IMG/VR virus record: IMGVR_UViG_3300021433_000004
Span: 1 to 61,396 of that record
Reading direction: 5' to 3' (one strand)
Source of the DNA: a virus
Taxonomy: Duplodnaviria; Caudoviricetes
Length of the DNA: 61,396 bases
Shown: positions 1-61,396 of the stretch, piece by piece
How positions within the stretch are numbered: the stretch's first letter is position 1
Layout of the letters: every line of letters starts with the position of its first letter
Program-made: the position numbers and the translations under genes
Notes under the pieces: generated by a model
Databases searched by the model: none
What the model was told of the DNA's origin: nothing
Seen by the model: only the letters and a program-made list of their open reading frames with translations

Positions 1-1
1 C

Positions 2-148
2 GCGACTTCGGGCTACTACAGCCCTGCCGCGACTTCGGGCGACTCCAGCCCTGCCGCGACTTCGGGCAACTCCAGCCCTGCCGCGACTTCGGGCTACTAC
101 AGCCCTGCCGCGACTTCGGGCGACTCCAGCCCTGCCGCGACTTCGGGC
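2..148 (+). repeat. 27-bp tandem repeat, 5 full units plus a partial (GCGACTTCGGGCNACTMCAGCCCTGCC)
   Basis: Units start at 2, 29, 56, 83, 110, partial at 137. Confidence 0.97.
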
Positions 149-343
149 GAAGAGTCCATCGCCTGCTCCATTGGCGTCCAAGCCACAGCGAAGTCAGCGC
201 TCGGCAACTGGATAGTGCTGGCAGAATATAAAGAAGGCACGCGAGAAGTGCTGACGGTTAAAACGGCCAAAGTGGATGGGAAGAAACTTAAAGCAGACAC
301 GTTTTACAAACTCAAGAAGGGCAAGTTCATTGTCGTAGAGTAA
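2..343 (+). CDS. C-terminal part of 9-aa-repeat (DUF7666-like) protein, continued from 60835
   Basis: Frame 2 open from base 2: ATSGYYSPA repeats then ...GNWIVLAEY...VDGKKLKADTFYKLKKGKFIVVE, TAA at 341-343. Confidence 0.85.
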   Translation, partial: ATSGYYSPAATSGDSSPAATSGNSSPAATSGYYSPAATSGDSSPAATSGEESIACSIGVQATAKSALGNWIVLAEYKEGTREVLTVKTAKVDGKKLKADTFYKLKKGKFIVVE

Positions 344-369
344 CCGCGGGGCTGCCAAGGAGGAATAAG

Positions 370-834
370 TTGAGCGCACCATATTTTGATCCGACGATCC
401 CGATTATCAGCTTGTGGGCACCATGGGCGAATTGGGTGATTCTTGGCTGGAAAACGGTTGAGACGCGGCGACACAATAAGCTAGCTGGGCTAGATGGGAA
501 AATTATTGGCATCCACGTCACACAGCAGTGGGATGACTCAGCCATTGACGCAGCACGGCCGTATCTTACGGAATCACAGCTTTACCGGACGAGTTGCTTC
601 CTGCGAATTGGAGGCGCGATCCTCGGAACTGCTCGCGTCAGGTGGACCAGTAAATCACCTCTCGGCCCAGAATATGCCGCCGCTGCGCTCATTGAATGCG
701 ATACGCCCCGCTACGGGTTGGGCTTAGGAAATCCACAGATAATCGAAGCGATTCCGTGCCGAGGAAAGCAAGGGATCTGGTACTACAGAGATGTAGAGCT
801 GGCTGGGAGCGAGCAGAAGGAGAAGCGAAAGTGA
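370..834 (+). CDS. ASCH domain protein
   Basis: ISLWAPWANWVILGWKTVETR...IGIH...GAILG...IPCRGKQGIW matches the ASCH pattern; GGAGG RBS upstream. Confidence 0.85.
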   Translation: MSAPYFDPTIPIISLWAPWANWVILGWKTVETRRHNKLAGLDGKIIGIHVTQQWDDSAIDAARPYLTESQLYRTSCFLRIGGAILGTARVRWTSKSPLGPEYAAAALIECDTPRYGLGLGNPQIIEAIPCRGKQGIWYYRDVELAGSEQKEKRK

Positions 835-2267
835 GCGTGTACTACAACGAAAACGATCCATTTGCCGCTTCTTGGTTGCAGGAACTCATACAGCGTGGGC
901 TGATCGCCGAGGGGGATGTGGATGAACGATCCATCGCAGACGTGGACGCCGCCGACGTTCGAGGATACGCGCAGTGTCACTGGTTCGCCGGCATCGGAGG
1001 ATGGAGCTATGCGCTCAGACTCGCTGGATGGCCGGACGACGAGCCCGTGTGGACCGGAAGTTGCCCCTGTCAGCCGTTCTCGGCAGCGGGAAAAGGTGAA
1101 GGCTTTGCCGACCCCAGACACCTGTGGCCTCAGTGGTTCCGGCTCGTCCGCGAGTGTCGCCCTGGCGTCGTCTTTGGCGAGCAGGTTGACAAGGCGCTTC
1201 AGTGGCTCGACCTTGTTTCGGGAGACTTGGAAGGTGAAGGTTACGCCATCGGGGCGGCAATTGTGGGCGCACACAGCGTCGGGGCACCGCACCGGAGACA
1301 GCGGATATATTGGGTGGCCGACTACGGGATCGAAGGATGCGGACAAGTCTGTGCGGTCGATGGAGGGAGCGGAGAAGGAAGCCGCGCGGAGGGGATGGGG
1401 GAACGATTTGAATACAGCAGCATTGTCGGCGTGGCCCTCCCCGATGGCAGGCACTCCAGCGCAGAAGGGGTACAACGAAGCGAGGAACAACGATTCGAGC
1501 CGGAGGACGGTGGAGCTGGTAGCGAGTTGGGCAACTCCGAGAGTGGGGAACAACAACGGCTATGGGAACCCGATTCGGTCGAACGACAAAATGTGTCGCT
1601 TGGAAGATCAGGTTCACGGAGTATGGATCAGCCCCCAGGTGAAGGATTGGCGCTCAGGACAGGGGGAACGGTACTTGGAGGGCAAGCACGCGGTATCGCT
1701 GAACGACCAAGCGACCTTGACTCATGGCGATCGCCAGAGTGGCTCCCCTGTCGGGACGGAAAATCGCGGCCAACTCAACCCGGCCTTTTCCCGCTGGCTC
1801 ATGGGATACCCGGTCGAGTGGGACGCCTGCGCGGATACGGCAACGCAATCGTCCCGCAAGTTGCGGCGGAATTCATCTGGGCGTATTTAGACGTGGCTCG
1901 GGAGCGAGCGGGCTTTAGCGCAGCAAAAAGGAGAGAAATGAAAATCGCTGAGAACGTTGCGAAGCGCGTAGGGCAGCAAACGGTTGCGGTCGCCGGTTTA
2001 TGGTTGCGAAAGATGGGCGATCATGCCGAGATGCTGGCCGAGAATCCAGCTACAGGCGAATGGGTGCTGTTGGTTTCAACGCAGATTGAGGGCCAGTTTT
2101 CACACATCTATGAGCCGTCTGGGATCGTTGCCAAGTTCGGACCTAATCCAAGCGATCCCAATCCCGTAATAGGCAGGTGCCTAGCATTCGGCCACGGACT
2201 CACGGATCATGCGCAGAATGGTTTCTGCCGCGATTGGAAGCCGCTTAGCGAAATCGATAACGACTAA
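831..2267 (+). CDS. C5 cytosine DNA methyltransferase (alpha-type chain); no stop before a possible separate gene starting at ATG 1938
   Basis: Motif I FAGIGG, IV GSCPCQPFS, VI EQV, VIII HRRQRIYWV, X RLRGYGNAIVPQVA; GTG 831 overlaps the ASCH stop. Confidence 0.9.
   Translation: MSVYYNENDPFAASWLQELIQRGLIAEGDVDERSIADVDAADVRGYAQCHWFAGIGGWSYALRLAGWPDDEPVWTGSCPCQPFSAAGKGEGFADPRHLWPQWFRLVRECRPGVVFGEQVDKALQWLDLVSGDLEGEGYAIGAAIVGAHSVGAPHRRQRIYWVADYGIEGCGQVCAVDGGSGEGSRAEGMGERFEYSSIVGVALPDGRHSSAEGVQRSEEQRFEPEDGGAGSELGNSESGEQQRLWEPDSVERQNVSLGRSGSRSMDQPPGEGLALRTGGTVLGGQARGIAERPSDLDSWRSPEWLPCRDGKSRPTQPGLFPLAHGIPGRVGRLRGYGNAIVPQVAAEFIWAYLDVARERAGFSAAKRREMKIAENVAKRVGQQTVAVAGLWLRKMGDHAEMLAENPATGEWVLLVSTQIEGQFSHIYEPSGIVAKFGPNPSDPNPVIGRCLAFGHGLTDHAQNGFCRDWKPLSEIDND
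916..1890 (+). CDS. Alternative-frame methyltransferase beta-type chain nested in the MTase gene (start uncertain)
   Basis: 324-codon open frame; four W-x-T/S-P-like segments and motif-IX-like GQLNPAFSRWLMGYPVEW. Confidence 0.7.
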   Translation: MWMNDPSQTWTPPTFEDTRSVTGSPASEDGAMRSDSLDGRTTSPCGPEVAPVSRSRQREKVKALPTPDTCGLSGSGSSASVALASSLASRLTRRFSGSTLFRETWKVKVTPSGRQLWAHTASGHRTGDSGYIGWPTTGSKDADKSVRSMEGAEKEAARRGWGNDLNTAALSAWPSPMAGTPAQKGYNEARNNDSSRRTVELVASWATPRVGNNNGYGNPIRSNDKMCRLEDQVHGVWISPQVKDWRSGQGERYLEGKHAVSLNDQATLTHGDRQSGSPVGTENRGQLNPAFSRWLMGYPVEWDACADTATQSSRKLRRNSSGRI

Positions 2268-2298
2268 ATTCTGACTGGTCAAAAGGGAGGTAGCTAAG

Positions 2299-2418
2299 AT
2301 GGCCCGCTGGCTGATGCAACTGTTCTGCTGGCACGAATGGCGTTACTTTTTTACGGAGCCCGATTATCCAGAATTAGATTACCGGAAGTGCGGCAAGAAA
2401 GAGTTGACCTGTATTTAA
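2299..2418 (+). CDS. Small Cys/His hypothetical protein
   Basis: GGAGG RBS; MARWLMQLFCWHEW...KCGK, 39 aa. Confidence 0.45.
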   Translation: MARWLMQLFCWHEWRYFFTEPDYPELDYRKCGKKELTCI

Positions 2419-2448
2419 ATGAGTGGGGGAGCGCAGGGAGGGGCGGAA

Positions 2449-2652
2449 ATGAGCAAGAGCGTGTTTCCGGTGCAACAAATTAACCGTCGTAAGATTCGCA
2501 CGGCACTGATCGGCCAAGGTCAGCGTATGAGCAACTGGCTGTACAACATGAAGCAAAGCAGCAAAATTCCAGCCGACATTCGAGAAGAGATGCGGTGGCT
2601 GCAAGAGGGATGGGACAGAATCGTCGATGAGGGGAAAGGGGATGCCCGCTGA
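2449..2652 (+). CDS. Hypothetical protein
   Basis: RBS, coupled to the next ORF by a TGATG overlap. Confidence 0.6.
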   Translation: MSKSVFPVQQINRRKIRTALIGQGQRMSNWLYNMKQSSKIPADIREEMRWLQEGWDRIVDEGKGDAR

Positions 2653-2861
2653 TGGCCCTCATAGGCAACGATTTCATCACGGTCACATATCCAGAAACGG
2701 TACGCTGCTCGGAGTGCGGCAAGAAGATCACGGCGGGGCAGCCTGTCCTCGTCTCCAAGAAGGGCGGCAAGGTCCGCAAGCGCATATGCGGCGAGGAGTG
2801 CAGGCTAACTTTCGATGCGAGAGTCTGGGAAGATTTTGCACGACGGAGGGACACCCGCTGA
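2652..2861 (+). CDS. Small zinc-finger protein
   Basis: CSEC...CGEEC; overlapping start and stop with neighbours. Confidence 0.65.
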   Translation: MALIGNDFITVTYPETVRCSECGKKITAGQPVLVSKKGGKVRKRICGEECRLTFDARVWEDFARRRDTR

Positions 2862-3082
2862 TGGCTGCCACTTGCATAGCCAAACTTCTTAATGCTCCAT
2901 ACTTCTCAGAGATTGATGGGCGCAAGCTATGCCAAGGGCAGATGCTCGTATTGCCCGGATTTTGGATGACGGCCAGCGACGGGAATCTTGACGCGCATAT
3001 CTGTGAAGTGCACGCACGCATCGCACTAGAAACACTCCCTCACACCAGTTATCTATCTGAGCAGTTGCGGAGGGTACGATGA
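2861..3082 (+). CDS. Hypothetical protein
   Basis: ATG overlaps the upstream TGA; ATGA overlap downstream. Confidence 0.55.
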   Translation: MAATCIAKLLNAPYFSEIDGRKLCQGQMLVLPGFWMTASDGNLDAHICEVHARIALETLPHTSYLSEQLRRVR

Positions 3083-3279
3083 GCGAAACGCGCAAGCCGC
3101 GACGAGCCTACTGCGGGAAGAGTCGCCCCGTAAAGAAGTACGATCACGTGTGTACTCGCCCTCTTCTCCATCCAGGTCGATGCTTGTGTAGTTGCGGCGT
3201 TCGCTTTAAGCCGACGCATCCTTACAGGGCCAAAATCACGTCAATTACATGTTTGGTGCTCGGAGGAAATTATGACTGA
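3079..3279 (+). CDS. Basic Cys/His-rich hypothetical protein
   Basis: Coupled ORF; CTRPLLHPGRCLCSCG. Confidence 0.55.
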   Translation: MSETRKPRRAYCGKSRPVKKYDHVCTRPLLHPGRCLCSCGVRFKPTHPYRAKITSITCLVLGGNYD

Positions 3280-4324
3280 GATGACAGACAAGAAGCTGTA
3301 CACGCTCACGGAAGAACAGATATTCAGCGCTGCAAGAGTTATCAGATGCAGAGGAGATGCCAATTATGGATCGTCCGAAATCGCGATGATAATCAAATCG
3401 CATGCGGCGGAGGCGCGGGAGGGATCACTGCCCCCAAAGGGCCTGATAAAGCACATGGTCGAGCGGTTTCTTGCATGGAAATTGCCTGAGAATTTCAATC
3501 CCGATGGCGGAATCAGCTTTACCCCGGTGGTCAATGCGCATCGTCCAGAATGGACGTACAAAAACGAACCCAGCGGTACTAATTTACTGGATTACACGCA
3601 AGCTGAGCAGATGGTCCGACATATGCTAGAAGGCGCTTCGTTGGCGGAGGGCTCACTGCGGACGCCAGCGGCCCCAACGTGGATCAGCGTCGAGGACAGA
3701 CTGCCTGAGTTCGCGGGAACTTACATCGTGGCGGTTGATGGACGGGGAGATGATGGGGAAGAGTATATCAGCTCGCTTCCTGCCGATTGGTCTATCAACG
3801 ACAAGCGCTGGCATGATTTGCGGGGATGGGGACACGACGAAGTGACGCATTGGATGCCACTTCCTAATTCCCCGGCGAGGGGCGAGGCGTCCCAGCCTCT
3901 CGATCCGACCGAAGAATTCCTGCCCGATCCGAAGCGAACGCGGCGACTTTCGAGGATAGAGGCCCAGCCTGCTCCGCAACCAACGCCGCCGCTCGCCACT
4001 TTATGCGGCGCACCGATCCAGTTGGCGGGGTTGCCCGCAGCTTCGCCGTGTAAGAAAGAAAGTGGGCACTCCGGGCCGTGTGATCCGTGGACATATCAGC
4101 ACTCGGCGGCAGAGTCTCCAGCGCAACCCTCGCCGGGTAAAATCTGCAAGCAATGTGGGAAGCCGTTTACGGACACAACTATGTGGCAACTGAGGGTAAG
4201 TTGCGATGAGTGCACGTTTGGCGAGGCAGCGGCTTCGCCCAGCCCCACCGACACTCTGGCCCGAGCAGAGAAGGACGAAGGGCTGTACGACTTGCCCACG
4301 CCAGGGAACACGGAGGAAAAGTGA
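3272..4324 (+). CDS. Mosaic early protein with DUF551-like domain
   Basis: WISVEDRLPE...VTHWMPLP signature; Pro-rich linkers; C-terminal CxxC pairs. Confidence 0.8.
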   Translation: MTEMTDKKLYTLTEEQIFSAARVIRCRGDANYGSSEIAMIIKSHAAEAREGSLPPKGLIKHMVERFLAWKLPENFNPDGGISFTPVVNAHRPEWTYKNEPSGTNLLDYTQAEQMVRHMLEGASLAEGSLRTPAAPTWISVEDRLPEFAGTYIVAVDGRGDDGEEYISSLPADWSINDKRWHDLRGWGHDEVTHWMPLPNSPARGEASQPLDPTEEFLPDPKRTRRLSRIEAQPAPQPTPPLATLCGAPIQLAGLPAASPCKKESGHSGPCDPWTYQHSAAESPAQPSPGKICKQCGKPFTDTTMWQLRVSCDECTFGEAAASPSPTDTLARAEKDEGLYDLPTPGNTEEK

Positions 4325-4749
4325 GCGACCGTGAGGTGGTTTTCTGGGGAGCCATGCGGGTTGGGGCGATGACTCGTAAGGCTCCGTCTGGGGCGAGAGG
4401 CCGCCGCGTGCAGATTGCCGCAAGCGCCGCACAGGATGCGTTGCCGTCGCTGATCGGAAGGCTTCTGACTTGTAACCATGACGGCATAGTCTTAGGCCGG
4501 ATTAACCGGGTCCGATTATGCGGAGAGTGGTTATTCATCGCGGGGTCGGGTAAACGGGATTTGCTGAGGCTTCGCCATCAGGGATTGTCATGGAAGGCAA
4601 AAGATTGCCAAGTGTGCTGGCGGTCGAACACGGTGCGCTCGTTCTCTCGCTGGGATGATGTGGCAGTTGTAGTCAATCCCGCATCCCATGGAACCATGCT
4701 CAAAGTCATCGCAGATCGCAAATCGTGGTGGAGGAGATTGCTCGGTTAG
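4321..4749 (+). CDS. Hypothetical protein
   Basis: GTGA overlap with the previous gene, GGAGG RBS. Confidence 0.55.
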   Translation: MSDREVVFWGAMRVGAMTRKAPSGARGRRVQIAASAAQDALPSLIGRLLTCNHDGIVLGRINRVRLCGEWLFIAGSGKRDLLRLRHQGLSWKAKDCQVCWRSNTVRSFSRWDDVAVVVNPASHGTMLKVIADRKSWWRRLLG

Positions 4750-4791
4750 GCTGACCCGATTTCGCCAAAGGGAAGAAAGGAAAGGAAAACG

Positions 4792-5007
4792 ATGAGCGAA
4801 GAGTACAAGAAGTATCGCAGGACGCAGATTGCAGAGATGGCCGACTGGGAGCCGGGATTCGATATGAGCGGAGTTTCTGTATGCGCCCATGACGCTCAGA
4901 ACGGATCGCCCAAGACTGGGGACAAGATCGCCCGCAACCCTGCCAACCATGCTGACCGATGGCTGGTAGCTAAGGAATATTTCGAGGCGAATTTCGCTGA
5001 CTTTTAA
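4792..5007 (+). CDS. Conserved phage hypothetical protein
   Basis: GSPKTGDKIARNPANHADRWLVAKEYFEANF resembles a recurrent small phage family; RBS. Confidence 0.7.
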   Translation: MSEEYKKYRRTQIAEMADWEPGFDMSGVSVCAHDAQNGSPKTGDKIARNPANHADRWLVAKEYFEANFADF

Positions 5008-5046
5008 GACCTTCGCTCGGGTCCGAATAGAGCGGGAAAAGAGGGA

Positions 5047-5451
5047 ATGGGAATGGCCAAGAAAAGCATGTTACAACTGGGTGAGGATTTGAGTTCGCCA
5101 GACATAAGTAAATCGGAATTAACGCACGATGAAACGCTCAGAGCGAACGCCTTGGCGCTGGCCTGCCGCTATTACGTAGAGACAATCTGCAAGGACGGGG
5201 ATCTTTACCGCGAACTGATCCGCGACAACAAAGTGCTGAAGCCCGCTACCTACGTCGCAGTTATTGAAGTCGCCTGTTCTTTTGAAATGTTCATTCGGGG
5301 AGAACTTAACAAAACCGCCGATGCTGTTGTCGGTGGAGCGATGGAGTTCGAGGCCACAGTCGCGGAGCAGAAACTAGCCCATGAGAAGCATATGGAAGAA
5401 CTGGATGATCTCACCAAGGCGGACAGGGAGATTCCTGTTGCAGCGAAGTAA
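5047..5451 (+). CDS. Hypothetical protein
   Basis: 134-aa ORF with GAGG RBS. Confidence 0.65.
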   Translation: MGMAKKSMLQLGEDLSSPDISKSELTHDETLRANALALACRYYVETICKDGDLYRELIRDNKVLKPATYVAVIEVACSFEMFIRGELNKTADAVVGGAMEFEATVAEQKLAHEKHMEELDDLTKADREIPVAAK

Positions 5452-5782
5452 TTGATTTCTTTCCTCGGCTACTAGGCTGAGGGGAGGAGACGTGCGCTCC
5501 GTCGAAGAGTCGCAGAGAGGAGGTGCCAATTGACAAACAAACAAAGGAAGACAACGTTAGCATGGGGTTCCCGATTTGGGACGCTAAATTTGTCGCTACG
5601 GATGGTCGGATTTGTGGCTTTCAACCTGACTATGGCGACAATACTACTACATACAAGCGTTTCGTGGTCGGATGCTCAGATAAACCATCTTCTAACGATT
5701 GACCGCGCCTCGTAGGCCCCGTATCGAGGGCGGAGAAGTATCACGGGGCGCACGCCATAGCATGGAACTGGGAAGGAAGGAA

Positions 5783-5977
5783 ATGGCAATAGAAACGCTC
5801 GAAGATATTGTTGAGAATTTGGCGGACAAGATTGGCGTCTACGGTGCTCACGATGAGGAAAATGAAGAGGTCTGTGACGTGCATCCGTGCCGCTGCTGCT
5901 GGACCAGTAATCTCATAGAGCGTATCTGGGCAGCCGTAAGGACTGAGCAGGCACTAGAACGCGGGAGGGCTTTGTGA
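5783..5977 (+). CDS. Hypothetical protein
   Basis: RBS AAGGA; GTGA overlap downstream. Confidence 0.6.
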   Translation: MAIETLEDIVENLADKIGVYGAHDEENEEVCDVHPCRCCWTSNLIERIWAAVRTEQALERGRAL

Positions 5978-7338
5978 CCGAGGAAGAGGACAGAATCAAA
6001 GCTGCCAAGGAATCATTTCAGAATTGGGCCGAGATGCGCGACCTCGACAAGTTCGGCGGATACGATACTGTTCTTGATTGGACGGTAGAACGGGATAGAG
6101 CCTGGAATATATGGCTCGCCGCACACGAATCCGGGGCCGAGTTTGCCCGCTCCGAGCGCGAAGTCGCTGACACGTCAGTTCCGATCATTCAACGGCTCAA
6201 TGCTGAGAATGCGGAACTACGGAAGGACTCCATCCAACTTAATGAACAATTGAAGTCCGAGCGCGAAGCCGGCAGGAGAGAGGGACTGCTTGAGTGTGCA
6301 ATTGCTATCTGTGAGTGGTGCCGCTTAAATCGGCCATTCGCGGAACCTATCTATGGGCGAAGCTATGAGATGTGGTACATCCCATTTCCTGAGCACCCTG
6401 AGGATTCGCAGAGAGTGCGATGCCAAGCTGAATCAATTCAACAGGTATTGCGGGCGCTAGCGGACAAGGGTCATAATATACTTGCGGAATCAACCCAAGG
6501 GGGCACGGGTGTAACCTCTGAAAGGTTGGTAACGCTAATGGAACTGCTGCGGGTATATGCCAATCGGTATGCCGACTTTGCATATCAACTCGAACTGAGT
6601 TCGAATCTCCTGGACACATCCGATATATGGGCTCCCCAGAACAAAGCGACCTGCGATTTCATAAGAACGCGATTGGAAGCACTGGCCGTCATGTGCATTG
6701 AAGGGGATCTTCCTGTGACGGCCATACCGATTGGAGCCGGCCTGATTGCATTCAAAGAGCATAAAGCCACGAATCCCGTCCTCAAGCATTTGTTGACCAC
6801 GATCAGGGAGAGGCTTGTGGATGAATTATCTACCAAATTGTTTTTTCAGTTGCCACATTCTAGGAAGGAATTGTTCGAAAACCCTCTCAATAAGTGGAGT
6901 GAAGTTATCGAACGATTTGCAGGATGCAGTTTAGATGTAGGCGAAGCCTCAAAATGCTTTGCTCTATCTCGCTACGCGGCTTGTGTGTTTCATTGTGTGC
7001 AAATCATCGAACATGGCCTTTTAGAGTTAGGCACATTCCTAAGCGTCAATGATCCCATCTCTGGATGGACTGCTGTAGCCAATGAACTTAAGAAAATAAT
7101 CAACAAGAAACACGATCAGCGAAGTGATTTTGAGAAGAAACATTTCCAATTCATTGAGCAGATGCAGGGGACCGTCGAAGCCTTAAAAAACGCATGGCGC
7201 AACAAGATCAGCCATGTAAGCGGCCAACGGTTGCTCTTGGTTAGCAGTGAATTCACTCCTGATACGGCAGAAGAAATTATGACGGCTACTCGCGCTTTTA
7301 TGCGACGGTTGACGGAGAGTTTACCTAATGAAAAATAG
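5974..7338 (+). CDS. Chimeric ORF: phage N-terminus fused in frame to a HEPN-like helical protein (own start about 6510-6538)
   Basis: C-terminal EASKCFALSRYAACVFH...WRNKISH (RxxxxH); visibly more AT-rich after ~6470. Confidence 0.65.
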   Translation: MTEEEDRIKAAKESFQNWAEMRDLDKFGGYDTVLDWTVERDRAWNIWLAAHESGAEFARSEREVADTSVPIIQRLNAENAELRKDSIQLNEQLKSEREAGRREGLLECAIAICEWCRLNRPFAEPIYGRSYEMWYIPFPEHPEDSQRVRCQAESIQQVLRALADKGHNILAESTQGGTGVTSERLVTLMELLRVYANRYADFAYQLELSSNLLDTSDIWAPQNKATCDFIRTRLEALAVMCIEGDLPVTAIPIGAGLIAFKEHKATNPVLKHLLTTIRERLVDELSTKLFFQLPHSRKELFENPLNKWSEVIERFAGCSLDVGEASKCFALSRYAACVFHCVQIIEHGLLELGTFLSVNDPISGWTAVANELKKIINKKHDQRSDFEKKHFQFIEQMQGTVEALKNAWRNKISHVSGQRLLLVSSEFTPDTAEEIMTATRAFMRRLTESLPNEK

Positions 7339-7540
7339 TTCCGAATTTGAAAATTTCGATCAAACGATGCGAAAGCTGATGAATGTTCCGCATAGTGAGA
7401 TCAAGGCCAAACTGGACGAAGAGAAAGCGGAGAAGAAGGCGCGGCCAAAGAAAAGAGGGCGGCCGACGAGTTGCTTAAAAAGATGGACGTATCAAGCCCC
7501 GGCAATGCCGGATGGGAAGGGCGCTTCTTTGAACTGCTGA
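7328..7540 (+). CDS. Small basic hypothetical protein
   Basis: EFENFDQTMRKLMNVPHSEIKAKLDEEK; overlaps the upstream stop. Confidence 0.6.
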   Translation: MKNSSEFENFDQTMRKLMNVPHSEIKAKLDEEKAEKKARPKKRGRPTSCLKRWTYQAPAMPDGKGASLNC

Positions 7541-7610
7541 TGTTGTTGGCTGAGGTTAAATGACTCGCGGGCGCTGATCTTCCCATTACTAGGACGGAGG
7601 GGAACCAAGC

Positions 7611-8153
7611 ATGAGAACGGCCGCATATTTATCGCCGGATCGACGCTATCGCTACTGGCTGACTCGGATTTGGGACGACACACTTCCCATGATGTGCGTG
7701 ATCGGCTTGAACCCAAGCACGGCCGACGAAAATGCTGACGATCCGACGATTCGGAAATGCATCGGGTTCGCCGCGCGGTTAGGATTCGGCGGACTGCTAA
7801 TGCTCAACGTGGGTGCATATCGGGCAACCGATCCACGTGAATGGCTTAAAGCTGTCAATCGTTTCGGCCCAGAGAACACGCCGCAGCATCTTCTTGAATA
7901 CATCGCGCAGAACTCCGTGTGCTTGCCTCCCGGCGACATTCCAACAAAGGGCGTTACTCTAGTTGTGGCCGCATGGGGCCGAAACGCCGCTAAATATCAC
8001 CCGGCAGTACGTGCACTGGAAATCGTCCGTGCTATCCCCGACCTTAAGTGCTGGGGCAGAAACGCAGACAGAACGCCACGTCATCCGTTGATGCTGCCCT
8101 ACACAACAAAACTAGAACTTTATGAGTTGGAGGGCAAAAAGGATGGCCGCTAA
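7611..8153 (+). CDS. DUF1643 family protein
   Basis: YRYWLTRIW...GLNPSTAD...DPTIRKC...AAWG...PRHPL. Confidence 0.9.
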   Translation: MRTAAYLSPDRRYRYWLTRIWDDTLPMMCVIGLNPSTADENADDPTIRKCIGFAARLGFGGLLMLNVGAYRATDPREWLKAVNRFGPENTPQHLLEYIAQNSVCLPPGDIPTKGVTLVVAAWGRNAAKYHPAVRALEIVRAIPDLKCWGRNADRTPRHPLMLPYTTKLELYELEGKKDGR

Positions 8154-8835
8154 GACACTGCTGGAAAAATACAGCGCTCCTGAAAGGACAATAATGCATT
8201 TTGATTCTGGCTTTTCTGTCTTAGGCTCGCTACCCGAGTTTTCGACAGATGACATCAAGAACGAGCCGATGCTGTTTTCGGCAGATTTGAACTATGCGAT
8301 AGATCACGGAGGGCCGATTACTCAAGCGTTCTTGCGCGGGCTAACGGGGATGCCGACATCATGCATAATCGACTCCCGCGTACACATGCTCATGACGGGC
8401 TGGTATCCGTGTATTCCGGGATGGCATCTGGATGATGTTCCGCGCACCCGACCGGACGGCCAGCCAGATCACGCGCATCCAGCTTACAAATCCTACAATG
8501 TGATGGCCCTCGTTGGGGATACCAGTGTTACGGAGTTCATCGACGGTAGGCTGGACCTTCAGGATGTGGGGCTATACGAGGGAGCCGTATACGGGCAATG
8601 GAACGCCAGAATCAATGACATGCTGGCGCAACCTAACTGCAATATCGCTATCCGGCAAGTGCCTCAAAGGGCAGTCCTCCACTTCGACTACGGAGCGTTT
8701 CATAGAGGTGTGCCAGCAACAAAGAACGGCTGGCGGTTCTTCATTCGCGCCAACTACAATACTGCCCGCCAAATCAGGAACGAGATTCGTAGGCAGGTAC
8801 AAGTCTATCTTCCCGTTCCAGAATGCGGATGGTGA
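8143..8835 (+). CDS. Putative Fe(II)/2-oxoglutarate dioxygenase-like protein
   Basis: PGWHLD (HxD), distal HRG and WRFFIR fit the HxD...H...R layout. Confidence 0.6.
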   Translation: MAAKTLLEKYSAPERTIMHFDSGFSVLGSLPEFSTDDIKNEPMLFSADLNYAIDHGGPITQAFLRGLTGMPTSCIIDSRVHMLMTGWYPCIPGWHLDDVPRTRPDGQPDHAHPAYKSYNVMALVGDTSVTEFIDGRLDLQDVGLYEGAVYGQWNARINDMLAQPNCNIAIRQVPQRAVLHFDYGAFHRGVPATKNGWRFFIRANYNTARQIRNEIRRQVQVYLPVPECGW

Positions 8836-8836
8836 A

Positions 8837-9250
8837 ATGAAATCCTTATTCATTGTGATGGCGCTGCTGCTGACGGGAACTGTGGCTCAGACTAAACGGC
8901 CGACGGTACCTGTTGGCGCAGACGCGATCTACGTCGATTCCGCCCACAAGTGGCAGTGCATTACGAATGGCGGGACTCCTCACGAATGCACGGATGCGGA
9001 GATTCTGCATGTGCTGCCGAAGCCTGAGCCGATGGACGTTCCAGCGATCAGCCTGCATGATGTGTTCTGTCGTCAGCAGGCCGAGGATATTTTGAACGCG
9101 GAGCGCTACCCGGAGAACGATCACGCTTGCCTCGACGGGGGAAGATCGTGGCGTCGCATTCGCTATATTTGCCTAGACAAGTCTCGCATCCTGCTGACGG
9201 ACGAGGGCGGCGGCAAACATTGTGTAAAGTTTCCGAAGGAGCAACCATGA
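8837..9250 (+). CDS. Exported Cys-rich protein
   Basis: MKSLFIVMALLLTGTVAQ signal peptide. Confidence 0.7.
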   Translation: MKSLFIVMALLLTGTVAQTKRPTVPVGADAIYVDSAHKWQCITNGGTPHECTDAEILHVLPKPEPMDVPAISLHDVFCRQQAEDILNAERYPENDHACLDGGRSWRRIRYICLDKSRILLTDEGGGKHCVKFPKEQP

Positions 9251-9522
9251 AGCTCTTACCCGTTGTACTCGCGCTGGGGATCGGAACTACGCTGTTAACT
9301 GGCTGCACATCCGACCCTGTGGGGACGAACGCCACGAACAACAAAAACTTCACTGTTGATTTATTATTCGAAAACGACGGATGCCGCGTGTATCGCTTCG
9401 CGGATGGCGGTCAGTTAGTTTACTACGCGAATTGCGGGGCACGCACACAAACATCGTGGGATCGTTCGTGCGGCAAAGGCTGCACTACTCGCGAAAATGT
9501 TTCTACTTGGGAGGGTCAATGA
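9247..9522 (+). CDS. Lipoprotein (DUF4884/Cor-like)
   Basis: Lipobox LTGC; VDLLFENDGCRVYRFADGG. Confidence 0.75.
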   Translation: MKLLPVVLALGIGTTLLTGCTSDPVGTNATNNKNFTVDLLFENDGCRVYRFADGGQLVYYANCGARTQTSWDRSCGKGCTTRENVSTWEGQ

Positions 9523-9776
9523 AGCTCGCCACCGCTCTGCTGCTGGCCTTGATGCTGGGGTGCCAGAAGCCGCAACCGCCGCTCATGGTTGGCGTAGTCT
9601 ACATGGTCCGTGGCGACCAGATGGGTGCAATCGTACTACTGGTCGAACACGGAAAGAAGCATGGGGCATTATTCGAGTGCAATTTCGATAATCTTCCGAT
9701 GAAGGATGACCTTGTGGAGGTCAGCGCAACAAGTGCAGGCAAATGTCACGATACCGGAATCTCGTACAAACGCTGA
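9519..9776 (+). CDS. Lipoprotein
   Basis: MKLATALLLALMLGC lipobox; ATGA overlap. Confidence 0.7.
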   Translation: MKLATALLLALMLGCQKPQPPLMVGVVYMVRGDQMGAIVLLVEHGKKHGALFECNFDNLPMKDDLVEVSATSAGKCHDTGISYKR

Positions 9777-9820
9777 CGGCTTACTTCCTATATGGGCCAG
9801 GTACATCCATTCGGCCCCAC

Positions 9821-10462
9821 TTAGCCCTTGTTGGCCTTCTGTATCGCCGCATTCATCAGCTTGAGCTTCTTCGCATTGGCCCGGTTCATGCGTGCGGCCT
9901 TAGCCTGCGTAGCCGCTGCGCTGGTTCCCATGCCTACTGAGATGCCTGATTGAAAGAACCAGCCTTGGTTGGGCTGCCCGATAACCGAAGGACCGAACTT
10001 ACCATATCCGCCTTCGAAAAGGTTAATCGTGAATTTCCCTTGCCCGGTAGTGTCGTAGTTGAGGCCGAAGCGTGCCAAGGCAGCGACGGACTGCGTGCTG
10101 GTCCCATTGAGTTGAATCCTGCCCAATCCGGCGGCACCGTTCAGGTAAGGCTCGATCTTGCCGCAACTGATGCTGGTAGGGGCTAAGAGCTTTTCCAGTG
10201 CCGAGATGCCGCAGAGGTTGTACTGAGCCCCGCCAAGGTAGCCTGTATAGCCCGCGCCGGGCATGGCGAGGACATCCGCCCTGAGAGCGGTATTCGTGGT
10301 GAACTGGGTAGTAAAGGCCGTAGAGAGGGCTGAGGCTTGGCCGTAAGGCTGGCCGCCCAAGAAATTCAAGGTAACTTGAAATTGCGGAGCGTTCGTAGGT
10401 GCCTGCGCCAGCAATGCCCATGGCAGAGCCAGCCAGACTGCGAGTAGCGCGAGTTTCTTCAT
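9821..10462 (-). CDS. Exported protein, probable small outer-membrane beta-barrel with basic C-terminal tail
   Basis: Signal peptide ending ALLA-Q; alternating amphipathic strands (EPYLNGAAGLG, ARFGLNY, FFQSGISVG). Confidence 0.6.
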   Translation of the reverse strand: MKKLALLAVWLALPWALLAQAPTNAPQFQVTLNFLGGQPYGQASALSTAFTTQFTTNTALRADVLAMPGAGYTGYLGGAQYNLCGISALEKLLAPTSISCGKIEPYLNGAAGLGRIQLNGTSTQSVAALARFGLNYDTTGQGKFTINLFEGGYGKFGPSVIGQPNQGWFFQSGISVGMGTSAAATQAKAARMNRANAKKLKLMNAAIQKANKG

Positions 10463-10845
10463 GTAGTCTCCTGTTCAGCTACGACCAAAATATCATGGTC
10501 GGTTGAATTCCAAAAGAGTTCTCTTACGTCCCGCGACATCACGATGCAGCCTTCTGAAGCGTACCCCGGCCGGGAAATCAAGTCTCCATGCATCATGAAG
10601 CCAGAACGCCCGAATGTCTCGGTCTGCTGGTACGGTTCCAGCCGGATCGCGTAGGGGCCGTGCGAGGTCGATTCCGGTATTAGTTCTACTGCCTGCCACA
10701 AGCCTTGCGGAATAGGCCCCTGATCCACCTGCGCTTGCGCTGTAGCGTCGTTTACGAAGGGAGGCTGCCCAGAGTACCCTTTGCCCTGCGACGTGCCTGT
10801 AGGGTCCGTAAAACGACCGGATGACTGCTCGTATAGCCAGCTCAC
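10459..10845 (-). CDS. Tlde1/DUF2778-like L,D-peptidase, candidate endolysin
   Basis: GYSG...GPIPQG...RSGFMMHGD...ASEGCIV catalytic His/Cys motif. Confidence 0.85.
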   Translation of the reverse strand: MSWLYEQSSGRFTDPTGTSQGKGYSGQPPFVNDATAQAQVDQGPIPQGLWQAVELIPESTSHGPYAIRLEPYQQTETFGRSGFMMHGDLISRPGYASEGCIVMSRDVRELFWNSTDHDILVVAEQETT

Positions 10846-11120
10846 ATTCCCCTCGCCTTAAACTTGTGCGCCATGGCCTTCTCGATTTCTTCCCGCATCA
10901 TCTTCTCCAGCACGGCATTGCGGCGGTTCATCACCTTCTCCACAATCTCTTCAAAGGCTCGCAGCCAGTAGTCCGGGGGCTTCTCTCCGCTGGTCCCGTT
11001 GCCATTGCCATTCTTAGCCTTGCCGTTCCGCAGAATCGGGCCAAGGAAGTTGAAGACCTCTCTCAGAATGACGAGCGCCAGCGCCGCCGCCCCGAGGGAT
11101 TGCCCGGTTTCTGGGCTCAC
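10842..11120 (-). CDS. Membrane protein, holin-like
   Basis: One N-terminal hydrophobic helix and a charged tail; overlaps both neighbours. Confidence 0.55.
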   Translation of the reverse strand: MSPETGQSLGAAALALVILREVFNFLGPILRNGKAKNGNGNGTSGEKPPDYWLRAFEEIVEKVMNRRNAVLEKMMREEIEKAMAHKFKARGM

Positions 11121-11332
11121 AGTCCAGGGGGATGGTCCCCTGTATCCCAGGTCGTCGCCGTCTGATCCCCTTCGGTCGGAACATATAGCGTGCCGATGCC
11201 CTCGAAGTTGTAAAGGTAAATCGCCGTGTCCCCGAAAAGATGGATATAGCTTCCCGCTTTGCCGCCGTCCAAGCCGCTCCACCATGCGTACTTGCCAGAC
11301 CTTACTGCCGCCACCGCGCTTGAGTAGTTCAT
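11117..11332 (-). CDS. DUF2829/Tad2-like small protein
   Basis: MNYSSAVAAVRSGKYAWWSG...YVPTEGDQTATTW resembles MNFxxAxxxLKxGKxVxRxGW...PSQxDxLAxDW. Confidence 0.5.
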   Translation of the reverse strand: MNYSSAVAAVRSGKYAWWSGLDGGKAGSYIHLFGDTAIYLYNFEGIGTLYVPTEGDQTATTWDTGDHPPGL

Positions 11333-11712
11333 TGGCCCTCCCGCCAATCGATGAATTTAGGCGAATGTGGGTATCGCCTGACGCTCATCCCGAGATTGTG
11401 AGCCGCTATGCTCATGCCCTCTGGGGTATTCACGAACTTTATACTCTCAATCGTCATCCCAACATCCCAGCCTAGCTTCAACTCCGAGCCATCGTGCTTG
11501 AACTTAATATCGAACGGATTGCCGCCGCGGACCCACTGCACTTTAAAATTCCACGGGTCGTAGACTTCGAGGACATTGAAGCCGGTCCATGTATCCGGTA
11601 TGGTTGCTTCATACTTCGCCAGTTTCAATTCCAGTGTGCTAATTTGCCGATGATCTCGCAGAGCCAGCCATCCCGTCATACCCCAGCTAACGATGATGAT
11701 TGAAAGAAACAT
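11329..11712 (-). CDS. Membrane-anchored protein (possible spanin-like); start uncertain
   Basis: N-terminal TM segment followed by a short coiled coil. Confidence 0.5.
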   Translation of the reverse strand: MFLSIIIVSWGMTGWLALRDHRQISTLELKLAKYEATIPDTWTGFNVLEVYDPWNFKVQWVRGGNPFDIKFKHDGSELKLGWDVGMTIESIKFVNTPEGMSIAAHNLGMSVRRYPHSPKFIDWREGQ

Positions 11713-11737
11713 GCCATAGCCGCGCACATACCCCTTA

Positions 11738-12052
11738 TCACCGGGAGGGATATTCTGGGGGCGGGAGTTTGCAGGCCGGGAAGAGGGGTGCCACGGCAAT
11801 TTTAATGTCACTAATTTCATAGCCGTGGCGCTCTTTATTGGCGTCCATTTTCTTACCAAGTTCGAGAATGCCATTCGCCATGGCAGCCGTGTCATCGTCA
11901 CGACGTTTGAGATCCCGGCGCAAAAGCCAAGTAAGAATAGACAAAACAATCCCCACTCCGCTAGCGATAGCCATTGATGCAAGGTGAATTCCTTCCCCGC
12001 GAACCTGAGAAGCCAAATCGCCATCCAGCAGCATAGTGAATTGTGCATCCAT
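11738..12052 (-). CDS. Single-TM coiled-coil protein of the lysis region
   Basis: GGAGG RBS; IASGVGIVLSILTWLL TM then helical tail. Confidence 0.6.
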   Translation of the reverse strand: MDAQFTMLLDGDLASQVRGEGIHLASMAIASGVGIVLSILTWLLRRDLKRRDDDTAAMANGILELGKKMDANKERHGYEISDIKIAVAPLFPACKLPPPEYPSR

Positions 12053-12105
12053 TCCTCCCCCTACTTGCATGACGAAGTGAATCTTGTTCCAGAATCCGAA
12101 CAAGC

Positions 12106-12300
12106 CTAGCTTGTAGGCCGTGTGACCGGAGACTGCAAAGCATGCAAGATGACGCCCCAGATCGCCAGAATGGCCGCCGTGTAAGCCGCATGCGCTGCCG
12201 CAATGGTCTGAATCTGCGGAGTGAGGGCAGTAGCCAGAGCCGCCAGCACGGTTAGAATCGAAGGCCACCATTTCTTGAGCAAAGCTGTGAATTTGTTCAT
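12106..12300 (-). CDS. Putative holin (two TM helices)
   Basis: 64 aa, two hydrophobic segments, AGGAG RBS. Confidence 0.6.
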   Translation of the reverse strand: MNKFTALLKKWWPSILTVLAALATALTPQIQTIAAAHAAYTAAILAIWGVILHALQSPVTRPTS

Positions 12301-12317
12301 TGTTTTCTCCTGTGAAT

Positions 12318-12713
12318 TTAACTGCCAGTGAAAGTAATTGTAAAGGCCGTCAAGGCCCCGGTAGCCGTAGGCGTACCGCTCAAGACACAAGACGTGCCGC
12401 TGGAAGTAAGCGCCAGCCAGCTTGGAAGCGATCCTGCCGCTACAGAGCAGGTTACCGAGGTCTTAGGCCCAATCGTTGCCAAAGTGACGCTGTAGGGCGT
12501 TCCTAATGAGATTGTGGGCAAAGTGCAGGCTGAGAAGGCAGGACTCGGCCCCGGCTGGCAGGAAGTAGTCCCAACCGTGATCGGAGCGAAGCCCCAGACG
12601 GCCGCCGTGAATTGCCCGCTAAGAGTGACCGTCCCTTGCGTTTGGGCATGGGCCTGCGCTTGGGCGAGGCCAGCGAATACGAATACAGCGGCAATGAGTA
12701 GCAGTTTTCTCAT
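12318..12713 (-). CDS. Signal-peptide protein with putative Ig (He_PIG-like) domain
   Basis: MRKLLLIAAVFVFAGLAQA; GSLPSWLAL...LSGTPTATG. Confidence 0.75.
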   Translation of the reverse strand: MRKLLLIAAVFVFAGLAQAQAHAQTQGTVTLSGQFTAAVWGFAPITVGTTSCQPGPSPAFSACTLPTISLGTPYSVTLATIGPKTSVTCSVAAGSLPSWLALTSSGTSCVLSGTPTATGALTAFTITFTGS

Positions 12714-12720
12714 AAATCTC

Positions 12721-15700
12721 CTATTGAAGTACGTCCACGTTCAGCGTGTAATTGCCCACCAGAGAAATATTGGCCCCGATACTCAGGCCATCATCCCCAG
12801 CATTTAAGAGCGGTCCTGAAGTCACCGCAAACTGACTGGCCCAGTTTGAAACCGTTGCCGGAATGGAATTGTTGTAATTCACCATGCCGAGAGATGTTGC
12901 CGCGGCATAGAGCTGGGTATGTCCTCCCGGCCAAGTCTGAGTATTGGCCGAGAATCCATAGACCGCGTTGTAATCCCAGATAGGAGCGTTCCAGCAGGTA
13001 TTGATGACGCAAGATGGAGTATTTCCCGCCCCGGTGCAAGAGCCTGTGCAAGATCCCGAGACACTGTATTTCACGCTCGCACTTAACGGTGCGGGAGTCT
13101 GGAGTACGATGTCAGTATTATCCGTGCAGACTGCAATGATGTAATTGATTGAATTGATGGTGATCTGCGTGCCCTGGCCCCAAATCGTGGTGCAAAGGAA
13201 TTGCCCGCCAGACACCCAAGTCACCGTAGTGCCCGAGCCTGTGACGCTGACGTTGCCTGATACCGTACCCGCTCCGCCCGCATTCCCAATCGGAGGCGTG
13301 GAGTTTCCATTGCCAATGATCGAGTCTTTCCAGACCATTCCGTACTGCCCGGAAGGGTTCGTCTGCGGGCCGCCGGTCAAGAGAATGACGCTCTGGTTCT
13401 GACTCAGCCAATCGTTATGGATGAAGTGGATATTGCCCTGAATGAAATTCGGCGTTGAGCTTGTCGCTCCCGGACTGCCTGACCGGATAGCCTGAGTTTG
13501 CTGTGGCACATTGCTGTAACAGGACACGGCGTTCGCCGTCAGATTCAGATAAACATAAGCACACGTCAGGGTAGGCGATCCCAGTTCCGCGATCACATTG
13601 TCATGGAAGATCATCGTATTGCCCTGATAGGCCGTGCCGCCCGTCGTGGCAATTGCGTTCGAGACTCCAAGCCCTACATTTGTATCTGAAGATCGGTTGT
13701 AGCGATAGATCAAGTTCGTAATCTGGGCGCTGGGTGCGATATTGGATTGATCTTTTGGAGTAACGAGTAACGAGGCTCCAAGCTGGTCTACGGTGTTCCA
13801 TGAGTTCGAGCAGACGTTCCCTTCCATCAAAACGTAGCTGCCATTCTTGAACTCGTTGCAGTTCTTTGTCGTGAACGGAAGTCCTCCAGTAGGCAGAGGA
13901 CCGCCGCCATTGTAGGACGAATCCAGAGGATTTTCGGTCAGAGACGTATACTTCCAGTTTCGGCGAATCTCCCAATTGACCGGGAGATACCCGCCAATGG
14001 TCATATCAATGCTTGAGTCCGTGCAGCCGGCGGGAGGGCATACAATCGCTGAAGAAACTGGGAAGGTAAACGTATCGTTCGTGTTCGTTGTCGTCGTGCA
14101 GCAGGTCACGGTCTGGTTTTGATTGATGCCGTTTGAAACCGAGCCTCCGGGCCAGAGGGTTGAGCCTGCCATGAACTGCGTTGAAGTGCCTGAAGGAATA
14201 CCGCAAGTCACCGCGCAAATTCCAGTGATCAGGGCGCTGATTCCCGGAGTCAAAGTCACCTGAGTTAGAAGAAATCCTTGGCCGCCTCCACCAAACAGGA
14301 AGCCTTGATTCGAGGTGCCGAAGAAGTTGTCTACGAGTTTGTACGTGCCGGAATTTGCGTCCGTATTCGTCTGCACTGCCCCGGAGACACAGTGTTCATC
14401 CGAGGCTTCCCCAATGGTGATGTAGCTTTGCAAGTCCCAGCAGAAAGAATCAATCATGGCGATGTGGTCGGTATCGCCAAGCTGAAGCCCTTTGCTGGTT
14501 TCTGCCCAGGTATCGCCCTGAATCATGATGCGATCGAAGATGATGTTATTCACTCCGTTCTGCATCGAGATCATGATGTCCTGCACCGCGTCATTTCCAA
14601 CCACGCCATTGCAGTTATTGTTCGCGTAAGAGTTGCAAATGTTTGGCGTCGGAGAGCCTACGGCAATCAGTTCGCCGCCAGAAGAAGTGGAAGCCGTGCA
14701 AGAACCCCCAGCCTGGGTGTAGCCAAAGGTGAATGACCCCGTGGTCGCCGTCAGGGAAGTCAGTGTTACCGACCCCGAGCTCATGTTAAAGCTGGTATCC
14801 GTCACGCCTGCCACAAAGACTGTTAAACCAGCGGAGGGAACGGGATTCAGAACCTGGCTGAAGGTGTACGTCCCGGTGACTGCACAGCCCGTGGTTCGGG
14901 AGATCGTAGAGATTGTCCCGCCGCCGATCTTGGCCTGGGCGTAAGTCTCATTGTAGGTAAAGTCCGTATCGTCCACCACCGACGCGACAGTGAAGTTCCC
15001 CGGCCCAAAGTGATACAAAGTCTGGGCTACGGATACTTGGGAAGTGAAAGGCGTTGTCGCTACGATATTCACGCCCGAGGAATTTGAACTCAGACTTTGG
15101 TGTGTACTGGTAATTGAGCCTTGCGTCGTTCCATCGCCAATGCCTACCTGCGAGACACAGTTCGTAGCATTGCAGGTGCGGGAATAAACTCCCGGTGTAG
15201 CCGCTGTGGGTTGCGAGGCAAAGGCCCATGCTCCGCCGTCTCGCGCAAAGTCAATTCCTACGAAGCGGATGTATTGCGCTCCGGTCGTGAGTTTCAATCC
15301 TGCCAATCCGCCCGCTCCGGTTGAGTGCGCCAGTTGGAGAATTGGGACAACCTGCTGACAGCCTGAGTTATGCGAAGGGTAGGTAGGGATATTCGGAGCT
15401 GAGGAAATTCCGGCAAAGCACGGGGTAATCCGAGTGCCTTCTGCTGGGATGGCAGCTAGGTCATCCGTCTCAACCGTAATCCAGTTTCCGGCCGAGCCTG
15501 CTGCTGCCCAGGAGATATTGCAGTTCGTTGCTACTAAAGTGTGCAGGACTTGTAAAGTCTGCCCTGCCGCGATCTGAGTAAATCCTCCGGTCCCGGCGGC
15601 GATGTTGTTGATGTCCGAGCAAGATTGCGCGGTATAAGGGCTGCCAGAAACCATGTATAGCCCTGCCGGAGACGGCGTATTCGCAATGGCTGTGTTCATG

Positions 15701-18531
15701 CACGTCTGCGGGCCTTGCGCTACATCGTCATACCCATTCAAGCCGTTAATGGGCTGATTTGTGGCTGAGCAGTAATAATTGTCTGGCCCAGAGGTTGGCG
15801 GGAAGGAAGTCGTGGGCGAGTTCTCGATGATGAAGTTCCCCGAGCCTGATCCTGTTCCTACCGTGCTACCCGCGGTGAATGAAGCCGTTCCTACCGGGCT
15901 ATCGGTCCAGCCGCTCGCCATGCCAATGGCTTTAATTGTCTCGATAATGCTGACGACAATTGAGCCGGAATACAGCGTTCCATGAGAGCATGACCCGCTG
16001 CCGTTGGAAGTCGGCGTAGTGCCGTCCAGCGTGTAGCACATTGCCAAAGACTGAGCCTGAGAAATTGTTACCGTCTGCGGAGGATATCCGCCTACTGGAG
16101 AGAACGTAGGTGCGGAACCTTGGAAGGTGTAGGTGTAAGAAGTGACCGTACTATCCCCGCTGAGACTGGTTCCCGCAATGATCTTCAGAGTCTTGTTAGT
16201 GGCGATTGAGACGGTCCCGCCGCTAGTGAGAGACGTTCCGGTAGTGCATCCCGTTCCTAAGCCATTTGTGGCTGGAGTCGTGCCGTTCGTGGTGTAGCAC
16301 TGCACTGTAGTCCCTGAGTTCGGGTTGGCGCAGGCAGGAGTCTGCGTAGCTGAATACGTTCCGGTTCCCGGCGTGCAGGATGACGGAGCAACGACAGTAA
16401 ACGATGCGGTGGCCGTGGTGCTGCTATCCGTGACGGTAATGGTGCAGGCCGCGCTACCAACGGTCAAAGTGGCCGTGGCGGCGGTATTCGAGGTGACGGT
16501 CGGCGTTGTGATGGAATCCCCCGAGCAGCTTCCGCCGCTGAGAGTAAAGAGTCCTAAAGCCGTTTCCGTGGTCCAGAGCGTATGCACTCCGGTTAGAGTC
16601 AGGCCGGGCGTTGTGCCAGTGTTCCCGGAAGTCGGAGAGATTGCCAGGGTCGCCGTGGCTACCGTGATCGTCGTAGAGATCGAATCCGTAGTATCGGTGA
16701 TCGTCAGGGTTCCCGTACCCGAGCCAGTGGTGATCTGAAGGGTGTACGAGGTCGAGGAAACATTCGCCTTGCTCGCCAGAGAAGTGCCGCTTACACCCGA
16801 GAGACTGAATGCCGTTGCGCTGGTCCAAGACGTTCCGCTGCCTGTGCAGGTTACGGCTATATTGTTCGAGTGGTGCGCCGGAAGAGTGGTCGGGGAGCAA
16901 GTAAAACTCGCAGGAGCAGCGGTGAATTCATAAGCTCCAGCATCCCATGCTCCGCTACTCGGACGAGCATTGACTGTGATAGCGGGACAGCTAGAAATGA
17001 ATCCGCCGCTCCCAGCAACTTCGGCACAGCCTTTTGGCGTACCGCTGCATAGGTCGTTGGTAAAGTTCCCAGTTCCGCAAGTCGAGGTCAGATTGTTGCC
17101 CGCGCCCACCGTCGCATAAGTGCCGCCGCCATTGCCGGGCGAAAAATCATTGGACAAAAGGTAGTTCTGGGTTGTGGCCGTGCCGGTGGTCATGAATATC
17201 TCGCCACCGTTATCGGTCTGCGTTGTGCTGCACGTGGTCTGACTATTACAGGCTACCCAGTTCGAGATCGACGTGAATCCCACCAAATGATTATTCTCAT
17301 ATGAAGATGAAGACCCACTTGCCCATGTACCTGCATGGGCACCGAGTTTGCATGTGCTATCGATTGTGTTCCCGACAACCGTAACAGTGATGACGGCGCT
17401 TGTATTGCCAGAGTTTGGCTCCAGAAGCATGCAGTTCGGATCAGGAGGGAAGTGTTGGTCGTTCTCGAAGACGTTGTTGAAGAAGAGCATGACTGGAGCC
17501 GCGGGATTCCAGTTCTCGCCTTCATTCACATTTCGCGTGATGTTGTTGTAAGCAACGAACTGAGTACTGTTGCCATCGTGCTCTTCCACGTTGCCGTGTC
17601 GGCAGCAAGGACTACCAAATGCAGGCTCCGAAAGAAATTCTAAAAGGTTGTCATGAATCAGCGGGACGTTCCCGACCTGGAGCCCATCCGACAGGTGCCG
17701 GAAGACGTTGTGGTCGATGCTCGCCCAATTCCCGCCCATGGCCCAGCCCGTAGCGCACGTCCCTGGAACTGTGTTAGTGCCATTCCAGCAGGCCGCAATG
17801 CAGGATGATGTAGTGCAGGCTGCGCCGAGAGAAGAATCTTGACCATCAATTACGTTCAGGGTCGCAACATCGCTCGGAGGCGTGGATGAATCACTACTGT
17901 TGAGCATGATCCTGCGATCATCTTGCGCTCCAGTAGCCAAGGTCCATCCGTGGATATACAGATTTGAGAGGATGCGGTGGTTGCCTCCGCTCGTTAGACT
18001 GATGAACTCCACGAAGGATTGCGTAGTCTGACAGTCTCCCGTGAACTCGAAATTGTCGAAGGTGACATAACTGCCAGTGATTGAGAGATAGACAATGGAA
18101 TCATCTGCAAAAGAGCAACTAGAGACCGTCGCCGTACTTAGCGGATTATTGCCGTTGATGATTGGGCGGCACCAGGACGCTCCGCAGACCGAGGAATTGT
18201 CCCACGTTAAATCCACTCCGATGTAAATCACATTGCCACTTGATCCGCTGCGCGTGAAACTCCACGTCCCAATTTGGGGTGAACCCGAGGACTCATTCCA
18301 AGTATCGCCTCCTCTAAAGATGAGCGAATCTCCGGCGTTGATCGTGGTTGATGATGCGAGGCCGGTAGCAGTACTCATTCCCGGAGCGTGCAGCCATGTC
18401 GCGGTTTTACTCGTCCCGGCATTTGAATCCGAGGCATTGCAAGGCGATCCGGTGGCAGCGCACACATAGTATGTCGTCGCGTAAAGTGGCGCTCCCGCCA
18501 GTAGCGCGACAATGAATAGGAGTGTTTTCAT
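12721..18531 (-). CDS. 1936-aa signal-peptide adhesin/depolymerase-like protein (beta-helix, Ig-like and Fn3-associated modules)
   Basis: MKTLLFIVALLAGAPLYA-TTYYV...SDSNAGTS; GAWDAGAYE; YTLDGTTPT-type modules; Asn/Thr/Gly-rich beta-helix-like regions. Confidence 0.8.
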   Translation of the reverse strand: MKTLLFIVALLAGAPLYATTYYVCAATGSPCNASDSNAGTSKTATWLHAPGMSTATGLASSTTINAGDSLIFRGGDTWNESSGSPQIGTWSFTRSGSSGNVIYIGVDLTWDNSSVCGASWCRPIINGNNPLSTATVSSCSFADDSIVYLSITGSYVTFDNFEFTGDCQTTQSFVEFISLTSGGNHRILSNLYIHGWTLATGAQDDRRIMLNSSDSSTPPSDVATLNVIDGQDSSLGAACTTSSCIAACWNGTNTVPGTCATGWAMGGNWASIDHNVFRHLSDGLQVGNVPLIHDNLLEFLSEPAFGSPCCRHGNVEEHDGNSTQFVAYNNITRNVNEGENWNPAAPVMLFFNNVFENDQHFPPDPNCMLLEPNSGNTSAVITVTVVGNTIDSTCKLGAHAGTWASGSSSSYENNHLVGFTSISNWVACNSQTTCSTTQTDNGGEIFMTTGTATTQNYLLSNDFSPGNGGGTYATVGAGNNLTSTCGTGNFTNDLCSGTPKGCAEVAGSGGFISSCPAITVNARPSSGAWDAGAYEFTAAPASFTCSPTTLPAHHSNNIAVTCTGSGTSWTSATAFSLSGVSGTSLASKANVSSTSYTLQITTGSGTGTLTITDTTDSISTTITVATATLAISPTSGNTGTTPGLTLTGVHTLWTTETALGLFTLSGGSCSGDSITTPTVTSNTAATATLTVGSAACTITVTDSSTTATASFTVVAPSSCTPGTGTYSATQTPACANPNSGTTVQCYTTNGTTPATNGLGTGCTTGTSLTSGGTVSIATNKTLKIIAGTSLSGDSTVTSYTYTFQGSAPTFSPVGGYPPQTVTISQAQSLAMCYTLDGTTPTSNGSGSCSHGTLYSGSIVVSIIETIKAIGMASGWTDSPVGTASFTAGSTVGTGSGSGNFIIENSPTTSFPPTSGPDNYYCSATNQPINGLNGYDDVAQGPQTCMNTAIANTPSPAGLYMVSGSPYTAQSCSDINNIAAGTGGFTQIAAGQTLQVLHTLVATNCNISWAAAGSAGNWITVETDDLAAIPAEGTRITPCFAGISSAPNIPTYPSHNSGCQQVVPILQLAHSTGAGGLAGLKLTTGAQYIRFVGIDFARDGGAWAFASQPTAATPGVYSRTCNATNCVSQVGIGDGTTQGSITSTHQSLSSNSSGVNIVATTPFTSQVSVAQTLYHFGPGNFTVASVVDDTDFTYNETYAQAKIGGGTISTISRTTGCAVTGTYTFSQVLNPVPSAGLTVFVAGVTDTSFNMSSGSVTLTSLTATTGSFTFGYTQAGGSCTASTSSGGELIAVGSPTPNICNSYANNNCNGVVGNDAVQDIMISMQNGVNNIIFDRIMIQGDTWAETSKGLQLGDTDHIAMIDSFCWDLQSYITIGEASDEHCVSGAVQTNTDANSGTYKLVDNFFGTSNQGFLFGGGGQGFLLTQVTLTPGISALITGICAVTCGIPSGTSTQFMAGSTLWPGGSVSNGINQNQTVTCCTTTTNTNDTFTFPVSSAIVCPPAGCTDSSIDMTIGGYLPVNWEIRRNWKYTSLTENPLDSSYNGGGPLPTGGLPFTTKNCNEFKNGSYVLMEGNVCSNSWNTVDQLGASLLVTPKDQSNIAPSAQITNLIYRYNRSSDTNVGLGVSNAIATTGGTAYQGNTMIFHDNVIAELGSPTLTCAYVYLNLTANAVSCYSNVPQQTQAIRSGSPGATSSTPNFIQGNIHFIHNDWLSQNQSVILLTGGPQTNPSGQYGMVWKDSIIGNGNSTPPIGNAGGAGTVSGNVSVTGSGTTVTWVSGGQFLCTTIWGQGTQITINSINYIIAVCTDNTDIVLQTPAPLSASVKYSVSGSCTGSCTGAGNTPSCVINTCWNAPIWDYNAVYGFSANTQTWPGGHTQLYAAATSLGMVNYNNSIPATVSNWASQFAVTSGPLLNAGDDGLSIGANISLVGNYTLNVDVLQ

Positions 18532-19280
18532 TACAAGACCGACGTATTGGGCAAGACCGTAGTTTTTGGAATAACCGTAGCACTTGGAGGTTGCGGCGCG
18601 GCGAAGAATGAAACGGTGTATCCGGTGATTGCCATGCCGGTAGTTATGTTTAGTACTGGCGTATAAGTTGTCGCCGTAGTCACTGATTGATATTCCACTG
18701 CGCCGCTCTGGTTCCCTCCGCTGGCCTGTCCATTGGTCGAGATCGCGTATCCAGTTCCCGCCGTAAACGTATTGTTCGTGGCACCATTCCCGCCGGACGT
18801 GAGCACGAGGTCACCGGCTGCTGTCGTAGTAACCGCAGGCATGGTGCAGGCCGTGCAGCTTGCGATTGAATTGTTGAATGCCCCGACATCGAATGCCGAG
18901 GTTGTCTTTACTCCGGAAAATTCCTGCCCTAGACACACGCAAAAGGTAGTTCCACCCGTGAAGGTCACAGTCGTTGTCACTGTTCCCCCCGCGATGTTTG
19001 TGGCGTAACAATAGAACACGGCATTCGCGGCATGGAGCGTGATGTAGGTATTCGTGCCGTCCGTGCAGGCAACTGTGACCGCCCCGCTGCTGCTGTTATA
19101 TTCCGCGCCAATGATCACAAGTAGGTCGCCTGCCGTCGTGGTGCCGCAGGACACCGTGAGCGACGCCACGTTGCTGCCTTGATTGTTCGGCGTGCAATCT
19201 TTTCGGAAGGCAATTGAGGCGTGCGCGGAGGAAGGCACACAGGCGATTACAAGTAGGGATAACCAGAGGAGTTTCTTCAT
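18531..19280 (-). CDS. Signal-peptide beta-sandwich protein
   Basis: MKKLLWLSLLVIACVPSSAHA; twice TTAGDLL/TAAGDLV; TAATG coupling on both sides. Confidence 0.8.
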   Translation of the reverse strand: MKKLLWLSLLVIACVPSSAHASIAFRKDCTPNNQGSNVASLTVSCGTTTAGDLLVIIGAEYNSSSGAVTVACTDGTNTYITLHAANAVFYCYATNIAGGTVTTTVTFTGGTTFCVCLGQEFSGVKTTSAFDVGAFNNSIASCTACTMPAVTTTAAGDLVLTSGGNGATNNTFTAGTGYAISTNGQASGGNQSGAVEYQSVTTATTYTPVLNITTGMAITGYTVSFFAAPQPPSATVIPKTTVLPNTSVL

Positions 19281-22200
19281 TACTGGAGCCTCGTCACTGC
19301 TGCACTAAGGGCGTAGGTCGCAGTTCCTGTGTTGCATTGAGAAAAGGTCGTTGCATACTGCACAATAGTTCCGTTTGTGTCGATGTTAAGGTCACCGCTG
19401 GCCCAAGCTCCCAGCGTGGTCGCGCCCCAAAGCATCGTGCCACTTGAGGCAAATCCGGTAAGACTCGCATTGACGGCTGATCCACCAGCTATAATGGGAA
19501 CCGTTTGTGCCGAGTGCGCCGTTCCATTTCCGTCCGTCCAGGTCAGCGAGAAGAGAACGCCGCCAGTAGTGTTAGCAGTGCAGGCCGTTCCTGACTGATA
19601 AATAGCGATATGAACGTGGTATGTCCCAGCCGTATTACAGGCACCAGCCGAGGCCGCGCAAAGCGTTGCCGTGCTCACGCTGGCTACTAGCCCGGTAGAT
19701 CGGATGGCCCCTGGCTGTGCGCGGACCATCGTGCCGTAACTCGTACTGCCGTTCGTCGCAGCCTTCCATTCATGCGAAGTACTGTCGGGGTAAAGGTTCG
19801 ACGTGCCAGAAACGTTTGTAGCCGACGTGCCTTCTGTGGCGCACAACCCACCAGCCGAGCCGAAACTTGTGCAATTCGCCGCGCCAAGCGTTGCCGAACC
19901 TGCCGCAGCAAAGTTCCCCGACGCTCCGAAGCCAAACTCTTTCGTCGCTCCTGAAGTTGAGAACACTCCGTTCGTGAAAGTGCCGAGAGTATAGAAGTCC
20001 GCCAGATCGCCAGCCGCTACCGTCTCGTTCAGGATCAGGGGAACTTGGCCCGTTCCGCCTGCACCTGTGGTGTTAATTCCCAATGCGCCAGAAGTTGTCG
20101 TTGTCGTGTTGGCGTTGGTGAAGACATAAGGATAAGTCAGATTCGCAGTCTCGACGCCTGCCCGAGTCACTTCATGCCCAGTCCCGGTTTCCGTGATTGT
20201 GGTCTGCGCTGCTGATCCCGTGAGTAGACTTTCCGCAAGAGAAACACCTGCCAGCACCCCGCCCGAACTCAAAGTTGCCGTCGCGTCTGGAGTCTGCGAA
20301 GCCTGAGAGCCGCCGCCTGTCATTAGGGCCGTAGAAGTCAAAGATGCTGCGCTGGTCACGCACGTACCGCAGGCAATCGTTCCTGTAGATGTGATCGTCC
20401 CGCCCGTGATCGGCGAGGTTGTGGCAATACTGGTTACTCCTCCGCTACTGGCCGTCTGCGGATTCTGTAGTTGCCATTCCGTGCCATCATAGATCGCATC
20501 AGCGATTGCCGTAGTCGTTAAGTCATTCGCAACCAAGGCCGTAGTTCCCAGCTTGGTGATGCTCTTGGCCGTCAAGCCATTGACTGCGAGCGTTGGGGCC
20601 GCAGCCGTATTCGCCGCCGTGGGGAGCCAGCGTACTTCCACACCAGCGGTCAGGGCTGTGACTGCCGGCGTCAGGGTAGCAGTTTGCGCCTGCGCCGTTC
20701 CCGCGCCAGCTACATAGAAATTCGGGCTGGTGTCCGAGGCTCCAATTAATGCTGCGGCCGGGGCTGCTGTAGAGCCAGTATTATTTCCCCAAAACTGATG
20801 CGCGGTGAAATTGCTGACGATGGTTGAACTGGCATTCAGGACGCAGCCTTCATCGGTAGTCTGAAATATCACATCGAAGCAGTGATTCGTTGCATTCGCG
20901 TACCAGCCATCAGTTCCCGAGGCTCCCGTATAGGCTGTGCCTTCCGCCGCGTCCGATCCGCCAGCCGTTCCTACCGTGGGAGCCGGGGCGGAGGACCCAA
21001 AGAATCCCGTCCCGAGCTGAGTGCTGTTTCCGGCCTTGTCTACCTTCCATTGCGATGTGCCGCCAATCTGCAAATCCTCTAACAGCGATCCAGCGCCCGA
21101 GGCAGTATTGGTGACGTTCTCTAAAATGCCAGCATCGACCGCGCCTGTAGTGTTCCAAACGGGAGTGATCTTTAATGCAGGCAAAGTCTGTGAGCCTGTC
21201 AGAGAGTCAGAAACCAGTAAAGGAACTGCCGTTGATCCCGCTAAGGTGCTGGCAGCTACTTCCACGTCAGAAGTTCCCGTCGCGGCGCTGGTCTCGCCGA
21301 AGGTCATGGCCGTCTGCGAGTTCGTAGTATTGGCGAAATTCATCGTCCATGTATTGTTTCCGTTCGCCAATGTTGTATTCGAGACAAGGGCCGTTACCGA
21401 ACTCAAGGCCGGAGTAGAAGATGCACACGTTCCGCCATTGCACTCGGTAGCATTGATACCGCCAGAACCGATAGCCTGAAGTAAGCCTCCTGTGGTCATC
21501 TGCACGCCATTGGCTGTGCCCCTCGAAGTAATCTGAATCGGGAGGGCAGTAGAGCTAGCTAGCGTTTGCACATTGAATTCAATGTCTCCCGTGCCCGTCG
21601 CGGCCGTAGTTTCTCCAAACGTAAATGCGCTCTGCGAGTTCGTAGTCTGTGCCCAGTTCCAGACTTGCGGGTTATTCCCGTTTGCCAAAGTGTTTGAGGC
21701 GCTAGCCGCCGTCAGGGATGAAAGCGATCCGCCCCCGCTTTGCGCTACGCAATCGCTAGCCTGGGGAGTAAAGACGAAGTTCGCCGTATTGCAGCCCGTC
21801 AAACCTTGAACGAGTGTTGCAACCTGCGATGCGGTCGTTGCAATCAATTGCCGCGAGGAATTAGACCCCAGAAGTCCGGTAGAGGCTGGCACTGCCGCAG
21901 TATTGATCTGATCGGCGCTGACGTGTCCTGTCCCGCTGGCCTTGAAGACACTTCCCGAAGTGAGTACTACGCCATCAACAAGGTTTGTACCTGAATCCGG
22001 TACACCTGCGGTGAAGATCGAAGTCGAGTTCGATTCGCACTTTTCGATGTCAAGATACCCGGCGTTTGGGTTTGTCCCGTAAGTGGTATTCAGGGCAACC
22101 CAGCCGCAATCACTGATCTGCTTGATTGGCGCAGTCCAAGCTAAAGCTGAGGTTGAGCCTTCATAACTCGCGGCGTAAGGGCTGGTCGCATTGTTGACCG

Positions 22201-23893
22201 GGAACAGTAACGCCAGCGGAGGCTGGGAATATGAGCTCCCTGTCTGCCCGCTCCAAGTCCATTGATTCGTGAATGCACTGGGGATGCTGACCGTACCATT
22301 GCCGCCTGCCGTCGAGAAGCCGTTGCCGAACTGCACGGAAGTCGTGCTCGAGCATCCTGCCGTAACCGAAGTGTTATTCCAAGTCAGCGAAGTAGAGCAG
22401 TTTGGCAGAGTGACGGTCTTGAAGACTCCCGCCGTAGAGCCTACGATGATTTGGTTCGCTGCAATCGCCGTCGTGGTTCCTGATCCCGCGCCCGGTATCG
22501 CAGCAATCTGGCCCCAGCCAGCATTCGCTACATCATCATAGAAATTCCCATCCCCGGATACTGCCATGCCTGAATTCCCCGAACCCGTAGCCGCAGGAGT
22601 GCCGGAGCCGGCGATTGGCACGGTAGTCAAATAATAGGGGCCTGTCAGGGTGAACTTTGAGGCAGTGATGCCACCCGAGGGCGTATACGTCAGCGTCGTG
22701 CCATTATCAGAGAGGTTCGGGCTGAAAGCACAATTCCCGGAATTGTTTGTATAAAGAAAATTGCCAATGCTCGGGGCTAGCCAGGTTAAGGAGCTTCCGC
22801 CTGAGCCTACACATGGCACCTGCCCTGCGCCAGCAGACGAATTATTCAGATTCGTAAGAGGCAGCACGAAAGAAGGATTGATGGAGGCAATGATTGCGCC
22901 CGTCGTCGGAGAAATTGTCAGCGAAGTATCGCTATTGGAAACTGAAGTCACTGCCCCATTCGGACAGCCAGAGGTCGTAGCTCCTCCGTTCGCATCCGTG
23001 CAAAGGTTCGAACCCGTGCCTGAAATCGTGCCCGAAGAAAGTAGGTTCGTATCTGTGCCCTGAATAGCCTTGGAGGAGGTTACCGTAGAAGCCGTGGCGG
23101 CAATCGGCACTTGTCCAGTAGTCATGCCAGATAGTCCGCTGCCGCCTCCTCCACTGCCGCAATCCGCGCCCGTAGCGCTGAGAACGCCGGAGGTCTCATG
23201 CACACAGAACGGACCTCCGGTCATGTTTGTAGTCAGGTTCCCAGTAAACGAGCCTGTAGTAAAGAAGCCCGCAGCCGGGGTAGTCCCGCCAATAGTAGGC
23301 GGAGTAGCATAGTTTTGCGTGGCGAAGGTTCCAAATGCCGTGTCATTGGTTTTGGTGCAGGTAACTACGCCGCTCGTCGTATTGATCGTGCAATCGCCTG
23401 AAGGAGTGAAGGCTCCGAAGACTGAACCGGCATTGGTCTGAATCTGTCCCGCCGAGCCTCCGGGGTTATTCGTCCCCCCTCCCCCTCCCCCTCCTCCAAA
23501 GCGTGCAGCAAGGTTTGAAGCAGTCAGCTTTACGACCGCGGTGTTTGTGACCGTATTGCCGCACAGCCGAAACAGCGTAGCGCTGGTGACAAACGATTGA
23601 TAGGTATTGTTGGATGTAATCGTGGCTTGTGATGTGGTTGAGCCGTATGGCGTTACCGTCGTATTCTGCGGGGCATCGCCGCCAATCGCTACTTCGGGCT
23701 GAATCGTCCCGGACCATGCCGATCCGCTGGCGGAATTAGTGATGGAGATACCGACTACACCCTTCCCGGTCACATCGATTTCAACGCAGCCAGAGGCGGT
23801 AATCGTTCCCGTAACTGGAACCGAAGTCTGCGCTCGCGCCATGCCTGCAAAGGCGAGAAGCACAAGAGCAAGTGCCTTTCTGTTTAGATTCAT
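19280..23893 (-). CDS. 1537-aa signal-peptide tail-fibre-like protein
   Basis: MNLNRKALALVLLAFAGMARA-Q; Gly linkers; phage fibre module ANTAAAPTLAVNGLTAKSI...YDGTEWQLQNP. Confidence 0.8.
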   Translation of the reverse strand: MNLNRKALALVLLAFAGMARAQTSVPVTGTITASGCVEIDVTGKGVVGISITNSASGSAWSGTIQPEVAIGGDAPQNTTVTPYGSTTSQATITSNNTYQSFVTSATLFRLCGNTVTNTAVVKLTASNLAARFGGGGGGGGTNNPGGSAGQIQTNAGSVFGAFTPSGDCTINTTSGVVTCTKTNDTAFGTFATQNYATPPTIGGTTPAAGFFTTGSFTGNLTTNMTGGPFCVHETSGVLSATGADCGSGGGGSGLSGMTTGQVPIAATASTVTSSKAIQGTDTNLLSSGTISGTGSNLCTDANGGATTSGCPNGAVTSVSNSDTSLTISPTTGAIIASINPSFVLPLTNLNNSSAGAGQVPCVGSGGSSLTWLAPSIGNFLYTNNSGNCAFSPNLSDNGTTLTYTPSGGITASKFTLTGPYYLTTVPIAGSGTPAATGSGNSGMAVSGDGNFYDDVANAGWGQIAAIPGAGSGTTTAIAANQIIVGSTAGVFKTVTLPNCSTSLTWNNTSVTAGCSSTTSVQFGNGFSTAGGNGTVSIPSAFTNQWTWSGQTGSSYSQPPLALLFPVNNATSPYAASYEGSTSALAWTAPIKQISDCGWVALNTTYGTNPNAGYLDIEKCESNSTSIFTAGVPDSGTNLVDGVVLTSGSVFKASGTGHVSADQINTAAVPASTGLLGSNSSRQLIATTASQVATLVQGLTGCNTANFVFTPQASDCVAQSGGGSLSSLTAASASNTLANGNNPQVWNWAQTTNSQSAFTFGETTAATGTGDIEFNVQTLASSTALPIQITSRGTANGVQMTTGGLLQAIGSGGINATECNGGTCASSTPALSSVTALVSNTTLANGNNTWTMNFANTTNSQTAMTFGETSAATGTSDVEVAASTLAGSTAVPLLVSDSLTGSQTLPALKITPVWNTTGAVDAGILENVTNTASGAGSLLEDLQIGGTSQWKVDKAGNSTQLGTGFFGSSAPAPTVGTAGGSDAAEGTAYTGASGTDGWYANATNHCFDVIFQTTDEGCVLNASSTIVSNFTAHQFWGNNTGSTAAPAAALIGASDTSPNFYVAGAGTAQAQTATLTPAVTALTAGVEVRWLPTAANTAAAPTLAVNGLTAKSITKLGTTALVANDLTTTAIADAIYDGTEWQLQNPQTASSGGVTSIATTSPITGGTITSTGTIACGTCVTSAASLTSTALMTGGGSQASQTPDATATLSSGGVLAGVSLAESLLTGSAAQTTITETGTGHEVTRAGVETANLTYPYVFTNANTTTTTSGALGINTTGAGGTGQVPLILNETVAAGDLADFYTLGTFTNGVFSTSGATKEFGFGASGNFAAAGSATLGAANCTSFGSAGGLCATEGTSATNVSGTSNLYPDSTSHEWKAATNGSTSYGTMVRAQPGAIRSTGLVASVSTATLCAASAGACNTAGTYHVHIAIYQSGTACTANTTGGVLFSLTWTDGNGTAHSAQTVPIIAGGSAVNASLTGFASSGTMLWGATTLGAWASGDLNIDTNGTIVQYATTFSQCNTGTATYALSAAVTRLQ

Positions 23894-23903
23894 TGAGTGT
23901 CCT

Positions 23904-26900
23904 TTACGGTACTGCGATGGCCGACCAAGTATTGCTCGGGTAACATACGTACAAAACCGTCGAAGCTGAAGATGCGGAACTGTTCGAGTCCAAATCGCCT
24001 ATATTGCAATTGGCTGTAGGAACTCCAGCCGTTTGGGAGAGTGTCATGCCATTGATCGTTACCGGCTGAGTGCTGCTGTAAGTCAAATTCCCCGCCCGGA
24101 GATTGGCCCAAGTGCCACCGGAGATATTGGTGCTCGCAAGGCCAGGATAGCCAGACGTCAGACTGCTATCAGTTCCCGTTAGCGTGAAGCCTTGGGTAAT
24201 GTCCATTGCCGTGATGCTGCTTCCGCTGATCTCCAAGAGCAGATAGTCATTGATGGCACACGGAGTTCCGCCCGATGTGATCGCCGTCGGAGCGCCAGCA
24301 ACATATTTGTAGATCACGCTGGAAGATGCGGCGAGACACAGGAAAAAGTAGCCAGTCTCTGCCGAATTTGACATGCGAACGCCAATGCCGGTGTCAATTG
24401 ATCCCAAAGCGGTAATCTGGGCAACGATATACTGGCTATTGGCGAACGTTGAATTCGTGTAACTGCAGAAGACTTTATTGTCACTGCCGACTGCCAGCAC
24501 CGCAGAACCGCCTGAGATATTGCATGCGGCCCCCGATCCGCCATTCGTAGTCCAGCCTGTAGCCGAGCCAAGAACATTGCTGACTTGCGTACCTGAAAGA
24601 GTGAATGGAAAAGCCACGCCAGCGGTATTTCCTAGAACGGTAAGGTTATTGAAATCCGTGATCGGCGTTTGAAAGAATTTCCCCGCCGAAGTCAGCCGCT
24701 CGCCCCAAGACTTGTTATCGCCCGTATTGGCGATATATTGCGAGATCGCTCCCGGAGCTCCGATGCTCAATTGGGCATTACCCGCGCTGGTTCCTGCTGG
24801 TGAATCAAAGCCCAGATAGACATCGTTCGCATCCCATAAAGGCCTGTGCGCGGCGTTCGCAATTGTCTTGTATGGATTTGAGTCGTGCAAGGTAACGAGA
24901 TGCTGCGGATAAAGTGCCTGCTCGAATCCGAGAAAGTTCAAGCGTCCTTTTAGCTGATCTCCGAGAGGCTGCGTTATAGACTGGCTATTCGGCATCAAGG
25001 TCGCTCCCGAAGCCAATCCGATTGTCTGCCCTCCAGCGGCGAAGCTCATATTGGAAGCCCCAATTGCCACGCCCGGAGTGGGCTGATCCTCATTCAGGGC
25101 AAAGACTTCTAATTGGTTTGGCAGGGTAGTCACATATCCTGCAGCCGTCGATCCCGCTGGCAGGCCGCTATCCGAATACATCAAAGCCCCGCCCCCTAAA
25201 ACAGCCGTGCCGGGGAAGTTCCATAACTCTGGGATTAGGGCTGGATTCGTAGCGACGGTATAGGACTGCAAGGTCGTCGTCGTTGAATCGTTCATCGTGC
25301 AGATATAGGCCGAGCACTGCGCGATGGGCGATGAGGTTAAAGCATTTGTAGCCGTGCCGAATGGGGCCGTTGGCTGCTGGCCTACTGTATTTGAAGTTCT
25401 AAGTACCTGATATGTGACTGTACTCCCTGTCTGGGAAGCATATCGAGGCCAGCCAATAGCATAAGACGCGCTAGAGGTAGGCTGGGCATCGCCAAACCGC
25501 AGAGGCACAGAAGCATTCGATCCGTCATTAATAACGAGCCAGTATTCGTAGTTCGTTGTTCCGCCCGCAGCATTTGAAAAGTTTGGCTCAAAACCCTGCA
25601 AGGAAGGCGAATGTCCATCGGCGGTCTTCGTTAGATAAAGCGGTGCGCTGAATTGCTCCGCACCGGCCGCGCTGATCGAAGACAAGTTCCCAGTAGGAAA
25701 TCCGGCCGCGATCATGAAGGGGTTGTAACACCCTCCGACTTCCTCATAGAGCCCGTCCAGCATCGTAGGCCCGGAAGATCCCCGCAGCGGCCCTGCCGCC
25801 AAACCATACTGGGCAAATCCTTGAATCACCGAGAACCCGGTCATCACCAAACCTTGCCCTGCCAGCCATTTCACGCCATTGCCGAAGCAATTGATGGTCA
25901 TCGAAACATGGCTCAGCGTCCCAAGAGGCGTTCCTGCCGGGCCGCCAGGTCCGTAAAGCACTTGCCCGCAATAATCTGGTCCGCAGTAGGTGCCACCATC
26001 AATATCGCCATTGTCCCAAAGGAAATTCTGATCCCCATCGACAACGATGACGGAATTTAGGAAGTTATGCCCTGCGAATGTCGAGAAATCATAGTAGAAG
26101 TCTCGCAGGGTAACGGAGAAGCCATTGTCCTCAAGAAAGGCATGCTCTGGAGCATTGCCGCCCGGCGTTGAGGCCGTAGCAATGGTTCCCGCTCCCGGCG
26201 TTCCCCCATGCGTGCAATTGTTATCCGTAAACGTCCATTGCGAACTGGAAGAGGTTGCCACCTGATAGATGCCCCAGTAGTGCGGGTTATCGGTCCATTG
26301 AATATCTACCCACCCGCCTACCGGAGGATTCAAGGTCGTCGTGATCGTAGAGACATTGGCCGAGCAGGAAGTCTGCGTAATGGAGGCACCGCTCTGCGTC
26401 GTCTTCGTGAAGGCCCGGATGCCATGAAACACTACATTCGCGGCATTCGTGAAAAAGCACGTATCCCAAATCGCTTCGCAGTCAATCATTGCCCCGGAAA
26501 CGTCGATATCGGCATAGCCTTGCGGAACGTTCACGCGACCGCGAATGACATAAGGCGTTGTTGATGCCGGATTGGATGGCGGAAATACAACATGATACAG
26601 AACACCTACCGCGCCCGTGCCGTTAGTAGCCGCATCCGTGATCGTTTCTTGAATGCCCGAGGAAGCACTCCCAATCGCATAGCCGTTATTGTGCGTGTTC
26701 AGGGGCGTGAAAGTGATCGTGCCCGTTGACCCAGGGACACAGCTTCCTCCGCCGGTCATTTGCACAACTTCCGGCGTGCCTACCCCGAAGATATAGACAT
26801 TTGTTGTCGAGTCACTGCCGAAGATTCCTAATGGACATGGTGCTAGAGTCACCGTTGCGGGCGTGTTCGCTACCAGCCCGCCCGTAGGATTGCGCGACCA

Positions 26901-27515
26901 GTTATAGCTGGGCAAAACGTAGCGAATGTTTGCCAGATTGTTTGCCGAGAAGCTGGTTGCTACGGGCTGCACGATGGGCTGCGTCGCCGAAGGCCCCAGA
27001 GAGACATTCCCCGTTCCTGTCCCGCAGGAAGGGCAGCCAAAGGTATTTCCTGTGAGCGTTAATGGCGAGGCTGCGGTGTAAGTCTGACCGCCTCCGCCAG
27101 TCCCTCCCGGAGTGATCGTAAAAGGTGAGTCCCCGCAGTTATTCTGCACACAGACAGTCAGATCATATGTCCCGGAAGGAATCCAAAACCCTATATTGCC
27201 CTGATTGTCGCCCGTAGGCTGGCAGGCCGAGGGCTGGGGCTGCGGAGTGTCCTGCGAACCATTAGGGCATGCTACGCCGAGCGACGTGTATGTGGTCACG
27301 TAGTTCGTGCAAGGAACCTGATTGGCTGGATGTGCGCACACATGCACGATCGGCGCATTGGGCGGAACATTTGCCACCAGCACTGGAGGATAGGAACTCG
27401 ATACGCTGGGCCAGGAGATATCGACGCGCACATTCTGGGCAAAGGCCGAAATAGCCAGAACGTGCCATACGACCAAAATCAGGGCTGTAGTATAGTGCCT
27501 TCGGAGGAATACCAT
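23904..27515 (-). CDS. ~1200-aa signal-peptide tailspike-like protein
   Basis: Likely start ATG 27515, hydrophobic leader ending SAFA-Q; N-terminal DNQGNIGFWIPSGTYD head-binding-like segment; beta-helix-like middle; lectin-like C-terminus. Confidence 0.75.
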   Translation of the reverse strand: MVFLRRHYTTALILVVWHVLAISAFAQNVRVDISWPSVSSSYPPVLVANVPPNAPIVHVCAHPANQVPCTNYVTTYTSLGVACPNGSQDTPQPQPSACQPTGDNQGNIGFWIPSGTYDLTVCVQNNCGDSPFTITPGGTGGGGQTYTAASPLTLTGNTFGCPSCGTGTGNVSLGPSATQPIVQPVATSFSANNLANIRYVLPSYNWSRNPTGGLVANTPATVTLAPCPLGIFGSDSTTNVYIFGVGTPEVVQMTGGGSCVPGSTGTITFTPLNTHNNGYAIGSASSGIQETITDAATNGTGAVGVLYHVVFPPSNPASTTPYVIRGRVNVPQGYADIDVSGAMIDCEAIWDTCFFTNAANVVFHGIRAFTKTTQSGASITQTSCSANVSTITTTLNPPVGGWVDIQWTDNPHYWGIYQVATSSSSQWTFTDNNCTHGGTPGAGTIATASTPGGNAPEHAFLEDNGFSVTLRDFYYDFSTFAGHNFLNSVIVVDGDQNFLWDNGDIDGGTYCGPDYCGQVLYGPGGPAGTPLGTLSHVSMTINCFGNGVKWLAGQGLVMTGFSVIQGFAQYGLAAGPLRGSSGPTMLDGLYEEVGGCYNPFMIAAGFPTGNLSSISAAGAEQFSAPLYLTKTADGHSPSLQGFEPNFSNAAGGTTNYEYWLVINDGSNASVPLRFGDAQPTSSASYAIGWPRYASQTGSTVTYQVLRTSNTVGQQPTAPFGTATNALTSSPIAQCSAYICTMNDSTTTTLQSYTVATNPALIPELWNFPGTAVLGGGALMYSDSGLPAGSTAAGYVTTLPNQLEVFALNEDQPTPGVAIGASNMSFAAGGQTIGLASGATLMPNSQSITQPLGDQLKGRLNFLGFEQALYPQHLVTLHDSNPYKTIANAAHRPLWDANDVYLGFDSPAGTSAGNAQLSIGAPGAISQYIANTGDNKSWGERLTSAGKFFQTPITDFNNLTVLGNTAGVAFPFTLSGTQVSNVLGSATGWTTNGGSGAACNISGGSAVLAVGSDNKVFCSYTNSTFANSQYIVAQITALGSIDTGIGVRMSNSAETGYFFLCLAASSSVIYKYVAGAPTAITSGGTPCAINDYLLLEISGSSITAMDITQGFTLTGTDSSLTSGYPGLASTNISGGTWANLRAGNLTYSSTQPVTINGMTLSQTAGVPTANCNIGDLDSNSSASSASTVLYVCYPSNTWSAIAVP

Positions 27516-27804
27516 GAAAACCTTAGTTTTGATTCTGGCGCAATTGGCGGCCAGTGGAAGTGATGCGTACTTCACAGACCGAAACATGCATCAGAGGCAG
27601 TTCGTTGAATATGATCCCATTGCCAAACCGTTCACTCACAGCCGCCCTGCTTTCATTGCCGCATCTTCGTTCGGATGCGGAGTAGAAATCGTGATGCCGC
27701 GCCTGCTGCACAAGCGCAATCCGCGATTATCTTTGCTGATGTCAGGCACGGGTATAGCCGCTAGTGGTTTCGGAGCCATCACAAGCGCAGATCGCACTCG
27801 TTAA
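27514..27804 (+). CDS. Antisense small membrane protein (DUF5658-like)
   Basis: GGAGG at 27503-27507; DAYFT...EYDPIAKPF; hydrophobic segments; exactly fills the intergenic gap. Confidence 0.65.
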   Translation: MKTLVLILAQLAASGSDAYFTDRNMHQRQFVEYDPIAKPFTHSRPAFIAASSFGCGVEIVMPRLLHKRNPRLSLLMSGTGIAASGFGAITSADRTR

Positions 27805-29168
27805 TGGAAATTGCAGACGTAATACCATGTGTAGGTCGTCGTATTTGCCAGCGCAGAAGATGTGGATAATGTCCAAATTGTGCCTGTAGCTCCCGTGACG
27901 TAAATATCGGCTGCTAATGCCGCCGTCGTCGCTCCGTTCGGGGCGAATACGCAGGCATTTGAATTGTGCGTCCCCCCGAAAGTAACGGTAAAGATTAGGC
28001 CGGAGGTAGCACTGCCTCCAGTCGTTACCTGAATGACTCCGTTATTATCGAAGCAAGCCCCTACTGAGACACAAGCGGCCGTTCCCCCGGCTCCCGTTGC
28101 CGCCCCTGGGACTACCGAGGCGATCGCGGTATATCCTAAAAGCGAAGGTGGGGTTTGCGGCCTGAATTCAGGGCCGAATAGATCGACGGGCTCTGGTCCA
28201 ATGCCGCTTGCCATGACGATCCCGAGAACTTGTCCGCCTCCCGTTCCTGAAGTAGTCGAGAGAGGGTACGTTGCTCCCGCATCTTGGCACCAGCCAGCAA
28301 CGGAGGTATTGATAGTTACATAATCGCCTGCCGTCGTGCCCCCGCCAAAGGTGCAGGACGCAGGCCCGCTTTGCTGAATCGTGGCCGTACCGGTAATCCC
28401 AGCCCCGGCTACTACGATCCCTATAACTCCGCTCGTAGCGCCAGCGGGAGTGATTGTTGCCGTAGAGGGTGCACCCGTGAGACTTGCCAAAGCTCCGAGT
28501 ACAGTAGCTGTCACAGAATTATTGGCGATGCAAGCGTAGGTTCCCGGCCCGTTCTCTACGCCGCAGCCATTTATTTCCGTACCGCTCGTAAGATTCTTGT
28601 TGGTAAGATTCTGCGTTGCATTCTGGGTAACCAGTGTGTCATTGCCCGTGAGCGGTGGAGTATGCAGGATGTAATTTGCCGATTGCGGAATGACATCCAA
28701 AGTAGTCTGTGTACCCGAAGGCGATCCGAATACCAATTGGGAATCGGTTTCTGCAAAGAAAGTTTGGGCATCAAAGGTCTGCGATAACAGCCATGTATTT
28801 GCCGTGCCGAGAAGCGATTCATTCACTGCATTGACAGTCAGAATTGTTTGCCCGCTGGAGCAGTTTGTCCCGCCAGAAGTCTTTACGACGATGGAATACA
28901 GAGCGTTATTGAGATACCAGATATTCGCCGTTCCGCTGGCACTCAAAGGCACCGGATTTGGGTTTAGAATTGATCCAGTGTAGTCAGTGTATGTAGGCTG
29001 CGGCGTCGTCGAGTTCGTGTTATACGTGAATACACAGCCAAAAGAGTTAGGCTGGCCGTTCGGCAGCAGAGACACGAACTGCGGATACTGACCTAAGGCA
29101 ACACTCTGTGAGTGCGCGAAGCTCGCCGCGAACAAAAGTAGCGCAAAGATTGGAAGCCGTTTGTTCAT
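27801..29168 (-). CDS. Signal-peptide tail fibre/spike with podovirus head-binding-like N-domain
   Basis: MNKRLPIFALLLFAASFAHS-Q then NGQPNSFGCVFTY...TYTDYTG...NPNPVPLSASG..IW. Confidence 0.8.
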   Translation of the reverse strand: MNKRLPIFALLLFAASFAHSQSVALGQYPQFVSLLPNGQPNSFGCVFTYNTNSTTPQPTYTDYTGSILNPNPVPLSASGTANIWYLNNALYSIVVKTSGGTNCSSGQTILTVNAVNESLLGTANTWLLSQTFDAQTFFAETDSQLVFGSPSGTQTTLDVIPQSANYILHTPPLTGNDTLVTQNATQNLTNKNLTSGTEINGCGVENGPGTYACIANNSVTATVLGALASLTGAPSTATITPAGATSGVIGIVVAGAGITGTATIQQSGPASCTFGGGTTAGDYVTINTSVAGWCQDAGATYPLSTTSGTGGGQVLGIVMASGIGPEPVDLFGPEFRPQTPPSLLGYTAIASVVPGAATGAGGTAACVSVGACFDNNGVIQVTTGGSATSGLIFTVTFGGTHNSNACVFAPNGATTAALAADIYVTGATGTIWTLSTSSALANTTTYTWYYVCNFH

Positions 29169-30748
29169 CGCTGCGACCCCTCAATGGCAGTTTCCAGTTC
29201 ATGCCCGTGCTGCCATTCTTCATCGGAAATCGAATCCTCGGGGCTGATGACTGGTTTCACTGGCACGCGCTTCCCGTTCACTACTTTCGCAACCAGCGTG
29301 GAGTTCTGCCGCAGCGTGTTCCATGCCTTGCCCTTAGATGAAGCTGATTCAAAGGCCGCCGCTTGTTCTGGGCTCACGTCGCCATGGATGTAGTGCGCCC
29401 CGGTCTGCGTCACAGATTCAAACTCCTGCGTCTGGGGGTCGTATTTGAATGACTTTAAGGCCGAAGACTCTACCGGGATATGCCCTGCCGGAAGGTCCGA
29501 GGGTTTCGCTCGTTTGGCTGCTTCCTGCAATTGCTGGCTGAGAGTCCATTCGGGATGCTCGGATTTTACTTGCGCCATAATGCCCGTATCGCGCGATGCT
29601 CCCGCTGCGGTCCCTGCCGTCTGTTTTGGCGTTACAATCCCTTGATTCTTTAATGGCACGTTCGGCTCCAATTCCTTCCCACCCAAGCCCTGGTTCAGCA
29701 AATCGCCCAGTTTGGCAATGTTATTCGCTCGTTCGGTGAGTTCCGAAAGCGAAGTCTTTGGGCCTAACTCCTGCAATGCCTGATTCACGGCCTTTGGAGG
29801 CAGTTCCATGATGGTTTTATTCGGGATAGACGCAAGAGCATCAGACTGACTGGCGGCTGGCTTTGCGCCCTCCGCCAAGGCGTTTCCCTGAATCAGTTCA
29901 GGGGCAGGAGCCTCGGGCTGCGTAGCGGGCGCATTTGTGCCCTTGCCGCCGAATATCGGCTGGTTAGCCCGCTCTGGCCCTAAAACCCCTTCTGCGAGGC
30001 CACCGCCCGTTTTAGCGCCATAGTAAGCACCGGGGGCAGACAATGTGCCATGCCCGAGTCCTGCCCCTGTAGCGGCTCCTAATGCTTGCCCTGCCTGCTT
30101 TGGCGTAACGTTCTGGACGGTCCTCGTCACATCTTCCAGGGAGGGTGCCGCTGCAGCTACTTCCCCAGCAGCCCTCGTTGCTCCTGCCGTAGCCGCTGCT
30201 ACTGCCGGGACCGTCACTGCACTGCCAATGACCTTCCCCGGATTCCCTTCTTTTGCCGCTTGCTCCTGCTGGGCTACCGGATCGCCGATCATTTCCATGG
30301 CCGATGCGCCCAGATCATACAAATGCCCGTGTTCTTTCACGCGCTCGGCACTCTGAGCATCCTTCGCCGCCGCCTGCTGCGAATACAGTTTCCATTTTTC
30401 ATCATCCGACAAGGGAGTGCTGGTATCGCCCAGCATCTTAGCGATTGGCGAGCCTTGCGCCATGGGATCAGGGGTAGCTAAGGCTTTCGGGATTCCCGTG
30501 ATATTGTCCCAGAGAGTTTTCCCGGCCTCTTTCCACCAAGGTGCAATCGGTTGCTCCGAAAGTGGCTGCACCTTTGCCCCCGCCTTCACAGCATCCAAAT
30601 ACCTGTCCGCTGGCACGACTCCCGGCGTCCCGTCTGGGGCGGTGATATGCACTCCGGGCTTGGCTCCAGCGCCAACCGCCGCTTGCAGTTTGTCAGCGGG
30701 AATATCGCCCAAAGTCCCGTCAGGCGCGAATATGGGTACTGTACTCAT
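29165..30748 (-). CDS. DNA ejection/internal virion protein with C-terminal KTSC domain
   Basis: Position after other ejection genes; VESSALKSFKYDPQTQ...GAHY...VSPE...ASSKGKAWN. Confidence 0.7.
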   Translation of the reverse strand: MSTVPIFAPDGTLGDIPADKLQAAVGAGAKPGVHITAPDGTPGVVPADRYLDAVKAGAKVQPLSEQPIAPWWKEAGKTLWDNITGIPKALATPDPMAQGSPIAKMLGDTSTPLSDDEKWKLYSQQAAAKDAQSAERVKEHGHLYDLGASAMEMIGDPVAQQEQAAKEGNPGKVIGSAVTVPAVAAATAGATRAAGEVAAAAPSLEDVTRTVQNVTPKQAGQALGAATGAGLGHGTLSAPGAYYGAKTGGGLAEGVLGPERANQPIFGGKGTNAPATQPEAPAPELIQGNALAEGAKPAASQSDALASIPNKTIMELPPKAVNQALQELGPKTSLSELTERANNIAKLGDLLNQGLGGKELEPNVPLKNQGIVTPKQTAGTAAGASRDTGIMAQVKSEHPEWTLSQQLQEAAKRAKPSDLPAGHIPVESSALKSFKYDPQTQEFESVTQTGAHYIHGDVSPEQAAAFESASSKGKAWNTLRQNSTLVAKVVNGKRVPVKPVISPEDSISDEEWQHGHELETAIEGSQR

Positions 30749-32574
30749 TGGTTCCTAGCGGTGCCGCCAAACTGCGAGAAGAAATCCTTCGCGGGACTGG
30801 CGTTTTGATTTCCGCCTCCCGTCTTCATGCGGTTCTGAATATCATTGATTTGCTCTTGGTAGGCTTGGTGACGATTGCCCATGTCCTGCCGCAAAACGCT
30901 GGCTGCGGAGGCGATCTGGCGGAGCGTCGCGTTGGGGCCGATCAGCCCTTCGACTTCATGCCGCGCCGAATCCGAGAGAACGCCGGAAGCGTTCGATGAG
31001 TTCAGTACTTTGGCGATTTCTGTTACTGCTGTCTGCCGTGCGGCATTGAATGCTGCCTGATCTGCACTGCCCAAGGCCCCAGCATCCACTTTCCGCAGCG
31101 GAGTGTTAATCCAAGGCGAGCCTGAATCCAGAATGGGTTTAGCGGTTTGCAAGAACAAATCGAGGTTCTTTCCTGCTGTGTTCTCGAAGGCCGTAACCTG
31201 ATCGAAGTTCGTCTGAATCTTGCCGAGAGACTGCTGGTTGGCTTTGAATGCTGCTGAGTTTTCGGCCAGACTAGCACCAGGATGAAGCTCTCCAGCCCGA
31301 TTCATCAACTCACGGTTCAATGCGATGCCGCTGATTCCGCGCCCCAACTGCGGGAGTTGGCCGGAGGTGTAATACTTCTCCGCCGCTTGATCAAACGCTT
31401 CCTGCGTCATGCCGAAGTGCTTGGCCGTGTCCGCCGGAGTCCCTCCAGTCGGCGCTCCAGGAACTCCCGCCCCACTCTCCAAAGCATATCGAGTGTTGAT
31501 TGGCAGAGTAGATTTGTAGTGCAGGAAGTCCGCTGGCCCTTTCCCCGGATGATCCTTGATCCAGTCCTGCATTTCCTGCATCTCTACGGGCGCAACGCCG
31601 TGAATCATCTGTCCGGTCTTGAAATTGACGAGCGTTCCCTCTCCCGCTGGTTTCCACTGCGAGGCTTCCGCTTCCGCTTGAGCCTTATTCCCCTCAGATG
31701 TTGCCTTTGCCAATTCAGCAGCCTTCTGCTGCTGGCTCAGTAATTCTGCGTGAAGCCCCGCTCCAGCTTCGGCCTGATCTAAATCCGAAGTATCCGTCAG
31801 CGTCGGCTTGAATTGCCCAATTGGAATCCCCATTCGTGCCGCGCGAACTAAAAATTGCTGATAGGCAGCTTGCGCTTCGGGAGTAATAGGCTTCGGAGCC
31901 TTTGCCGCATCTTGCAAGGCAGATTCCGTTCCCGTAGGTGCTGTTCCCGGTTCTGGTGCTCCTAGAGATACTGGGGAACCCGGCTGCGCTGCCCCGATCT
32001 CTGGCGGACGTGCAATATCTTGCGGAATGCCCTGCGGCTGTGCGCCTTGAGGAGTTACAGTTTGCGGCGTGCCTCCTGCATTCTGCGGAACTACCGTAGC
32101 CCCGCCCGTCTGTTTCGAGAGTGCCTTATCGTTCGCATCCCGGACGGATTCAATGCCATCAACCAAAAATCCATTAACCTTCTGCTGATGCTCGATCTGG
32201 GCATCGCCCAGGCCGATTAAAGACTTTTGCATCTCGGCCTGCTTCATTCGCATGGCCTGAATGGACATCGGATCGGCCCCGCCTTGCAGCATGGCATTGT
32301 ACAGACCTTCCGTATCGAATCCCGTAGGCTTCCCGTTCTCATCCTTCTGCACAAATTGGGGAGCCAAAGACCGCCGCAATTGCTCATCTTTCAGCTGCAT
32401 AGCCTGCATCTGGCCTTGCTGCTGGGTGAGCTGAGTCTGTGCCTGAATCTGCTGGCGCTGTGCGGCCTGCGTCTGAAGCTGCGAAGCTCTTTCAAACTCC
32501 GCGAGAGCGTTTGGCGGAGGCGAGGCTGGAGCCTGTGCAATATCAAGAGCCGGGAGGGGAATATTCGTGCCCAT
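30745..32574 (-). CDS. DNA ejection/internal virion protein
   Basis: Gln/Ala-rich helical 609 aa protein in the P22 gp20/gp16 position. Confidence 0.7.
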   Translation of the reverse strand: MGTNIPLPALDIAQAPASPPPNALAEFERASQLQTQAAQRQQIQAQTQLTQQQGQMQAMQLKDEQLRRSLAPQFVQKDENGKPTGFDTEGLYNAMLQGGADPMSIQAMRMKQAEMQKSLIGLGDAQIEHQQKVNGFLVDGIESVRDANDKALSKQTGGATVVPQNAGGTPQTVTPQGAQPQGIPQDIARPPEIGAAQPGSPVSLGAPEPGTAPTGTESALQDAAKAPKPITPEAQAAYQQFLVRAARMGIPIGQFKPTLTDTSDLDQAEAGAGLHAELLSQQQKAAELAKATSEGNKAQAEAEASQWKPAGEGTLVNFKTGQMIHGVAPVEMQEMQDWIKDHPGKGPADFLHYKSTLPINTRYALESGAGVPGAPTGGTPADTAKHFGMTQEAFDQAAEKYYTSGQLPQLGRGISGIALNRELMNRAGELHPGASLAENSAAFKANQQSLGKIQTNFDQVTAFENTAGKNLDLFLQTAKPILDSGSPWINTPLRKVDAGALGSADQAAFNAARQTAVTEIAKVLNSSNASGVLSDSARHEVEGLIGPNATLRQIASAASVLRQDMGNRHQAYQEQINDIQNRMKTGGGNQNASPAKDFFSQFGGTARNQ

Positions 32575-32576
32575 GA

Positions 32577-33485
32577 TTAGAAACTCGGTAGCCCTGACAG
32601 ATTCGGTTCGCCCGGAATCCCCGTCACGCCGTTATAAGGCGAGGGAGCCGTGATGTTTGAGTAAGGATTCGCCACGGGCATGTACTGCGGGCTATTCAAG
32701 GCCGAATCGGGAACTCCGCCTACACTGCCGCCTGTAAACGATCCCGTCGGGTAATTCATATTGCTCATGTTTTGCAGGGCAAAGCCTTGATCTATGCTGC
32801 TCGCAATCCCGTTGTACATGCCTGAATAAGCATTCGCGGCCCCAATGTAGCCCGAAGCTGCTGCCGCACCCTGATTGTTAAGCTGCGAGGCTTGCTGCTG
32901 CCCGCCCGTCAGATAGAGATTTGAGAGATTGTTTGCCGCCGCCTGTCCAAATTGCCCTAACTGGCCCGTGGATGTAAGCCCGGTATTGACTCCGCCCGCT
33001 GCGGCTCCGAGATTCGTATTGTACTGCTGTAAAGCGTTGTTATAAGCCTGCTGATAGGTGTTCGTTGCCAGCCCTTGCCCATATTTTTGTAACGCAACGC
33101 CCGTATTCCCGGAATTAAGATTGCCTGTAGCCGCAGCCTGCTCATTGATGGCCTGTGTGCCCTGCTGGAGATTGAACTGATACCCCGGCGTAGCTTCCGC
33201 CTGAGCGAGCGTGGGCGCAGTGAATGGATGCTGGAGTAACTGTGAATATGCATTTGCCGCTGTGCTGCCAAGCTGCTGATATGGCTGTTCTGCTTGCTGC
33301 TGCTGCTGCCATTCCTGATTCTGAAAATTGATGCCCGATTGCTGATTCTGGAGTTCAAGCTGCTGCGCCTGTTGCGCCTTCGTCTCTTGTACTTGGGCAG
33401 CAGACTGCGCGGCATCAGCTTTCGTGACGCCTCCAGCGACCGCTGCGGCAATTCCGACGGCCGCTACGGTTGCCATGATACTCAA
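32577..33485 (-). CDS. P22 gp7-like DNA ejection (pilot) protein; alternative start ATG 33476
   Basis: Hydrophobic Ala/Gly N-terminus; QPYQQLG...TPGYQFNLQQG...AAATGNLNSGNT..ALQKYGQGLA. Confidence 0.85.
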   Translation of the reverse strand: MSIMATVAAVGIAAAVAGGVTKADAAQSAAQVQETKAQQAQQLELQNQQSGINFQNQEWQQQQQAEQPYQQLGSTAANAYSQLLQHPFTAPTLAQAEATPGYQFNLQQGTQAINEQAAATGNLNSGNTGVALQKYGQGLATNTYQQAYNNALQQYNTNLGAAAGGVNTGLTSTGQLGQFGQAAANNLSNLYLTGGQQQASQLNNQGAAAASGYIGAANAYSGMYNGIASSIDQGFALQNMSNMNYPTGSFTGGSVGGVPDSALNSPQYMPVANPYSNITAPSPYNGVTGIPGEPNLSGLPSF

Positions 33486-33976
33486 GTTAGTTTATAGCCT
33501 TTCTTGTGAACTGCATACGCTGCTTTGCGCTGATTAGCACGTTGCTCTTTGCGAGTAGACCACTTCACATTTCCCGGCTCGTAGTGGCCATCGTTGTTGA
33601 TTCGGTCGATGGTCATTCCTTCTGGGCGAGGACCGACCTCTTTATAGAACTGCTCAAAAGAGGTGAAGCGGAACTCGATCCCGCGACCGCCATAATATTG
33701 GAATGCGATATGGGCAGGTTTCGTGCACCGCCTCCGCGCCTCGATGTAAACCTTGTATTCCCGGCTCCGTGAAAGCCCATGCGTCGAACCAAAGCGAAAT
33801 GCCGAACATCCGCACGATTGATGATTGCCGGAAGTTAGGGCGGAACTTTCTAGATAAACGAGCTTGCCGCATTCACAGTTACACAGCCACATTACACGTT
33901 GGCGTTTAGAGTGACCCACCGGCCATCTCGCGTTTAACTTCCCGAATTTCTTGTTTTCTAAATCTAGGATAGGCAT
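33482..33976 (-). CDS. HNH-family homing endonuclease
   Basis: WLCNCECG, SCGC, YYGGRGI, TIDRINNDGHYEPGNVKW. Confidence 0.9.
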   Translation of the reverse strand: MPILDLENKKFGKLNARWPVGHSKRQRVMWLCNCECGKLVYLESSALTSGNHQSCGCSAFRFGSTHGLSRSREYKVYIEARRRCTKPAHIAFQYYGGRGIEFRFTSFEQFYKEVGPRPEGMTIDRINNDGHYEPGNVKWSTRKEQRANQRKAAYAVHKKGYKLT

Positions 33977-33985
33977 GGGGATAGT

Positions 33986-34444
33986 TTACCGCAGCAGCTT
34001 TTGTCTCACGATATCAGTTTTCTCCCAACCTAGAGCCTCCAACAGAGGGCCGCTTTCGTGATGCACCTTTGTGCTGATTGAAGCCTTCACTACGCCTAAC
34101 TCTCGCAAGGCTTGCTCTGCGGCCCTTAACAATCGAACGCCTGCTCCGCCTCGGCGTTCCGATGGCATGATGTAAAACATGTCCGTAGTGGCAACTTTCC
34201 CGGCATCTCGATTGTGCGGATGATGAGCGAGGACGATTGCCACCAGATATCCGATGAGAGCGCCGTCCCGCCTTCCTGCCACCACCAGCAAATATCCTTT
34301 GCGCTCCAAATCCGCATAGGCATCATTATCCAGCCCCATTGGCATTGCTTCTTTATGTAAGGCGAGTTCATCGTAATGGACTTTGAAAATCTCCTGCCCA
34401 TCGCGCCAGAGATCGGCCCAGGTTTCACGCTCGAACGTCAGCAT
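33986..34444 (-). CDS. GNAT family acyl/acetyltransferase
   Basis: DMFYIMPSERRGGAGVRLLRAAE motif A; LEALGW. Confidence 0.88.
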   Translation of the reverse strand: MLTFERETWADLWRDGQEIFKVHYDELALHKEAMPMGLDNDAYADLERKGYLLVVAGRRDGALIGYLVAIVLAHHPHNRDAGKVATTDMFYIMPSERRGGAGVRLLRAAEQALRELGVVKASISTKVHHESGPLLEALGWEKTDIVRQKLLR

Positions 34445-34658
34445 TCGCCTGCCAGTGATGGAATTGGAACAGATGCTCAAGGTCGTGAAACGTTATGGCC
34501 TTGGAAATGATCGCATCGGTCAAGGCGACATTGAATTCCTTTTCGCAGCGCTGGATGAATTGCAGATATTCCAGTGAATCTATGGCCGAATCTTCGATTA
34601 CGTCCGAGAGTGCGATTTTGCCATCGAACTCATCCGCTAAGAGTTCTTTGAAGGTCAT
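34425..34658 (-). CDS. Acyl carrier protein
   Basis: 77 aa, acidic; DSAIDSLEYLQFIQRCEKEFNVALTD matches the ACP DSL...ExEF...D pattern (Ser28); ATGA overlap with the upstream gene. Confidence 0.8.
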   Translation of the reverse strand: MTFKELLADEFDGKIALSDVIEDSAIDSLEYLQFIQRCEKEFNVALTDAIISKAITFHDLEHLFQFHHWQANADVRA

Positions 34659-34999
34659 GAGTGCCCCACGACGTACCATGCCGTCCCATCAGACTTGAAC
34701 TTCACAAAAGAATACTGTGCGGTCAAAGTTTGCGGCCCATCCGCTGCCCCGGTGATCGTCGCTGCATTCGCATCAGACGACACCTTTTTGTAGGTTAGTT
34801 CTGAATTTTGGTTTGTCTGCCCTGTAGTGCCAATCAATCCTGCTGCGGGAAGCGGAATGGAGTCAGCGCCCTTGGAGCTATCGATTGTGATCAGCGGAGA
34901 TGCCTGCTGCGTTTCCAATTCCCAATATTGCATCTGATCGGAAATGTTTGAGTTTCGCAGGGGTGGCTCGCGGCGAACTGTTTGCGTAACTGACATCAA
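34655..34999 (-). CDS. Small tail protein (P22 gp26 needle position)
   Basis: Directly after the gp10-like gene; LTAQYSFVKFKSDGTAWYVV fibre-type motif. Confidence 0.65.
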   Translation of the reverse strand: MMSVTQTVRREPPLRNSNISDQMQYWELETQQASPLITIDSSKGADSIPLPAAGLIGTTGQTNQNSELTYKKVSSDANAATITGAADGPQTLTAQYSFVKFKSDGTAWYVVGHS

Positions 35000-36528
35000 C
35001 TTATCTTCCTGTACTGCTCCGAAAGCCGTTCGCCCTGCGGATAAATCGGCTTGCCTTCGCTATTCGCCTCCACGTACCCATCCAGAATCCTGAAAGGCAC
35101 TGGGTCAGTCCAGATGATGCGGAATTGCCGTTTACGCGCTCGCCCCAGCATGACCTTGCGAACGCGCTTGCCGTACTCTCCAGCCTGCCCGCAATCGAGA
35201 TAAAATACATTTCCCCAAGTCTTGCCGCCATTATTCGACCACTGAAGCATCAATTGCGGTCCTCTGGGCTGGCCGTTTCCATCTAGCAGCGGAGGGATCG
35301 GCCCTAACCCTGCCTCTACCAAGAACTCTGCCAGACTGAAATAGATCCAGCGATTCTCGTTCATGATCGTAGGACTTTGCCGGAAACGCCGCATCACATT
35401 CCCGAAGTCCATGGAAATATTCATGGACTGCTGGTAGATGTTACCCGAGGCCCAATCGCCCACAAGATGCATCCCGGCAAAGAACATATGCGAGGTAGCG
35501 CGATGGGCCGAATAGGTTCCCGTATTCTGATTCCAGAAGCCCCACTCTGACCAAGTAGAGGAAGAAAAGTTATAGGCCCAGGTCTTATTTGCCGAAGGGA
35601 ATCGGATCACCCAAAAGTTATGCCCTTCCTCCTGATAGGTATAAGCCACGGCATCGGCAATCGTTGGATAGTTCTGCCACGCAAACTCCACGGCAAGCGT
35701 AGAGATGCGAATGCCGATATAATTTCCCATCATCTTCGCGATGCCCTGCCCGCGGTCATTTGCCTCAATCCATGCAATCGTATCGTTCACCTGAACCGTG
35801 CCGAACGTTGCCCCGCAGCCATCTTCGAGGAATGCCGCCTGAATCGGAATGAAGGGCGGGAACCCTGCACCGGAATTGTAGTAAGCAATCGTCTTCTTCG
35901 GCGAGAGAAACCAGACTTCGCGGTGATCTACCTTCATCGAAACGATATTGTCCGGAAAGTAAGAAATTGTCGAGATAAACAGACCGTTCCACGTCGTACC
36001 GTCTTCCAGATTCGAGACTTGGAAGGTGTTCGAGTTCTGAATCACGGCAAAGAAGTAGCCATCGCAGAAATCAATCTGGAGGACTGGACCATTGAACTGC
36101 GCCATATCCACGGCAAGGAAGCTATTCGGTGGATGAAAAACTCCATTTGAGTCTGTAACACCAACCAAAACGAAGACGTAGAGATCGCCATTCGAGAGAA
36201 TCAGTAAATGGGTTTGACAGCAGCAAATCTGCGTAGGCGTGAGGGGAGGGCCGTTCAAGGTGCCCCAGTTTGTGTACGTGCCATTCGCCAAGAGCTCATA
36301 GAAGCTCGCGCCAGCTACAAAGGCTCGGCCATTGACTTCAAACTCGCCCGGAATCGCTGTCTCTGGCAGGCTATACTTGATAGCCAGGCCGGGACGGTCA
36401 TAAATCGTCATGCCAGACGTTGCTCCCGAAGTCTCGGGCTGGACGCAAAAACCATTTACCAGCGCCTCATTGTCGCTAATGGGCGAGCGCAGCGTGTAAC
36501 TCGGTCCTGCGAGTCCGTAGCGAGCCAT
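34996..36528 (-). CDS. P22 gp10-like tail hub / DNA stabilization protein
   Basis: 510 aa beta-rich; YQEEGHNFWVIRFP..NKTW; LQWSNNGGKTW...GQAGEY...LG. Confidence 0.88.
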   Translation of the reverse strand: MARYGLAGPSYTLRSPISDNEALVNGFCVQPETSGATSGMTIYDRPGLAIKYSLPETAIPGEFEVNGRAFVAGASFYELLANGTYTNWGTLNGPPLTPTQICCCQTHLLILSNGDLYVFVLVGVTDSNGVFHPPNSFLAVDMAQFNGPVLQIDFCDGYFFAVIQNSNTFQVSNLEDGTTWNGLFISTISYFPDNIVSMKVDHREVWFLSPKKTIAYYNSGAGFPPFIPIQAAFLEDGCGATFGTVQVNDTIAWIEANDRGQGIAKMMGNYIGIRISTLAVEFAWQNYPTIADAVAYTYQEEGHNFWVIRFPSANKTWAYNFSSSTWSEWGFWNQNTGTYSAHRATSHMFFAGMHLVGDWASGNIYQQSMNISMDFGNVMRRFRQSPTIMNENRWIYFSLAEFLVEAGLGPIPPLLDGNGQPRGPQLMLQWSNNGGKTWGNVFYLDCGQAGEYGKRVRKVMLGRARKRQFRIIWTDPVPFRILDGYVEANSEGKPIYPQGERLSEQYRKIS

Positions 36529-36723
36529 TTACTGCGCGTCCTCCTCGTAATCACATTCAACCGTCAGGCCGTCATTGTCATACTTTTCAATGAACCAATG
36601 ATTGCCTTCGCCCGGACAGGTCCGAGAGAAGTAGAACTTCTCCTGGATGGTCACCGACGCGTGAGGCGGAGCAATGGCCGTGACAGCCCAGAGCACGCCT
36701 CCGATTACGAGAATTGCCCTCAT
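36529..36723 (-). CDS. Small exported hypothetical protein
   Basis: Hydrophobic leader, one Cys pair, ATGA overlap. Confidence 0.5.
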   Translation of the reverse strand: MRAILVIGGVLWAVTAIAPPHASVTIQEKFYFSRTCPGEGNHWFIEKYDNDGLTVECDYEEDAQ

Positions 36724-36908
36724 TTCAGTTTCAATTGCACCAATTGCGAAAGGTTTGGCGTTACGTACTTCGCCACAAACTCCGCTTGCGGCAGTTCCAA
36801 GTCCGCACGTGGCACTTTTACCGTTGCCCAAGTGGCCGAGAGCGTGACATTCTGCTTTTCTTTGGGATCGTGCAATCGGATGGTTAGCGTAAGGCTGTCA
36901 TCTGGCAT
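36720..36908 (-). CDS. Hypothetical protein
   Basis: AGGA RBS, 62 aa. Confidence 0.6.
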   Translation of the reverse strand: MPDDSLTLTIRLHDPKEKQNVTLSATWATVKVPRADLELPQAEFVAKYVTPNLSQLVQLKLK

Positions 36909-37070
36909 TGCTTCCTGCTTTCATTGCCGTGCTTCCAGCACTGCCGGCAGAGATCGTGCTGATGGGCTTCCCGGCCCGTCATATAGCCAGTCCACTTTTT
37001 ACCGTTTGCGATCTGGGCAGGCCGCTTGCCGCACTCGGAACAAAGTCTTTTATGCACATGCGTTTAACAC

Positions 37071-37874
37071 TTACCATGATCTGCTGCGGTAATTGAACGT
37101 TGTGCTTCGCAGATCATTGTCCGCACCCGGTATGCCCGAGTCCCGAGTATTCATGCGCGGCGGCGTATTGTTTAGCCCAAAGACCCCCGCTCTTGCTGCC
37201 GCTGCCTGCAATTTCAGTTCGGGATTTGCCGCTAATTGTGCACCTGAGAGTAATGACTCAGCCAGACTCAGCATCAGTGCATTGCGGTAACCGGGAGGTA
37301 TCGTGCCAATCGTTGTGTTCGGGCCGCCAATCGGATCGGTAATCGAGGCAAACTGACTCAGCAAGGACCATGTTTCTAACTGAGTTTGATAGGCCGTCGT
37401 CGGAATCGGCCAGTAGAACAAAGAACCATTCGGGAATGTAGGATTGTAGTACAAGTCCGTGGGCTGCGAACTCGTTAATTGCTGAATCGTATTGCCCATC
37501 CACCATTCCTCATCGCGCAAGGTCAATGGAATTGAGACGAAGGGCTGCGGAGTATTATTCAGAATCACCGTTGCCCGGACAATCTTTACCGGTCGCTGCG
37601 GAACTACAAACGTGGCGCCCGGCGCAGGCCCAATCAGATGCGGCGAGAGATTGGGAACCAGCGTATAGATCGCAAGATTCTGGGCATAGACGTAGTTCTT
37701 TTTCGTTGCCCAGGTATCGAGCAGGTAATTGACCTTGCGAAAGGCCCACTGCGCCGTATCCGAATCAATCGTATCTCCCGGTGATTGTATGCCCGTTTCA
37801 ATCAGGGCATCCGAGATCAGATCAAGTACGGTGTAGGTGAGCGGGCCTTCCCCAATAGGCGGCGTAATCGGCAC
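37071..37874 (-). CDS. P22 gp4-like head-to-tail connector
   Basis: TVLDLISDALIETG...LLDTW...IPPGYRNALMLSLA. Confidence 0.8.
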   Translation of the reverse strand: MPITPPIGEGPLTYTVLDLISDALIETGIQSPGDTIDSDTAQWAFRKVNYLLDTWATKKNYVYAQNLAIYTLVPNLSPHLIGPAPGATFVVPQRPVKIVRATVILNNTPQPFVSIPLTLRDEEWWMGNTIQQLTSSQPTDLYYNPTFPNGSLFYWPIPTTAYQTQLETWSLLSQFASITDPIGGPNTTIGTIPPGYRNALMLSLAESLLSGAQLAANPELKLQAAAARAGVFGLNNTPPRMNTRDSGIPGADNDLRSTTFNYRSRSW

Positions 37875-37875
37875 G

Positions 37876-38346
37876 TTAACTCAGGACGACGGCGGCCGAG
37901 GTGAGCACAGGAGTGACGGGAGTGATGGTAAGCACATCCGGGGTAGCCGTGATGACTACTCCATCAGGCCGAGTGATTGTGGCGCTAATCTGATCGCCGG
38001 AGGCCGCCGATGCCGCCAGCGCAGCGATAGTATCCGAACCGTCAGGATTGACTGGACTAAAGGATTCATCTGCCGGAGCCGAAGAAGCATAGGCTACCGT
38101 ATAGGTCGCGTCAAGAGTGAAGGGCTTGCCATTCTGGTCAAGGCCCACGATAGCAGCATTAGCAGTGCCGCCGACTGGAATAGTTTTTGGCATTACAATT
38201 ATCCTCGCATGAGTGAGACGTGGTTTTTGCCGTAGAAGGGTCAGGACTTCATTGAGGCGCAGGATCAGTATTCCAGCATCTGCTCGAATGCCGCTCAGAA
38301 GTGCGACGACTTCCCTTTGAAAAACTCTTAATTCCGGATCGGTCAT
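37876..38346 (-). CDS. Virion protein with Ig-like C-terminal half
   Basis: GLDQNGKPF...ISATIT...VLTIT beta-sandwich pattern. Confidence 0.6.
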   Translation of the reverse strand: MTDPELRVFQREVVALLSGIRADAGILILRLNEVLTLLRQKPRLTHARIIVMPKTIPVGGTANAAIVGLDQNGKPFTLDATYTVAYASSAPADESFSPVNPDGSDTIAALAASAASGDQISATITRPDGVVITATPDVLTITPVTPVLTSAAVVLS

Positions 38347-38350
38347 CGGC

Positions 38351-38566
38351 TTATACGAATGTCCATTCCCCGTTAACCAGTTTCCATTCTTTCGCAGCCG
38401 TCGCTTCCTTCGCTTTCACTTCCGCGGCATTTGCATCCAGATCAGCCGCGCTCGGCAAGGACAGCTCCTCGTCTTTGGAATTGACGATCCTTCCGCCAAC
38501 CATTTTCGGGTATTCCTTGTACTCGTAGGGTACGGGCGCATTGATGTTTCCCGGCTTGTTAGACAT
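38351..38566 (-). CDS. Small head-region protein
   Basis: EYPKM motif shared with the neighbouring gene; overlaps it. Confidence 0.6.
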   Translation of the reverse strand: MSNKPGNINAPVPYEYKEYPKMVGGRIVNSKDEELSLPSAADLDANAAEVKAKEATAAKEWKLVNGEWTFV

Positions 38567-39176
38567 GGGCCATCCCTTTCGCCACCCGCAAGGAAATTGC
38601 ATCAATGATGCCGATCTTGGTATCGTCTGCCGAAACCTCGATGCCGTACTTGTCCTTGGCCGTCTTCGCCAAAACGTCCTTGGACATCGCATTCAATTCA
38701 ATGATCTCGGCAACGGACAATGATGGAGCCGGAATAACGCCCACCGAAGCCGCGAGCGGATCGGCTACCTTCTCCAGGTGTGCCTGCTCCTCGCTGCGCC
38801 GCAAAACTGGCGGAAACTTCACGAAGCCTTTCTTGCCTGCCTCGTCTTCCGCAGCCTTGTCTTTCACGATGATCTTAAGCGGTTCCGAGGCAGGCCAGTC
38901 CATGGGTGCCAGATTCGGATTCGCCTCATTCCGGCGGCGCACGCCCAGACGCTTATCTTCGATAACCGGGTCCAGCCTGGTTTCGTGATACATCATTTTT
39001 GGGTATTCCTGATGCCGATACGGTTTCCAGCCTGGAGACCGCTCGGGATGATGGATATCCATTGCGCCCTGCACTTCATTCCGATTCAGCAGTTCATTCG
39101 CTGTTTCCTGCAAAGATTCCAGCAGCAGCTTTTTGCGAAGCTGTAGATCGTCATAATTCATTCCAGCAGTTGACAT
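38559..39176 (-). CDS. Head-region protein with possible C-terminal HeH/Rho-N-like domain
   Basis: QEYPKMMY; MSKDVLAKTAKDKYGIEVSADDTKIGIIDAI. Confidence 0.7.
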   Translation of the reverse strand: MSTAGMNYDDLQLRKKLLLESLQETANELLNRNEVQGAMDIHHPERSPGWKPYRHQEYPKMMYHETRLDPVIEDKRLGVRRRNEANPNLAPMDWPASEPLKIIVKDKAAEDEAGKKGFVKFPPVLRRSEEQAHLEKVADPLAASVGVIPAPSLSVAEIIELNAMSKDVLAKTAKDKYGIEVSADDTKIGIIDAISLRVAKGMAHV

Positions 39177-39190
39177 ATTCCCTCACTTTG

Positions 39191-39217
39191 AAAATAAAGG
39201 GGGCCGAAGCCCCCTTT
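39191..39217 (-). terminator. Rho-independent terminator after coat and decoration genes
   Basis: AAAGGGGGC-TTCG-GCCCCCTTT-ATTTT on the minus strand. Confidence 0.85.
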
Positions 39218-39223
39218 GGAGTT

Positions 39224-40135
39224 TTACTGCCCGTAGAGGCCTACCGATGCCGAGAGGTTAGCCGCGGTATCGGAAGTAGCGCCTACGAATTGAAACTGGA
39301 TGTAATCGCCGGCAACGACGGCCACACCGTTTGTGGAATCGCTGCACGTAGTGCCGGAGGCCGCAATCGTGCAAGTCAAGGCTGTAGCCGCGCCGTTCTT
39401 GTAAACGGTCATCACGTCCTTACTTGTGCCTCCTACTACGGCTGCGCTCGAAAGGACACGCAGATTGGCCAGTTCGCCATTAGTAGCCACAACGTAGCTA
39501 TACAGGGCCGTCGTGCCCGTGCAGGCTGCCCCATTCAGATAAATCGTAGCGCCGCTAGAGACTGTGCCCGTGCAGAAGCCAGTAGCCGCAGTAACCGCTG
39601 CACTGCCCTGCGAACCGAGCCCGGAGCGGAACCAGTTTCCGTCCGCCTTGCAGTCATACCGATTGCCGCTGGTCAAATTAATCCATGGTAGAATCGGATA
39701 CAGCTGTGCCGGCGAAGTAGCCAGGCCCGTCGAACTTGCCCAGCAAGTGCCCGCCTGATCATAGCCCTGAAACAAGTTAGGGCGGCTGACATAGACAGTC
39801 CTGCCGGATTGATGCCCCTCTGCCTTTGTCCCATTCGAGCCCCGAGTCACAGTGATGCAGGTTCCTGAGGGCGGAACGGTATTCGTTACAACCGTCATGG
39901 CTTCGGTATCCACCCAGAGTACCGTCTGGACAGAAGCCGTTGCCGTAACGTTCGAGATTGAAGTCAGGCAGATATTGGAACTGACGGGGGCCGTCCCGCT
40001 GCTGAAGACTGCGGGAATAGCCGCCGAAAGCGTTGTCGTGGTAAGCGTCTGGCTGCCCTGCTGCTGTGCAAATCCAGTAACAGTCAAGAGAGCCAGCAAA
40101 ACCGAAGCTGCGAAAATACGGGTTAGTGTTTTCAT
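39224..40135 (-). CDS. Signal-peptide, Cys-rich protein in the capsid decoration position
   Basis: MKTLTRIFAASVLLALLTVTGFA-QQQ; immediately after the coat gene and before the terminator; VTRGSNGTKAEGH. Confidence 0.75.
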   Translation of the reverse strand: MKTLTRIFAASVLLALLTVTGFAQQQGSQTLTTTTLSAAIPAVFSSGTAPVSSNICLTSISNVTATASVQTVLWVDTEAMTVVTNTVPPSGTCITVTRGSNGTKAEGHQSGRTVYVSRPNLFQGYDQAGTCWASSTGLATSPAQLYPILPWINLTSGNRYDCKADGNWFRSGLGSQGSAAVTAATGFCTGTVSSGATIYLNGAACTGTTALYSYVVATNGELANLRVLSSAAVVGGTSKDVMTVYKNGAATALTCTIAASGTTCSDSTNGVAVVAGDYIQFQFVGATSDTAANLSASVGLYGQ

Positions 40136-40154
40136 TGGTGTATGCTCTCTCTCC

Positions 40155-41396
40155 TCAACTGCAAGCGATGCGGACGGCGCAGTTATCGGGGTACAGTGCC
40201 CCAAAGCCCATCAAGACATCTGCGCGGGTGACTTTCTTACGCTCGATCGGATCAAACATTTCCAGCAAGGCAATCGAGATCCCGGTATCGGGGTCCGTAG
40301 CCCGTGCCGACCATTCGCAAGCCTTCGGGATTTCCAGCGGTACGCCGACCATCGCAAAGGCATCTTTGGTGATTGCCATGCCCTGCGCCGAAGACTTTCC
40401 GCTTGGCGAAGTGGTTCCGGGGAAGGACGTGATTGCCGCCGTATTGGTAGGTAGAGAATCGACGTTCTGATACTGCGAGCCGGGGCCGAAGATGGCTGGC
40501 GAGATGTTCAATACGTCTGCGCCGCCGCCAACGCAGGTAATGCTCTGCGTCACGACGAACTGCTTCAGAGTATTGGAAATGTTCGCCAGGTTCTCCGGGT
40601 TGACCGCATTCACATTGGCGATGTTAAAGATATCGCCCTGATTGTACGTGTCACCCGCCGTCGCAAAAATCGTTAGCGTCGATCCTTGCTGCCCTGCACC
40701 GGCTACGGTATTCGCCCCAGCCTGGGTTCCAGCCGTCTGCCGCCAATTGTTGACTGACTCGTACCAGTCAAAGCCGCTCATCTTGCCCATGGAGCCTTGC
40801 TTATACTGGCGCGAGATTTCCGAAGTTGGATTGAAGAACGAAGCCAAAGACGGAATCAAGCTGGTTCCAACCGAAGGCGGGTAGATCATGCCCCATTCCT
40901 CATCTTGCGGGCAGCCTTGCTCAATCAGCCTCTGGCGGGCCTGCTGGAACGTCGTCATGGAGGTTGGGTCTACGCCCAATTGTCCAACGATGTTGGAGGT
41001 ATTCTGCATGGCGAATAATGCAAAACGCCGGTCAATTTCATTGGCAAGTTTCGCCATCAGCTTGTCAATGTACTCTTCCTTGAACCATTCCCGGCCGCGC
41101 TCCATTTTGAGAGCACGCTCGACGGAATCGACTTGGAAATGGATACCGAAAATCTGATTTACACTGACCGTGGTGTAAATCCGGTTAATGGGCTGAGGTT
41201 GAAACGCCAAGCCGTTCGTTACCAGCCAGCGCTGCGGTAGTTTGACGCGGACGGCTTCGCCGACGGCAAAGTCTCGTTCGTATTCTTTTTCGTACTTATG
41301 GGTGGCAAACTGTGCGTATACGAGCTTATTCAGCAGCATACGCAGACTTTCCGCCGCGACCCAATCGACGAACTGAAATGTGTTTGGGGTAGCCAT
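40155..41396 (-). CDS. Major capsid protein (P22 coat family)
   Basis: 413 aa; LLNKLVYAQ...GEAVRVKLP...GKMSGFDWYES...RADVLMG. Confidence 0.92.
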   Translation of the reverse strand: MATPNTFQFVDWVAAESLRMLLNKLVYAQFATHKYEKEYERDFAVGEAVRVKLPQRWLVTNGLAFQPQPINRIYTTVSVNQIFGIHFQVDSVERALKMERGREWFKEEYIDKLMAKLANEIDRRFALFAMQNTSNIVGQLGVDPTSMTTFQQARQRLIEQGCPQDEEWGMIYPPSVGTSLIPSLASFFNPTSEISRQYKQGSMGKMSGFDWYESVNNWRQTAGTQAGANTVAGAGQQGSTLTIFATAGDTYNQGDIFNIANVNAVNPENLANISNTLKQFVVTQSITCVGGGADVLNISPAIFGPGSQYQNVDSLPTNTAAITSFPGTTSPSGKSSAQGMAITKDAFAMVGVPLEIPKACEWSARATDPDTGISIALLEMFDPIERKKVTRADVLMGFGALYPDNCAVRIACS

Positions 41397-41418
41397 TTAA
41401 AAGCTGTCCTTTGTGCGA

Positions 41419-42528
41419 TTAGCGGCGGGATGCCGCAAGATCGCGTGCGTTCATGGCCCTCATGTACGAGGCCATGTCGCCTCTTGCCAAAGCATCTTCC
41501 GCCTCATCCTTTGGAGCGGCTTTACGTCCGCTCAATTCCGTAGGCGGCGGCGGTAGCTTCGGCGGTTGAGGTTTCGCAGGAACAGGTTCCGATACCGGCT
41601 TGTCAGGCGCAGTCACTTCTCGCTCTATCGCTTCCAGAATCTTGATTTGGCGCACAGGACTGACTTTGTTCTCAAACTTCTGAGTCTTGATGTCATATGT
41701 CCCATAGTCCCATTTCTTCGTTTCTGGATCGTATGTGCAGCCGTAGAACTCAGCTACGATCTCAGGATGCTTCTGCAAGTGATACAGAATCTCTCCTGGA
41801 TGATCGGACTCGTCAATGAACTGATCGACGGGTGAGCCTGCGGGAATCGGCAAGCCCTGACCTTTGCCAACGACTTCAATAAAGTCAGGGTACTTTTGCA
41901 TCGCCGATTTGGATTTCTCCAGCAGGGCAGCGCCTTTCGAGGTCATTTCTTCGGTAGCGCGACGAGCTTGTTCGGCCTTCGATAAACGCTCTTCAATTTT
42001 CGCCTCAAACTGTTTTTCCTTCCAATCATCGACGGCATCCATAAAGGCCGCCATGGTTTCAAAAGGTTTACCAGTCTTTGGGTCATTGTCCGTTATCTTG
42101 GGCCGGGCACTGAGTTTTTCGGGCTCCGCCTTAATCGGTTCAGTCTTGACTTCGGCGGGTTGAGAAGTTGCTTGCTTCCGCTCAAGCTCCTGGTATTTTC
42201 TCTGGAGATTGCCGTATTGCTCGGATAGCTCCTTCCAGCGTTTGTCGGAACGACTTTCTTGCTTCTGCGGTTTGGCAGCTGGCGATGCTGCGGCAGTTTC
42301 GCTCTTGGCCGGAGGCGGTACGGCCGGTTTCGCCTCAATCTCTTTTGCGGGGGCCGACTCCGCTGGTTTCGGCTCAGGTTCTTTTACTTTAATGGCAGGG
42401 ATATCGCCGGTCTGCCGCCATGTGGCTAACTCTTTCGCCGTGGCATGATCCAAGCGGTCCTGCACGGAAATCTCTTGTACCTCGGGGGCTGGGGCCGACT
42501 CAGCCGGAGTAACGGCGGGAGTGCTCAT
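41419..42528 (-). CDS. Scaffolding protein
   Basis: Between portal and coat; charged, Pro-rich, helical. Confidence 0.8.
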   Translation of the reverse strand: MSTPAVTPAESAPAPEVQEISVQDRLDHATAKELATWRQTGDIPAIKVKEPEPKPAESAPAKEIEAKPAVPPPAKSETAAASPAAKPQKQESRSDKRWKELSEQYGNLQRKYQELERKQATSQPAEVKTEPIKAEPEKLSARPKITDNDPKTGKPFETMAAFMDAVDDWKEKQFEAKIEERLSKAEQARRATEEMTSKGAALLEKSKSAMQKYPDFIEVVGKGQGLPIPAGSPVDQFIDESDHPGEILYHLQKHPEIVAEFYGCTYDPETKKWDYGTYDIKTQKFENKVSPVRQIKILEAIEREVTAPDKPVSEPVPAKPQPPKLPPPPTELSGRKAAPKDEAEDALARGDMASYMRAMNARDLAASRR

Positions 42529-44831
42529 TGCTGATCACCTTCCTGACTCTGGTTTTGTTCTTGCATCGCCTGCTGATGCACTTGATCGGAAGCCTGCTGC
42601 GCCGATTGAGTAGCCGCAGCCTGCTGGCCTAATTCCATATTGTGCTGATGCGTCTGCATCGCCATACCCAATTCATGTGCCTGCTGATGCAACTGTTGCA
42701 GCAGGTCATTGAACAATTGCAGCCGCTGATTCACGTCCTGCGCCTTGGTGCTGATCTCGGCCACTTCCAGTTTTACCAATCGGTCTTTATCAGCTTCTGA
42801 AATCTGTACCGTATGCGAGGCTGCATCCGCTTCGCCTTTGGCCTGAATCTCCATTTGCTTCAGCTGGAGTTTCGTCTGCGCTTCCAATTCCCGCTTCGCG
42901 CGATCCTGATGCAGGGCCGCATTCTCCGTCTGCAATTGCGTTAGCTGGGATTGCAGGGCCTGTAACTGCTGCTGCTGCTGTGCCGGATCGCCCTGCGGAG
43001 GCTGAAGAATCTTGACCATCTGATCGCCAATCGGCCCTAGCTGCTTCAATTGGATAATCAGCGCCAAAAGTGCCGTCTTGATCGAAGGATCTAGCGGCAG
43101 TCCTTCCAGTTCCTGCGTCAAAGTCTCAAGGTAATCGCTGGCTTCTTCCCGCTGCGAGTCTTCGTTCGGCCCTACCGCAATCGTCACATCGTACTCACCC
43201 AAAGTCATATCGTGATGCTGTTTTTGGCCGACTTCGTCCGTGTAAGGCTTATTAATCCAAACCAGCTTTTCCTTGCCATCCCGCATGCGAATCGGCACTT
43301 GGCGCTCGCTAACTTCCACCTTGGAAATCAGATCGCTGGCAATCCTACCCATGGCCGTGATAAATCGGTTGTAATTGGAAATGAAATGGAATGACCCTAC
43401 ATCCGATTGCTCATCGAGTTCCTGAATCGCCTTGCCGGATTTGACGTTTGTGTCATTCTTGCCAACGGAACTGTTGTACATCCCTATAGCGGACTGGATG
43501 TCTCGCTGGAAGGTTTCCCCAGCCAAGGCAAGATTTTGCAAGGGTGGGTCAAAGGGTTCGCGCGTCGGCGGCTGCGCCGTCTTCTCCCCATTCGGCAGTT
43601 CTACTGCCTTATAGTACAAGTAAGGTCTGGGAACACGGTTCGCTTCGGCTACTTCCTGCTCATGCCCTTCAAACTGCCCTTCAATTGCCAAATAGTTCGT
43701 TCTCGGAACCTGCCCTACCGCTTCCATCATGCAGGTTCGCGCATAGTTAAACGCCATCTGGGCGTCGCGGGCATTGCGAATCAAAGACATCAGCATGCGC
43801 TTCGATCCGCCAGCCTCCGTGATGAATAATTCCTTGCCCCAGATCGGCACGATAGGAATCCATTTGCCAACCCATTCGTTTTCTTCCAAAATTTCCACGC
43901 CGTTTGTCAGGTACTGCCAAATCTTTCGGGTATGCGTGTCCCGGCTGTTAAGATATGGCGCTCGAATCTCAGGATGGCCTTCAATCGCCGGGTAAATGAC
44001 CATGGAGTTCTCTATGCGGCCGCCGCGAGCTTCCAGCTTGGACTTCAATTCCGTCAATAAGCCTGCAGCTCCGCCATCGAACTGTACGAGTTCATCGGCC
44101 TGCTTTTCCACGCGCCAGTATTCGGCAATCTGAATAAACTTTTGCTTGATCCACTGCGGATAATTTCTGGCTACTTCGCCCTCAAAGGCTACAATCTCCG
44201 CCTTCGGCCAGCGCCGCCGAAACTCTGTCTTGGAAATCTCGTCCAGCAGAAAGCAATGCTCCGCATCGGAGCAGTCCAGTTCCTTGCAGCCGGGGTCCAT
44301 CAGCACCGCATCAGGATTCGGAATACGTCGAATGCAAATCTCCTGATCAAAGCTGGTTTCTGAGGCATATCGCAGAGACACGCGAGCAAAGCCATAGGAC
44401 CGCTGCACGCAGTTCTCTAAAGCCGTGATATAGGCTGCCTGGGCATCAGATTTGTACTGAATCGCCCGAATGCGGTTCTCGCGCAGTTCCGCAAGCTGGG
44501 CTGTAGCTCCAAACCCCGCCGGGGAAATCTTGATCTCGCGGGGATGCTGGCGAACTTCATTGATCACCAGATTGCAGTATTGATTAAGCTGGTCATCGGA
44601 GATCATAGGCCGCTCGCCCGAACCTTCCTGCCCGCGGCGTGCCGTCTTCTCCGAATCCGGCCAAGGATCGTTCGCTACGTAGAGAATATCTTTAGAGCCC
44701 TCTTCGCGGATCGTGCCGAACTGATCCGAATCAGTATCATAGTTCTCCCGGATTTCCCGAAGCAGAGCTTCATCCTTAGTGCCAAGCCGACTGCGGTTCT
44801 CTACTGCTTTCTGCTGTTGCGTATCAGGCAT
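42525..44831 (-). CDS. Portal protein (P22-like)
   Basis: 768 aa; IPIVPIWG...LIRNARDAQMAFN...SGKAI...GEYDVTIAVGP..DSQRE; Gln-rich barrel tail. Confidence 0.93.
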   Translation of the reverse strand: MPDTQQQKAVENRSRLGTKDEALLREIRENYDTDSDQFGTIREEGSKDILYVANDPWPDSEKTARRGQEGSGERPMISDDQLNQYCNLVINEVRQHPREIKISPAGFGATAQLAELRENRIRAIQYKSDAQAAYITALENCVQRSYGFARVSLRYASETSFDQEICIRRIPNPDAVLMDPGCKELDCSDAEHCFLLDEISKTEFRRRWPKAEIVAFEGEVARNYPQWIKQKFIQIAEYWRVEKQADELVQFDGGAAGLLTELKSKLEARGGRIENSMVIYPAIEGHPEIRAPYLNSRDTHTRKIWQYLTNGVEILEENEWVGKWIPIVPIWGKELFITEAGGSKRMLMSLIRNARDAQMAFNYARTCMMEAVGQVPRTNYLAIEGQFEGHEQEVAEANRVPRPYLYYKAVELPNGEKTAQPPTREPFDPPLQNLALAGETFQRDIQSAIGMYNSSVGKNDTNVKSGKAIQELDEQSDVGSFHFISNYNRFITAMGRIASDLISKVEVSERQVPIRMRDGKEKLVWINKPYTDEVGQKQHHDMTLGEYDVTIAVGPNEDSQREEASDYLETLTQELEGLPLDPSIKTALLALIIQLKQLGPIGDQMVKILQPPQGDPAQQQQQLQALQSQLTQLQTENAALHQDRAKRELEAQTKLQLKQMEIQAKGEADAASHTVQISEADKDRLVKLEVAEISTKAQDVNQRLQLFNDLLQQLHQQAHELGMAMQTHQHNMELGQQAAATQSAQQASDQVHQQAMQEQNQSQEGDQQ

Positions 44832-45107
44832 TTAATTGCGAATGTTCTCTCGGCTTTTCCAGTGATAGGCATGCGATTCAGTAACCATTGCGGGTCGTCG
44901 CTGTTTGCGCTTTGGCTCGCCTTGCTCGGCGGTATGGCTTTCCATATCGTGCTTCGCCTGCATCTGTTCGCCTTTGGCTGTGACCTTATTGCCGCGCATC
45001 GCGCCAATTACGTTCATCGTGCCAAACACCGCACGTGCGAGGGCCTTCCCTTTCTTGCCCTTTGCGGCATACTCAGCTTTCAGCTTTTGCTCCAGGAATT
45101 TTGGCAT
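44832..45107 (-). CDS. Basic hypothetical protein
   Basis: MPKFLEQKLKAEY...VFGTMNVIGAMRGNKVTAKG. Confidence 0.7.
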   Translation of the reverse strand: MPKFLEQKLKAEYAAKGKKGKALARAVFGTMNVIGAMRGNKVTAKGEQMQAKHDMESHTAEQGEPKRKQRRPAMVTESHAYHWKSRENIRN

Positions 45108-45268
45108 CAGTTCGCCCTCTGAAGCAGAAATCGGCTGGGATTCTTTCTGGCGTTTGGGCAATTCTTGGCATGCGTCAGATAGCAATCGCACACCCAGCAC
45201 TTATGCGCCTGATGCGAATTAGCAAGATCAATCCACATTTGGATTTCGAGGAAAGATAGGCCGTTCAT

Positions 45269-45838
45269 TTAAGCCTCTTTCCAATCGTAGCCATGACTCT
45301 TGATGGCCGACTCGCTGAAGTCTGTCTTCATGCCAGGGGTATCATTCAGCGCACAGCAGGCATTACTGTAGACATGAAATGCGCCTTGCTTGCAGAACAT
45401 CGCGCGACCCTGAGAGTCTTCTGCCTTTGCCGCCGCGTGATACTCGCAGCGCTTGCAGCCGAATCCTGCTTTCGGCGTCTCCCCGTAATCCGCCATCTCT
45501 TTGCTGATCTTGCGTGCAAATTTAAGTTCCGAATCGCCCGCGTCTTTATTCTCCCAATGACGACAGGAACCATGCTTTGCGCTGATTGCGCCTTCGACTG
45601 CCAGACATGCCCCGCCTTGAATGAACTTATTGCATTCGCCGCAATCGTAATTGCCCTCGGAATCATAAATACGGGGATTGCCGCACCAGGGATCTGTGTA
45701 CTGAAACATCTGAAAGAAGGTCTGCCGCACATGCTCTTCCTTGACTTCATCGTAGGAACCAGTGTCCTTGAACAGGCCATCAGCCCCTACGGGGAAGGAA
45801 AGTACGTCACGAATCTCGCTTGTCTCAGGCATATCCAA
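45269..45838 (-). CDS. Cys-rich protein with HiPIP-like motifs
   Basis: CGECNKF...CLAVEGAISAKHGSCRHW and CKRCEY...C...CC. Confidence 0.55.
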   Translation of the reverse strand: MDMPETSEIRDVLSFPVGADGLFKDTGSYDEVKEEHVRQTFFQMFQYTDPWCGNPRIYDSEGNYDCGECNKFIQGGACLAVEGAISAKHGSCRHWENKDAGDSELKFARKISKEMADYGETPKAGFGCKRCEYHAAAKAEDSQGRAMFCKQGAFHVYSNACCALNDTPGMKTDFSESAIKSHGYDWKEA

Positions 45839-45861
45839 GCACTGCGGCCAGTTTCTTTGAC

Positions 45862-46179
45862 TCAGGCAGCATTTGGATGTTCGCGGAAATATCGATCAAT
45901 CCCGGTCTCTATTCCTATTGGTAGCGGCTGGCTTACTAGTATCCGCCGCAGAATCTCCATTGCCAAAAACGGAAGCCATTTGTCCTCATTCTTCGGCATC
46001 GGAGTATTGAGATACGCAATCACAGCAGAAGTGCGGTGGGTGAACGATTCGTTCGGCCAGAATGCAGGGTCGTCATCTCGGTCAAACTTAGCGAAGAACT
46101 CGCTACGATCTTCCGAGAAGATTAACGTCACACTGCGCCTCGATTCTGGATTGCTAGCTCTTTCCCAATTATGCTGCAT
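45862..46179 (-). CDS. Hypothetical protein
   Basis: TAATG coupling, GGAGG RBS. Confidence 0.65.
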   Translation of the reverse strand: MQHNWERASNPESRRSVTLIFSEDRSEFFAKFDRDDDPAFWPNESFTHRTSAVIAYLNTPMPKNEDKWLPFLAMEILRRILVSQPLPIGIETGIDRYFREHPNAA

Positions 46180-46514
46180 TATTCCTCCGCGATCTCTTCT
46201 TCTTCGTCCGGTTCGTGGCCCTTGGCATCCGTCTTATCCGCCGACTCGTCCTTTTCCTCAATCACTGAGTGCGGTATCCCCATAACCTTCGCAATGTGCT
46301 GGAGCACATGCCCGGCCGGAAGGACTGGCTTCTCACCCCCATGCGCCTCGAATGGCATGCGCTCGGGGGGGTGCTCAAAAGCCGTATGGTGATGCTCGAT
46401 AATGTGACCGCCATTCTCGCCATCGCCTTTGTACATGCGAACGTGCTCCAATTCCTTTGCGGGCATCTTTGGCTTCTCTGCCCGCGGATTCATCCCGCCA
46501 TGTGCAATAGACAT
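46179..46514 (-). CDS. His/Glu-rich hypothetical protein
   Basis: 111 aa ORF with GAGG RBS. Confidence 0.7.
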   Translation of the reverse strand: MSIAHGGMNPRAEKPKMPAKELEHVRMYKGDGENGGHIIEHHHTAFEHPPERMPFEAHGGEKPVLPAGHVLQHIAKVMGIPHSVIEEKDESADKTDAKGHEPDEEEEIAEE

Positions 46515-46540
46515 TCAGTAGCCTCGATTCTTAGAAGTTG

Positions 46541-46735
46541 TAGGGCCTGAAAACGCCATAATGCTGAATTGGCATCTCCCCTCAGGCCCTATCGCTGTTA
46601 CGCGGGAACGCGCAGCGCTTTTTGGGAGAAATTGAGGCTGGGTTCTCCATGCTCATCGTGCCGCCTTGCTCAGAAGGTCTTCTCTGGAGGTTGAGCGACA
46701 TATCCAGCGGGCAGAGGGAACCTTGCCACCCAGCC
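46541..46735. ncRNA. Candidate structured RNA element
   Basis: Pairings 46541-46550/46582-46591, 46593-46617 hairpin, 46636-46643/46728-46735 in a ~250-nt gap. Confidence 0.35.
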
Positions 46736-46769
46736 ATTGCCTGACTCAGTTCCCGATGCAGCACAGACT

Positions 46770-47300
46770 CTATACCGTGGCCGAGAGTACATCCGTAAAC
46801 GTCGCTACCGTCGGCGTCAGGTTCACAATGTATTGCCGGGAAGTGTTCTGCGCGATCGTAGCCGTCCCGGTCACGGTTACACCCGTGCCCCCTGCCAAGG
46901 TAAACGTTCCCGCCCCCGTCTGAGCAATCGTCAGCGTGTATTGCAGGCCATTGGTCAAGATCGCCGGATCGTTCAGGAACGGCCCAAACTGGGCTATAGC
47001 ATCGGCCCATAACTGCGCTGCCGTGCGTGTAGTCTGCGTCCCTGGCGTCGTCGCGGCAGATTGCAGGAACACATCCAAGCCGCCCGTAAGAATATTGGCG
47101 GGGATCGTGCCTGTAGTCACGCCCGCCGCAAACGTGGAGAAATATGTGCTGCACAAGGCGAGCAATTGGGCGGCGCTACTGAAAGTAAAGGCGCCAAAGT
47201 TTACCAGCGGGCCGGCGGGATTGATAGCCATGCCCAGCAAGCCAAGGCCCAATAGCACCAGCCAGAAACCGGGATGCAGGAAAAGCAGTGCGAGAGTCAT
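46770..47300 (-). CDS. Virion decoration-like protein with hydrophobic leader
   Basis: TTRTAAQL...GAGTFTLAGGTGVTVTGTATIA; 23-aa hydrophobic N-terminus. Confidence 0.65.
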   Translation of the reverse strand: MTLALLFLHPGFWLVLLGLGLLGMAINPAGPLVNFGAFTFSSAAQLLALCSTYFSTFAAGVTTGTIPANILTGGLDVFLQSAATTPGTQTTRTAAQLWADAIAQFGPFLNDPAILTNGLQYTLTIAQTGAGTFTLAGGTGVTVTGTATIAQNTSRQYIVNLTPTVATFTDVLSATV

Positions 47301-47303
47301 AGA

Positions 47304-47510
47304 TTATCCTTTGCCTAAAATGCGGTTCGCTTTTGCGTCGATCTTTGCCTTGGAACTGGTAGATAGTTTGCCTGCTTTGACCATTTGCGAGGCGCGAGCT
47401 TTGGCGTTGGCAGCATGACTGCGGTCGGGCATCGGGTAGGCTCTCCGGCCAGGAAGTCCGAATACGCTGTTTGATAAAGCGTTACGATTGGCGCTGGTTA
47501 ATTCGGCCAT
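47304..47510 (-). CDS. DUF6582-like small basic protein
   Basis: RNALSNSVFGLPGRRAYPMPDRSHAANAKAR. Confidence 0.7.
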   Translation of the reverse strand: MAELTSANRNALSNSVFGLPGRRAYPMPDRSHAANAKARASQMVKAGKLSTSSKAKIDAKANRILGKG

Positions 47511-47816
47511 CTACATCCCTCCGCGCATACGCTGAAGAATTGAATTCGGAAACTGCTGTTGTTGCGGAAGGCCATTCCAGCCTTGAACCGGAGATTGAAT
47601 GGGATTGATAGGCATAGGAGCCTGCGGAGGCTGGCCGCCCCATTGACCACCATTCCATCCCTGCACCGGTGCCTGTATCGGTGCGATTGGCTGCACTGGA
47701 GGCTGTCCGCCAGTGAATCCAGGCGGCATGCCTCCATTGAATCCGGGGACAGGGCGCATGGCCGTGCCTTGAGGTTGCATAAACTGCTGTGCGTAGGCAT
47801 TGGCGTAGGGCAGCAT
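47511..47816 (-). CDS. Q/P/G-rich low-complexity protein
   Basis: PIQxPVQGWNG twice; abuts both neighbours. Confidence 0.65.
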   Translation of the reverse strand: MLPYANAYAQQFMQPQGTAMRPVPGFNGGMPPGFTGGQPPVQPIAPIQAPVQGWNGGQWGGQPPQAPMPINPIQSPVQGWNGLPQQQQFPNSILQRMRGGM

Positions 47817-47817
47817 T

Positions 47818-47991
47818 TTAGTTTACCGCCGTGTGTTCGGGATGGTGCAGAGTGGCAACAATATGAAAGCGGTCACATAGCAGATCCGTAGCGTCATGAT
47901 CATTCCTATGACCTCCAGGCATGCGGTCGTAGGATACGGGCCTGACCTCCTCGCATGATGCACACCAGATGCTTTCTACTTCAGGCTTCAT
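47818..47991 (-). CDS. Small Cys/His protein
   Basis: TAATG overlap with terL; WCASCEE...LLCDRFH. Confidence 0.55.
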   Translation of the reverse strand: MKPEVESIWCASCEEVRPVSYDRMPGGHRNDHDATDLLCDRFHIVATLHHPEHTAVN

Positions 47992-49475
47992 TAACTCCAT
48001 GCTGTAATTGCCGGAGCCTTCATGCCGGCAGGCTTCTTGATGGGAGGTTTCACGATCATTGACGATATGCGGCTCTCCAAATAGCGCGTTGCGTCCATCT
48101 CGTGATCGTTCTGCTTCACCACGTGCCCTTTTTCGTCCCGGCGATAGAGTCTGAATTCCTGCAGCCAGTTTCCCAGCGTTTTGAAAACTTTTAGCCGGCC
48201 AGTAGACATCCGATTCCATACGGAGTAAAGGCCAGACTCCACGCCATTGTCAGCAAGGGTGAGATGTAGGCCCAAAGCACGGTAATCGTGCAAGAGTTGT
48301 TCACCGTCGCGCTGCCCTCGCCCCTGAGCGGCCGGGTCAATAAAGCCAGGTATCCATTCCCCGCGAGCCCGGATGCCGGCGGCATTCACGCTAGGCTCGG
48401 CTTGTGATCGTCTATGCTCGCCGATCACATAAAGAATGTCATTCTGGCGGTCTAATGCCCCCCAGACCGCTGCGGTGCAGTTCCAGCCTACGTCCATGCC
48501 GTATCCTTGCGGCCAATGAGCAGGGATTACAAATGGATCGACGAGCAAATCGGTTTCAGGGACTGGATAAATTGCGCCAGCGCCCAGCTGCGGGATTCCT
48601 TTTGAGCGGGCATCTCTTTGAAATGGCGGGATTGAGTTCCAAAGATCAGTCTTCGCCTGGGCGTCAAGATGGGGTGCATCATCCCATGTAGCCATGACAA
48701 TGTACTTCGTAGGCGTGGCGGCGGCTGCATCCAGTTTGCCATCGGGCAGAAAAGAAAGAACAACCTCGGAGAGCCCTAATAGCGGAGTGAAGGTCAGCAT
48801 CACCATGCCATTATTCGTCATCGTTCGTAGCAGGCACTCAGTATAGATCCCAAGATCAGGCTCCTCGTCCAGCCAGATAACATCTTGCTCGGTCCCTTGG
48901 AAAGACTCTCTGCGCTGATCATAAGTCTTTAGAACTAACTGACTTTCGCCGCCCTTCGCGTGTCTTACATAGACTGAATCAACCTTATCGGGTAAACCGC
49001 CACCGCCTCGTACAATCCGCGCGAGGCTATCTCCTGGTATGAGGCCCGTACCGAAACTCCCAATTGGTCCGAGGAGTTTCTTTTGAATGATGTCCCGAAC
49101 AGTGGTACCTGTATCACCAGCCGCCCATGCTGAAATCGGCCGCGAGAATCTTCGTCCTTCCCACCATTCTGGGTATCGTCCCGTCAGGTGTAAGGCGAGT
49201 TCATATCCTCCAACGCCTTCTGTCTTGCCAATGCGATTCGCGGCCAGCATCAGCCGCTCACGGAAACTCGTACCCGCACGGAAAAATTCCATATGCTTTG
49301 GGTACAAGTCCCGCCGCAGAGGTCCGCTATCGGGATAATAGTTCAGGATTTTCCTTCGGCCCGCCCGCCGCTTCTTCTCGGCTAGGAGCGATTGCAAGGT
49401 TTCCAGCTGTGTCAATCTCTGCTGCAATACCGAGCTCGCGGAGGATTCCTGAAATGCGATCGTTGAGGCTTCCAT
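47991..49475 (-). CDS. terL: Terminase large subunit
   Basis: Walker A AANRIGKT, Walker B WLDEEP, TFTPL, nuclease GMDVGW and DHEMDATRY. Confidence 0.95.
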   Translation of the reverse strand: MEASTIAFQESSASSVLQQRLTQLETLQSLLAEKKRRAGRRKILNYYPDSGPLRRDLYPKHMEFFRAGTSFRERLMLAANRIGKTEGVGGYELALHLTGRYPEWWEGRRFSRPISAWAAGDTGTTVRDIIQKKLLGPIGSFGTGLIPGDSLARIVRGGGGLPDKVDSVYVRHAKGGESQLVLKTYDQRRESFQGTEQDVIWLDEEPDLGIYTECLLRTMTNNGMVMLTFTPLLGLSEVVLSFLPDGKLDAAAATPTKYIVMATWDDAPHLDAQAKTDLWNSIPPFQRDARSKGIPQLGAGAIYPVPETDLLVDPFVIPAHWPQGYGMDVGWNCTAAVWGALDRQNDILYVIGEHRRSQAEPSVNAAGIRARGEWIPGFIDPAAQGRGQRDGEQLLHDYRALGLHLTLADNGVESGLYSVWNRMSTGRLKVFKTLGNWLQEFRLYRRDEKGHVVKQNDHEMDATRYLESRISSMIVKPPIKKPAGMKAPAITAWS

Positions 49476-50013
49476 CGTCTATCTTTTCAATCTCTATGCG
49501 GTGGTCGATTTCCACTTTAGTTGGAAACATCTGCAAATGCTTGCCTAAGCGCTCTAGATTCGCGCCCTTGTCGGCGAGTTTGAATTTCTTGATATAGCCG
49601 GCAAGATTGCGCTCCTCGCCTGCACCTGCAAATAACTCAGCCACTTCCAATCCCGAGATTGCACGCCGCGCATCTTCGCTAATTTCATGCAGAGGTTTTG
49701 CTGTACCGTCTTCATTCCAGAACTCCAAAGGATCGAAGAATGCTAATCGCGCCAATTCCATCTTCACGCGCTCGACCGTAATATCTAATTTGTCGTTATA
49801 TTTCTTATTCGCTGCCTCAATTTGAGCGCGAATCCTACCGTCTGCTAATAGCTGCGCACCTCGGACGGACGCTCCTTTTTCGCTGTAACCCGCTGCGATC
49901 GCTGATCTTGTTGCATTCCTGTCTTTTAGGAATTCCTTCACGAAGCGCGTGCGCCTCTGATGCACGGGAATGCGGGGGGTCTTGCCAGCTTCGATGGTTT
50001 CTGCTGTTTTCAC
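49327..50013 (-). CDS. terS: Terminase small subunit
   Basis: FVKEFLKDRNATRSAIAAGYS...KLADKGANLERLGKHLQMF. Confidence 0.93.
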   Translation of the reverse strand: MKTAETIEAGKTPRIPVHQRRTRFVKEFLKDRNATRSAIAAGYSEKGASVRGAQLLADGRIRAQIEAANKKYNDKLDITVERVKMELARLAFFDPLEFWNEDGTAKPLHEISEDARRAISGLEVAELFAGAGEERNLAGYIKKFKLADKGANLERLGKHLQMFPTKVEIDHRIEIEKIDDGSLNDRISGILRELGIAAEIDTAGNLAIAPSREEAAGGPKENPELLSR

Positions 50014-50264
50014 TGAATCAGCCCCCGCCGTAAAGCCTGTGCTACTGCATGGGTAATCGTATCTGCACCCAATTTATCCAGTACGTTCTTTGCCGTGTTC
50101 TTTACCACTTGCAGGCTCGTACCGTTCCAGGTGCGAGCAATATCCTGATAGCGCTGCCCTTGAGCCACCTGCTGAAGCAAATTCAATTCCTTGCGAGTAG
50201 GAGGCTTAGGAGGGCGAATGCGTTTGATACGAATACGAGCGCCAATGCTGCCGTAGTTAATCAT
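50010..50264 (-). CDS. Stand-alone LuxR/GerE-type HTH regulator
   Basis: TRKELNLLQQVAQGQRYQDIA...VKN...VLDKLGA...AVAQALRRGLI. Confidence 0.85.
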   Translation of the reverse strand: MINYGSIGARIRIKRIRPPKPPTRKELNLLQQVAQGQRYQDIARTWNGTSLQVVKNTAKNVLDKLGADTITHAVAQALRRGLIQ

Positions 50265-50449
50265 TTCGCAGGCCAACAAGCTCCGCAAAAGACGCAACGC
50301 CGCATCGCTTCTCCATCAATCGCTTCTGCCGTCACATTTCTGCGGCATAAGGGGCACTGCTCTACGTCCAGATTTCGCCAGATGTAAATCACTGTGAGTG
50401 CGACCGCTAACAGAATCAGGCCCAATCCGATTGCAGTGGCAACTGTCAT
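50261..50449 (-). CDS. Small TM plus zinc-ribbon protein
   Basis: Hydrophobic N-terminus; CPLC...CVFC; ATGA overlaps. Confidence 0.6.
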   Translation of the reverse strand: MTVATAIGLGLILLAVALTVIYIWRNLDVEQCPLCRRNVTAEAIDGEAMRRCVFCGACWPAK

Positions 50450-50784
50450 GGATTCCAAGACCACGGATGATCCGCGCCGCTGTCCGTCGTCGCCGGGATC
50501 GCAATGTACCGCTTCTTCACCGGAGGCTGATATACGCGCAATTCCCGGCCATCGACAGAAACAATAACCTTGCCCATCATCTCCTGCCGCAATCTCTCCC
50601 GCAGAGGCCCCCATTCTTCCTCCGTCAATAAATGCAAAGCGATATGCCGCGGACACGTCCAGCGGGCAATCTTCGCAGCCAGCGCTAAAGCTGCAACGGA
50701 CTGGGATGCAGAGTTTTCCGCACGATCAAATGCGGGATTCTGATCTTTCAGGAAAACTTGGATGCGAGAGGTGCGACGAGTCAA
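50446..50784 (-). CDS. Hypothetical protein, probably first gene of the late operon
   Basis: 112-aa ORF after a non-coding gap. Confidence 0.55.
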   Translation of the reverse strand: MTRRTSRIQVFLKDQNPAFDRAENSASQSVAALALAAKIARWTCPRHIALHLLTEEEWGPLRERLRQEMMGKVIVSVDGRELRVYQPPVKKRYIAIPATTDSGADHPWSWNP

Positions 50785-50949
50785 GGTGATCTTCCGAACT
50801 TGAGTTCGGGAGTAAACCTCGGTGGCGCAGAGGCAGAGTTGTATACTACAGGGTTATCTGTACACGAAAGGGAAGACAAAATGCAAGAGGGAAATTTAGA
50901 GGCCCGCGATTGAGCGCGACTGGGGGCGAGAACTCAATCACGGAACCCC

Positions 50950-51111
50950 TTACTCGACCCAAATATATGCCGGGTCGTTATCGCCATATTTGCCATTCGG
51001 TTTGAACAAATCACTGGGGCGCATTTCTGCCTTAGTGATCTGCCCGGTCATGAGCATATGCACTGCATCTTTGCAGGTTACTAGTCTGCGATTGTCATTC
51101 TCGCCGTACAT
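50950..51111 (-). CDS. Small hypothetical protein (53 aa)
   Basis: GGAGG RBS; MYGENDNRRLVTC...YIWVE. Confidence 0.55.
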   Translation of the reverse strand: MYGENDNRRLVTCKDAVHMLMTGQITKAEMRPSDLFKPNGKYGDNDPAYIWVE

Positions 51112-51122
51112 TCTAAGCCTCC

Positions 51123-51431
51123 CTAAATCCTTCTGCTGCCCTTATCGAAGTTGCAGGCCCAACAACTCAATGCCAGATTCTCGCGGTGATCATCATGCGT
51201 CGATCCGCCAGAGCCTTTGGGAATAATATGCTCCAATGTGGGCTCGCCAATGATTAGACCTTTATGCACATAGCAGAGCTTCGGCCCAGGCGCGTCGATT
51301 AACTCCTGTCGGCGACGTGCCAGCTCTTGTGGCCCTACCCACTCTCGATAGCCGCGAGGATGGTGCGGATCGTCAATTCTTCGGATTTCATTGGGCTTAA
51401 GACGTTTCACTTGGCTTCTCCTTTTGCCCAC
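51123..51431 (-). CDS. HNH endonuclease
   Basis: TLEHIIPKGSGG...ENLALSCWACNFDKG. Confidence 0.85.
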   Translation of the reverse strand: MGKRRSQVKRLKPNEIRRIDDPHHPRGYREWVGPQELARRRQELIDAPGPKLCYVHKGLIIGEPTLEHIIPKGSGGSTHDDHRENLALSCWACNFDKGSRRI

Positions 51432-51712
51432 TTAACTCCAAGGGGATGACAGAAACAGTCTTCTTTGCCTTTCCAGCCGCAATTACAATATCTCTGCGGG
51501 CGATAGGTGAAACGATGCCCATTGGAGCAAGCAAAGTGAGTAATATGGCAGTTATCGTCGTGATGATGCCGCTTTCCCTGCTCATCGTAAAACGGCATAT
51601 AGGCAACCAAAGTCTCGCTTGTGCCATGATCGGTTACCTTTGAAGTCACGCCTGCTTCAGCACAGGCAGGGCAAATAATAATATCGGGATGCAAAGTTTC
51701 TCCACGGTTCAC
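51407..51712 (-). CDS. Cys/His-rich zinc-binding protein
   Basis: CPAC, HHHD, CSNGH, CNC. Confidence 0.65.
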   Translation of the reverse strand: MNRGETLHPDIIICPACAEAGVTSKVTDHGTSETLVAYMPFYDEQGKRHHHDDNCHITHFACSNGHRFTYRPQRYCNCGWKGKEDCFCHPLGVKWAKGEAK

Positions 51713-51863
51713 GCAACTTCTCCTTTTGCCCGATGCTCCGAATAACAGCTTTCACGGCACCAGCGTTTTCCGCAGCACGGCTCGGAATGAATCCGACATA
51801 CCGGAGCACCGCAGTTTGCACACTGAGATGTAGCTCGAGTGTGATTGCCCTTCACGCAGCGTT

Positions 51864-52136
51864 TCATCGCCCACCCAGCTTATTGTGCAGCGGGTTATAC
51901 TGCCGCTCAATCCATGCCGCATGCTGCCTCTCTTCCTTGTCCGGCGTGTGTCTCCGCTTTTGTTCTTTTGGGGGCATTCCGCCTGTGCAGTTCACGATGA
52001 CGGAGTTCAGATCCCGAATCACGCGTTTGACGGCAAAGTCATAAGCCGTGCTGCCATTCCTGCCGTCTGTGAGTTTCCTGAAATCTATTTTCATTTGTGC
52101 CAGGTCCAAAGCCAATTTAGAGTCCGTATTCAGCAT
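51864..52136 (-). CDS. Hypothetical protein
   Basis: Overlaps the primase-like gene end. Confidence 0.55.
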   Translation of the reverse strand: MLNTDSKLALDLAQMKIDFRKLTDGRNGSTAYDFAVKRVIRDLNSVIVNCTGGMPPKEQKRRHTPDKEERQHAAWIERQYNPLHNKLGGR

Positions 52137-52686
52137 CGAGTTCTTTTCCTTCTTTGGTCGAGAGAAACAACTCCCATAATTTGTCCCATCCCCAACGCTT
52201 TACAAACTTCGCCGTTTTTGCGTCCCGCTGCCTGATCGCCTTCTTCTCCGGGTACATGCGATCCTCCACGGCTATGATCTGACGATCCAACTCTTCAACA
52301 CCAGACGGCCGAGTATTCACCACAATACATACCGGATAGCCTAGTTCCGCCATTTCGCTTTGCTCCAGCTGGAAGTTCGTCACGATTAACTTTCGCCGGA
52401 TGGCTTTAAGCTCACGCAACGTCTGCTCGTCCCTGAGTCTCGCTCGGACCTCAGGCGATTGTTTTGGGCGCTCGCCGAGCAAATCCTTCCATGTCAGCCC
52501 CATCGCCTTTAGAACTTCGTCCTGCGTGCAGCCCTGAGACATGCACTTGAAAATAATGGGTTGCTTTCGGCCTTCGGCTATCGATAGGGATGGGCGCTTA
52601 TCCGCGTGGGCTGGGCATCGGGCCAAATATCTCCCCTTGCCGATCCGTTTAGCTCCAAGAAGACTGGCAAACTCTGATACTGTCAT
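52117..52686 (-). CDS. Primase-type zinc-binding domain protein
   Basis: CPAHADKRPSLSI...FKCMSQGC; no catalytic primase domain evident. Confidence 0.8.
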   Translation of the reverse strand: MTVSEFASLLGAKRIGKGRYLARCPAHADKRPSLSIAEGRKQPIIFKCMSQGCTQDEVLKAMGLTWKDLLGERPKQSPEVRARLRDEQTLRELKAIRRKLIVTNFQLEQSEMAELGYPVCIVVNTRPSGVEELDRQIIAVEDRMYPEKKAIRQRDAKTAKFVKRWGWDKLWELFLSTKEGKELDAEYGL

Positions 52687-54221
52687 GCTGGCACCTGGGG
52701 CTGATTCCTTTCATTGTGCTTCGACTTGGCCCATGCGATCCGCTTGTGCTTGTCAAACTGCTTCACCGCATAGCTCGGTTCCCTAGGAGACTCCACAAGG
52801 CCACGCGGCCAAATCCCGAAATGCTCGCGGTATCCATTCGCTGCCCAACCGTCTTTGTATCCGCGCTCTCTGGCAAGGAATAACATCCCAGAGTAGAATT
52901 CCTGCTTCTCTGCGTGTGTCGGCTCCGCTTTCTTTTCGCGCTTCTCTTTAGTAGCCTTCTCATATTCCCACTGAGTCATCTCAACGAGTACCGCCGGAAT
53001 GAAATCTTTTGCCATACCCTTGAGTTCAGGGGGGATGCCGCATCTCGGACAGATGGGCTTGTTATGCATAAAACCGCATTGCTGGCAAGTGATCTGCACT
53101 TTCTCGGTTTTCTTTCGCTGCTCGTCCAAGTGCTCAACCTGCTCTTTGCCCTTGGCTAATTCCCAGTCTCGTGGCAATTCTAAGCGCCCATGGCGATAAA
53201 CATTTCCTGAGTGGTCATGGTATTGAAGATTGCGCTTGCCAGTGAAAGGACGCATTCCGCGCCCACCGGATTGCAGGTACTTGATAATGCTTTTCGAGGG
53301 AGCTGCATCAACGATGCAATCTATGCAAGGGATATCCGTTCCCTCGACATAAACCATCGCATTGCAAATTACCTGAGTCTCGCCAGAATTGATTTCCGCA
53401 AACACCCGATCCCGAATACTATTGTCCGTTTCGCCGTCGATGTGTACGGCCTTTACACCTGCCGCTTTGAACTGATTCATTAGGTGGATGGAATGCGCTA
53501 CGCCAGAAGCAAATACCATCGTCCTCCGATCACAGGCATATCGCTTCCAATTGTCAACGATGTCGCCTATCAGAACCGTGGCATTCATCACGGCTTCTAG
53601 TTGCGCTTTGTTGTACTCACCGGCCGTCAGCTTGACGCCAGTCACGTCCGGTATAATCCCTACCCGATAATCCACAGGGACTAGATATCCGTGGTCGATT
53701 AACCAGGGCATATCGGGAGTTCTCACCATTCGGTCAAAAATGTTTCCCAAGCCAAAGCCATCAGTGCGTATGGGAGTAGCCGTTAAACCGAGAACTTTTG
53801 CCCCGCTTTGCTTGTAATGGTCAATGATCGCTAGATGGCGGTCCGAACCCGCTCGATGAACTTCGTCTACTACCAGTAATCCAGCTTCCGGGAATCCTTG
53901 CTGCTTCCGCCGCGCCCAAAGGGTATCTATCGAGGCCACCTGTACGTCAAGCCACTGCATTGGAGCATGGTCAGCCATGATAATGCCAGCCTCAATATCA
54001 GCATCAGCCAGCTTTGTAAGAGTTTGCGCTACGATCTCGCGGCGGTGGGCAAGAACCAGAACCCGCTCTTTCGCGTGCTCTCGGCGCATGGCTATCAGGT
54101 GCGCCCCAGAGATCGTCTTGCCCGCTCCCGTCGGAGCTTGTAATAGAACTGCTTGGACCTCTTTGAAGGCCCGCCATACGTCCCGATTTGCCTCTAGCTG
54201 ATACTCTCTAAGATTTAACAT
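52683..54221 (-). CDS. Superfamily 2 (DEAD/DEAH-like) helicase
   Basis: APTGAGKT, DEVH, TATP, QSGGRGMR, C-terminal Zn finger. Confidence 0.93.
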   Translation of the reverse strand: MLNLREYQLEANRDVWRAFKEVQAVLLQAPTGAGKTISGAHLIAMRREHAKERVLVLAHRREIVAQTLTKLADADIEAGIIMADHAPMQWLDVQVASIDTLWARRKQQGFPEAGLLVVDEVHRAGSDRHLAIIDHYKQSGAKVLGLTATPIRTDGFGLGNIFDRMVRTPDMPWLIDHGYLVPVDYRVGIIPDVTGVKLTAGEYNKAQLEAVMNATVLIGDIVDNWKRYACDRRTMVFASGVAHSIHLMNQFKAAGVKAVHIDGETDNSIRDRVFAEINSGETQVICNAMVYVEGTDIPCIDCIVDAAPSKSIIKYLQSGGRGMRPFTGKRNLQYHDHSGNVYRHGRLELPRDWELAKGKEQVEHLDEQRKKTEKVQITCQQCGFMHNKPICPRCGIPPELKGMAKDFIPAVLVEMTQWEYEKATKEKREKKAEPTHAEKQEFYSGMLFLARERGYKDGWAANGYREHFGIWPRGLVESPREPSYAVKQFDKHKRIAWAKSKHNERNQPQVPA

Positions 54222-54712
54222 GAGGCCTGCTCGTATGCTGACCCGCATGCCCTAAGTATGCGATGCACGACAGACGGTATATCCGCTTCGACTTCTTCGT
54301 TCGTGAACCTGACAACTCTGATCCCGGCCCTTCTCAATATCCGTGTTCTCTGTGCATCTTTCTTGCCGCGGAACAGATGGTACGGGCCATCGACCTCAAT
54401 AGCCAACCTGACTCGCGGTATGTAAAAATCAACAATGTAGCATTCGGCGGGATATTGGAAGCAGACTTTAAGTTTATGGCGGGGGAGGACTTCTCGGAGG
54501 ACATTGAGCAGAGTCCGCTCCGCTTTCGTGGCATTGTCGATATTCTCAAGGGCGAACCGTTTAATGCGTGGACTAACTTTGTGCGGATTGTGCAGCTCAG
54601 ACCGTAACCGCTCCTCCCTCCTCTGGCTCTTTGACTTCTTTCGGACGTGCGGAGGAATCCCGAACTGATATTGCATCGACAACGATCGGTATTCGTCGGC
54701 TGATTTGGGCAT
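54215..54712 (-). CDS. DUF559/Vsr-like endonuclease
   Basis: YIVDFY...AIEVDGPYH...DAQRT...VVRFTNEEV. Confidence 0.88.
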   Translation of the reverse strand: MPKSADEYRSLSMQYQFGIPPHVRKKSKSQRREERLRSELHNPHKVSPRIKRFALENIDNATKAERTLLNVLREVLPRHKLKVCFQYPAECYIVDFYIPRVRLAIEVDGPYHLFRGKKDAQRTRILRRAGIRVVRFTNEEVEADIPSVVHRILRACGSAYEQASC

Positions 54713-55148
54713 GGTTACCTATATACCCTACTGATTTAGTAGCCTACAAGATCAAAATCTAAATCAAGACCCTGGTGTTGTTCTTAAATCAAATGCTTGA
54801 TTCCAGAGCAGGAAAAAGCAGGGGCTACAACCACTGAATTTTCCTGACGCCATGCTTTCATCCGTCGCATGTGTCAGCGTGCAATCGCCTTTATGCACGG
54901 CCCCCGCAGGGGTCGTCCCCCTTAACGATGGGCGATGGCGCACGCGCCGCAGGTCACCGGAGCACGCTCTGGGGCGCAATCCCCATTGCCTGCACAGAAA
55001 ATAGCTACGGGCGCTGCAAAACTCGAATTGATTGAGATTGTCATTCGCCAAGGAGCTAAACGGGACAAGAAGGATTGGGCGGTTCTGGCGGCTCCTTGGC
55101 GAGGAATTTAACCAGGGGACCGCCCGCTCCAAATTGTTCCGCGAAACA

Positions 55149-55178
55149 AGTGTAATCACACTATCAAACCCTTTGCAA
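55149..55178 (-). promoter_or_regulatory. Putative sigma70 promoter for the replication operon
   Basis: TTGCAA-18 nt-TACACT on the minus strand. Confidence 0.5.
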
Positions 55179-55276
55179 GCTAAAAATACAGCGAATCCCG
55201 TATTTTTTCCAGCAGAACGTTTGCGTTACTATGTAGGCACTAGCTGCATTAAATATTCCGCACCAAGAGGCTCCGA

Positions 55277-55483
55277 ATGCGATTCTATGACTGGCTGCTA
55301 CATCTCAAGGCCGATGGCCGCCTGAATCACAAAACCCTGCAACTGCATCAGATCCCAGAACCTTACCTGCAAGAACTCTGGGTGGAAGGTGTCTGCCCTA
55401 CCGTCCGGGCGGTCATCAATTTCTGCCGCATGGACCCAGAACGATTCAAAGATGCGATGGAGAAGTACGAGCTCGCCGCATAA
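55277..55483 (+). CDS. Hypothetical protein, lone rightward gene
   Basis: GAGG RBS, 68 aa. Confidence 0.6.
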   Translation: MRFYDWLLHLKADGRLNHKTLQLHQIPEPYLQELWVEGVCPTVRAVINFCRMDPERFKDAMEKYELAA

Positions 55484-55577
55484 TCCGTGCGCTGGCTGGC
55501 CTAGCGTTCGATTCTAGCGAGGTTTAGGCTATGGCCTGCCTCTGACTACCCCGAAAGGCCAAACCGCCTCTAATCGC

Positions 55578-55763
55578 TTATTCTGCCCACCAAGTCAGCC
55601 AGGCCATGTAGCCCGCCGAAATAGCGAAGAAGCTGAAGGCCGCTAGCACCAGCACGGCCGCACAGTAATCCCATGCCGTCCATGGCACACGCGATTTCTG
55701 CCGGTTCCGCAGCAGGTAGAAGTCATTGATCTCGGCATCCTCTTCCGGTTTCTCCCATGCCAT
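55578..55763 (-). CDS. Small membrane protein
   Basis: C-terminal TM helix; coupled to the upstream gene. Confidence 0.55.
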   Translation of the reverse strand: MAWEKPEEDAEINDFYLLRNRQKSRVPWTAWDYCAAVLVLAAFSFFAISAGYMAWLTWWAE

Positions 55764-55948
55764 CATCGCGGTTTCCTTTCGTACGCACTCTTGATTAACT
55801 GCTCGACGCTTTCCGTAACAATCTGCCGATTCAATAACTTGCCCAAGTGCATCAAGGCTCCCGATCCGCAGCACTCACAGGCTGAGGCATTCTGCCCGAC
55901 AGAATCACAATTGACGCATAACCAAAGGCGCGACAAGGGAGTGATCAT
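55763..55948 (-). CDS. Small zinc-ribbon protein
   Basis: CVNC...CECC; ATGA overlap. Confidence 0.6.
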   Translation of the reverse strand: MITPLSRLWLCVNCDSVGQNASACECCGSGALMHLGKLLNRQIVTESVEQLIKSAYERKPR

Positions 55949-56637
55949 GCCGCCACCGGGAATTCATGTACCCAGTAACTGTCTGGGATTCTGCCCTGCA
56001 TTCCAGATTTTGGGCCAGAGTCCTGCTTCACGAATATCGGCACCAAGGAAGTCCGGCATTGATCTACAAGGTCCGTAATCCACCGCAATTGGCAATCACG
56101 GTCCGAGCCTGACTCACCGCCCACAATCACCCAGTCAATCGAATGCAGCGGGACGGGAGTCAGGGCTGCAAGTAGAGGCTCAAGCGAAAGGAACCTTACC
56201 CTGGCCGGAATCTGTTGCAGGTAGATGATGCGGTCGAAATAGAACTGGCTTTCTACGCTCACGCCAAGCCAGACATTCGGGTAACCATCGCCCCAATCAG
56301 CAGGTAGCCGTTCGGCAATCAACTCGGGGCGCTTGGTGAGAATCTGGTACGTCAGATGCGGTGTCTTTCTGATGATCTCCCACGCTTCAGTTCGCCACGC
56401 ATCCGCCGACTCGATGAAGAAGTCCGACCATGAGCACGTAAACACCATGCGCGGCTCCTTCCATTTAAGTGGTGCATTGAATGTGGTCTTGCTCCGCTGC
56501 ACCTTGTAGGGATCACGTCCATATCTCTGCATCTCGCGGTACATATAGCAAAACTTGCAGCCAGGTGAAATCTTCGTGCAGCCATACCAAGGATTCCACG
56601 TTGCCTCAGTCCAGCCAATATCGGTAATTTCCCCCAT
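55945..56637 (-). CDS. DUF5131 (phage Gp37/Gp68, radical-SAM-like) protein
   Basis: TWNPWYGCTKISPGCKFCY, LTKRP, WLGVSVE, SLEPLL, WVIVGGESG. Confidence 0.93.
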   Translation of the reverse strand: MGEITDIGWTEATWNPWYGCTKISPGCKFCYMYREMQRYGRDPYKVQRSKTTFNAPLKWKEPRMVFTCSWSDFFIESADAWRTEAWEIIRKTPHLTYQILTKRPELIAERLPADWGDGYPNVWLGVSVESQFYFDRIIYLQQIPARVRFLSLEPLLAALTPVPLHSIDWVIVGGESGSDRDCQLRWITDLVDQCRTSLVPIFVKQDSGPKSGMQGRIPDSYWVHEFPVAA

Positions 56638-57320
56638 TATTTTGCCTCCGTCAGTTCGGTGACTATGGGCCGCGCCGCGGTCAAAGTGTGCAGCATCTCA
56701 GCCAGTTCATCTAAGAACTTTCCAACCTCAGCTTCACACTCTGCGATTCGCTCTCGATCCCGATGATGCCGGCGCACGAATAACCGCAAGCCAGGAGTAA
56801 TCATTTCCTTGCAATACGATCCATAATCAACCCACTCTCGCTCGGGGGCGCAGGCTAACTGCATGTTCATCTGCCAGATATAATCCTCTGGAATCACACC
56901 GCCGCGAAGAATCTCGAAATGGTTTTCGGGTTTGAGGTTCTTAAGCTCCAAGAGGCCGATATCGCCCACTTTGGCATCCGGAGAAGCTCCTGCATATTTG
57001 ATCGTATCGTGCAGGTAAAATCCTCCATTCGTAGTCATCTCCCCAGTTTCGGCTTCATAAGCGGCCAGTGCTGCGGCTTCATCTTCTTGCCCGCGAATCA
57101 TCCAGTCCGAGACGTAATGTTCCGAAGCTCTTCCGGTTAAATGTTCGCAGGCTAACTCAACCATGTAGTTGTAGCGAGAGGCTTTATAATCGCCTTTCTC
57201 CCCGTTCGCTGATTTCTTCTTGAGGCGTGCAATAATATCGTGCATGCGGGAAGCCGTACAAACGCCAACCCGCATACGCAGCCATTCATCCGAGTGCTGA
57301 TCTACATCAACCCATGGCAT
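56637..57320 (-). CDS. YqaJ/lambda-exonuclease family recombination nuclease
   Basis: QHSDEWLRMRVG..TAS, GASPD, LELK, YIWQMNMQL. Confidence 0.9.
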   Translation of the reverse strand: MPWVDVDQHSDEWLRMRVGVCTASRMHDIIARLKKKSANGEKGDYKASRYNYMVELACEHLTGRASEHYVSDWMIRGQEDEAAALAAYEAETGEMTTNGGFYLHDTIKYAGASPDAKVGDIGLLELKNLKPENHFEILRGGVIPEDYIWQMNMQLACAPEREWVDYGSYCKEMITPGLRLFVRRHHRDRERIAECEAEVGKFLDELAEMLHTLTAARPIVTELTEAK

Positions 57321-58114
57321 TACTGGCCTTCTTTCCGGGGATGCAGCTCCCTATAGCGATCATTCTTGGCCTTTGAATAGAGAGTTTGAGCAGGCTCATC
57401 GCCGGTAGCCTTAGCCTCTTGCAGGGCCTCCTGAAAGGCAGTCTTGAGTGCGGTATCATTCCCTGCCGCCATGATCTGATTTGTGCGTTTTTTAACGACT
57501 TCCTCTGGCACAGGCTTATAGCTTAGCGTGGCTTCCTCCGGATTCCTGCCGTCATTGTCCATGCCCTCCGCCACAATGCCCGCCGAGGCCAGTAGGGTAT
57601 ACCGTTCCAGATAGGAGGTAGTTGACCCAATTGCTTGCACATTGTTCTTGCCGCCAGAAGTATCAGGAGGGCCGCCTAGAGTAGCCATATCTTCGACATG
57701 CCCCGATGCCGTATGCCGAAATACACAGGTCATAATCGTGCGGCCGTTCTCACCCTCGGAGGGGCGCCAGGTATGGATGATGCCCTCTTTCTTCAATTCC
57801 ACAGCGATCTGCTTGGCTGCCTTGTCGAGTTCCGCATGCCAGTAGGCCGTCTCAGTGCCGTCTTTGTTTTTGTAGGCAACTCGCTTGGTCTTATGGACTA
57901 CCGGGATGTGCTCTCGGAACCTACCTAGAGCGGCCTCGAATTGCAGCCGCGCATCTTCCCGGCGAGCTTTTGTCATGGCCTCAACCAGCATGGCGAACTG
58001 TTCTGCCCCGCCTCCGCGCTCAACGGCTATCTGCATCAGCCGTTCCCACTTGTCGGTCGGCCCTGGCACCGCAATCGCTTCCTGCTTCTCCGTGTTTTCT
58101 ATTACTTGCTCCAC
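57320..58114 (-). CDS. erf: Erf family single-strand annealing protein
   Basis: HTASGH...KNNVQAIGSTTSYLERYTL...DNDG. Confidence 0.88.
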   Translation of the reverse strand: MEQVIENTEKQEAIAVPGPTDKWERLMQIAVERGGGAEQFAMLVEAMTKARREDARLQFEAALGRFREHIPVVHKTKRVAYKNKDGTETAYWHAELDKAAKQIAVELKKEGIIHTWRPSEGENGRTIMTCVFRHTASGHVEDMATLGGPPDTSGGKNNVQAIGSTTSYLERYTLLASAGIVAEGMDNDGRNPEEATLSYKPVPEEVVKKRTNQIMAAGNDTALKTAFQEALQEAKATGDEPAQTLYSKAKNDRYRELHPRKEGQ

Positions 58115-58148
58115 AGTTAAGCCTCCTTTTGCTCAATCTTTTTGCCGT

Positions 58149-58802
58149 TTATGTCACATTCGTAACAAGGCGCACAGACTCGCGGAGCTTGATCTTTGTC
58201 GGATATTGCGGGTCTTTGTGTACAACGATTTCCGAGACTTTAACAGGGCAAGCGACGAACTTAATTCCCTCGGAATCGAATTGATAGCACATGCATGGCA
58301 TTGGGCAAAAGTGCAGACCACCTCCGCATTCCGCTTTACCGCCATCCCAATCGTCAGCCATCGGGGTAGTGCCAGGAGCATAGGACGTGCCATGCTGGCT
58401 TTTCCAGTCTGCCCGCACGATCTTGTAAAGAATGGCTATGCCCTTTACCGGAACTACGCCGTAATTGTCCAGCCATGCCTTTGCGGTAAGCGGGCCTTTA
58501 TAGGCAATCTGGACCCCTCCGGTAACTTTAGGCTTTCCGTGGATGGTTACGGCTACCTGTTTTGAGGCCATGACTTGCGAGGAACCGTAGGCCATGACTT
58601 GCGAGGAACCGTAGGCCGTGACTTGCGAGGAACCGCAGGCCGTGACTTGCGAGGAATCGTAGGCCGTGACTTGCGAGGAATCGTAGGCCGTGACTTGCGA
58701 GGAATCGTAGGCCGTGTAAACTCCACTGCGGACAATGGCCGTATCGCCAGCCGCGCATACCTTCTCTAATTCTGCCTGACTGCTAACCTCTACGTCTTTC
58801 AT
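58149..58802 (-). CDS. 8-aa-repeat protein with C-terminal DUF7666-like domain
   Basis: TAYDSSQV repeats; LYKIV...ECGGGLHFC. Confidence 0.8.
   Translation of the reverse strand: MKDVEVSSQAELEKVCAAGDTAIVRSGVYTAYDSSQVTAYDSSQVTAYDSSQVTACGSSQVTAYGSSQVMAYGSSQVMASKQVAVTIHGKPKVTGGVQIAYKGPLTAKAWLDNYGVVPVKGIAILYKIVRADWKSQHGTSYAPGTTPMADDWDGGKAECGGGLHFCPMPCMCYQFDSEGIKFVACPVKVSEIVVHKDPQYPTKIKLRESVRLVTNVT
58566..58716 (-). repeat. 24-bp tandem repeat, 6 units
   Basis: GGCCRTGACTTGCGAGGAAYCGYA units from 58566. Confidence 0.97.
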
Positions 58803-58942
58803 GCGATCTCCTCGTCTTCTCTGACTTCCGGCCACTCCAGAAACCAAGCATCCGCCTCGCCCGTCACCAGCCATAGCCGCACATACCAGTACAAGCCATG
58901 CAGCCATACCGCCGTAAAGGCCAGATTCCTTATGACTTTCAT
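58799..58942 (-). CDS. Small Trp-rich protein (47 aa)
   Basis: Abuts the upstream stop and overlaps the next start (ATGA). Confidence 0.5.
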   Translation of the reverse strand: MKVIRNLAFTAVWLHGLYWYVRLWLVTGEADAWFLEWPEVREDEEIA

Positions 58943-59518
58943 TTAGTCACACCCCCCCCTTGAGTCCAGATGCCGCTGCAAGGCACCACAGCCTAAAGTC
59001 TTATCTACTAAGTCTGTGATTGTGCTGCCATAATGGACCTGCTCTACTGGGCCCAGCACAATATCCACATTGTCGCTCCATTCCCAATCGCCATTGCTGT
59101 GCGGCTCGGAATGTCCGACCTTGCCTGCGCAGCGGTAGGTAGAGCCTTCCTCTGTGAGGGTTGCTTTGCACAGCTCTGCCGCATTGCCTTCCGCGACTGG
59201 ATCGAGGCCGAATGCCTTCGCCATCAACCTGTCAGAGAATGTGCGCGGAGGGCCGTCTTCTACTTCTGCCTGCATCTGCGGGGATTTCTGGAACTCCGCC
59301 ACGTCGGCAGGAATCTTTGCCGCATAAGAATCCGATGGCGCGGCGACGAACGTCATCCTCATCCCGACCTTGTAACGTCCAACATCCTCCAATGGAATCT
59401 TGAAGTGAGCATAGCTGTACTCCGGCGGGTCTTGTTTGGCCGAGTAGCCGTCGAGTTGGAGTTCTCCATGGTCTGCCGAAATGACTATCGCATTGATGGT
59501 GAGTTCTTTTGTGATCAT
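58943..59518 (-). CDS. Hypothetical protein, first gene of the leftward early operon
   Basis: ATG 59518 with GAGG RBS. Confidence 0.7.
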   Translation of the reverse strand: MITKELTINAIVISADHGELQLDGYSAKQDPPEYSYAHFKIPLEDVGRYKVGMRMTFVAAPSDSYAAKIPADVAEFQKSPQMQAEVEDGPPRTFSDRLMAKAFGLDPVAEGNAAELCKATLTEEGSTYRCAGKVGHSEPHSNGDWEWSDNVDIVLGPVEQVHYGSTITDLVDKTLGCGALQRHLDSRGGCD

Positions 59519-59535
59519 TGTGATTGGCCTCGGGA

Positions 59536-59632
59536 AGCATATTGGCACGAAGCCGGATTGTGTGTCAAGAAAATTCACACATTAGCATTATTTTCTTGAC
59601 TTACACATTTAGATTGCTGTACGGTCCCTTCC
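59536..59632. promoter_or_regulatory. Divergent promoter/operator region
   Basis: TTGACA (minus, 59563-59568) and TTGACT (plus, 59596-59601) lie in the inverted repeat GTCAAGAAAAT/ATTTTCTTGAC; direct repeat ACACATT twice. Confidence 0.7.
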
Positions 59633-59779
59633 ATGAACAGCCCAATCATATATGTCAGGCTGCCAGAGCCGCTCAAGAAAGAAGTTGCGCAGCTGGCAAA
59701 GAAGGAGTACCAAACGGTATCCACGATGCTGCGAATGCTAGTCCGCGAGGCTCTAACGGCGAGGAAGGCATCGAAGTGA
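59633..59779 (+). CDS. Ribbon-helix-helix (Arc/CopG-like) regulator
   Basis: MNSPIIYVRLPEPLKKEVAQLAKKEYQTVSTMLRMLVREAL; not in the ORF track (48 aa). Confidence 0.85.
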   Translation: MNSPIIYVRLPEPLKKEVAQLAKKEYQTVSTMLRMLVREALTARKASK

Positions 59780-59843
59780 TCAAATCCAGCCCCAAGACTC
59801 GCCGCTGCGATCATGCGCTTGCGGCGGCAGCGGAGGGCGTGAA

Positions 59844-60143
59844 GTGAGGAAGCATGGGCGCAGTGACGCGAATCAGGCCTTAATCATTAAGGCCCTGCGG
59901 CAGGCTGGGATATCTGTGCAGCCTTTGCAGTCAGTCGGATGCGGCTGTCCAGACTTACTCTGCGGCTATTTGGGAGCGAATACGCTTCTAGAAGTGAAGG
60001 ATGCGGCCCAACCGCCCAGTGGGCGAAGGTTAACGCCAGAACAGCAGGAATGGCAGGCAGGATGGCGCGGCCAGGTTAATGTAGTCGAAACGCCAGAACA
60101 GGCGATTAGGATTTGCCAATTGCAATCCGAGTTGCCCTTTTGA
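59844..60143 (+). CDS. VRR-NUC/PD-(D/E)XK nuclease (resolvase-like)
   Basis: DANQ...GCPDLL...LLEVKD...LTPEQQEW. Confidence 0.85.
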   Translation: MRKHGRSDANQALIIKALRQAGISVQPLQSVGCGCPDLLCGYLGANTLLEVKDAAQPPSGRRLTPEQQEWQAGWRGQVNVVETPEQAIRICQLQSELPF

Positions 60144-60165
60144 ACTTTAGGGAGGCACAGAAAGC

Positions 60166-60312
60166 ATGAAGCCAAAGCTGAAGCCGCACGAATTTCTCTA
60201 TGAAGGCAAATTGCCAGAAGAGTTCGATGCGCTCACAGATTGGACCCTAGGCAGCATCAAGCTCCTGCTTAAATTCGCAGAACTTTACCATGAGACCGCT
60301 AACGCGGAGTGA
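60166..60312 (+). CDS. Small hypothetical protein (48 aa)
   Basis: GGAGG RBS. Confidence 0.55.
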   Translation: MKPKLKPHEFLYEGKLPEEFDALTDWTLGSIKLLLKFAELYHETANAE

Positions 60313-60321
60313 GGCACAGAG

Positions 60322-60816
60322 ATGACGACTGAACACATTTTGGGCATGGAACCTGAGAATGTAGCACGGCAGATGATTCGTAACTACTTAAGCCTGAACA
60401 CCAGAAAAAGCGTTTTGCCTGAATCGTGCGTGAGTTTGATGATGGAGTTTAATGAATGGTTAGTCAGCACCAATGAGACTTACCAGAAACTCGTCCTCGA
60501 CAAAATCAATACGTCCCTCCCGTCTCCAATGGTAATCGAGCGGCCTAACAGCCCTGCTATATCTGACCTCGCGGAATTAGAAGGCATTATCAGTGAACTT
60601 AGGGCACAACTATATAGGGCGAATGCGGCTTACGTGTCTCAGTCGGACTTGCAGTCGCGCCTCCAGGCAGCCGAGCAACGGCTCCAGACTATGCAGGATG
60701 CGCTTCGAAGACTGTTGTTTGCATGTAACAACCAGAATCAAATTACAACTTTCGGCGGATTACTAGAGCGAATTCTGGCTGAGGCTGAGAAGGCGCTGGC
60801 TGCCAGCTCAAAGTAA
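60322..60816 (+). CDS. Coiled-coil hypothetical protein
   Basis: 164 aa ORF with heptad-rich C-terminal half. Confidence 0.7.
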   Translation: MTTEHILGMEPENVARQMIRNYLSLNTRKSVLPESCVSLMMEFNEWLVSTNETYQKLVLDKINTSLPSPMVIERPNSPAISDLAELEGIISELRAQLYRANAAYVSQSDLQSRLQAAEQRLQTMQDALRRLLFACNNQNQITTFGGLLERILAEAEKALAASSK

Positions 60817-60834
60817 AAAATGAAAAGGAGCACC

Positions 60835-61396
60835 ATGAAAGGCTACAAAGGCTTCAACGATAAGCTGCAATGCACGCCCGAAGGCAAAGTGTTTCAATAC
60901 GAAGTCGGCAAGGAATACGTTGAGCCGAAGGCCGAGCTTTGCCAAACTGGATTCCACTTCTGCGAGAATCCGCTAGACGTGCTGCGTTACTACCAGCCTG
61001 CGACCGGGCGCTATGCGGAGGTTGAGGCTGAGGAAGTTTCCGACAAGAAGGAATCGGATTCCAAGCGGGTCTCTAAGAAGTTGAAGATCGTTGCCGAAAT
61101 CAAGCTGAAGTCGCTGATTGATCTTGGGGTAAAGTTTCTACTGGAGAAGGCTGACAAGCCTGTCTCGGGCGACTCCAGCCCTGCCGCGACTTCGGGCTAC
61201 TCCAGCCCTGCCGCGACTTCGGGCGACTCCAGCCCTGCCGCGACTTCGGGCTACTCCAGCCCTGCCGCGACTTCGGGCTACTACAGCCCTGCCGCGACTT
61301 CGGGCTACTACAGCCCTGCCGCGACTTCGGGCTACTACAGCCCTGCCGCGACTTCGGGCTACTACAGCCCTGCCGCGACGTCGGGCAACTCCAGCC
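60835..61396 (+). CDS. DUF7666-like protein with 9-aa repeats (N-terminal part; continues at base 2)
   Basis: AGGAG RBS; MKGYKGFNDKLQC...FQYEVGKEY...CQTGFHFCENPLDVLRYY; open to the window end. Confidence 0.88.
   Translation, partial: MKGYKGFNDKLQCTPEGKVFQYEVGKEYVEPKAELCQTGFHFCENPLDVLRYYQPATGRYAEVEAEEVSDKKESDSKRVSKKLKIVAEIKLKSLIDLGVKFLLEKADKPVSGDSSPAATSGYSSPAATSGDSSPAATSGYSSPAATSGYYSPAATSGYYSPAATSGYYSPAATSGYYSPAATSGNSS
61165..61396 (+). repeat. 27-bp tandem repeat, 8 full units plus a partial
   Basis: Same unit as at 2-148. Confidence 0.97.

Follow-up and report, generated by a model that had tools for sequence, protein, structure and literature searches.

Tailspikes of the P22 type (P22 gp9 and those of Sf6, Pam1 and Pan3) are encoded behind the ejection genes and combine a head-binding domain with variable C-termini. 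Virion proteins with Sec leaders are familiar from filamentous phages, whose pIII and pVIII are assembled outside the cytoplasm, inoviruses being built by membrane extrusion without lysis. Leader-bearing proteins are also encoded in or near tail-fibre regions, among them lambda Lom and Bor and T5 Llp. These and similar morons are small proteins of the outer membrane or lipoproteins that prophages express; they form no part of the virion. The window analysed here, a contig of 61.4 kb spanning its entire record, is a complete P22-like podophage that differs from each of these. It shares with the P22-type tailspikes the gene position, a homologous head-binding domain and variable C-termini, but its domain follows a cleavable-looking Sec leader and contains a Cys pair that co-varies (45-103); the two cultured P22-type homologues that we checked begin at residue 1, with neither leader nor this pair. 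Whereas an inovirus is extruded, the icosahedral, tailed particle of this phage forms in the cytoplasm, and export would be confined to its add-on parts. In contrast to the morons, the window proteins reach 1936 aa, are coupled to late genes and have virion-anchor domains.

Two further systems invite comparison. The accessible text on Pantoea stewartii WceF describes a chromosomal, Tat-exported enzyme with a tailspike fold (PMC7949094), which resembles the window set in being a tailspike-like beta-helix protein with an export signal, active outside the cytoplasm, and differs in its Tat leader and chromosomal location, the window proteins being phage-encoded with Sec-type leaders. That text offers no evidence for a head-binding domain in WceF (PMC7949094), whereas one window protein has it. 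Five Porphyromonas gingivalis phage genes carry predicted signal peptides that copy the host habit of Gln at +1; these “Q-rule” proteins are likewise phage-encoded, with predicted leaders exposing Gln, but in the accessible part of the account they are unassigned in function and read as surface modifiers (PMC10367356), whereas the window set includes a tailspike and a whole fibre module.

Genome layout and the genes behind the ejection proteins

Both contig ends lie in one 27-nt repeat array. The P22 gene order of terminase, portal, scaffold, capsid, Hc3 hub and ejection genes is kept, with phrog_51, 2, 156, 8865, 283, 578 and 598 matching a P22-like podovirus gene set in order, and the ORF list of the window holds no tape-measure-like ORF. 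The Hc3 tail hub, which we take to be of the P22 gp10 type, is the expected docking partner for the head-binding domain of the 455-aa protein (Table 1). Among the other ORFs, those scanned code for replication, methylase, head or ejection functions, and none is a leaderless receptor-binding candidate. The phage is from soil and probably infects Acidobacteriota; only two contigs link it to a host, one carrying a fibre homologue and binned as Acidobacteria, the other carrying a portal homologue and binned as a delta-proteobacterium. A relative, G001, also of 61.4 kb and rated 100 % complete, has the same layout.

Table 1. Features of the window discussed in the text; the hyphen within a leader marks the predicted cut.
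Feature	Position	Strand	Description
213-aa protein	9821..10462	-	leader LLA-Q; end of candidate lysis region
128-aa protein	10459..10845	-	Tlde1/YkuD fold; no leader
131-aa protein	12318..12713	-	leader; He_PIG Ig-like domain (61-129); 4 Cys
1936-aa protein	12721..18531	-	leader LYA-T; beta-helix-like start; 60 Cys; TAATG overlap at start
249-aa protein	18531..19280	-	leader AHA-S or lipobox VIAC; TAATG overlap with 1537-aa gene
1537-aa fibre protein	19280..23893	-	Gly/Ser/Thr-rich; leader ...MARA-Q; 28 Cys
1203-aa fibre or spike	23904..27515	-	leader and Cys-rich N-module; variable C-terminal part
1203-aa protein, N-terminal module	27096-27437	-	about 115 residues; Cys-rich; common to many proteins
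1203-aa protein, leader	27438-27515	-	26 residues, ...SAFA-Q
455-aa tailspike/adaptor (P0001)	27801..29168	-	leader; P22-type head-binding domain; Cys-paired beta domains
455-aa protein, head-binding domain	28803-29084	-	about residues 29-122
455-aa protein, leader	29109-29168	-	20 residues, ...FAHS-Q
Last ejection-type gene	29165..30748	-	527 aa; no leader; 0 Cys
Tail hub	34996..36528	-	phrog_578, head closure Hc3; no leader
303-aa post-capsid protein	39224..40135	-	leader; directly downstream of major capsid gene

A first-pass annotation had placed six leader-bearing genes in the P22 tailspike position. The module does lie there, after the ejection genes, and all six ORFs were found on the minus strand where they had been reported, their translations opening with the leaders given for them (AHS-Q, AFA-Q, ARA-Q, AHA-S, LYA-T and AQA-Q for the proteins of 455, ~1200, 1537, 249, 1936 and 131 aa, respectively). 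The gene overlaps described are also present: ATGA at 29165-29168, where the TGA stop of the 527-aa ejection-type gene runs into the next gene's ATG, and TAATG at 19280 and 18531. The gene of ~1200 aa has its leader, but its start had to be moved to an internal Met at 27515, preceded by AAGG, giving 1203 aa; the longest ORF begins at 27587. Recognizable fibre modules had been reported for two genes, of which that in the 455-aa gene was verified and the second was not. Contigs from RNA libraries cover parts of the module, a coverage that cannot prove its transcription.

The C-terminal part of the 1203-aa protein gave a pectate-lyase-like lead only. Residues 36-111 of the 1537-aa protein are conserved in a 558-aa gene of G001. 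The 249-aa protein has no family match and may be a lipoprotein, its leader also fitting the lipobox V-I-A-C. In the 1936-aa protein we found an Fn3_assoc/CHB_HEX_C domain at 815-884 and no recognizable anchor domain, the beta-helix-like region lying directly behind the leader, and the counterpart in G001 is no more than 31 % similar, across about 190 residues. This protein is likely a polysaccharide-acting spike or free enzyme, and it could be a free secreted enzyme instead of a virion part.

Secretion leaders and cysteine pairing

An n-h-c leader opens each of the six genes that follow the ejection genes, in most cases ending small-x-small before Gln, and two further leader genes lie beyond the six (9821-10462 and 39224-40135), the former outside the region of the first-pass annotation. 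Leaders were judged by inspection and a crude hydrophobicity/charge script. The script flagged 6 of 72 greedy ORFs, namely five of the six module genes and 9821-10462, and none of the replication and head-core ORFs; it missed the 1203-aa gene and 39224-40135 solely because the ORF caller began upstream of the true Met. The leader pattern in the module genes is not chance. By inspection and heuristic the leaders fit the Sec/signal peptidase I shape, with a positive n-region, a hydrophobic h-region (short in the six module leaders, about 10-13 residues) and small residues at -1 and -3, Leu standing at -3 in the 1936-aa and 213-aa proteins; a conserved twin arginine is absent from them, and they are of Sec type instead. 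The leader ATGs bear Shine-Dalgarno-like motifs or stop/start overlaps. No conserved internal start was seen, because the conserved Val two residues past the cut is encoded by GTT in the three genes checked.

The survey of relatives that had been proposed shows the leaders recurring, in G001 on genes of 490, 123, 558, 1117, 1729, 217 and 103 aa, the last with a lipobox-like leader. Within the family of the 455-aa protein 52 of 58 members have a leader, 48 of these 52 with Gln at +1, and in the post-capsid family 116 of 120 do, as do 44/44 of the aligned homologues. The N-module of the 1203-aa protein occurs in 713 protein clusters at E <= 1e-3 with unrelated C-termini; among the 150 matches listed (proteins of 118-2036 aa) it is N-terminal in 148 and preceded by a leader in 142. 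Small residues at -1 and -3 before the conserved Gln are found in 48/52, 112/116 and 135/142 leaders of these three families, in which leader shape persists while the sequence drifts. The N-termini are conserved and the C-termini are not, and these comparisons support for the large proteins the conserved-N, variable-C pattern usual for receptor-binding proteins. Leader-bearing spikes and the capsid-adjacent protein reach hundreds of relatives, a pattern wider than first noted. In an Acidobacteria MAG with a related leader-bearing fibre, the leaders end in [AG]-Q in 15/15 CarboxypepD_reg ORFs examined, which supports a resemblance between its leaders and those of the phage.

The leader proteins had been described as Cys-rich and poor in Lys, Arg and Glu, and tabulation against the other structural proteins bears this out. 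Cys makes up 0.9-3.6 % of leader proteins (1.8-3.6 % in the six module genes) and K+R+E 2.3-9.4 % (2.3-3.7 %), as against 8.6-27.6 % K+R+E in 13 of the 14 other structural proteins tabulated, the exception being ejection protein ej302 with 3.3 %; all three ejection proteins have 0 Cys. The predicted mature Cys count is even in 16/16 leader proteins (8/8 in the window, 8/8 in G001), although counts among homologues are non-independent observations. In the 455-aa family, five pairs of Cys come and go together, for example 45-103, which sits within the head-binding domain (both in 29, one in 0, neither in 4), and 272-294 (both in 30, one in 0, neither in 3). Even counts and paired gain and loss argue for disulfides in the leader proteins and hence for extracytoplasmic folding.

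Head-binding domain and post-capsid protein

The 455-aa protein is a true tailspike with a genuine head-binding domain directly after its leader. The family profile A1 matches 7eeq_A, “Tailspike head-binding domain,” at E 7.3e-10 (profile 36-122, chain 14-96) and the 9vyg/9vyh tail spikes at E 2e-7 to 8e-6. In the AF2 model pLDDT is around 90 over most of residues 30-110, with dips to 72-80. A Foldseek comparison of the N-domain, suggested with the original claim, found that the model resembles the head-binding domains of Pan3, Pam1, P22 and Sf6: the top rows are 9vyg_o, 9vyg_m and 7eeq_A, and the next are P22 entries 2vky, 1lkt and 8tvr_A and Sf6 entry 7sg7_B. The small size of the domain keeps the E-values modest (9vyg_o 9.4e-4, TMt 0.56; 7eeq_A 5e-3, 0.62; P22 1lkt_A 3.4e-2, 0.58). 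Residues 29-117 (37-176 in one record) align to tailspike or fibre N-termini in 21/21 phage records matched. The domain begins about 8 residues past the predicted cut and so forms the N-terminal end of the predicted mature protein; since it begins at residue 1 in the two cultured phages, the leader is a ~20-residue addition.

The 303-aa post-capsid protein comprises a pair of beta domains, of which the C-terminal is a C1q/TNF-like jelly roll, and has 6 near-invariant Cys. With VIA-align, residues 28-120 matched phage VP1 capsid chain 9in6_M at Z 9.8, and the jelly roll matched C1q/TNF folds and the cement proteins 7eel_H, 3j4u_H and 7dou_4 (Z 6.7-6.9); Foldseek gave no match at E <= 1e-3. As these fold matches are middling and of a common jelly-roll type (Z 6.7-10.3), the protein is only a candidate capsid decoration or head-fibre protein.

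A proposed assembly route and its alternatives

The best explanation for these features is that the entire peripheral apparatus, meaning the tailspike/adaptor, three giant fibres or spikes, small accessories and the post-capsid protein, would be encoded as Sec pre-proteins. Our best reading, which we consider slightly more probable than not, is that these proteins are exported by Sec, fold with disulfides in the periplasm and attach to particles once lysis merges the compartments. From the observed leaders, conservation, head-binding domain, N-terminal anchors and Cys pairing we infer export and cleavage, disulfide formation, and when and where attachment happens. The late operon would be translated in part by coupling to the ejection genes, and the leaders would send spike and fibre proteins through SecYEG, with signal peptidase cleaving after small-x-small and mostly exposing Gln. 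The exported proteins would fold, trimerise and gain disulfides in the periplasm. Spikeless, DNA-filled particles would form in the cytoplasm from leaderless portal, capsid, hub and ejection proteins and would meet the exported set when holin lesions or lysis merge the compartments, the head-binding domain docking on the tail hub as the final step. Such attachment would demand speed or confinement, and the periplasm would need room for very long trimers. The idea of exported, disulfide-bonded virion parts had been raised in the first-pass annotation and agrees with the leaders, the tailspike domain and the Cys pairing; for glycosylation of the leader proteins, which it had also contemplated, no evidence was found.

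The exported proteins might instead modify the envelope or matrix of the producing cell through receptor destruction, EPS degradation or superinfection block, most of them not being virion parts, so that adsorption would rely on just one leader protein or a phage needle. The 1936-aa protein, with its beta-helix-like region directly behind the leader and its carbohydrate-enzyme-associated domains, would suit such a role, and the accessible accounts describe a bacterial tailspike-like enzyme exported by Tat, WceF (PMC7949094), and leader proteins of Porphyromonas gingivalis phages read as host-surface modifiers (PMC10367356). We nonetheless consider this unlikely for the set, given that the sole known role of the head-binding domain in the 455-aa protein is tail attachment, that an N-module shared by clusters with unrelated C-termini is the anchor pattern of virion receptor-binding proteins, and that the module is translationally coupled to the ejection genes. 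Within the module, neither promoter-like sites (10, against 12.3 expected from shuffling) nor terminator-like sites (18, against 16.7) rise above expectation. No integrase was seen among the ORFs scanned, a scan covering part of the ORF set, which gives a role in lysogenic conversion little basis.

If left uncleaved, the leaders could serve as signal anchors, tethering the fibres to the inner membrane's outer face up to the moment of holin triggering and thereby staging or timing assembly. SAR endolysins stage their action through uncleaved N-terminal segments, and the lipobox-like leaders of the 249-aa protein and of the 103-aa protein of G001 make some tethering plausible. As a general account this is improbable, since the h-regions are short, the small -1/-3 residues before the conserved Gln are as at signal peptidase I sites and, with the domain so close behind the cut, an uncleaved helix would occupy the docking end. 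We give still less credence to cytoplasmic folding, the default of all characterised tailed phages, with the leaders bypassed by a downstream start or serving another role of the N-terminus such as trimerisation or tail binding. Against it stand the ribosome-binding motifs or overlaps at the leader ATGs, the GTT codons, in the three genes checked, where a start past the leader might be conserved, the leader shape held across three families, the match to the leaders of the Acidobacteria MAG, and paired cysteines that suit an oxidising compartment.

A broader proposal is advanced tentatively and with rather less assurance: that a large clade of soil podophages assembles its virions in two compartments, a DNA-filled core in the cytoplasm and Sec-exported add-ons that dock at lysis. 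The add-ons would comprise everything exposed, namely the tailspike, branched fibres and probably a capsid decoration protein, with disulfide bonds and perhaps an N-terminal pyroglutamate gained in the periplasm. The sequence evidence suggests extracytoplasmic maturation of the outer virus parts, a departure from every well-studied tailed phage, and we found no precedent for a tailed phage adding exported proteins to cytoplasmic particles. If true, two-compartment virion building would add a new route of assembly to those of tailed phages, and the exported spikes could also clear receptors or matrix from the producing cell ahead of release.

The 128-aa protein with the Tlde1/YkuD fold is a candidate cell-wall enzyme of the lysis region, and its counterpart in G001 is 50 % identical by tblastn and 49 % by blastp.

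Late operon and leader genes

Both ends of the IMG/VR record, a single contig of 61,396 bases spanned entirely by the window, carry the same 27-nt tandem repeat array (1-229 and 61104-61386), so the window is most likely an entire phage genome, circular or permuted, the assembly having probably broken inside the repeat. The late operon lies on the minus strand in the gene order of P22 (table below), and the other scanned ORFs encode replication, recombination, methylase or unassigned early functions. No integrase was seen among the ORFs scanned (some small ORFs lay outside the scan), no tRNA was seen in the window, and the head genes had no nucleotide match in the phage collection. The six copies of the 24-nt unit may represent iterons or an origin.

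Principal features of the window and their positions
Feature	Position	Strand	Remark
Small terminase	49327-50013	-	late operon
Large terminase	47991-49475	-	late operon
Portal	42525-44831	-	late operon
Scaffold	41419-42528	-	late operon
Major capsid protein	40155-41396	-	late operon
Post-capsid protein, 303 aa	39224-40135	-	leader-bearing
Tail hub, Hc3	34996-36528	-	phrog_578
HNH endonuclease and acetyltransferase	33482-34480	-	phrog_374 (E 3e-47) and phrog_1249; between hub/needle region and ejection genes
Ejection protein	32577-33485	-	phrog_598
Two further large leaderless proteins, 609 and 527 aa		-	late operon, after the phrog_598 ejection protein
Module of six leader-bearing genes (455, 1203, 1537, 249, 1936 and 131 aa)	12318-29168	-	3' of ejection genes
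Candidate lysis region	9821-12271
Tlde1/YkuD-fold (L,D-transpeptidase-like) protein, 128 aa, leaderless	10459-10845	-	sole enzyme-like gene of the lysis region
Leader-bearing protein (LLA-Q), 213 aa, Lys-rich C-terminus	9821-10462	-	far end of the candidate lysis region
24-nt unit, six tandem copies	58541-58732		inside or adjoining ORF 58149-58907

The first-pass annotation had claimed that six consecutive genes each begin with a Sec-type leader, and the checked translations bear out both the ORFs and the leaders (AHS-Q, AFA-Q, ARA-Q, AHA-S, LYA-T and AQA-Q), each comprising one to three Lys/Arg, ∼10-13 hydrophobic residues and small residues at -1 and -3. One correction concerns the ∼1200-aa gene: its longest ORF runs from 27587, and its leader begins at Met 27515 (1203 aa), with AAGG upstream. 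The stop/start overlaps that had been reported are present: ATGA joins the end of the last ejection gene to the 455-aa start, and the 249- and 1936-aa starts lie in TAATG overlaps. Two genes beyond the six (213 and 303 aa) bear the same type of leader, and the 249-aa leader is also compatible with a lipobox. Shine-Dalgarno-like motifs lie 5' of the leader ATGs of the 455-, 1203-, 1537-, 131-, 213- and 303-aa genes. A crude scan scored a leader in 6 of 72 greedy ORFs, all within the late region; the 1203- and 303-aa genes escaped it solely because their ORFs had been called from a point upstream of the real Met. An internal start downstream of the leader was considered and rejected, as was export by Tat, since the three relatives of the 1203-aa leader do not keep its twin arginine. 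Promoter and terminator scans returned sites at chance level only. Two soil RNA libraries yielded contigs over parts of the module, one stretch (23672-24036) spanning the 1537-aa start. Such contigs cannot show transcription, DNA carry-over is possible, and the uncovered parts carry no meaning.

The putative tailspike and modular N-termini

Judged by profile and predicted fold, the 455-aa gene is a real tailspike gene. Its homologues comprise 58 cluster representatives, many on contigs of 50-66 kb, and a profile built from 33 of them matches 7eeq_A, "Tailspike head-binding domain" (E 7.3e-10), and the tail spike chains of 9vyg and 9vyh (E 2e-7 to 8e-6). The AlphaFold model (mean pLDDT 73.7, ∼90 over most of residues 30-110) has as its best Foldseek matches the tailspike N-domains of cyanophages Pan3 and Pam1, followed in lower rows by the head-binding domains of P22 (2vky, 1lkt, 8tvr_A) and Sf6 (7sg7_B). 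All 21 matching records in the phage collection align to the N-terminal part only (mostly residues 29-117, and 37-176 in one), and the annotated matches are tail spike or fibre genes. Unlike the window's protein, those of Xanthomonas phage PBR31 and Shewanella phage X14 are leaderless, with the homologous domain beginning at residue 1, and the leader is therefore read from these alignments as a ∼20-residue addition ahead of an otherwise canonical virion-attachment domain. Complex prediction of the hub with three copies of the head-binding domain scored 0.08 against a mark of 0.32, without controls, and is taken as evidence neither way on binding. A search of viral contigs by peptide patterns found nothing related to the 455-aa protein.

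The window's hub protein has counterparts of 65-76% identity on nine viral contigs and no prophage relative in genome contigs. One of the nine, G001 (61,440 bases, rated 100% complete), has the same layout as the window, with leaders on its 490-, 123-, 558-, 1117-, 1729-, 217- and 103-aa genes and on its post-capsid gene. An 80-aa ORF with a leader-like start between its portal and scaffold genes (locus L008, 3605-3847) may be spurious. Counterpart proteins of the window, G001 and two more contigs are conserved in their N-terminal parts and do not align beyond them: identity is 49% over 347 aligned positions for the 455- and 490-aa proteins, 50-57% over ∼125 residues for the 1203-aa type, and 42% over 79 residues for the 1537- and 558-aa proteins. 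The leader pattern is, on these comparisons, a property of the lineage. A distant P22-like contig in an Acidobacteria metagenome-assembled genome (L015) also carries, 5' of its ejection genes, a fibre with a leader and the same head-binding motif, and 3' of them a further leader protein (10001-11410 and 16553-18010).

Among 1.84 billion representatives, a profile of the leader and Cys-rich N-module of the 1203-aa type matched 713 clusters (E <= 1e-3), of which 442 remain at E <= 1e-10. Among the 150 matches listed, in proteins of 118 to 2036 residues, the module was N-terminal in 148 and preceded by a leader in 142, with Gln at +1 in 135 of these 142 by the heuristic; of the eight scored leaderless, three visibly have leaders and the others resemble truncated gene calls. 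Phage receptor-binding proteins usually show this signature of a constant N-terminal anchor and exchangeable C-termini, and such leader-plus-anchor modules could serve as handles to find those of uncultured Acidobacteria-type phages. Of the six module proteins, five had no Pfam or PHROGs match save He_PIG in the 131-aa protein and Fn3_assoc/CHB_HEX_C in the 1936-aa protein, and PDB sequence searches with the N-module profile and with the 1203-, 1537- and 1936-aa proteins gave no match. Leads from the protein atlas, all below 0.9, were to Verrucomicrobiota, Acidobacteriota and pectate-lyase-like clusters.

Cysteine pairing and the post-capsid protein

The module proteins are, as had been claimed, Cys-rich and poor in Lys, Arg and Glu compared with most other virion proteins. 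Cys makes up 1.8-3.6% of the six module genes' products, 0.9-3.6% of all eight leader proteins and none of the three ejection proteins; Lys, Arg and Glu together make up 2.3-3.7% and 2.3-9.4% of the six and the eight, and 8.6-27.6% of 13 of 14 other structural proteins, the exception being ej302 (3.3%). The number of mature Cys is even throughout, for the eight leader proteins of the window (10, 26, 28, 8, 60, 4, 2 and 8) as for the eight of G001 (12, 0, 8, 28, 42, 6, 0 and 8), counts among homologues not being independent observations; of leaderless proteins with any Cys, 4 of 10 have odd counts. The ten Cys of the 455-aa family form five pairs that are present or absent together, of which 45-103 lies inside the head-binding domain and is absent from the two cultured leaderless homologues.

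Joint presence of paired Cys residues in the 33-sequence alignment of the 455-aa family
Cys pair	Both	One only	Neither
45-103	29	0	4
202-213	24	1	8
272-294	30	0	3
366-372	6	0	27
406-452	19	1	13

The post-capsid family is well conserved (124 proteins at E <= 0.001, the best 120 of 124 being listed), with a leader in 44 of 44 aligned members, six invariant or near-invariant Cys and a further pair, 56-93, present as both residues in 11, singly in 0 and as neither in 33. A PDB sequence search with the window's member gave a single chance-level row, and its confident model (pLDDT 86.9) had no Foldseek match at E <= 1e-3. The VIA-align matches of its N-domain were domains in the baseplate of phage JBD30 (Z 10.3), the capsid of phage VP1 (Z 9.8) and the tail tip of phage Chi (Z 8.4), and those of its C-terminal jelly roll were C1q/TNF folds, PBSX XepA (Z 8.2) and capsid cement proteins (Z 6.7-6.9). 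Because Z values of this level are commonly seen, we regard the protein only as a candidate decoration or head-fibre protein, which may also be exported.

Proposed export and its alternatives

Textbook assembly of tailed phages is wholly cytoplasmic, and in P22 tailspike attachment is the final step and works in vitro. The best-supported reading of the leaders, to which we give somewhat better than even chances, is Sec export followed by periplasmic maturation: all of the add-on surface proteins would be Sec substrates, would fold and cross-link in the periplasm, and would dock on cytoplasmic particles once lysis merges the compartments. The main rival, which we think unlikely, is that some or most of the leader proteins act on the envelope or matrix of the producing cell and not on the virion. 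Such a role would best suit the 1936-aa protein, in which no anchor is recognisable; for the exported-looking 455-aa protein, the predicted head-binding domain is the strongest argument for its being a virion part, and the two roles could coexist. It is less likely, and to us quite improbable, that the leaders, with their small residues at -1 and -3, are uncleaved signal anchors. That they are not used for export at all we consider very improbable; the parity of Cys counts over 16 different proteins, together with paired gain and loss, is hard to explain without disulfides.

If an abundant lineage of soil phages did mature its receptor-binding and decoration proteins by Sec export and in the periplasm, this would be a new step in phage morphogenesis, explaining how virions get disulfide-stabilised outer parts, which might aid persistence in soil. 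Annotation would also change, as leader-bearing carbohydrate-active genes of soil phages are often read as metabolic or host-modifying, and the fibres probably would not fold when expressed in a reducing cytoplasm. The literature searches turned up no report of Sec leaders on tailed-phage tailspikes or fibres.

The candidate lysis region combines several membrane proteins with the Tlde1/YkuD-fold enzyme, which would fit a holin opening the inner membrane. The enzyme, possibly an unusual endolysin, has a counterpart in G001 (L010/L011; 50% identity by tblastn, 49% by blastp), and the 213-aa protein has no family match.

The phage leaders are of the same style as those of G006, the Acidobacteria metagenome-assembled genome holding the related leader-bearing fibre, in which all 15 CarboxypepD_reg (TonB-receptor type) ORFs examined (L016-L030) have leaders ending in Ala or Gly with Gln at +1. 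This habit resembles the preference for Gln at +1 described for Bacteroidetes in a paper whose abstract does not mention Acidobacteria (PMC5837995), and phages of P. gingivalis encode Gln-at-+1 proteins of unknown function, according to a second paper (PMC10367356). No Glu_cyclase_2 gene was found in G006, an incomplete genome, so that this result is uninformative. A portal homologue on one short metagenome-assembled contig labelled delta-proteobacterium does not settle the host. Four consecutive leader genes (300, ∼366, ∼451 and 178 aa) occur at 10253-14432 on L033, an unrelated viral contig of 38 kb, and the first of them encodes the Cys-paired beta domain common to the 455-aa family.

What the first reader, a model, noticed from the sequence alone, without database searches (positions are those of the whole stretch)
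33986..34658. Acyl carrier protein plus GNAT acyltransferase embedded in the tail/ejection operon
Seen: a 77-aa acidic ORF with an intact DSL phosphopantetheine motif (Ser28) overlaps the upstream tail gene (ATGA) and the downstream GNAT gene (20 nt). Only a homing endonuclease separates the pair from the gp7-like ejection gene. No PPTase or fatty-acid synthesis genes are recognisable elsewhere. Known: GNAT-fold enzymes such as LuxI, FeeM, OlsB and the related HlyC take acyl groups from acyl-ACP, and a lone GNAT often precedes podovirus internal proteins. Inference: a dedicated phage ACP, loaded by host enzymes, supplies an acyl chain to lipidate membrane-penetrating ejection proteins.
Basis: partly seen in the sequence, partly recalled or inferred. 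Interest (0 to 1): 0.87.

Follow-up and report, generated by a model that had tools for sequence, protein, structure and literature searches.

The report
Phage carrier protein paired with acyltransferase
A short-tailed phage from a metagenome carries a small acyl-carrier-type protein gene locked to an acyltransferase gene at the head of its DNA-ejection gene block, which hints, without proving, that these phages chemically modify the proteins they inject.

Summary
On the minus strand, 34425-34658 encodes a 77-aa acidic protein. It passes Pfam PP-binding, models as a four-helix ACP, and has Ser28 at the start of helix II. It overlaps the upstream gene by ATGA and the downstream 152-aa GNAT (33986-34444) by 20 nt.

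The ORF is a real gene. In all 22 of 22 loci (window included) that hold a close GNAT relative and enough upstream sequence, an ACP-like ORF lies directly upstream on the same strand. There are 15 distinct ACP sequences, the serine is invariant, and pN/pS is about 0.1.

The gene order matches P22: gp10-like, small gene, ACP, GNAT in the gp14/"IVP-A" slot, HNH insertion, gp7-like, then large internal proteins. HNH genes sit on either side of the pair in relatives, never inside it. In two relatives the whole ACP-to-ejection block is missing from this position.

The genome has no PPTase, AMP-ligase or ketosynthase. Distant phages with a GNAT in this slot have no ACP.

Acyl transfer to ejection proteins remains inference. 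The GNAT looks like an ordinary CoA-type protein acetyltransferase, and the ACP:GNAT complex prediction gave no verdict. I rate it a new variant of known kinds, of moderate-to-high interest.

The parts
34996..36528 (-). 510-aa tail hub / head-closure protein, P22 gp10-like; upstream anchor of the module
   Evidence: phrog_578 at 1.4e-80. P22 gp10 hits the same family at 3e-227. Nine related viral loci at 65-76% identity.
34655..34999 (-). 114-aa conserved protein of unknown function, in the slot that P22 gp26 occupies; its stop overlaps the ACP start (ATGA)
   Evidence: Conserved at 46-61% identity in relatives. No Pfam or NCBIfam hit.
34425..34658 (-). 77-aa divergent acyl-carrier-type protein; putative phosphopantetheine site at Ser28
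   Evidence: PF00550 at 23.7 bits against a cut-off of 20.8. 11 of 11 family members match PF00550. S28, L29 and E39 are invariant. A profile search of the PDB gave 91 sequences at E<=0.01, and the 60 listed are all ACPs. AF2 model pLDDT 85.9, four helices, Ser28 at the helix II N-terminus. pN/pS about 0.1.
33986..34444 (-). 152-aa GNAT acyl/acetyltransferase in the IVP-A (T7 gp13 / P22 gp14) slot; overlaps the ACP ORF by 20 nt
   Evidence: PF00583 at 4e-9. phrog_1249 at 2.5e-16. AF2 pLDDT 91.7. VIA Z 17.0, rmsd 1.9 A over 130 residues to 3lod. Best viral model match includes the Vibrio phage VpV262 N-acetyltransferase, TM 0.83. R97, G100, G102 and the H75-P76-H77-N78 motif are invariant.
33482..33976 (-). 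164-aa HNH homing endonuclease inserted between the GNAT and the gp7-like gene
   Evidence: phrog_374 at 3.3e-47. Absent at this place in most relatives. Related HNH genes lie upstream of the ACP in L016 and downstream of the GNAT in L019 and L028.
32577..33485 (-). 302-aa ejection protein, P22 gp7 / IVP-B-like, with a short N-terminus followed by a Gly/Ala-rich hydrophobic helix
   Evidence: phrog_598 at 3.9e-20. P22 gp7 hits it at 2e-95 and the PfAn1 internal virion protein at 2.2e-38. N-termini printed. It follows the GNAT in every locus that has downstream sequence.
30745..32574 (-). 609-aa presumed internal/ejection protein (P22 gp20 slot)
   Evidence: Assigned by position only. No PHROG hit. 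Conserved at 44-68% identity in relatives.
29165..30748 (-). 527-aa presumed internal/ejection protein (P22 gp16 slot)
   Evidence: Assigned by position only. Weak phrog_3292 hit at 7.5e-7.
27801..29168 (-). 455-aa protein, last gene of the block that is absent between the 114-aa gene and the tail-fibre-like gene in L005/L006
   Evidence: No PHROG hit. In L006 the 114-aa gene homologue is followed directly by a 1373-aa protein. Residues 8-124 of that protein match the N-terminus of the window's 1227-aa protein (23904-27587) at 57% identity.

Best explanation
The pair is a dedicated carrier-protein/acyltransferase module belonging to the ejection-protein (internal virion protein) cassette of a podovirus with P22-like gene order.

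Proposed mechanism:
1. The 77-aa protein is made in the late operon together with the GNAT. The genes overlap, which implies coupled translation.
2. A host phosphopantetheinyl transferase converts it to the holo form on Ser28. The phage has no such enzyme.
3. It then carries a thioester-bound acyl or acetyl group.
4. The GNAT sits in the slot held by the non-virion morphogenesis factors T7 gp13 and P22 gp14. It takes the group from the carrier's pantetheine arm and puts it on an amine of a phage protein made from the same cassette.
5. The most likely target is the gp7/IVP-B-type ejection protein or one of the larger internal proteins, modified before or during packaging into the procapsid.

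Shown here: the ACP fold and motif, purifying selection, strict ACP-GNAT linkage, an intact-looking GNAT cofactor loop, membership of the ejection cassette, and the absence of phage loading enzymes.

Inferred: phosphopantetheinylation, the donor role of the ACP, the chain length, and the target.

My odds: a real, functionally coupled ACP-GNAT pair, about 0.85. ACP as acyl donor to the GNAT, about 0.5. Target is an ejection or virion protein, about 0.3.
For: ACP identity:
- PF00550 is passed by 11 of 11 family members.
- Ser is invariant in the 11-sequence alignment and in all 15 distinct ACP sequences recovered from loci.
- The predicted four-helix fold puts the Ser at the helix II N-terminus.
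- The top Foldseek rows are all ACP entries (TM about 0.6-0.72), although none reaches E<=0.001.

Real gene: pN/pS is 0.12 (17 synonymous against 8 non-synonymous differences) and 0.08.

Linkage:
- An ACP-like ORF lies directly upstream on the same strand in 22 of 22 loci, window included, that hold a close GNAT and at least about 170 bp upstream.
- Six further loci had too little upstream sequence and were not counted.
- Stop/start overlaps of 4, 7-8 or 20 nt occur in 15 of the 19 loci tabulated. L018 has a 1-nt gap. L010, L013 and L023 have a 177-nt spacer.

HNH insertions flank the pair but never split it: the window, L019 and L028 downstream of the GNAT, and L016 upstream of the ACP.

Cassette membership:
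- The GNAT is followed by the gp7-like gene in every locus with downstream sequence.
- In L005/L006 the whole ACP-to-455-aa block is missing between the 114-aa gene and the tail-fibre-like gene.

The GNAT looks active:
- R97, G100 and G102 of the pantetheine-pyrophosphate loop are invariant, and so are D88 and the H-P-H-N loop.
- The model has pLDDT 91.7.
- Its neighbours include the protein N-terminal acetyltransferases RimI, Ard1, NatA and NatC at Z 14-16.

No phage PPTase, AMP-ligase or ketosynthase.

Precedent: passages in bioRxiv 10.1101/2023.10.25.564083 and PMC8784127 state that the GNAT GdvG accepts only ACP-bound acyl units and acylates a ribosomal peptide.
Against: - No direct evidence of holo-ACP, of any acyl load or of a modified virion protein.
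- The GNAT's closest solved structures are acetyl-CoA enzymes.
- GNATs in the same slot in three distant phages work without any phage ACP: 0 of 3 whole records have a PP-binding match.
- The ACP is far from housekeeping AcpP (about 17-20 bits against equivalog cut-offs of 70 or more). Loading by host fatty-acid enzymes is therefore uncertain.
- The ACP evolves about twice as fast as the GNAT: mean pairwise identity 36% against 68% over 105 pairs.
- Homology of this GNAT to T7 gp13 or P22 gp14 could not be shown here.
- A 2022 review of ejection proteins has no occurrence of acetyl-, acylat-, lipidat- or post-translational in its main text (word search only).
Confidence: 0.4

Rival explanations
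1. The GNAT is an ordinary acetyl-CoA-dependent enzyme, like the ACP-less GNATs in the same slot of other podoviruses. The ACP is then its acceptor or regulator rather than its donor. One version is that the GNAT loads acetyl from CoA onto the holo-ACP thiol, as GNAT-type loading domains of polyketide synthases do (recalled knowledge of CurA GNAT_L-ACP_L). Another is that it acetylates a lysine of the ACP.
For: The CoA-type R-x-x-G-x-G loop is invariant. All top structural neighbours are CoA-bound GNATs. Distant GNATs in this slot lack an ACP. The pairing is strict and the genes are coupled.
Against: The genome contains no downstream enzyme that could use acetyl-ACP: no ketosynthase or AMP-ligase, and no other lipid or polyketide family in the 20 further ORFs scanned. 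Placement inside the ejection cassette would be unexplained.
Confidence: 0.2
2. The ACP acts non-catalytically as a small acidic chaperone or assembly cofactor for the helical, membrane-active ejection proteins. The model for this is acyl-ACP stabilising LYR-motif proteins in mitochondria (recalled knowledge). The GNAT would then act independently.
For: The ACP is strongly acidic, with pI 4.05-4.69 across 11 members. It lies in the ejection cassette. T7 IVP-A is described as a morphogenesis factor not retained in the virion (PMC4819975, section 9).
Against: The invariant Ser and neighbouring Leu point to a pantetheine site rather than a mere acidic surface. Strict coupling to the GNAT, rather than to the ejection genes, is seen across HNH insertions.
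Confidence: 0.15
3. The pair acts on the host rather than on the virion. It could modulate fatty-acid or envelope-lipid metabolism, or modify an envelope component. Its place in the late operon would then be incidental.
For: Phage ACPs are usually filed as auxiliary or host-takeover genes (phrog_5934). A preprint predicts that a phage ACP binds host FabZ (passages of 10.64898/2026.03.01.708874).
Against: The two annotated phage ACPs examined sit among early or replication genes, not next to a GNAT or structural genes. This one is fixed between tail and ejection genes in all 22 evaluable loci, and it moves with the ejection cassette.
Confidence: 0.1
4. The pair is a GNAT-toxin/antitoxin-like module, or the ACP ORF is a chance ORF.
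For: A small upstream gene overlapping a roughly 150-aa GNAT is also the layout of GNAT toxin-antitoxin pairs (recalled knowledge).
Against: The upstream protein is a PP-binding four-helix protein, not a DNA-binding antitoxin. It is conserved under purifying selection in a late structural operon.
Confidence: 0.02

Closest known systems
IVP-A slot of podovirus internal-virion-protein operons (T7 gp13, P22 gp14, and the acetyltransferase-family genes of VpV262-type phages; Hardies et al. 2016, PMC4819975)
   Same: A small non-structural gene lies between the tail hub/tubular tail B gene and the gp7/IVP-B gene. The paper says this gene family, and T7 IVP-A, match acetyltransferases by HHpred (section 9 read). 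The window has the P22 order gp10 - x - GNAT - gp7. The best viral structural match includes the VpV262 N-acetyltransferase at TM 0.83.
   Different: An ACP gene is coupled to the GNAT here, and none is described in that paper (section 9 read; word search for acyl gave 0 hits). No sequence or profile similarity to PF11039 (P22 gp14) or PF11090 (T7 gp13) was found here. The paper's figures and supplements were not seen.
GdvG-type GNATs of lipidated ribosomal peptides (goadvionins)
   Same: A GNAT-superfamily enzyme takes an ACP-bound acyl group and N-acylates a ribosomally made peptide (passages in 10.1101/2023.10.25.564083 and PMC8784127).
   Different: Those sit in bacterial biosynthetic clusters together with the synthases that build the acyl chain. 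Here there is no synthase, and the presumed acceptor is a virion protein. No sequence comparison with GdvG was made.
HlyC-type toxin-activating acyltransferases using acyl-ACP (recalled knowledge, no call)
   Same: Acyl-ACP-dependent lysine acylation makes a secreted protein competent to insert into membranes.
   Different: HlyC uses the host's housekeeping ACP and belongs to a different family (PF02794, not scanned here). No such entry appears among the rows listed, which does not exclude similarity.
Stand-alone phage ACPs annotated as auxiliary genes (phrog_5934; e.g. Rhizobium phage RHph_X2_24, Erythrobacter phage ZS04)
   Same: Small PP-binding proteins encoded by phages that have no phage PPTase nearby.
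   Different: Those lie among early or replication genes with no adjacent GNAT. They are not significant sequence relatives: the best tblastn E-values were 0.1 to 1 with clade-B queries, and there was no match at all with the window's ACP.

Membership tests
Acyl/peptidyl carrier proteins (Pfam PF00550 PP-binding) | Profile match above the curated cut-off | tested here: met
   23.7 bits against a cut-off of 20.8. 22.6 bits in the six-frame scan. 11 of 11 family members match, best 2.1e-10.
Acyl/peptidyl carrier proteins (Pfam PF00550 PP-binding) | Four-helix bundle with the conserved Ser (D-S-L) at the N-terminus of helix II | tested here: met
   AF2 model pLDDT 85.9 with helices 3-11, 28-42, 48-52 and 57-76. 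S28 and L29 are invariant and D27 is present in at least 90%. In the 15 distinct locus sequences the Ser is kept, and the preceding residue is D in 11, E in 3 and Q in 1. This is a predicted structure, not a solved one.
Acyl/peptidyl carrier proteins (Pfam PF00550 PP-binding) | Post-translational 4'-phosphopantetheinylation of the Ser | not testable with these tools
   Needs mass spectrometry after AcpS or Sfp treatment. There is no phage PPTase (PF01648 absent).
Housekeeping fatty-acid-synthesis ACP (AcpP; NCBIfam equivalogs) | Score above the equivalog cut-off | tested here: not met
   Best 20.3 bits against a cut-off of 70 for the window protein. The clade-B relatives reach at most 32 bits against 66-92.
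GNAT acyl-CoA N-acyltransferases (PF00583) | Profile match above the cut-off, plus the GNAT fold | tested here: met
   37.2 bits against 20.7. 829 PDB chains at Foldseek E<=0.001. VIA Z 17.0, rmsd 1.9 A over 130 aligned residues to 3lod.
GNAT acyl-CoA N-acyltransferases (PF00583) | The R/Q-x-x-G-x-G/A loop that binds the pantetheine pyrophosphate | tested here: met
   R97, G100 and G102 are invariant in 21 sequences, just before helix 101-115. The motif definition is recalled knowledge.
T7 gp13 / P22 gp14 (IVP-A) families PF11090 / PF11039 | Position between the tail hub gene and the gp7/IVP-B gene | tested here: met
   phrog_578 protein - 114 aa - ACP - GNAT - HNH - phrog_598 protein. P22 gp10 and gp7 fall in these same two PHROGs, and the P22 order is 10-26-14-7.
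T7 gp13 / P22 gp14 (IVP-A) families PF11090 / PF11039 | Sequence or profile similarity | tested here: not met
   No PF11039 or PF11090 match in the window at E<=10. hhalign of the GNAT profile against P22 gp14, T7 gp13 and a 17-sequence gp14 profile gave probabilities of 0.3 or less. The profiles were shallow (Neff about 2), so distant homology is not excluded.
Acyl-ACP-dependent GNAT-like acyltransferases (GdvG, LuxI, FeeM, HlyC types) | Uses ACP-bound acyl donors; a dedicated ACP is encoded alongside | tested here: inconclusive
   The adjacent, coupled ACP is present in 22 of 22 evaluable loci. Donor use is untested, and the structural searches list only CoA-type GNATs in their top rows.
Acyl-ACP-dependent GNAT-like acyltransferases (GdvG, LuxI, FeeM, HlyC types) | A long acyl-chain pocket | not testable with these tools
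   Model coordinates are not returned, so no pocket analysis was possible.

The most novel reading that the evidence does not exclude
GNATs in the IVP-A slot of podoviruses are protein-lipidating or acylating enzymes that use a pantetheine-bound donor. In this clade the phage supplies its own carrier protein; elsewhere the host's ACP or CoA serves. The acyl group goes onto the gp7/IVP-B-type ejection protein, or a larger internal protein, and helps it insert into the host envelope to build the DNA conduit. That would give the long-unexplained T7 gp13 / P22 gp14 class of non-virion morphogenesis factors an enzymatic role.
Probability: 0.15. Interest if true: 0.85.

Novelty: new variant of a known kind. 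Interest (0 to 1): 0.6.

Why it matters
Ejection proteins of short-tailed phages must leave the capsid, cross or insert into the envelope, and build a DNA channel. The small gene that precedes them (T7 gp13, P22 gp14, and GNATs in many marine phages) is needed for infectious particles but has no known chemistry.

A carrier protein locked to that gene in a whole clade is the first concrete hint about what kind of substrate such an enzyme might handle. It also turns the question into simple experiments: load the ACP, assay the GNAT, and weigh the ejection proteins.

If the carrier turns out to be only an acceptor or a chaperone, the pair would still be an unusual use of an ACP inside a virion-assembly operon.

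None of my eight literature searches returned a paper describing an ACP in a phage ejection or tail module. The library lacks most subscription journals, and supplements were closed.

Tried and rejected
Complex prediction. The ACP:GNAT job, with both chains given as alignments, scored 0.23 and 0.22 against a mark of 0.32. Controls were not run, so there is no verdict either way.

Searches with the ACP alone:
- tblastn against 50,697 phage records found no match at E<=1.
- The word-based search of 5.8 billion proteins found only the protein itself among 2 candidates.
- The viral-contig scan confirmed none of 11 pattern hits.
- The alignment-based scan recovered only 2 loci, both already known.
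- Relatives came instead from the exhaustive HMMER search, with 13 hits at E<=0.001, and from synteny.

Fusions. The 55 GNAT relatives are 118-176 aa long, within a search range of 83-266 aa, so no ACP-GNAT fusion was seen. Longer fusions, such as GNAT joined to an ejection protein, were not searched. Among the 13 ACP hits, the long ones are four multi-domain proteins of 1609-5594 aa and two tandem di-ACPs.

Host and prophage relatives. Genome-contig scans with the GNAT profile and with the gp10-like protein confirmed nothing (0 of 28 and 0 of 32 pattern hits). The host is unknown.

Homology to P22 gp14 or T7 gp13 was not detected.

Structural searches with the GNAT model. The top 50 rows in each list no LuxI-, FeeM- or HlyC-type entry. 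This does not exclude similarity. Foldseek with the ACP model gave no match at E<=0.001; its top rows (E 2.5e-3 and weaker) are ACPs.

The toxin-antitoxin reading was rejected because the upstream protein is an ACP fold in a late structural operon.

Paper supplements were closed.
Full report
WHAT THE WINDOW IS

The window is a whole virus record of 61,396 bases, with a CheckV completeness estimate of 100. A long minus-strand late operon encodes:
- large terminase (47991-49475)
- portal (42525-44831)
- scaffold (41419-42528)
- major head protein (40155-41396)
- a 267-aa protein matching only phrog_12985 (unknown function), which I take to fill the adaptor slot by position (37071-37874)
- a 510-aa phrog_578 protein (34996-36528)

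P22 gp10 falls in phrog_578 (3e-227) and P22 gp7 in phrog_598 (2e-95). The window's 302-aa protein (32577-33485) hits phrog_598 at 3.9e-20.

The local order is therefore: gp10-like, 114-aa gene, ACP, GNAT, HNH, gp7-like, 609 aa, 527 aa, 455 aa, then giant tail-fibre-like genes. This mirrors the P22 order 10-26-14-7-20-16. The GNAT (152 aa) sits where gp14 (151 aa) sits.

THE OBSERVATION

All the stated details are correct.
- The 77-aa ORF (34425-34658, minus strand) has D27-S28-L29.
- Its ATG overlaps the TGA of the 114-aa gene (ATGA). Its last 20 nt overlap the GNAT ORF that starts at 34444.
- Pfam gives PP-binding at 23.7 bits (cut-off 20.8) and Acetyltransf_1 at 37.2 bits (cut-off 20.7).
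- The protein between the GNAT and the gp7-like gene is an HNH endonuclease (phrog_374, 3.3e-47).
- Six-frame scans of the record found no ACPS-type PPTase, AMP-binding enzyme or ketoacyl synthase, and only one PP-binding match.
- Pfam scans of 20 further ORFs gave DNA methylase, ERF, YqaJ, a primase zinc ribbon and several DUFs. Nothing was lipid-related.

IS THE ACP REAL?

Single-sequence searches were nearly blank. An exhaustive HMMER pass over 1.84 billion representatives found 13 proteins at E<=0.001:
- seven small ones (66-97 aa)
- two tandem di-ACPs (196 and 205 aa)
- four multi-domain proteins of 1609-5594 aa, each matched over a short stretch

In an 11-sequence alignment, S28, L29 and E39 are invariant and D27 is nearly so. 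All 11 members pass PF00550. The profile finds 91 PDB sequences at E<=0.01, and the 60 listed are all acyl carrier proteins, with the Ser aligned to theirs.

The AF2 model (pLDDT 85.9) has four helices with Ser28 at the start of helix II. Foldseek gave no match at E<=0.001, but its top rows are all ACP entries with TM 0.6-0.72. The ESM Atlas look-up agrees.

Close pairs of loci give pN/pS of 0.12 and 0.08 for the ACP gene.

It is not a housekeeping AcpP. NCBIfam ACP equivalogs score about 17-20 bits against cut-offs of 70 or more.

LINKAGE

I collected relatives in two ways: through the gp10-like protein (9 viral loci) and through the GNAT (1 viral and 18 metagenome loci). I then scanned all loci in six frames with profiles of the ACP and the GNAT.

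- All 22 of 22 loci, window included, that hold a close GNAT (57-80% identity) and at least about 170 bp upstream have an ACP-like ORF directly upstream on the same strand. L018 is cut by the contig end. L031 is weak (E 2.8e-4).
- Six loci (L025, L026, L028, L029, L032, L033) had too little upstream sequence and were left out.
- Several loci are the same or near-identical contigs. There are 15 distinct ACP sequences, all with the serine.
- The ACP stop and the GNAT start overlap by 4, 7-8 or 20 nt in 15 of the 19 loci tabulated. L018 has a 1-nt gap. L010, L013 and L023 have a 177-nt spacer.

The ACPs fall into two types, about 27% identical to each other, while their GNATs stay about 66% identical. 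Overall mean pairwise identity is 36% for the ACP against 68% for the GNAT.

HNH genes occur upstream of the ACP (L016) and downstream of the GNAT (window, L019, L028), but never between the two.

The GNAT is followed by the gp7-like gene wherever downstream sequence exists.

Three of the nine gp10-based loci (L005, L006, L007) have no ACP or GNAT after the 114-aa gene. In L006 a 1373-aa protein follows instead. Residues 8-124 of that protein match the N-terminus of the window's 1227-aa protein. The whole ACP-to-455-aa block therefore behaves as one cassette that is elsewhere, or absent, in those fragments, which are 20% complete.

THE GNAT

Among 21 relatives the invariant residues include:
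- R97, G100 and G102, the cofactor pyrophosphate loop
- D88 and F90 on the central strand
- an H-P-H-N loop between two strands

The model has pLDDT 91.7. The nearest solved structures are single-domain CoA-type GNATs:
- 3lod at Z 17.0
- RimI at Z 15.8
- the HP0935 protein acetyltransferase at Z 15.7
- Ard1, NatA and NatC at about Z 14-15
- Naa60 and AAC(3)-Ia head the Foldseek list

The nearest viral models include the Vibrio phage VpV262 N-acetyltransferase (TM 0.83) and a Roseobacter phage CRP-4 GNAT.

In the phage collection, 9 records hold relatives at 30-36% identity. In the three I opened, the GNAT lies just before internal virion or coiled-coil proteins. None of these three whole records has a PP-binding match.

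WHAT IS KNOWN

Hardies et al. [quoted passage not shown] In many podoviruses it matches acetyltransferases, and T7 IVP-A (gp13) does too. [quoted passage not shown] They do not mention acyl carriers: a word search for "acyl" gave 0 hits.

I could not reproduce a sequence link between this GNAT and PF11039 or PF11090. The assignment to that slot rests on position and on the VpV262 structural match.

A direct precedent for a GNAT that needs an ACP-bound donor to acylate a ribosomal peptide is GdvG (passages).

Other phage ACPs exist, but the two I examined sit among early genes without a GNAT.

MECHANISM AND ODDS

The data establish a functionally coupled ACP-GNAT pair inside the ejection cassette. 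The direction of transfer, the chain length and the acceptor are inferred.

I favour this route: a host PPTase makes holo-ACP, the ACP carries an acyl or acetyl thioester, and the GNAT transfers it to an ejection or other morphogenetic protein. Overall confidence is about 0.4.

The gp7-like proteins of GNAT-bearing phages all begin with a very short N-terminus followed by a Gly/Ala-rich hydrophobic helix. An N-terminal or nearby amine is a plausible acceptor, but that is speculation.

Rivals:
- an acetyl-CoA enzyme with the ACP as acceptor or regulator (0.2)
- a chaperone-type ACP (0.15)
- a host-directed function (0.1)

The complex prediction gave no verdict.

VERDICT

I rate it a new variant of known kinds: the IVP-A-slot GNAT, plus a phage ACP.

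Interest is 0.6. The pairing is clean, it is not described in what I could search, and it gives a testable handle on an old puzzle. The chemistry is unproven and the clade is known only from metagenomes.

Noticed in passing
window 33482-33976; L016:1966-2442; L019:1259-1624; L028:571-1011: Related HNH homing endonuclease genes (35-65% identity) are inserted at different points around the ACP-GNAT pair in different relatives. They lie upstream of the ACP in L016 and downstream of the GNAT in the window, L019 and L028. This region looks like a homing hot spot.
   Followed up: partly
L006:3867-7988 against window 27147-27506: In L005/L006, which are among the closest relatives by the gp10-like protein (76%), the 114-aa gene is followed directly by a 1373-aa protein. 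Its N-terminus matches the window's 1227-aa protein. The whole ejection cassette is absent from this position.
   Followed up: partly
L002:5401-5997 (Pseudomonas phage PfAn1): The ORF directly upstream of the slot GNAT in PfAn1 is an Asp/Asn beta-hydroxylase family protein (PF05118, 2.4e-17). This is another protein- or lipid-modifying enzyme next to internal virion protein genes.
   Followed up: no
ACP relatives P0005, P0006, P0008, P0010; L012:7868-8080: Five of the 11 aligned ACP-family members end in a C-terminal cysteine. The meaning is unknown.
   Followed up: no
L010, L013, L023 (for example L013:8280-8435): In the clade with the short, more canonical ACP type, a 177-nt spacer separates the ACP and the GNAT. 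It holds a 51-aa hydrophobic ORF, which may be a small membrane protein or may be spurious.
   Followed up: no
window 12721-27587: Four consecutive late genes of 1227, 1537, 249 and 1936 aa have no PHROG match at E<=0.001. They are presumably tail fibres or spikes of unknown type.
   Followed up: no
window 696-2267, 7611-8153, 54215-54712, 55945-58114: Early-region genes include a C-5 cytosine DNA methylase, DUF1643, a DUF559 endonuclease-like protein, DUF5131, and a YqaJ exonuclease plus ERF recombinase pair.
   Followed up: no
ESM Atlas look-up with P0001: One of the nearest feature clusters (score 0.91) is a 586-member, 95% viral cluster of about 94-aa hypothetical proteins. Only 11% of its members carry PF00550. 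It may be a large, unrecognised viral carrier-protein family. This is a lead only.
   Followed up: no
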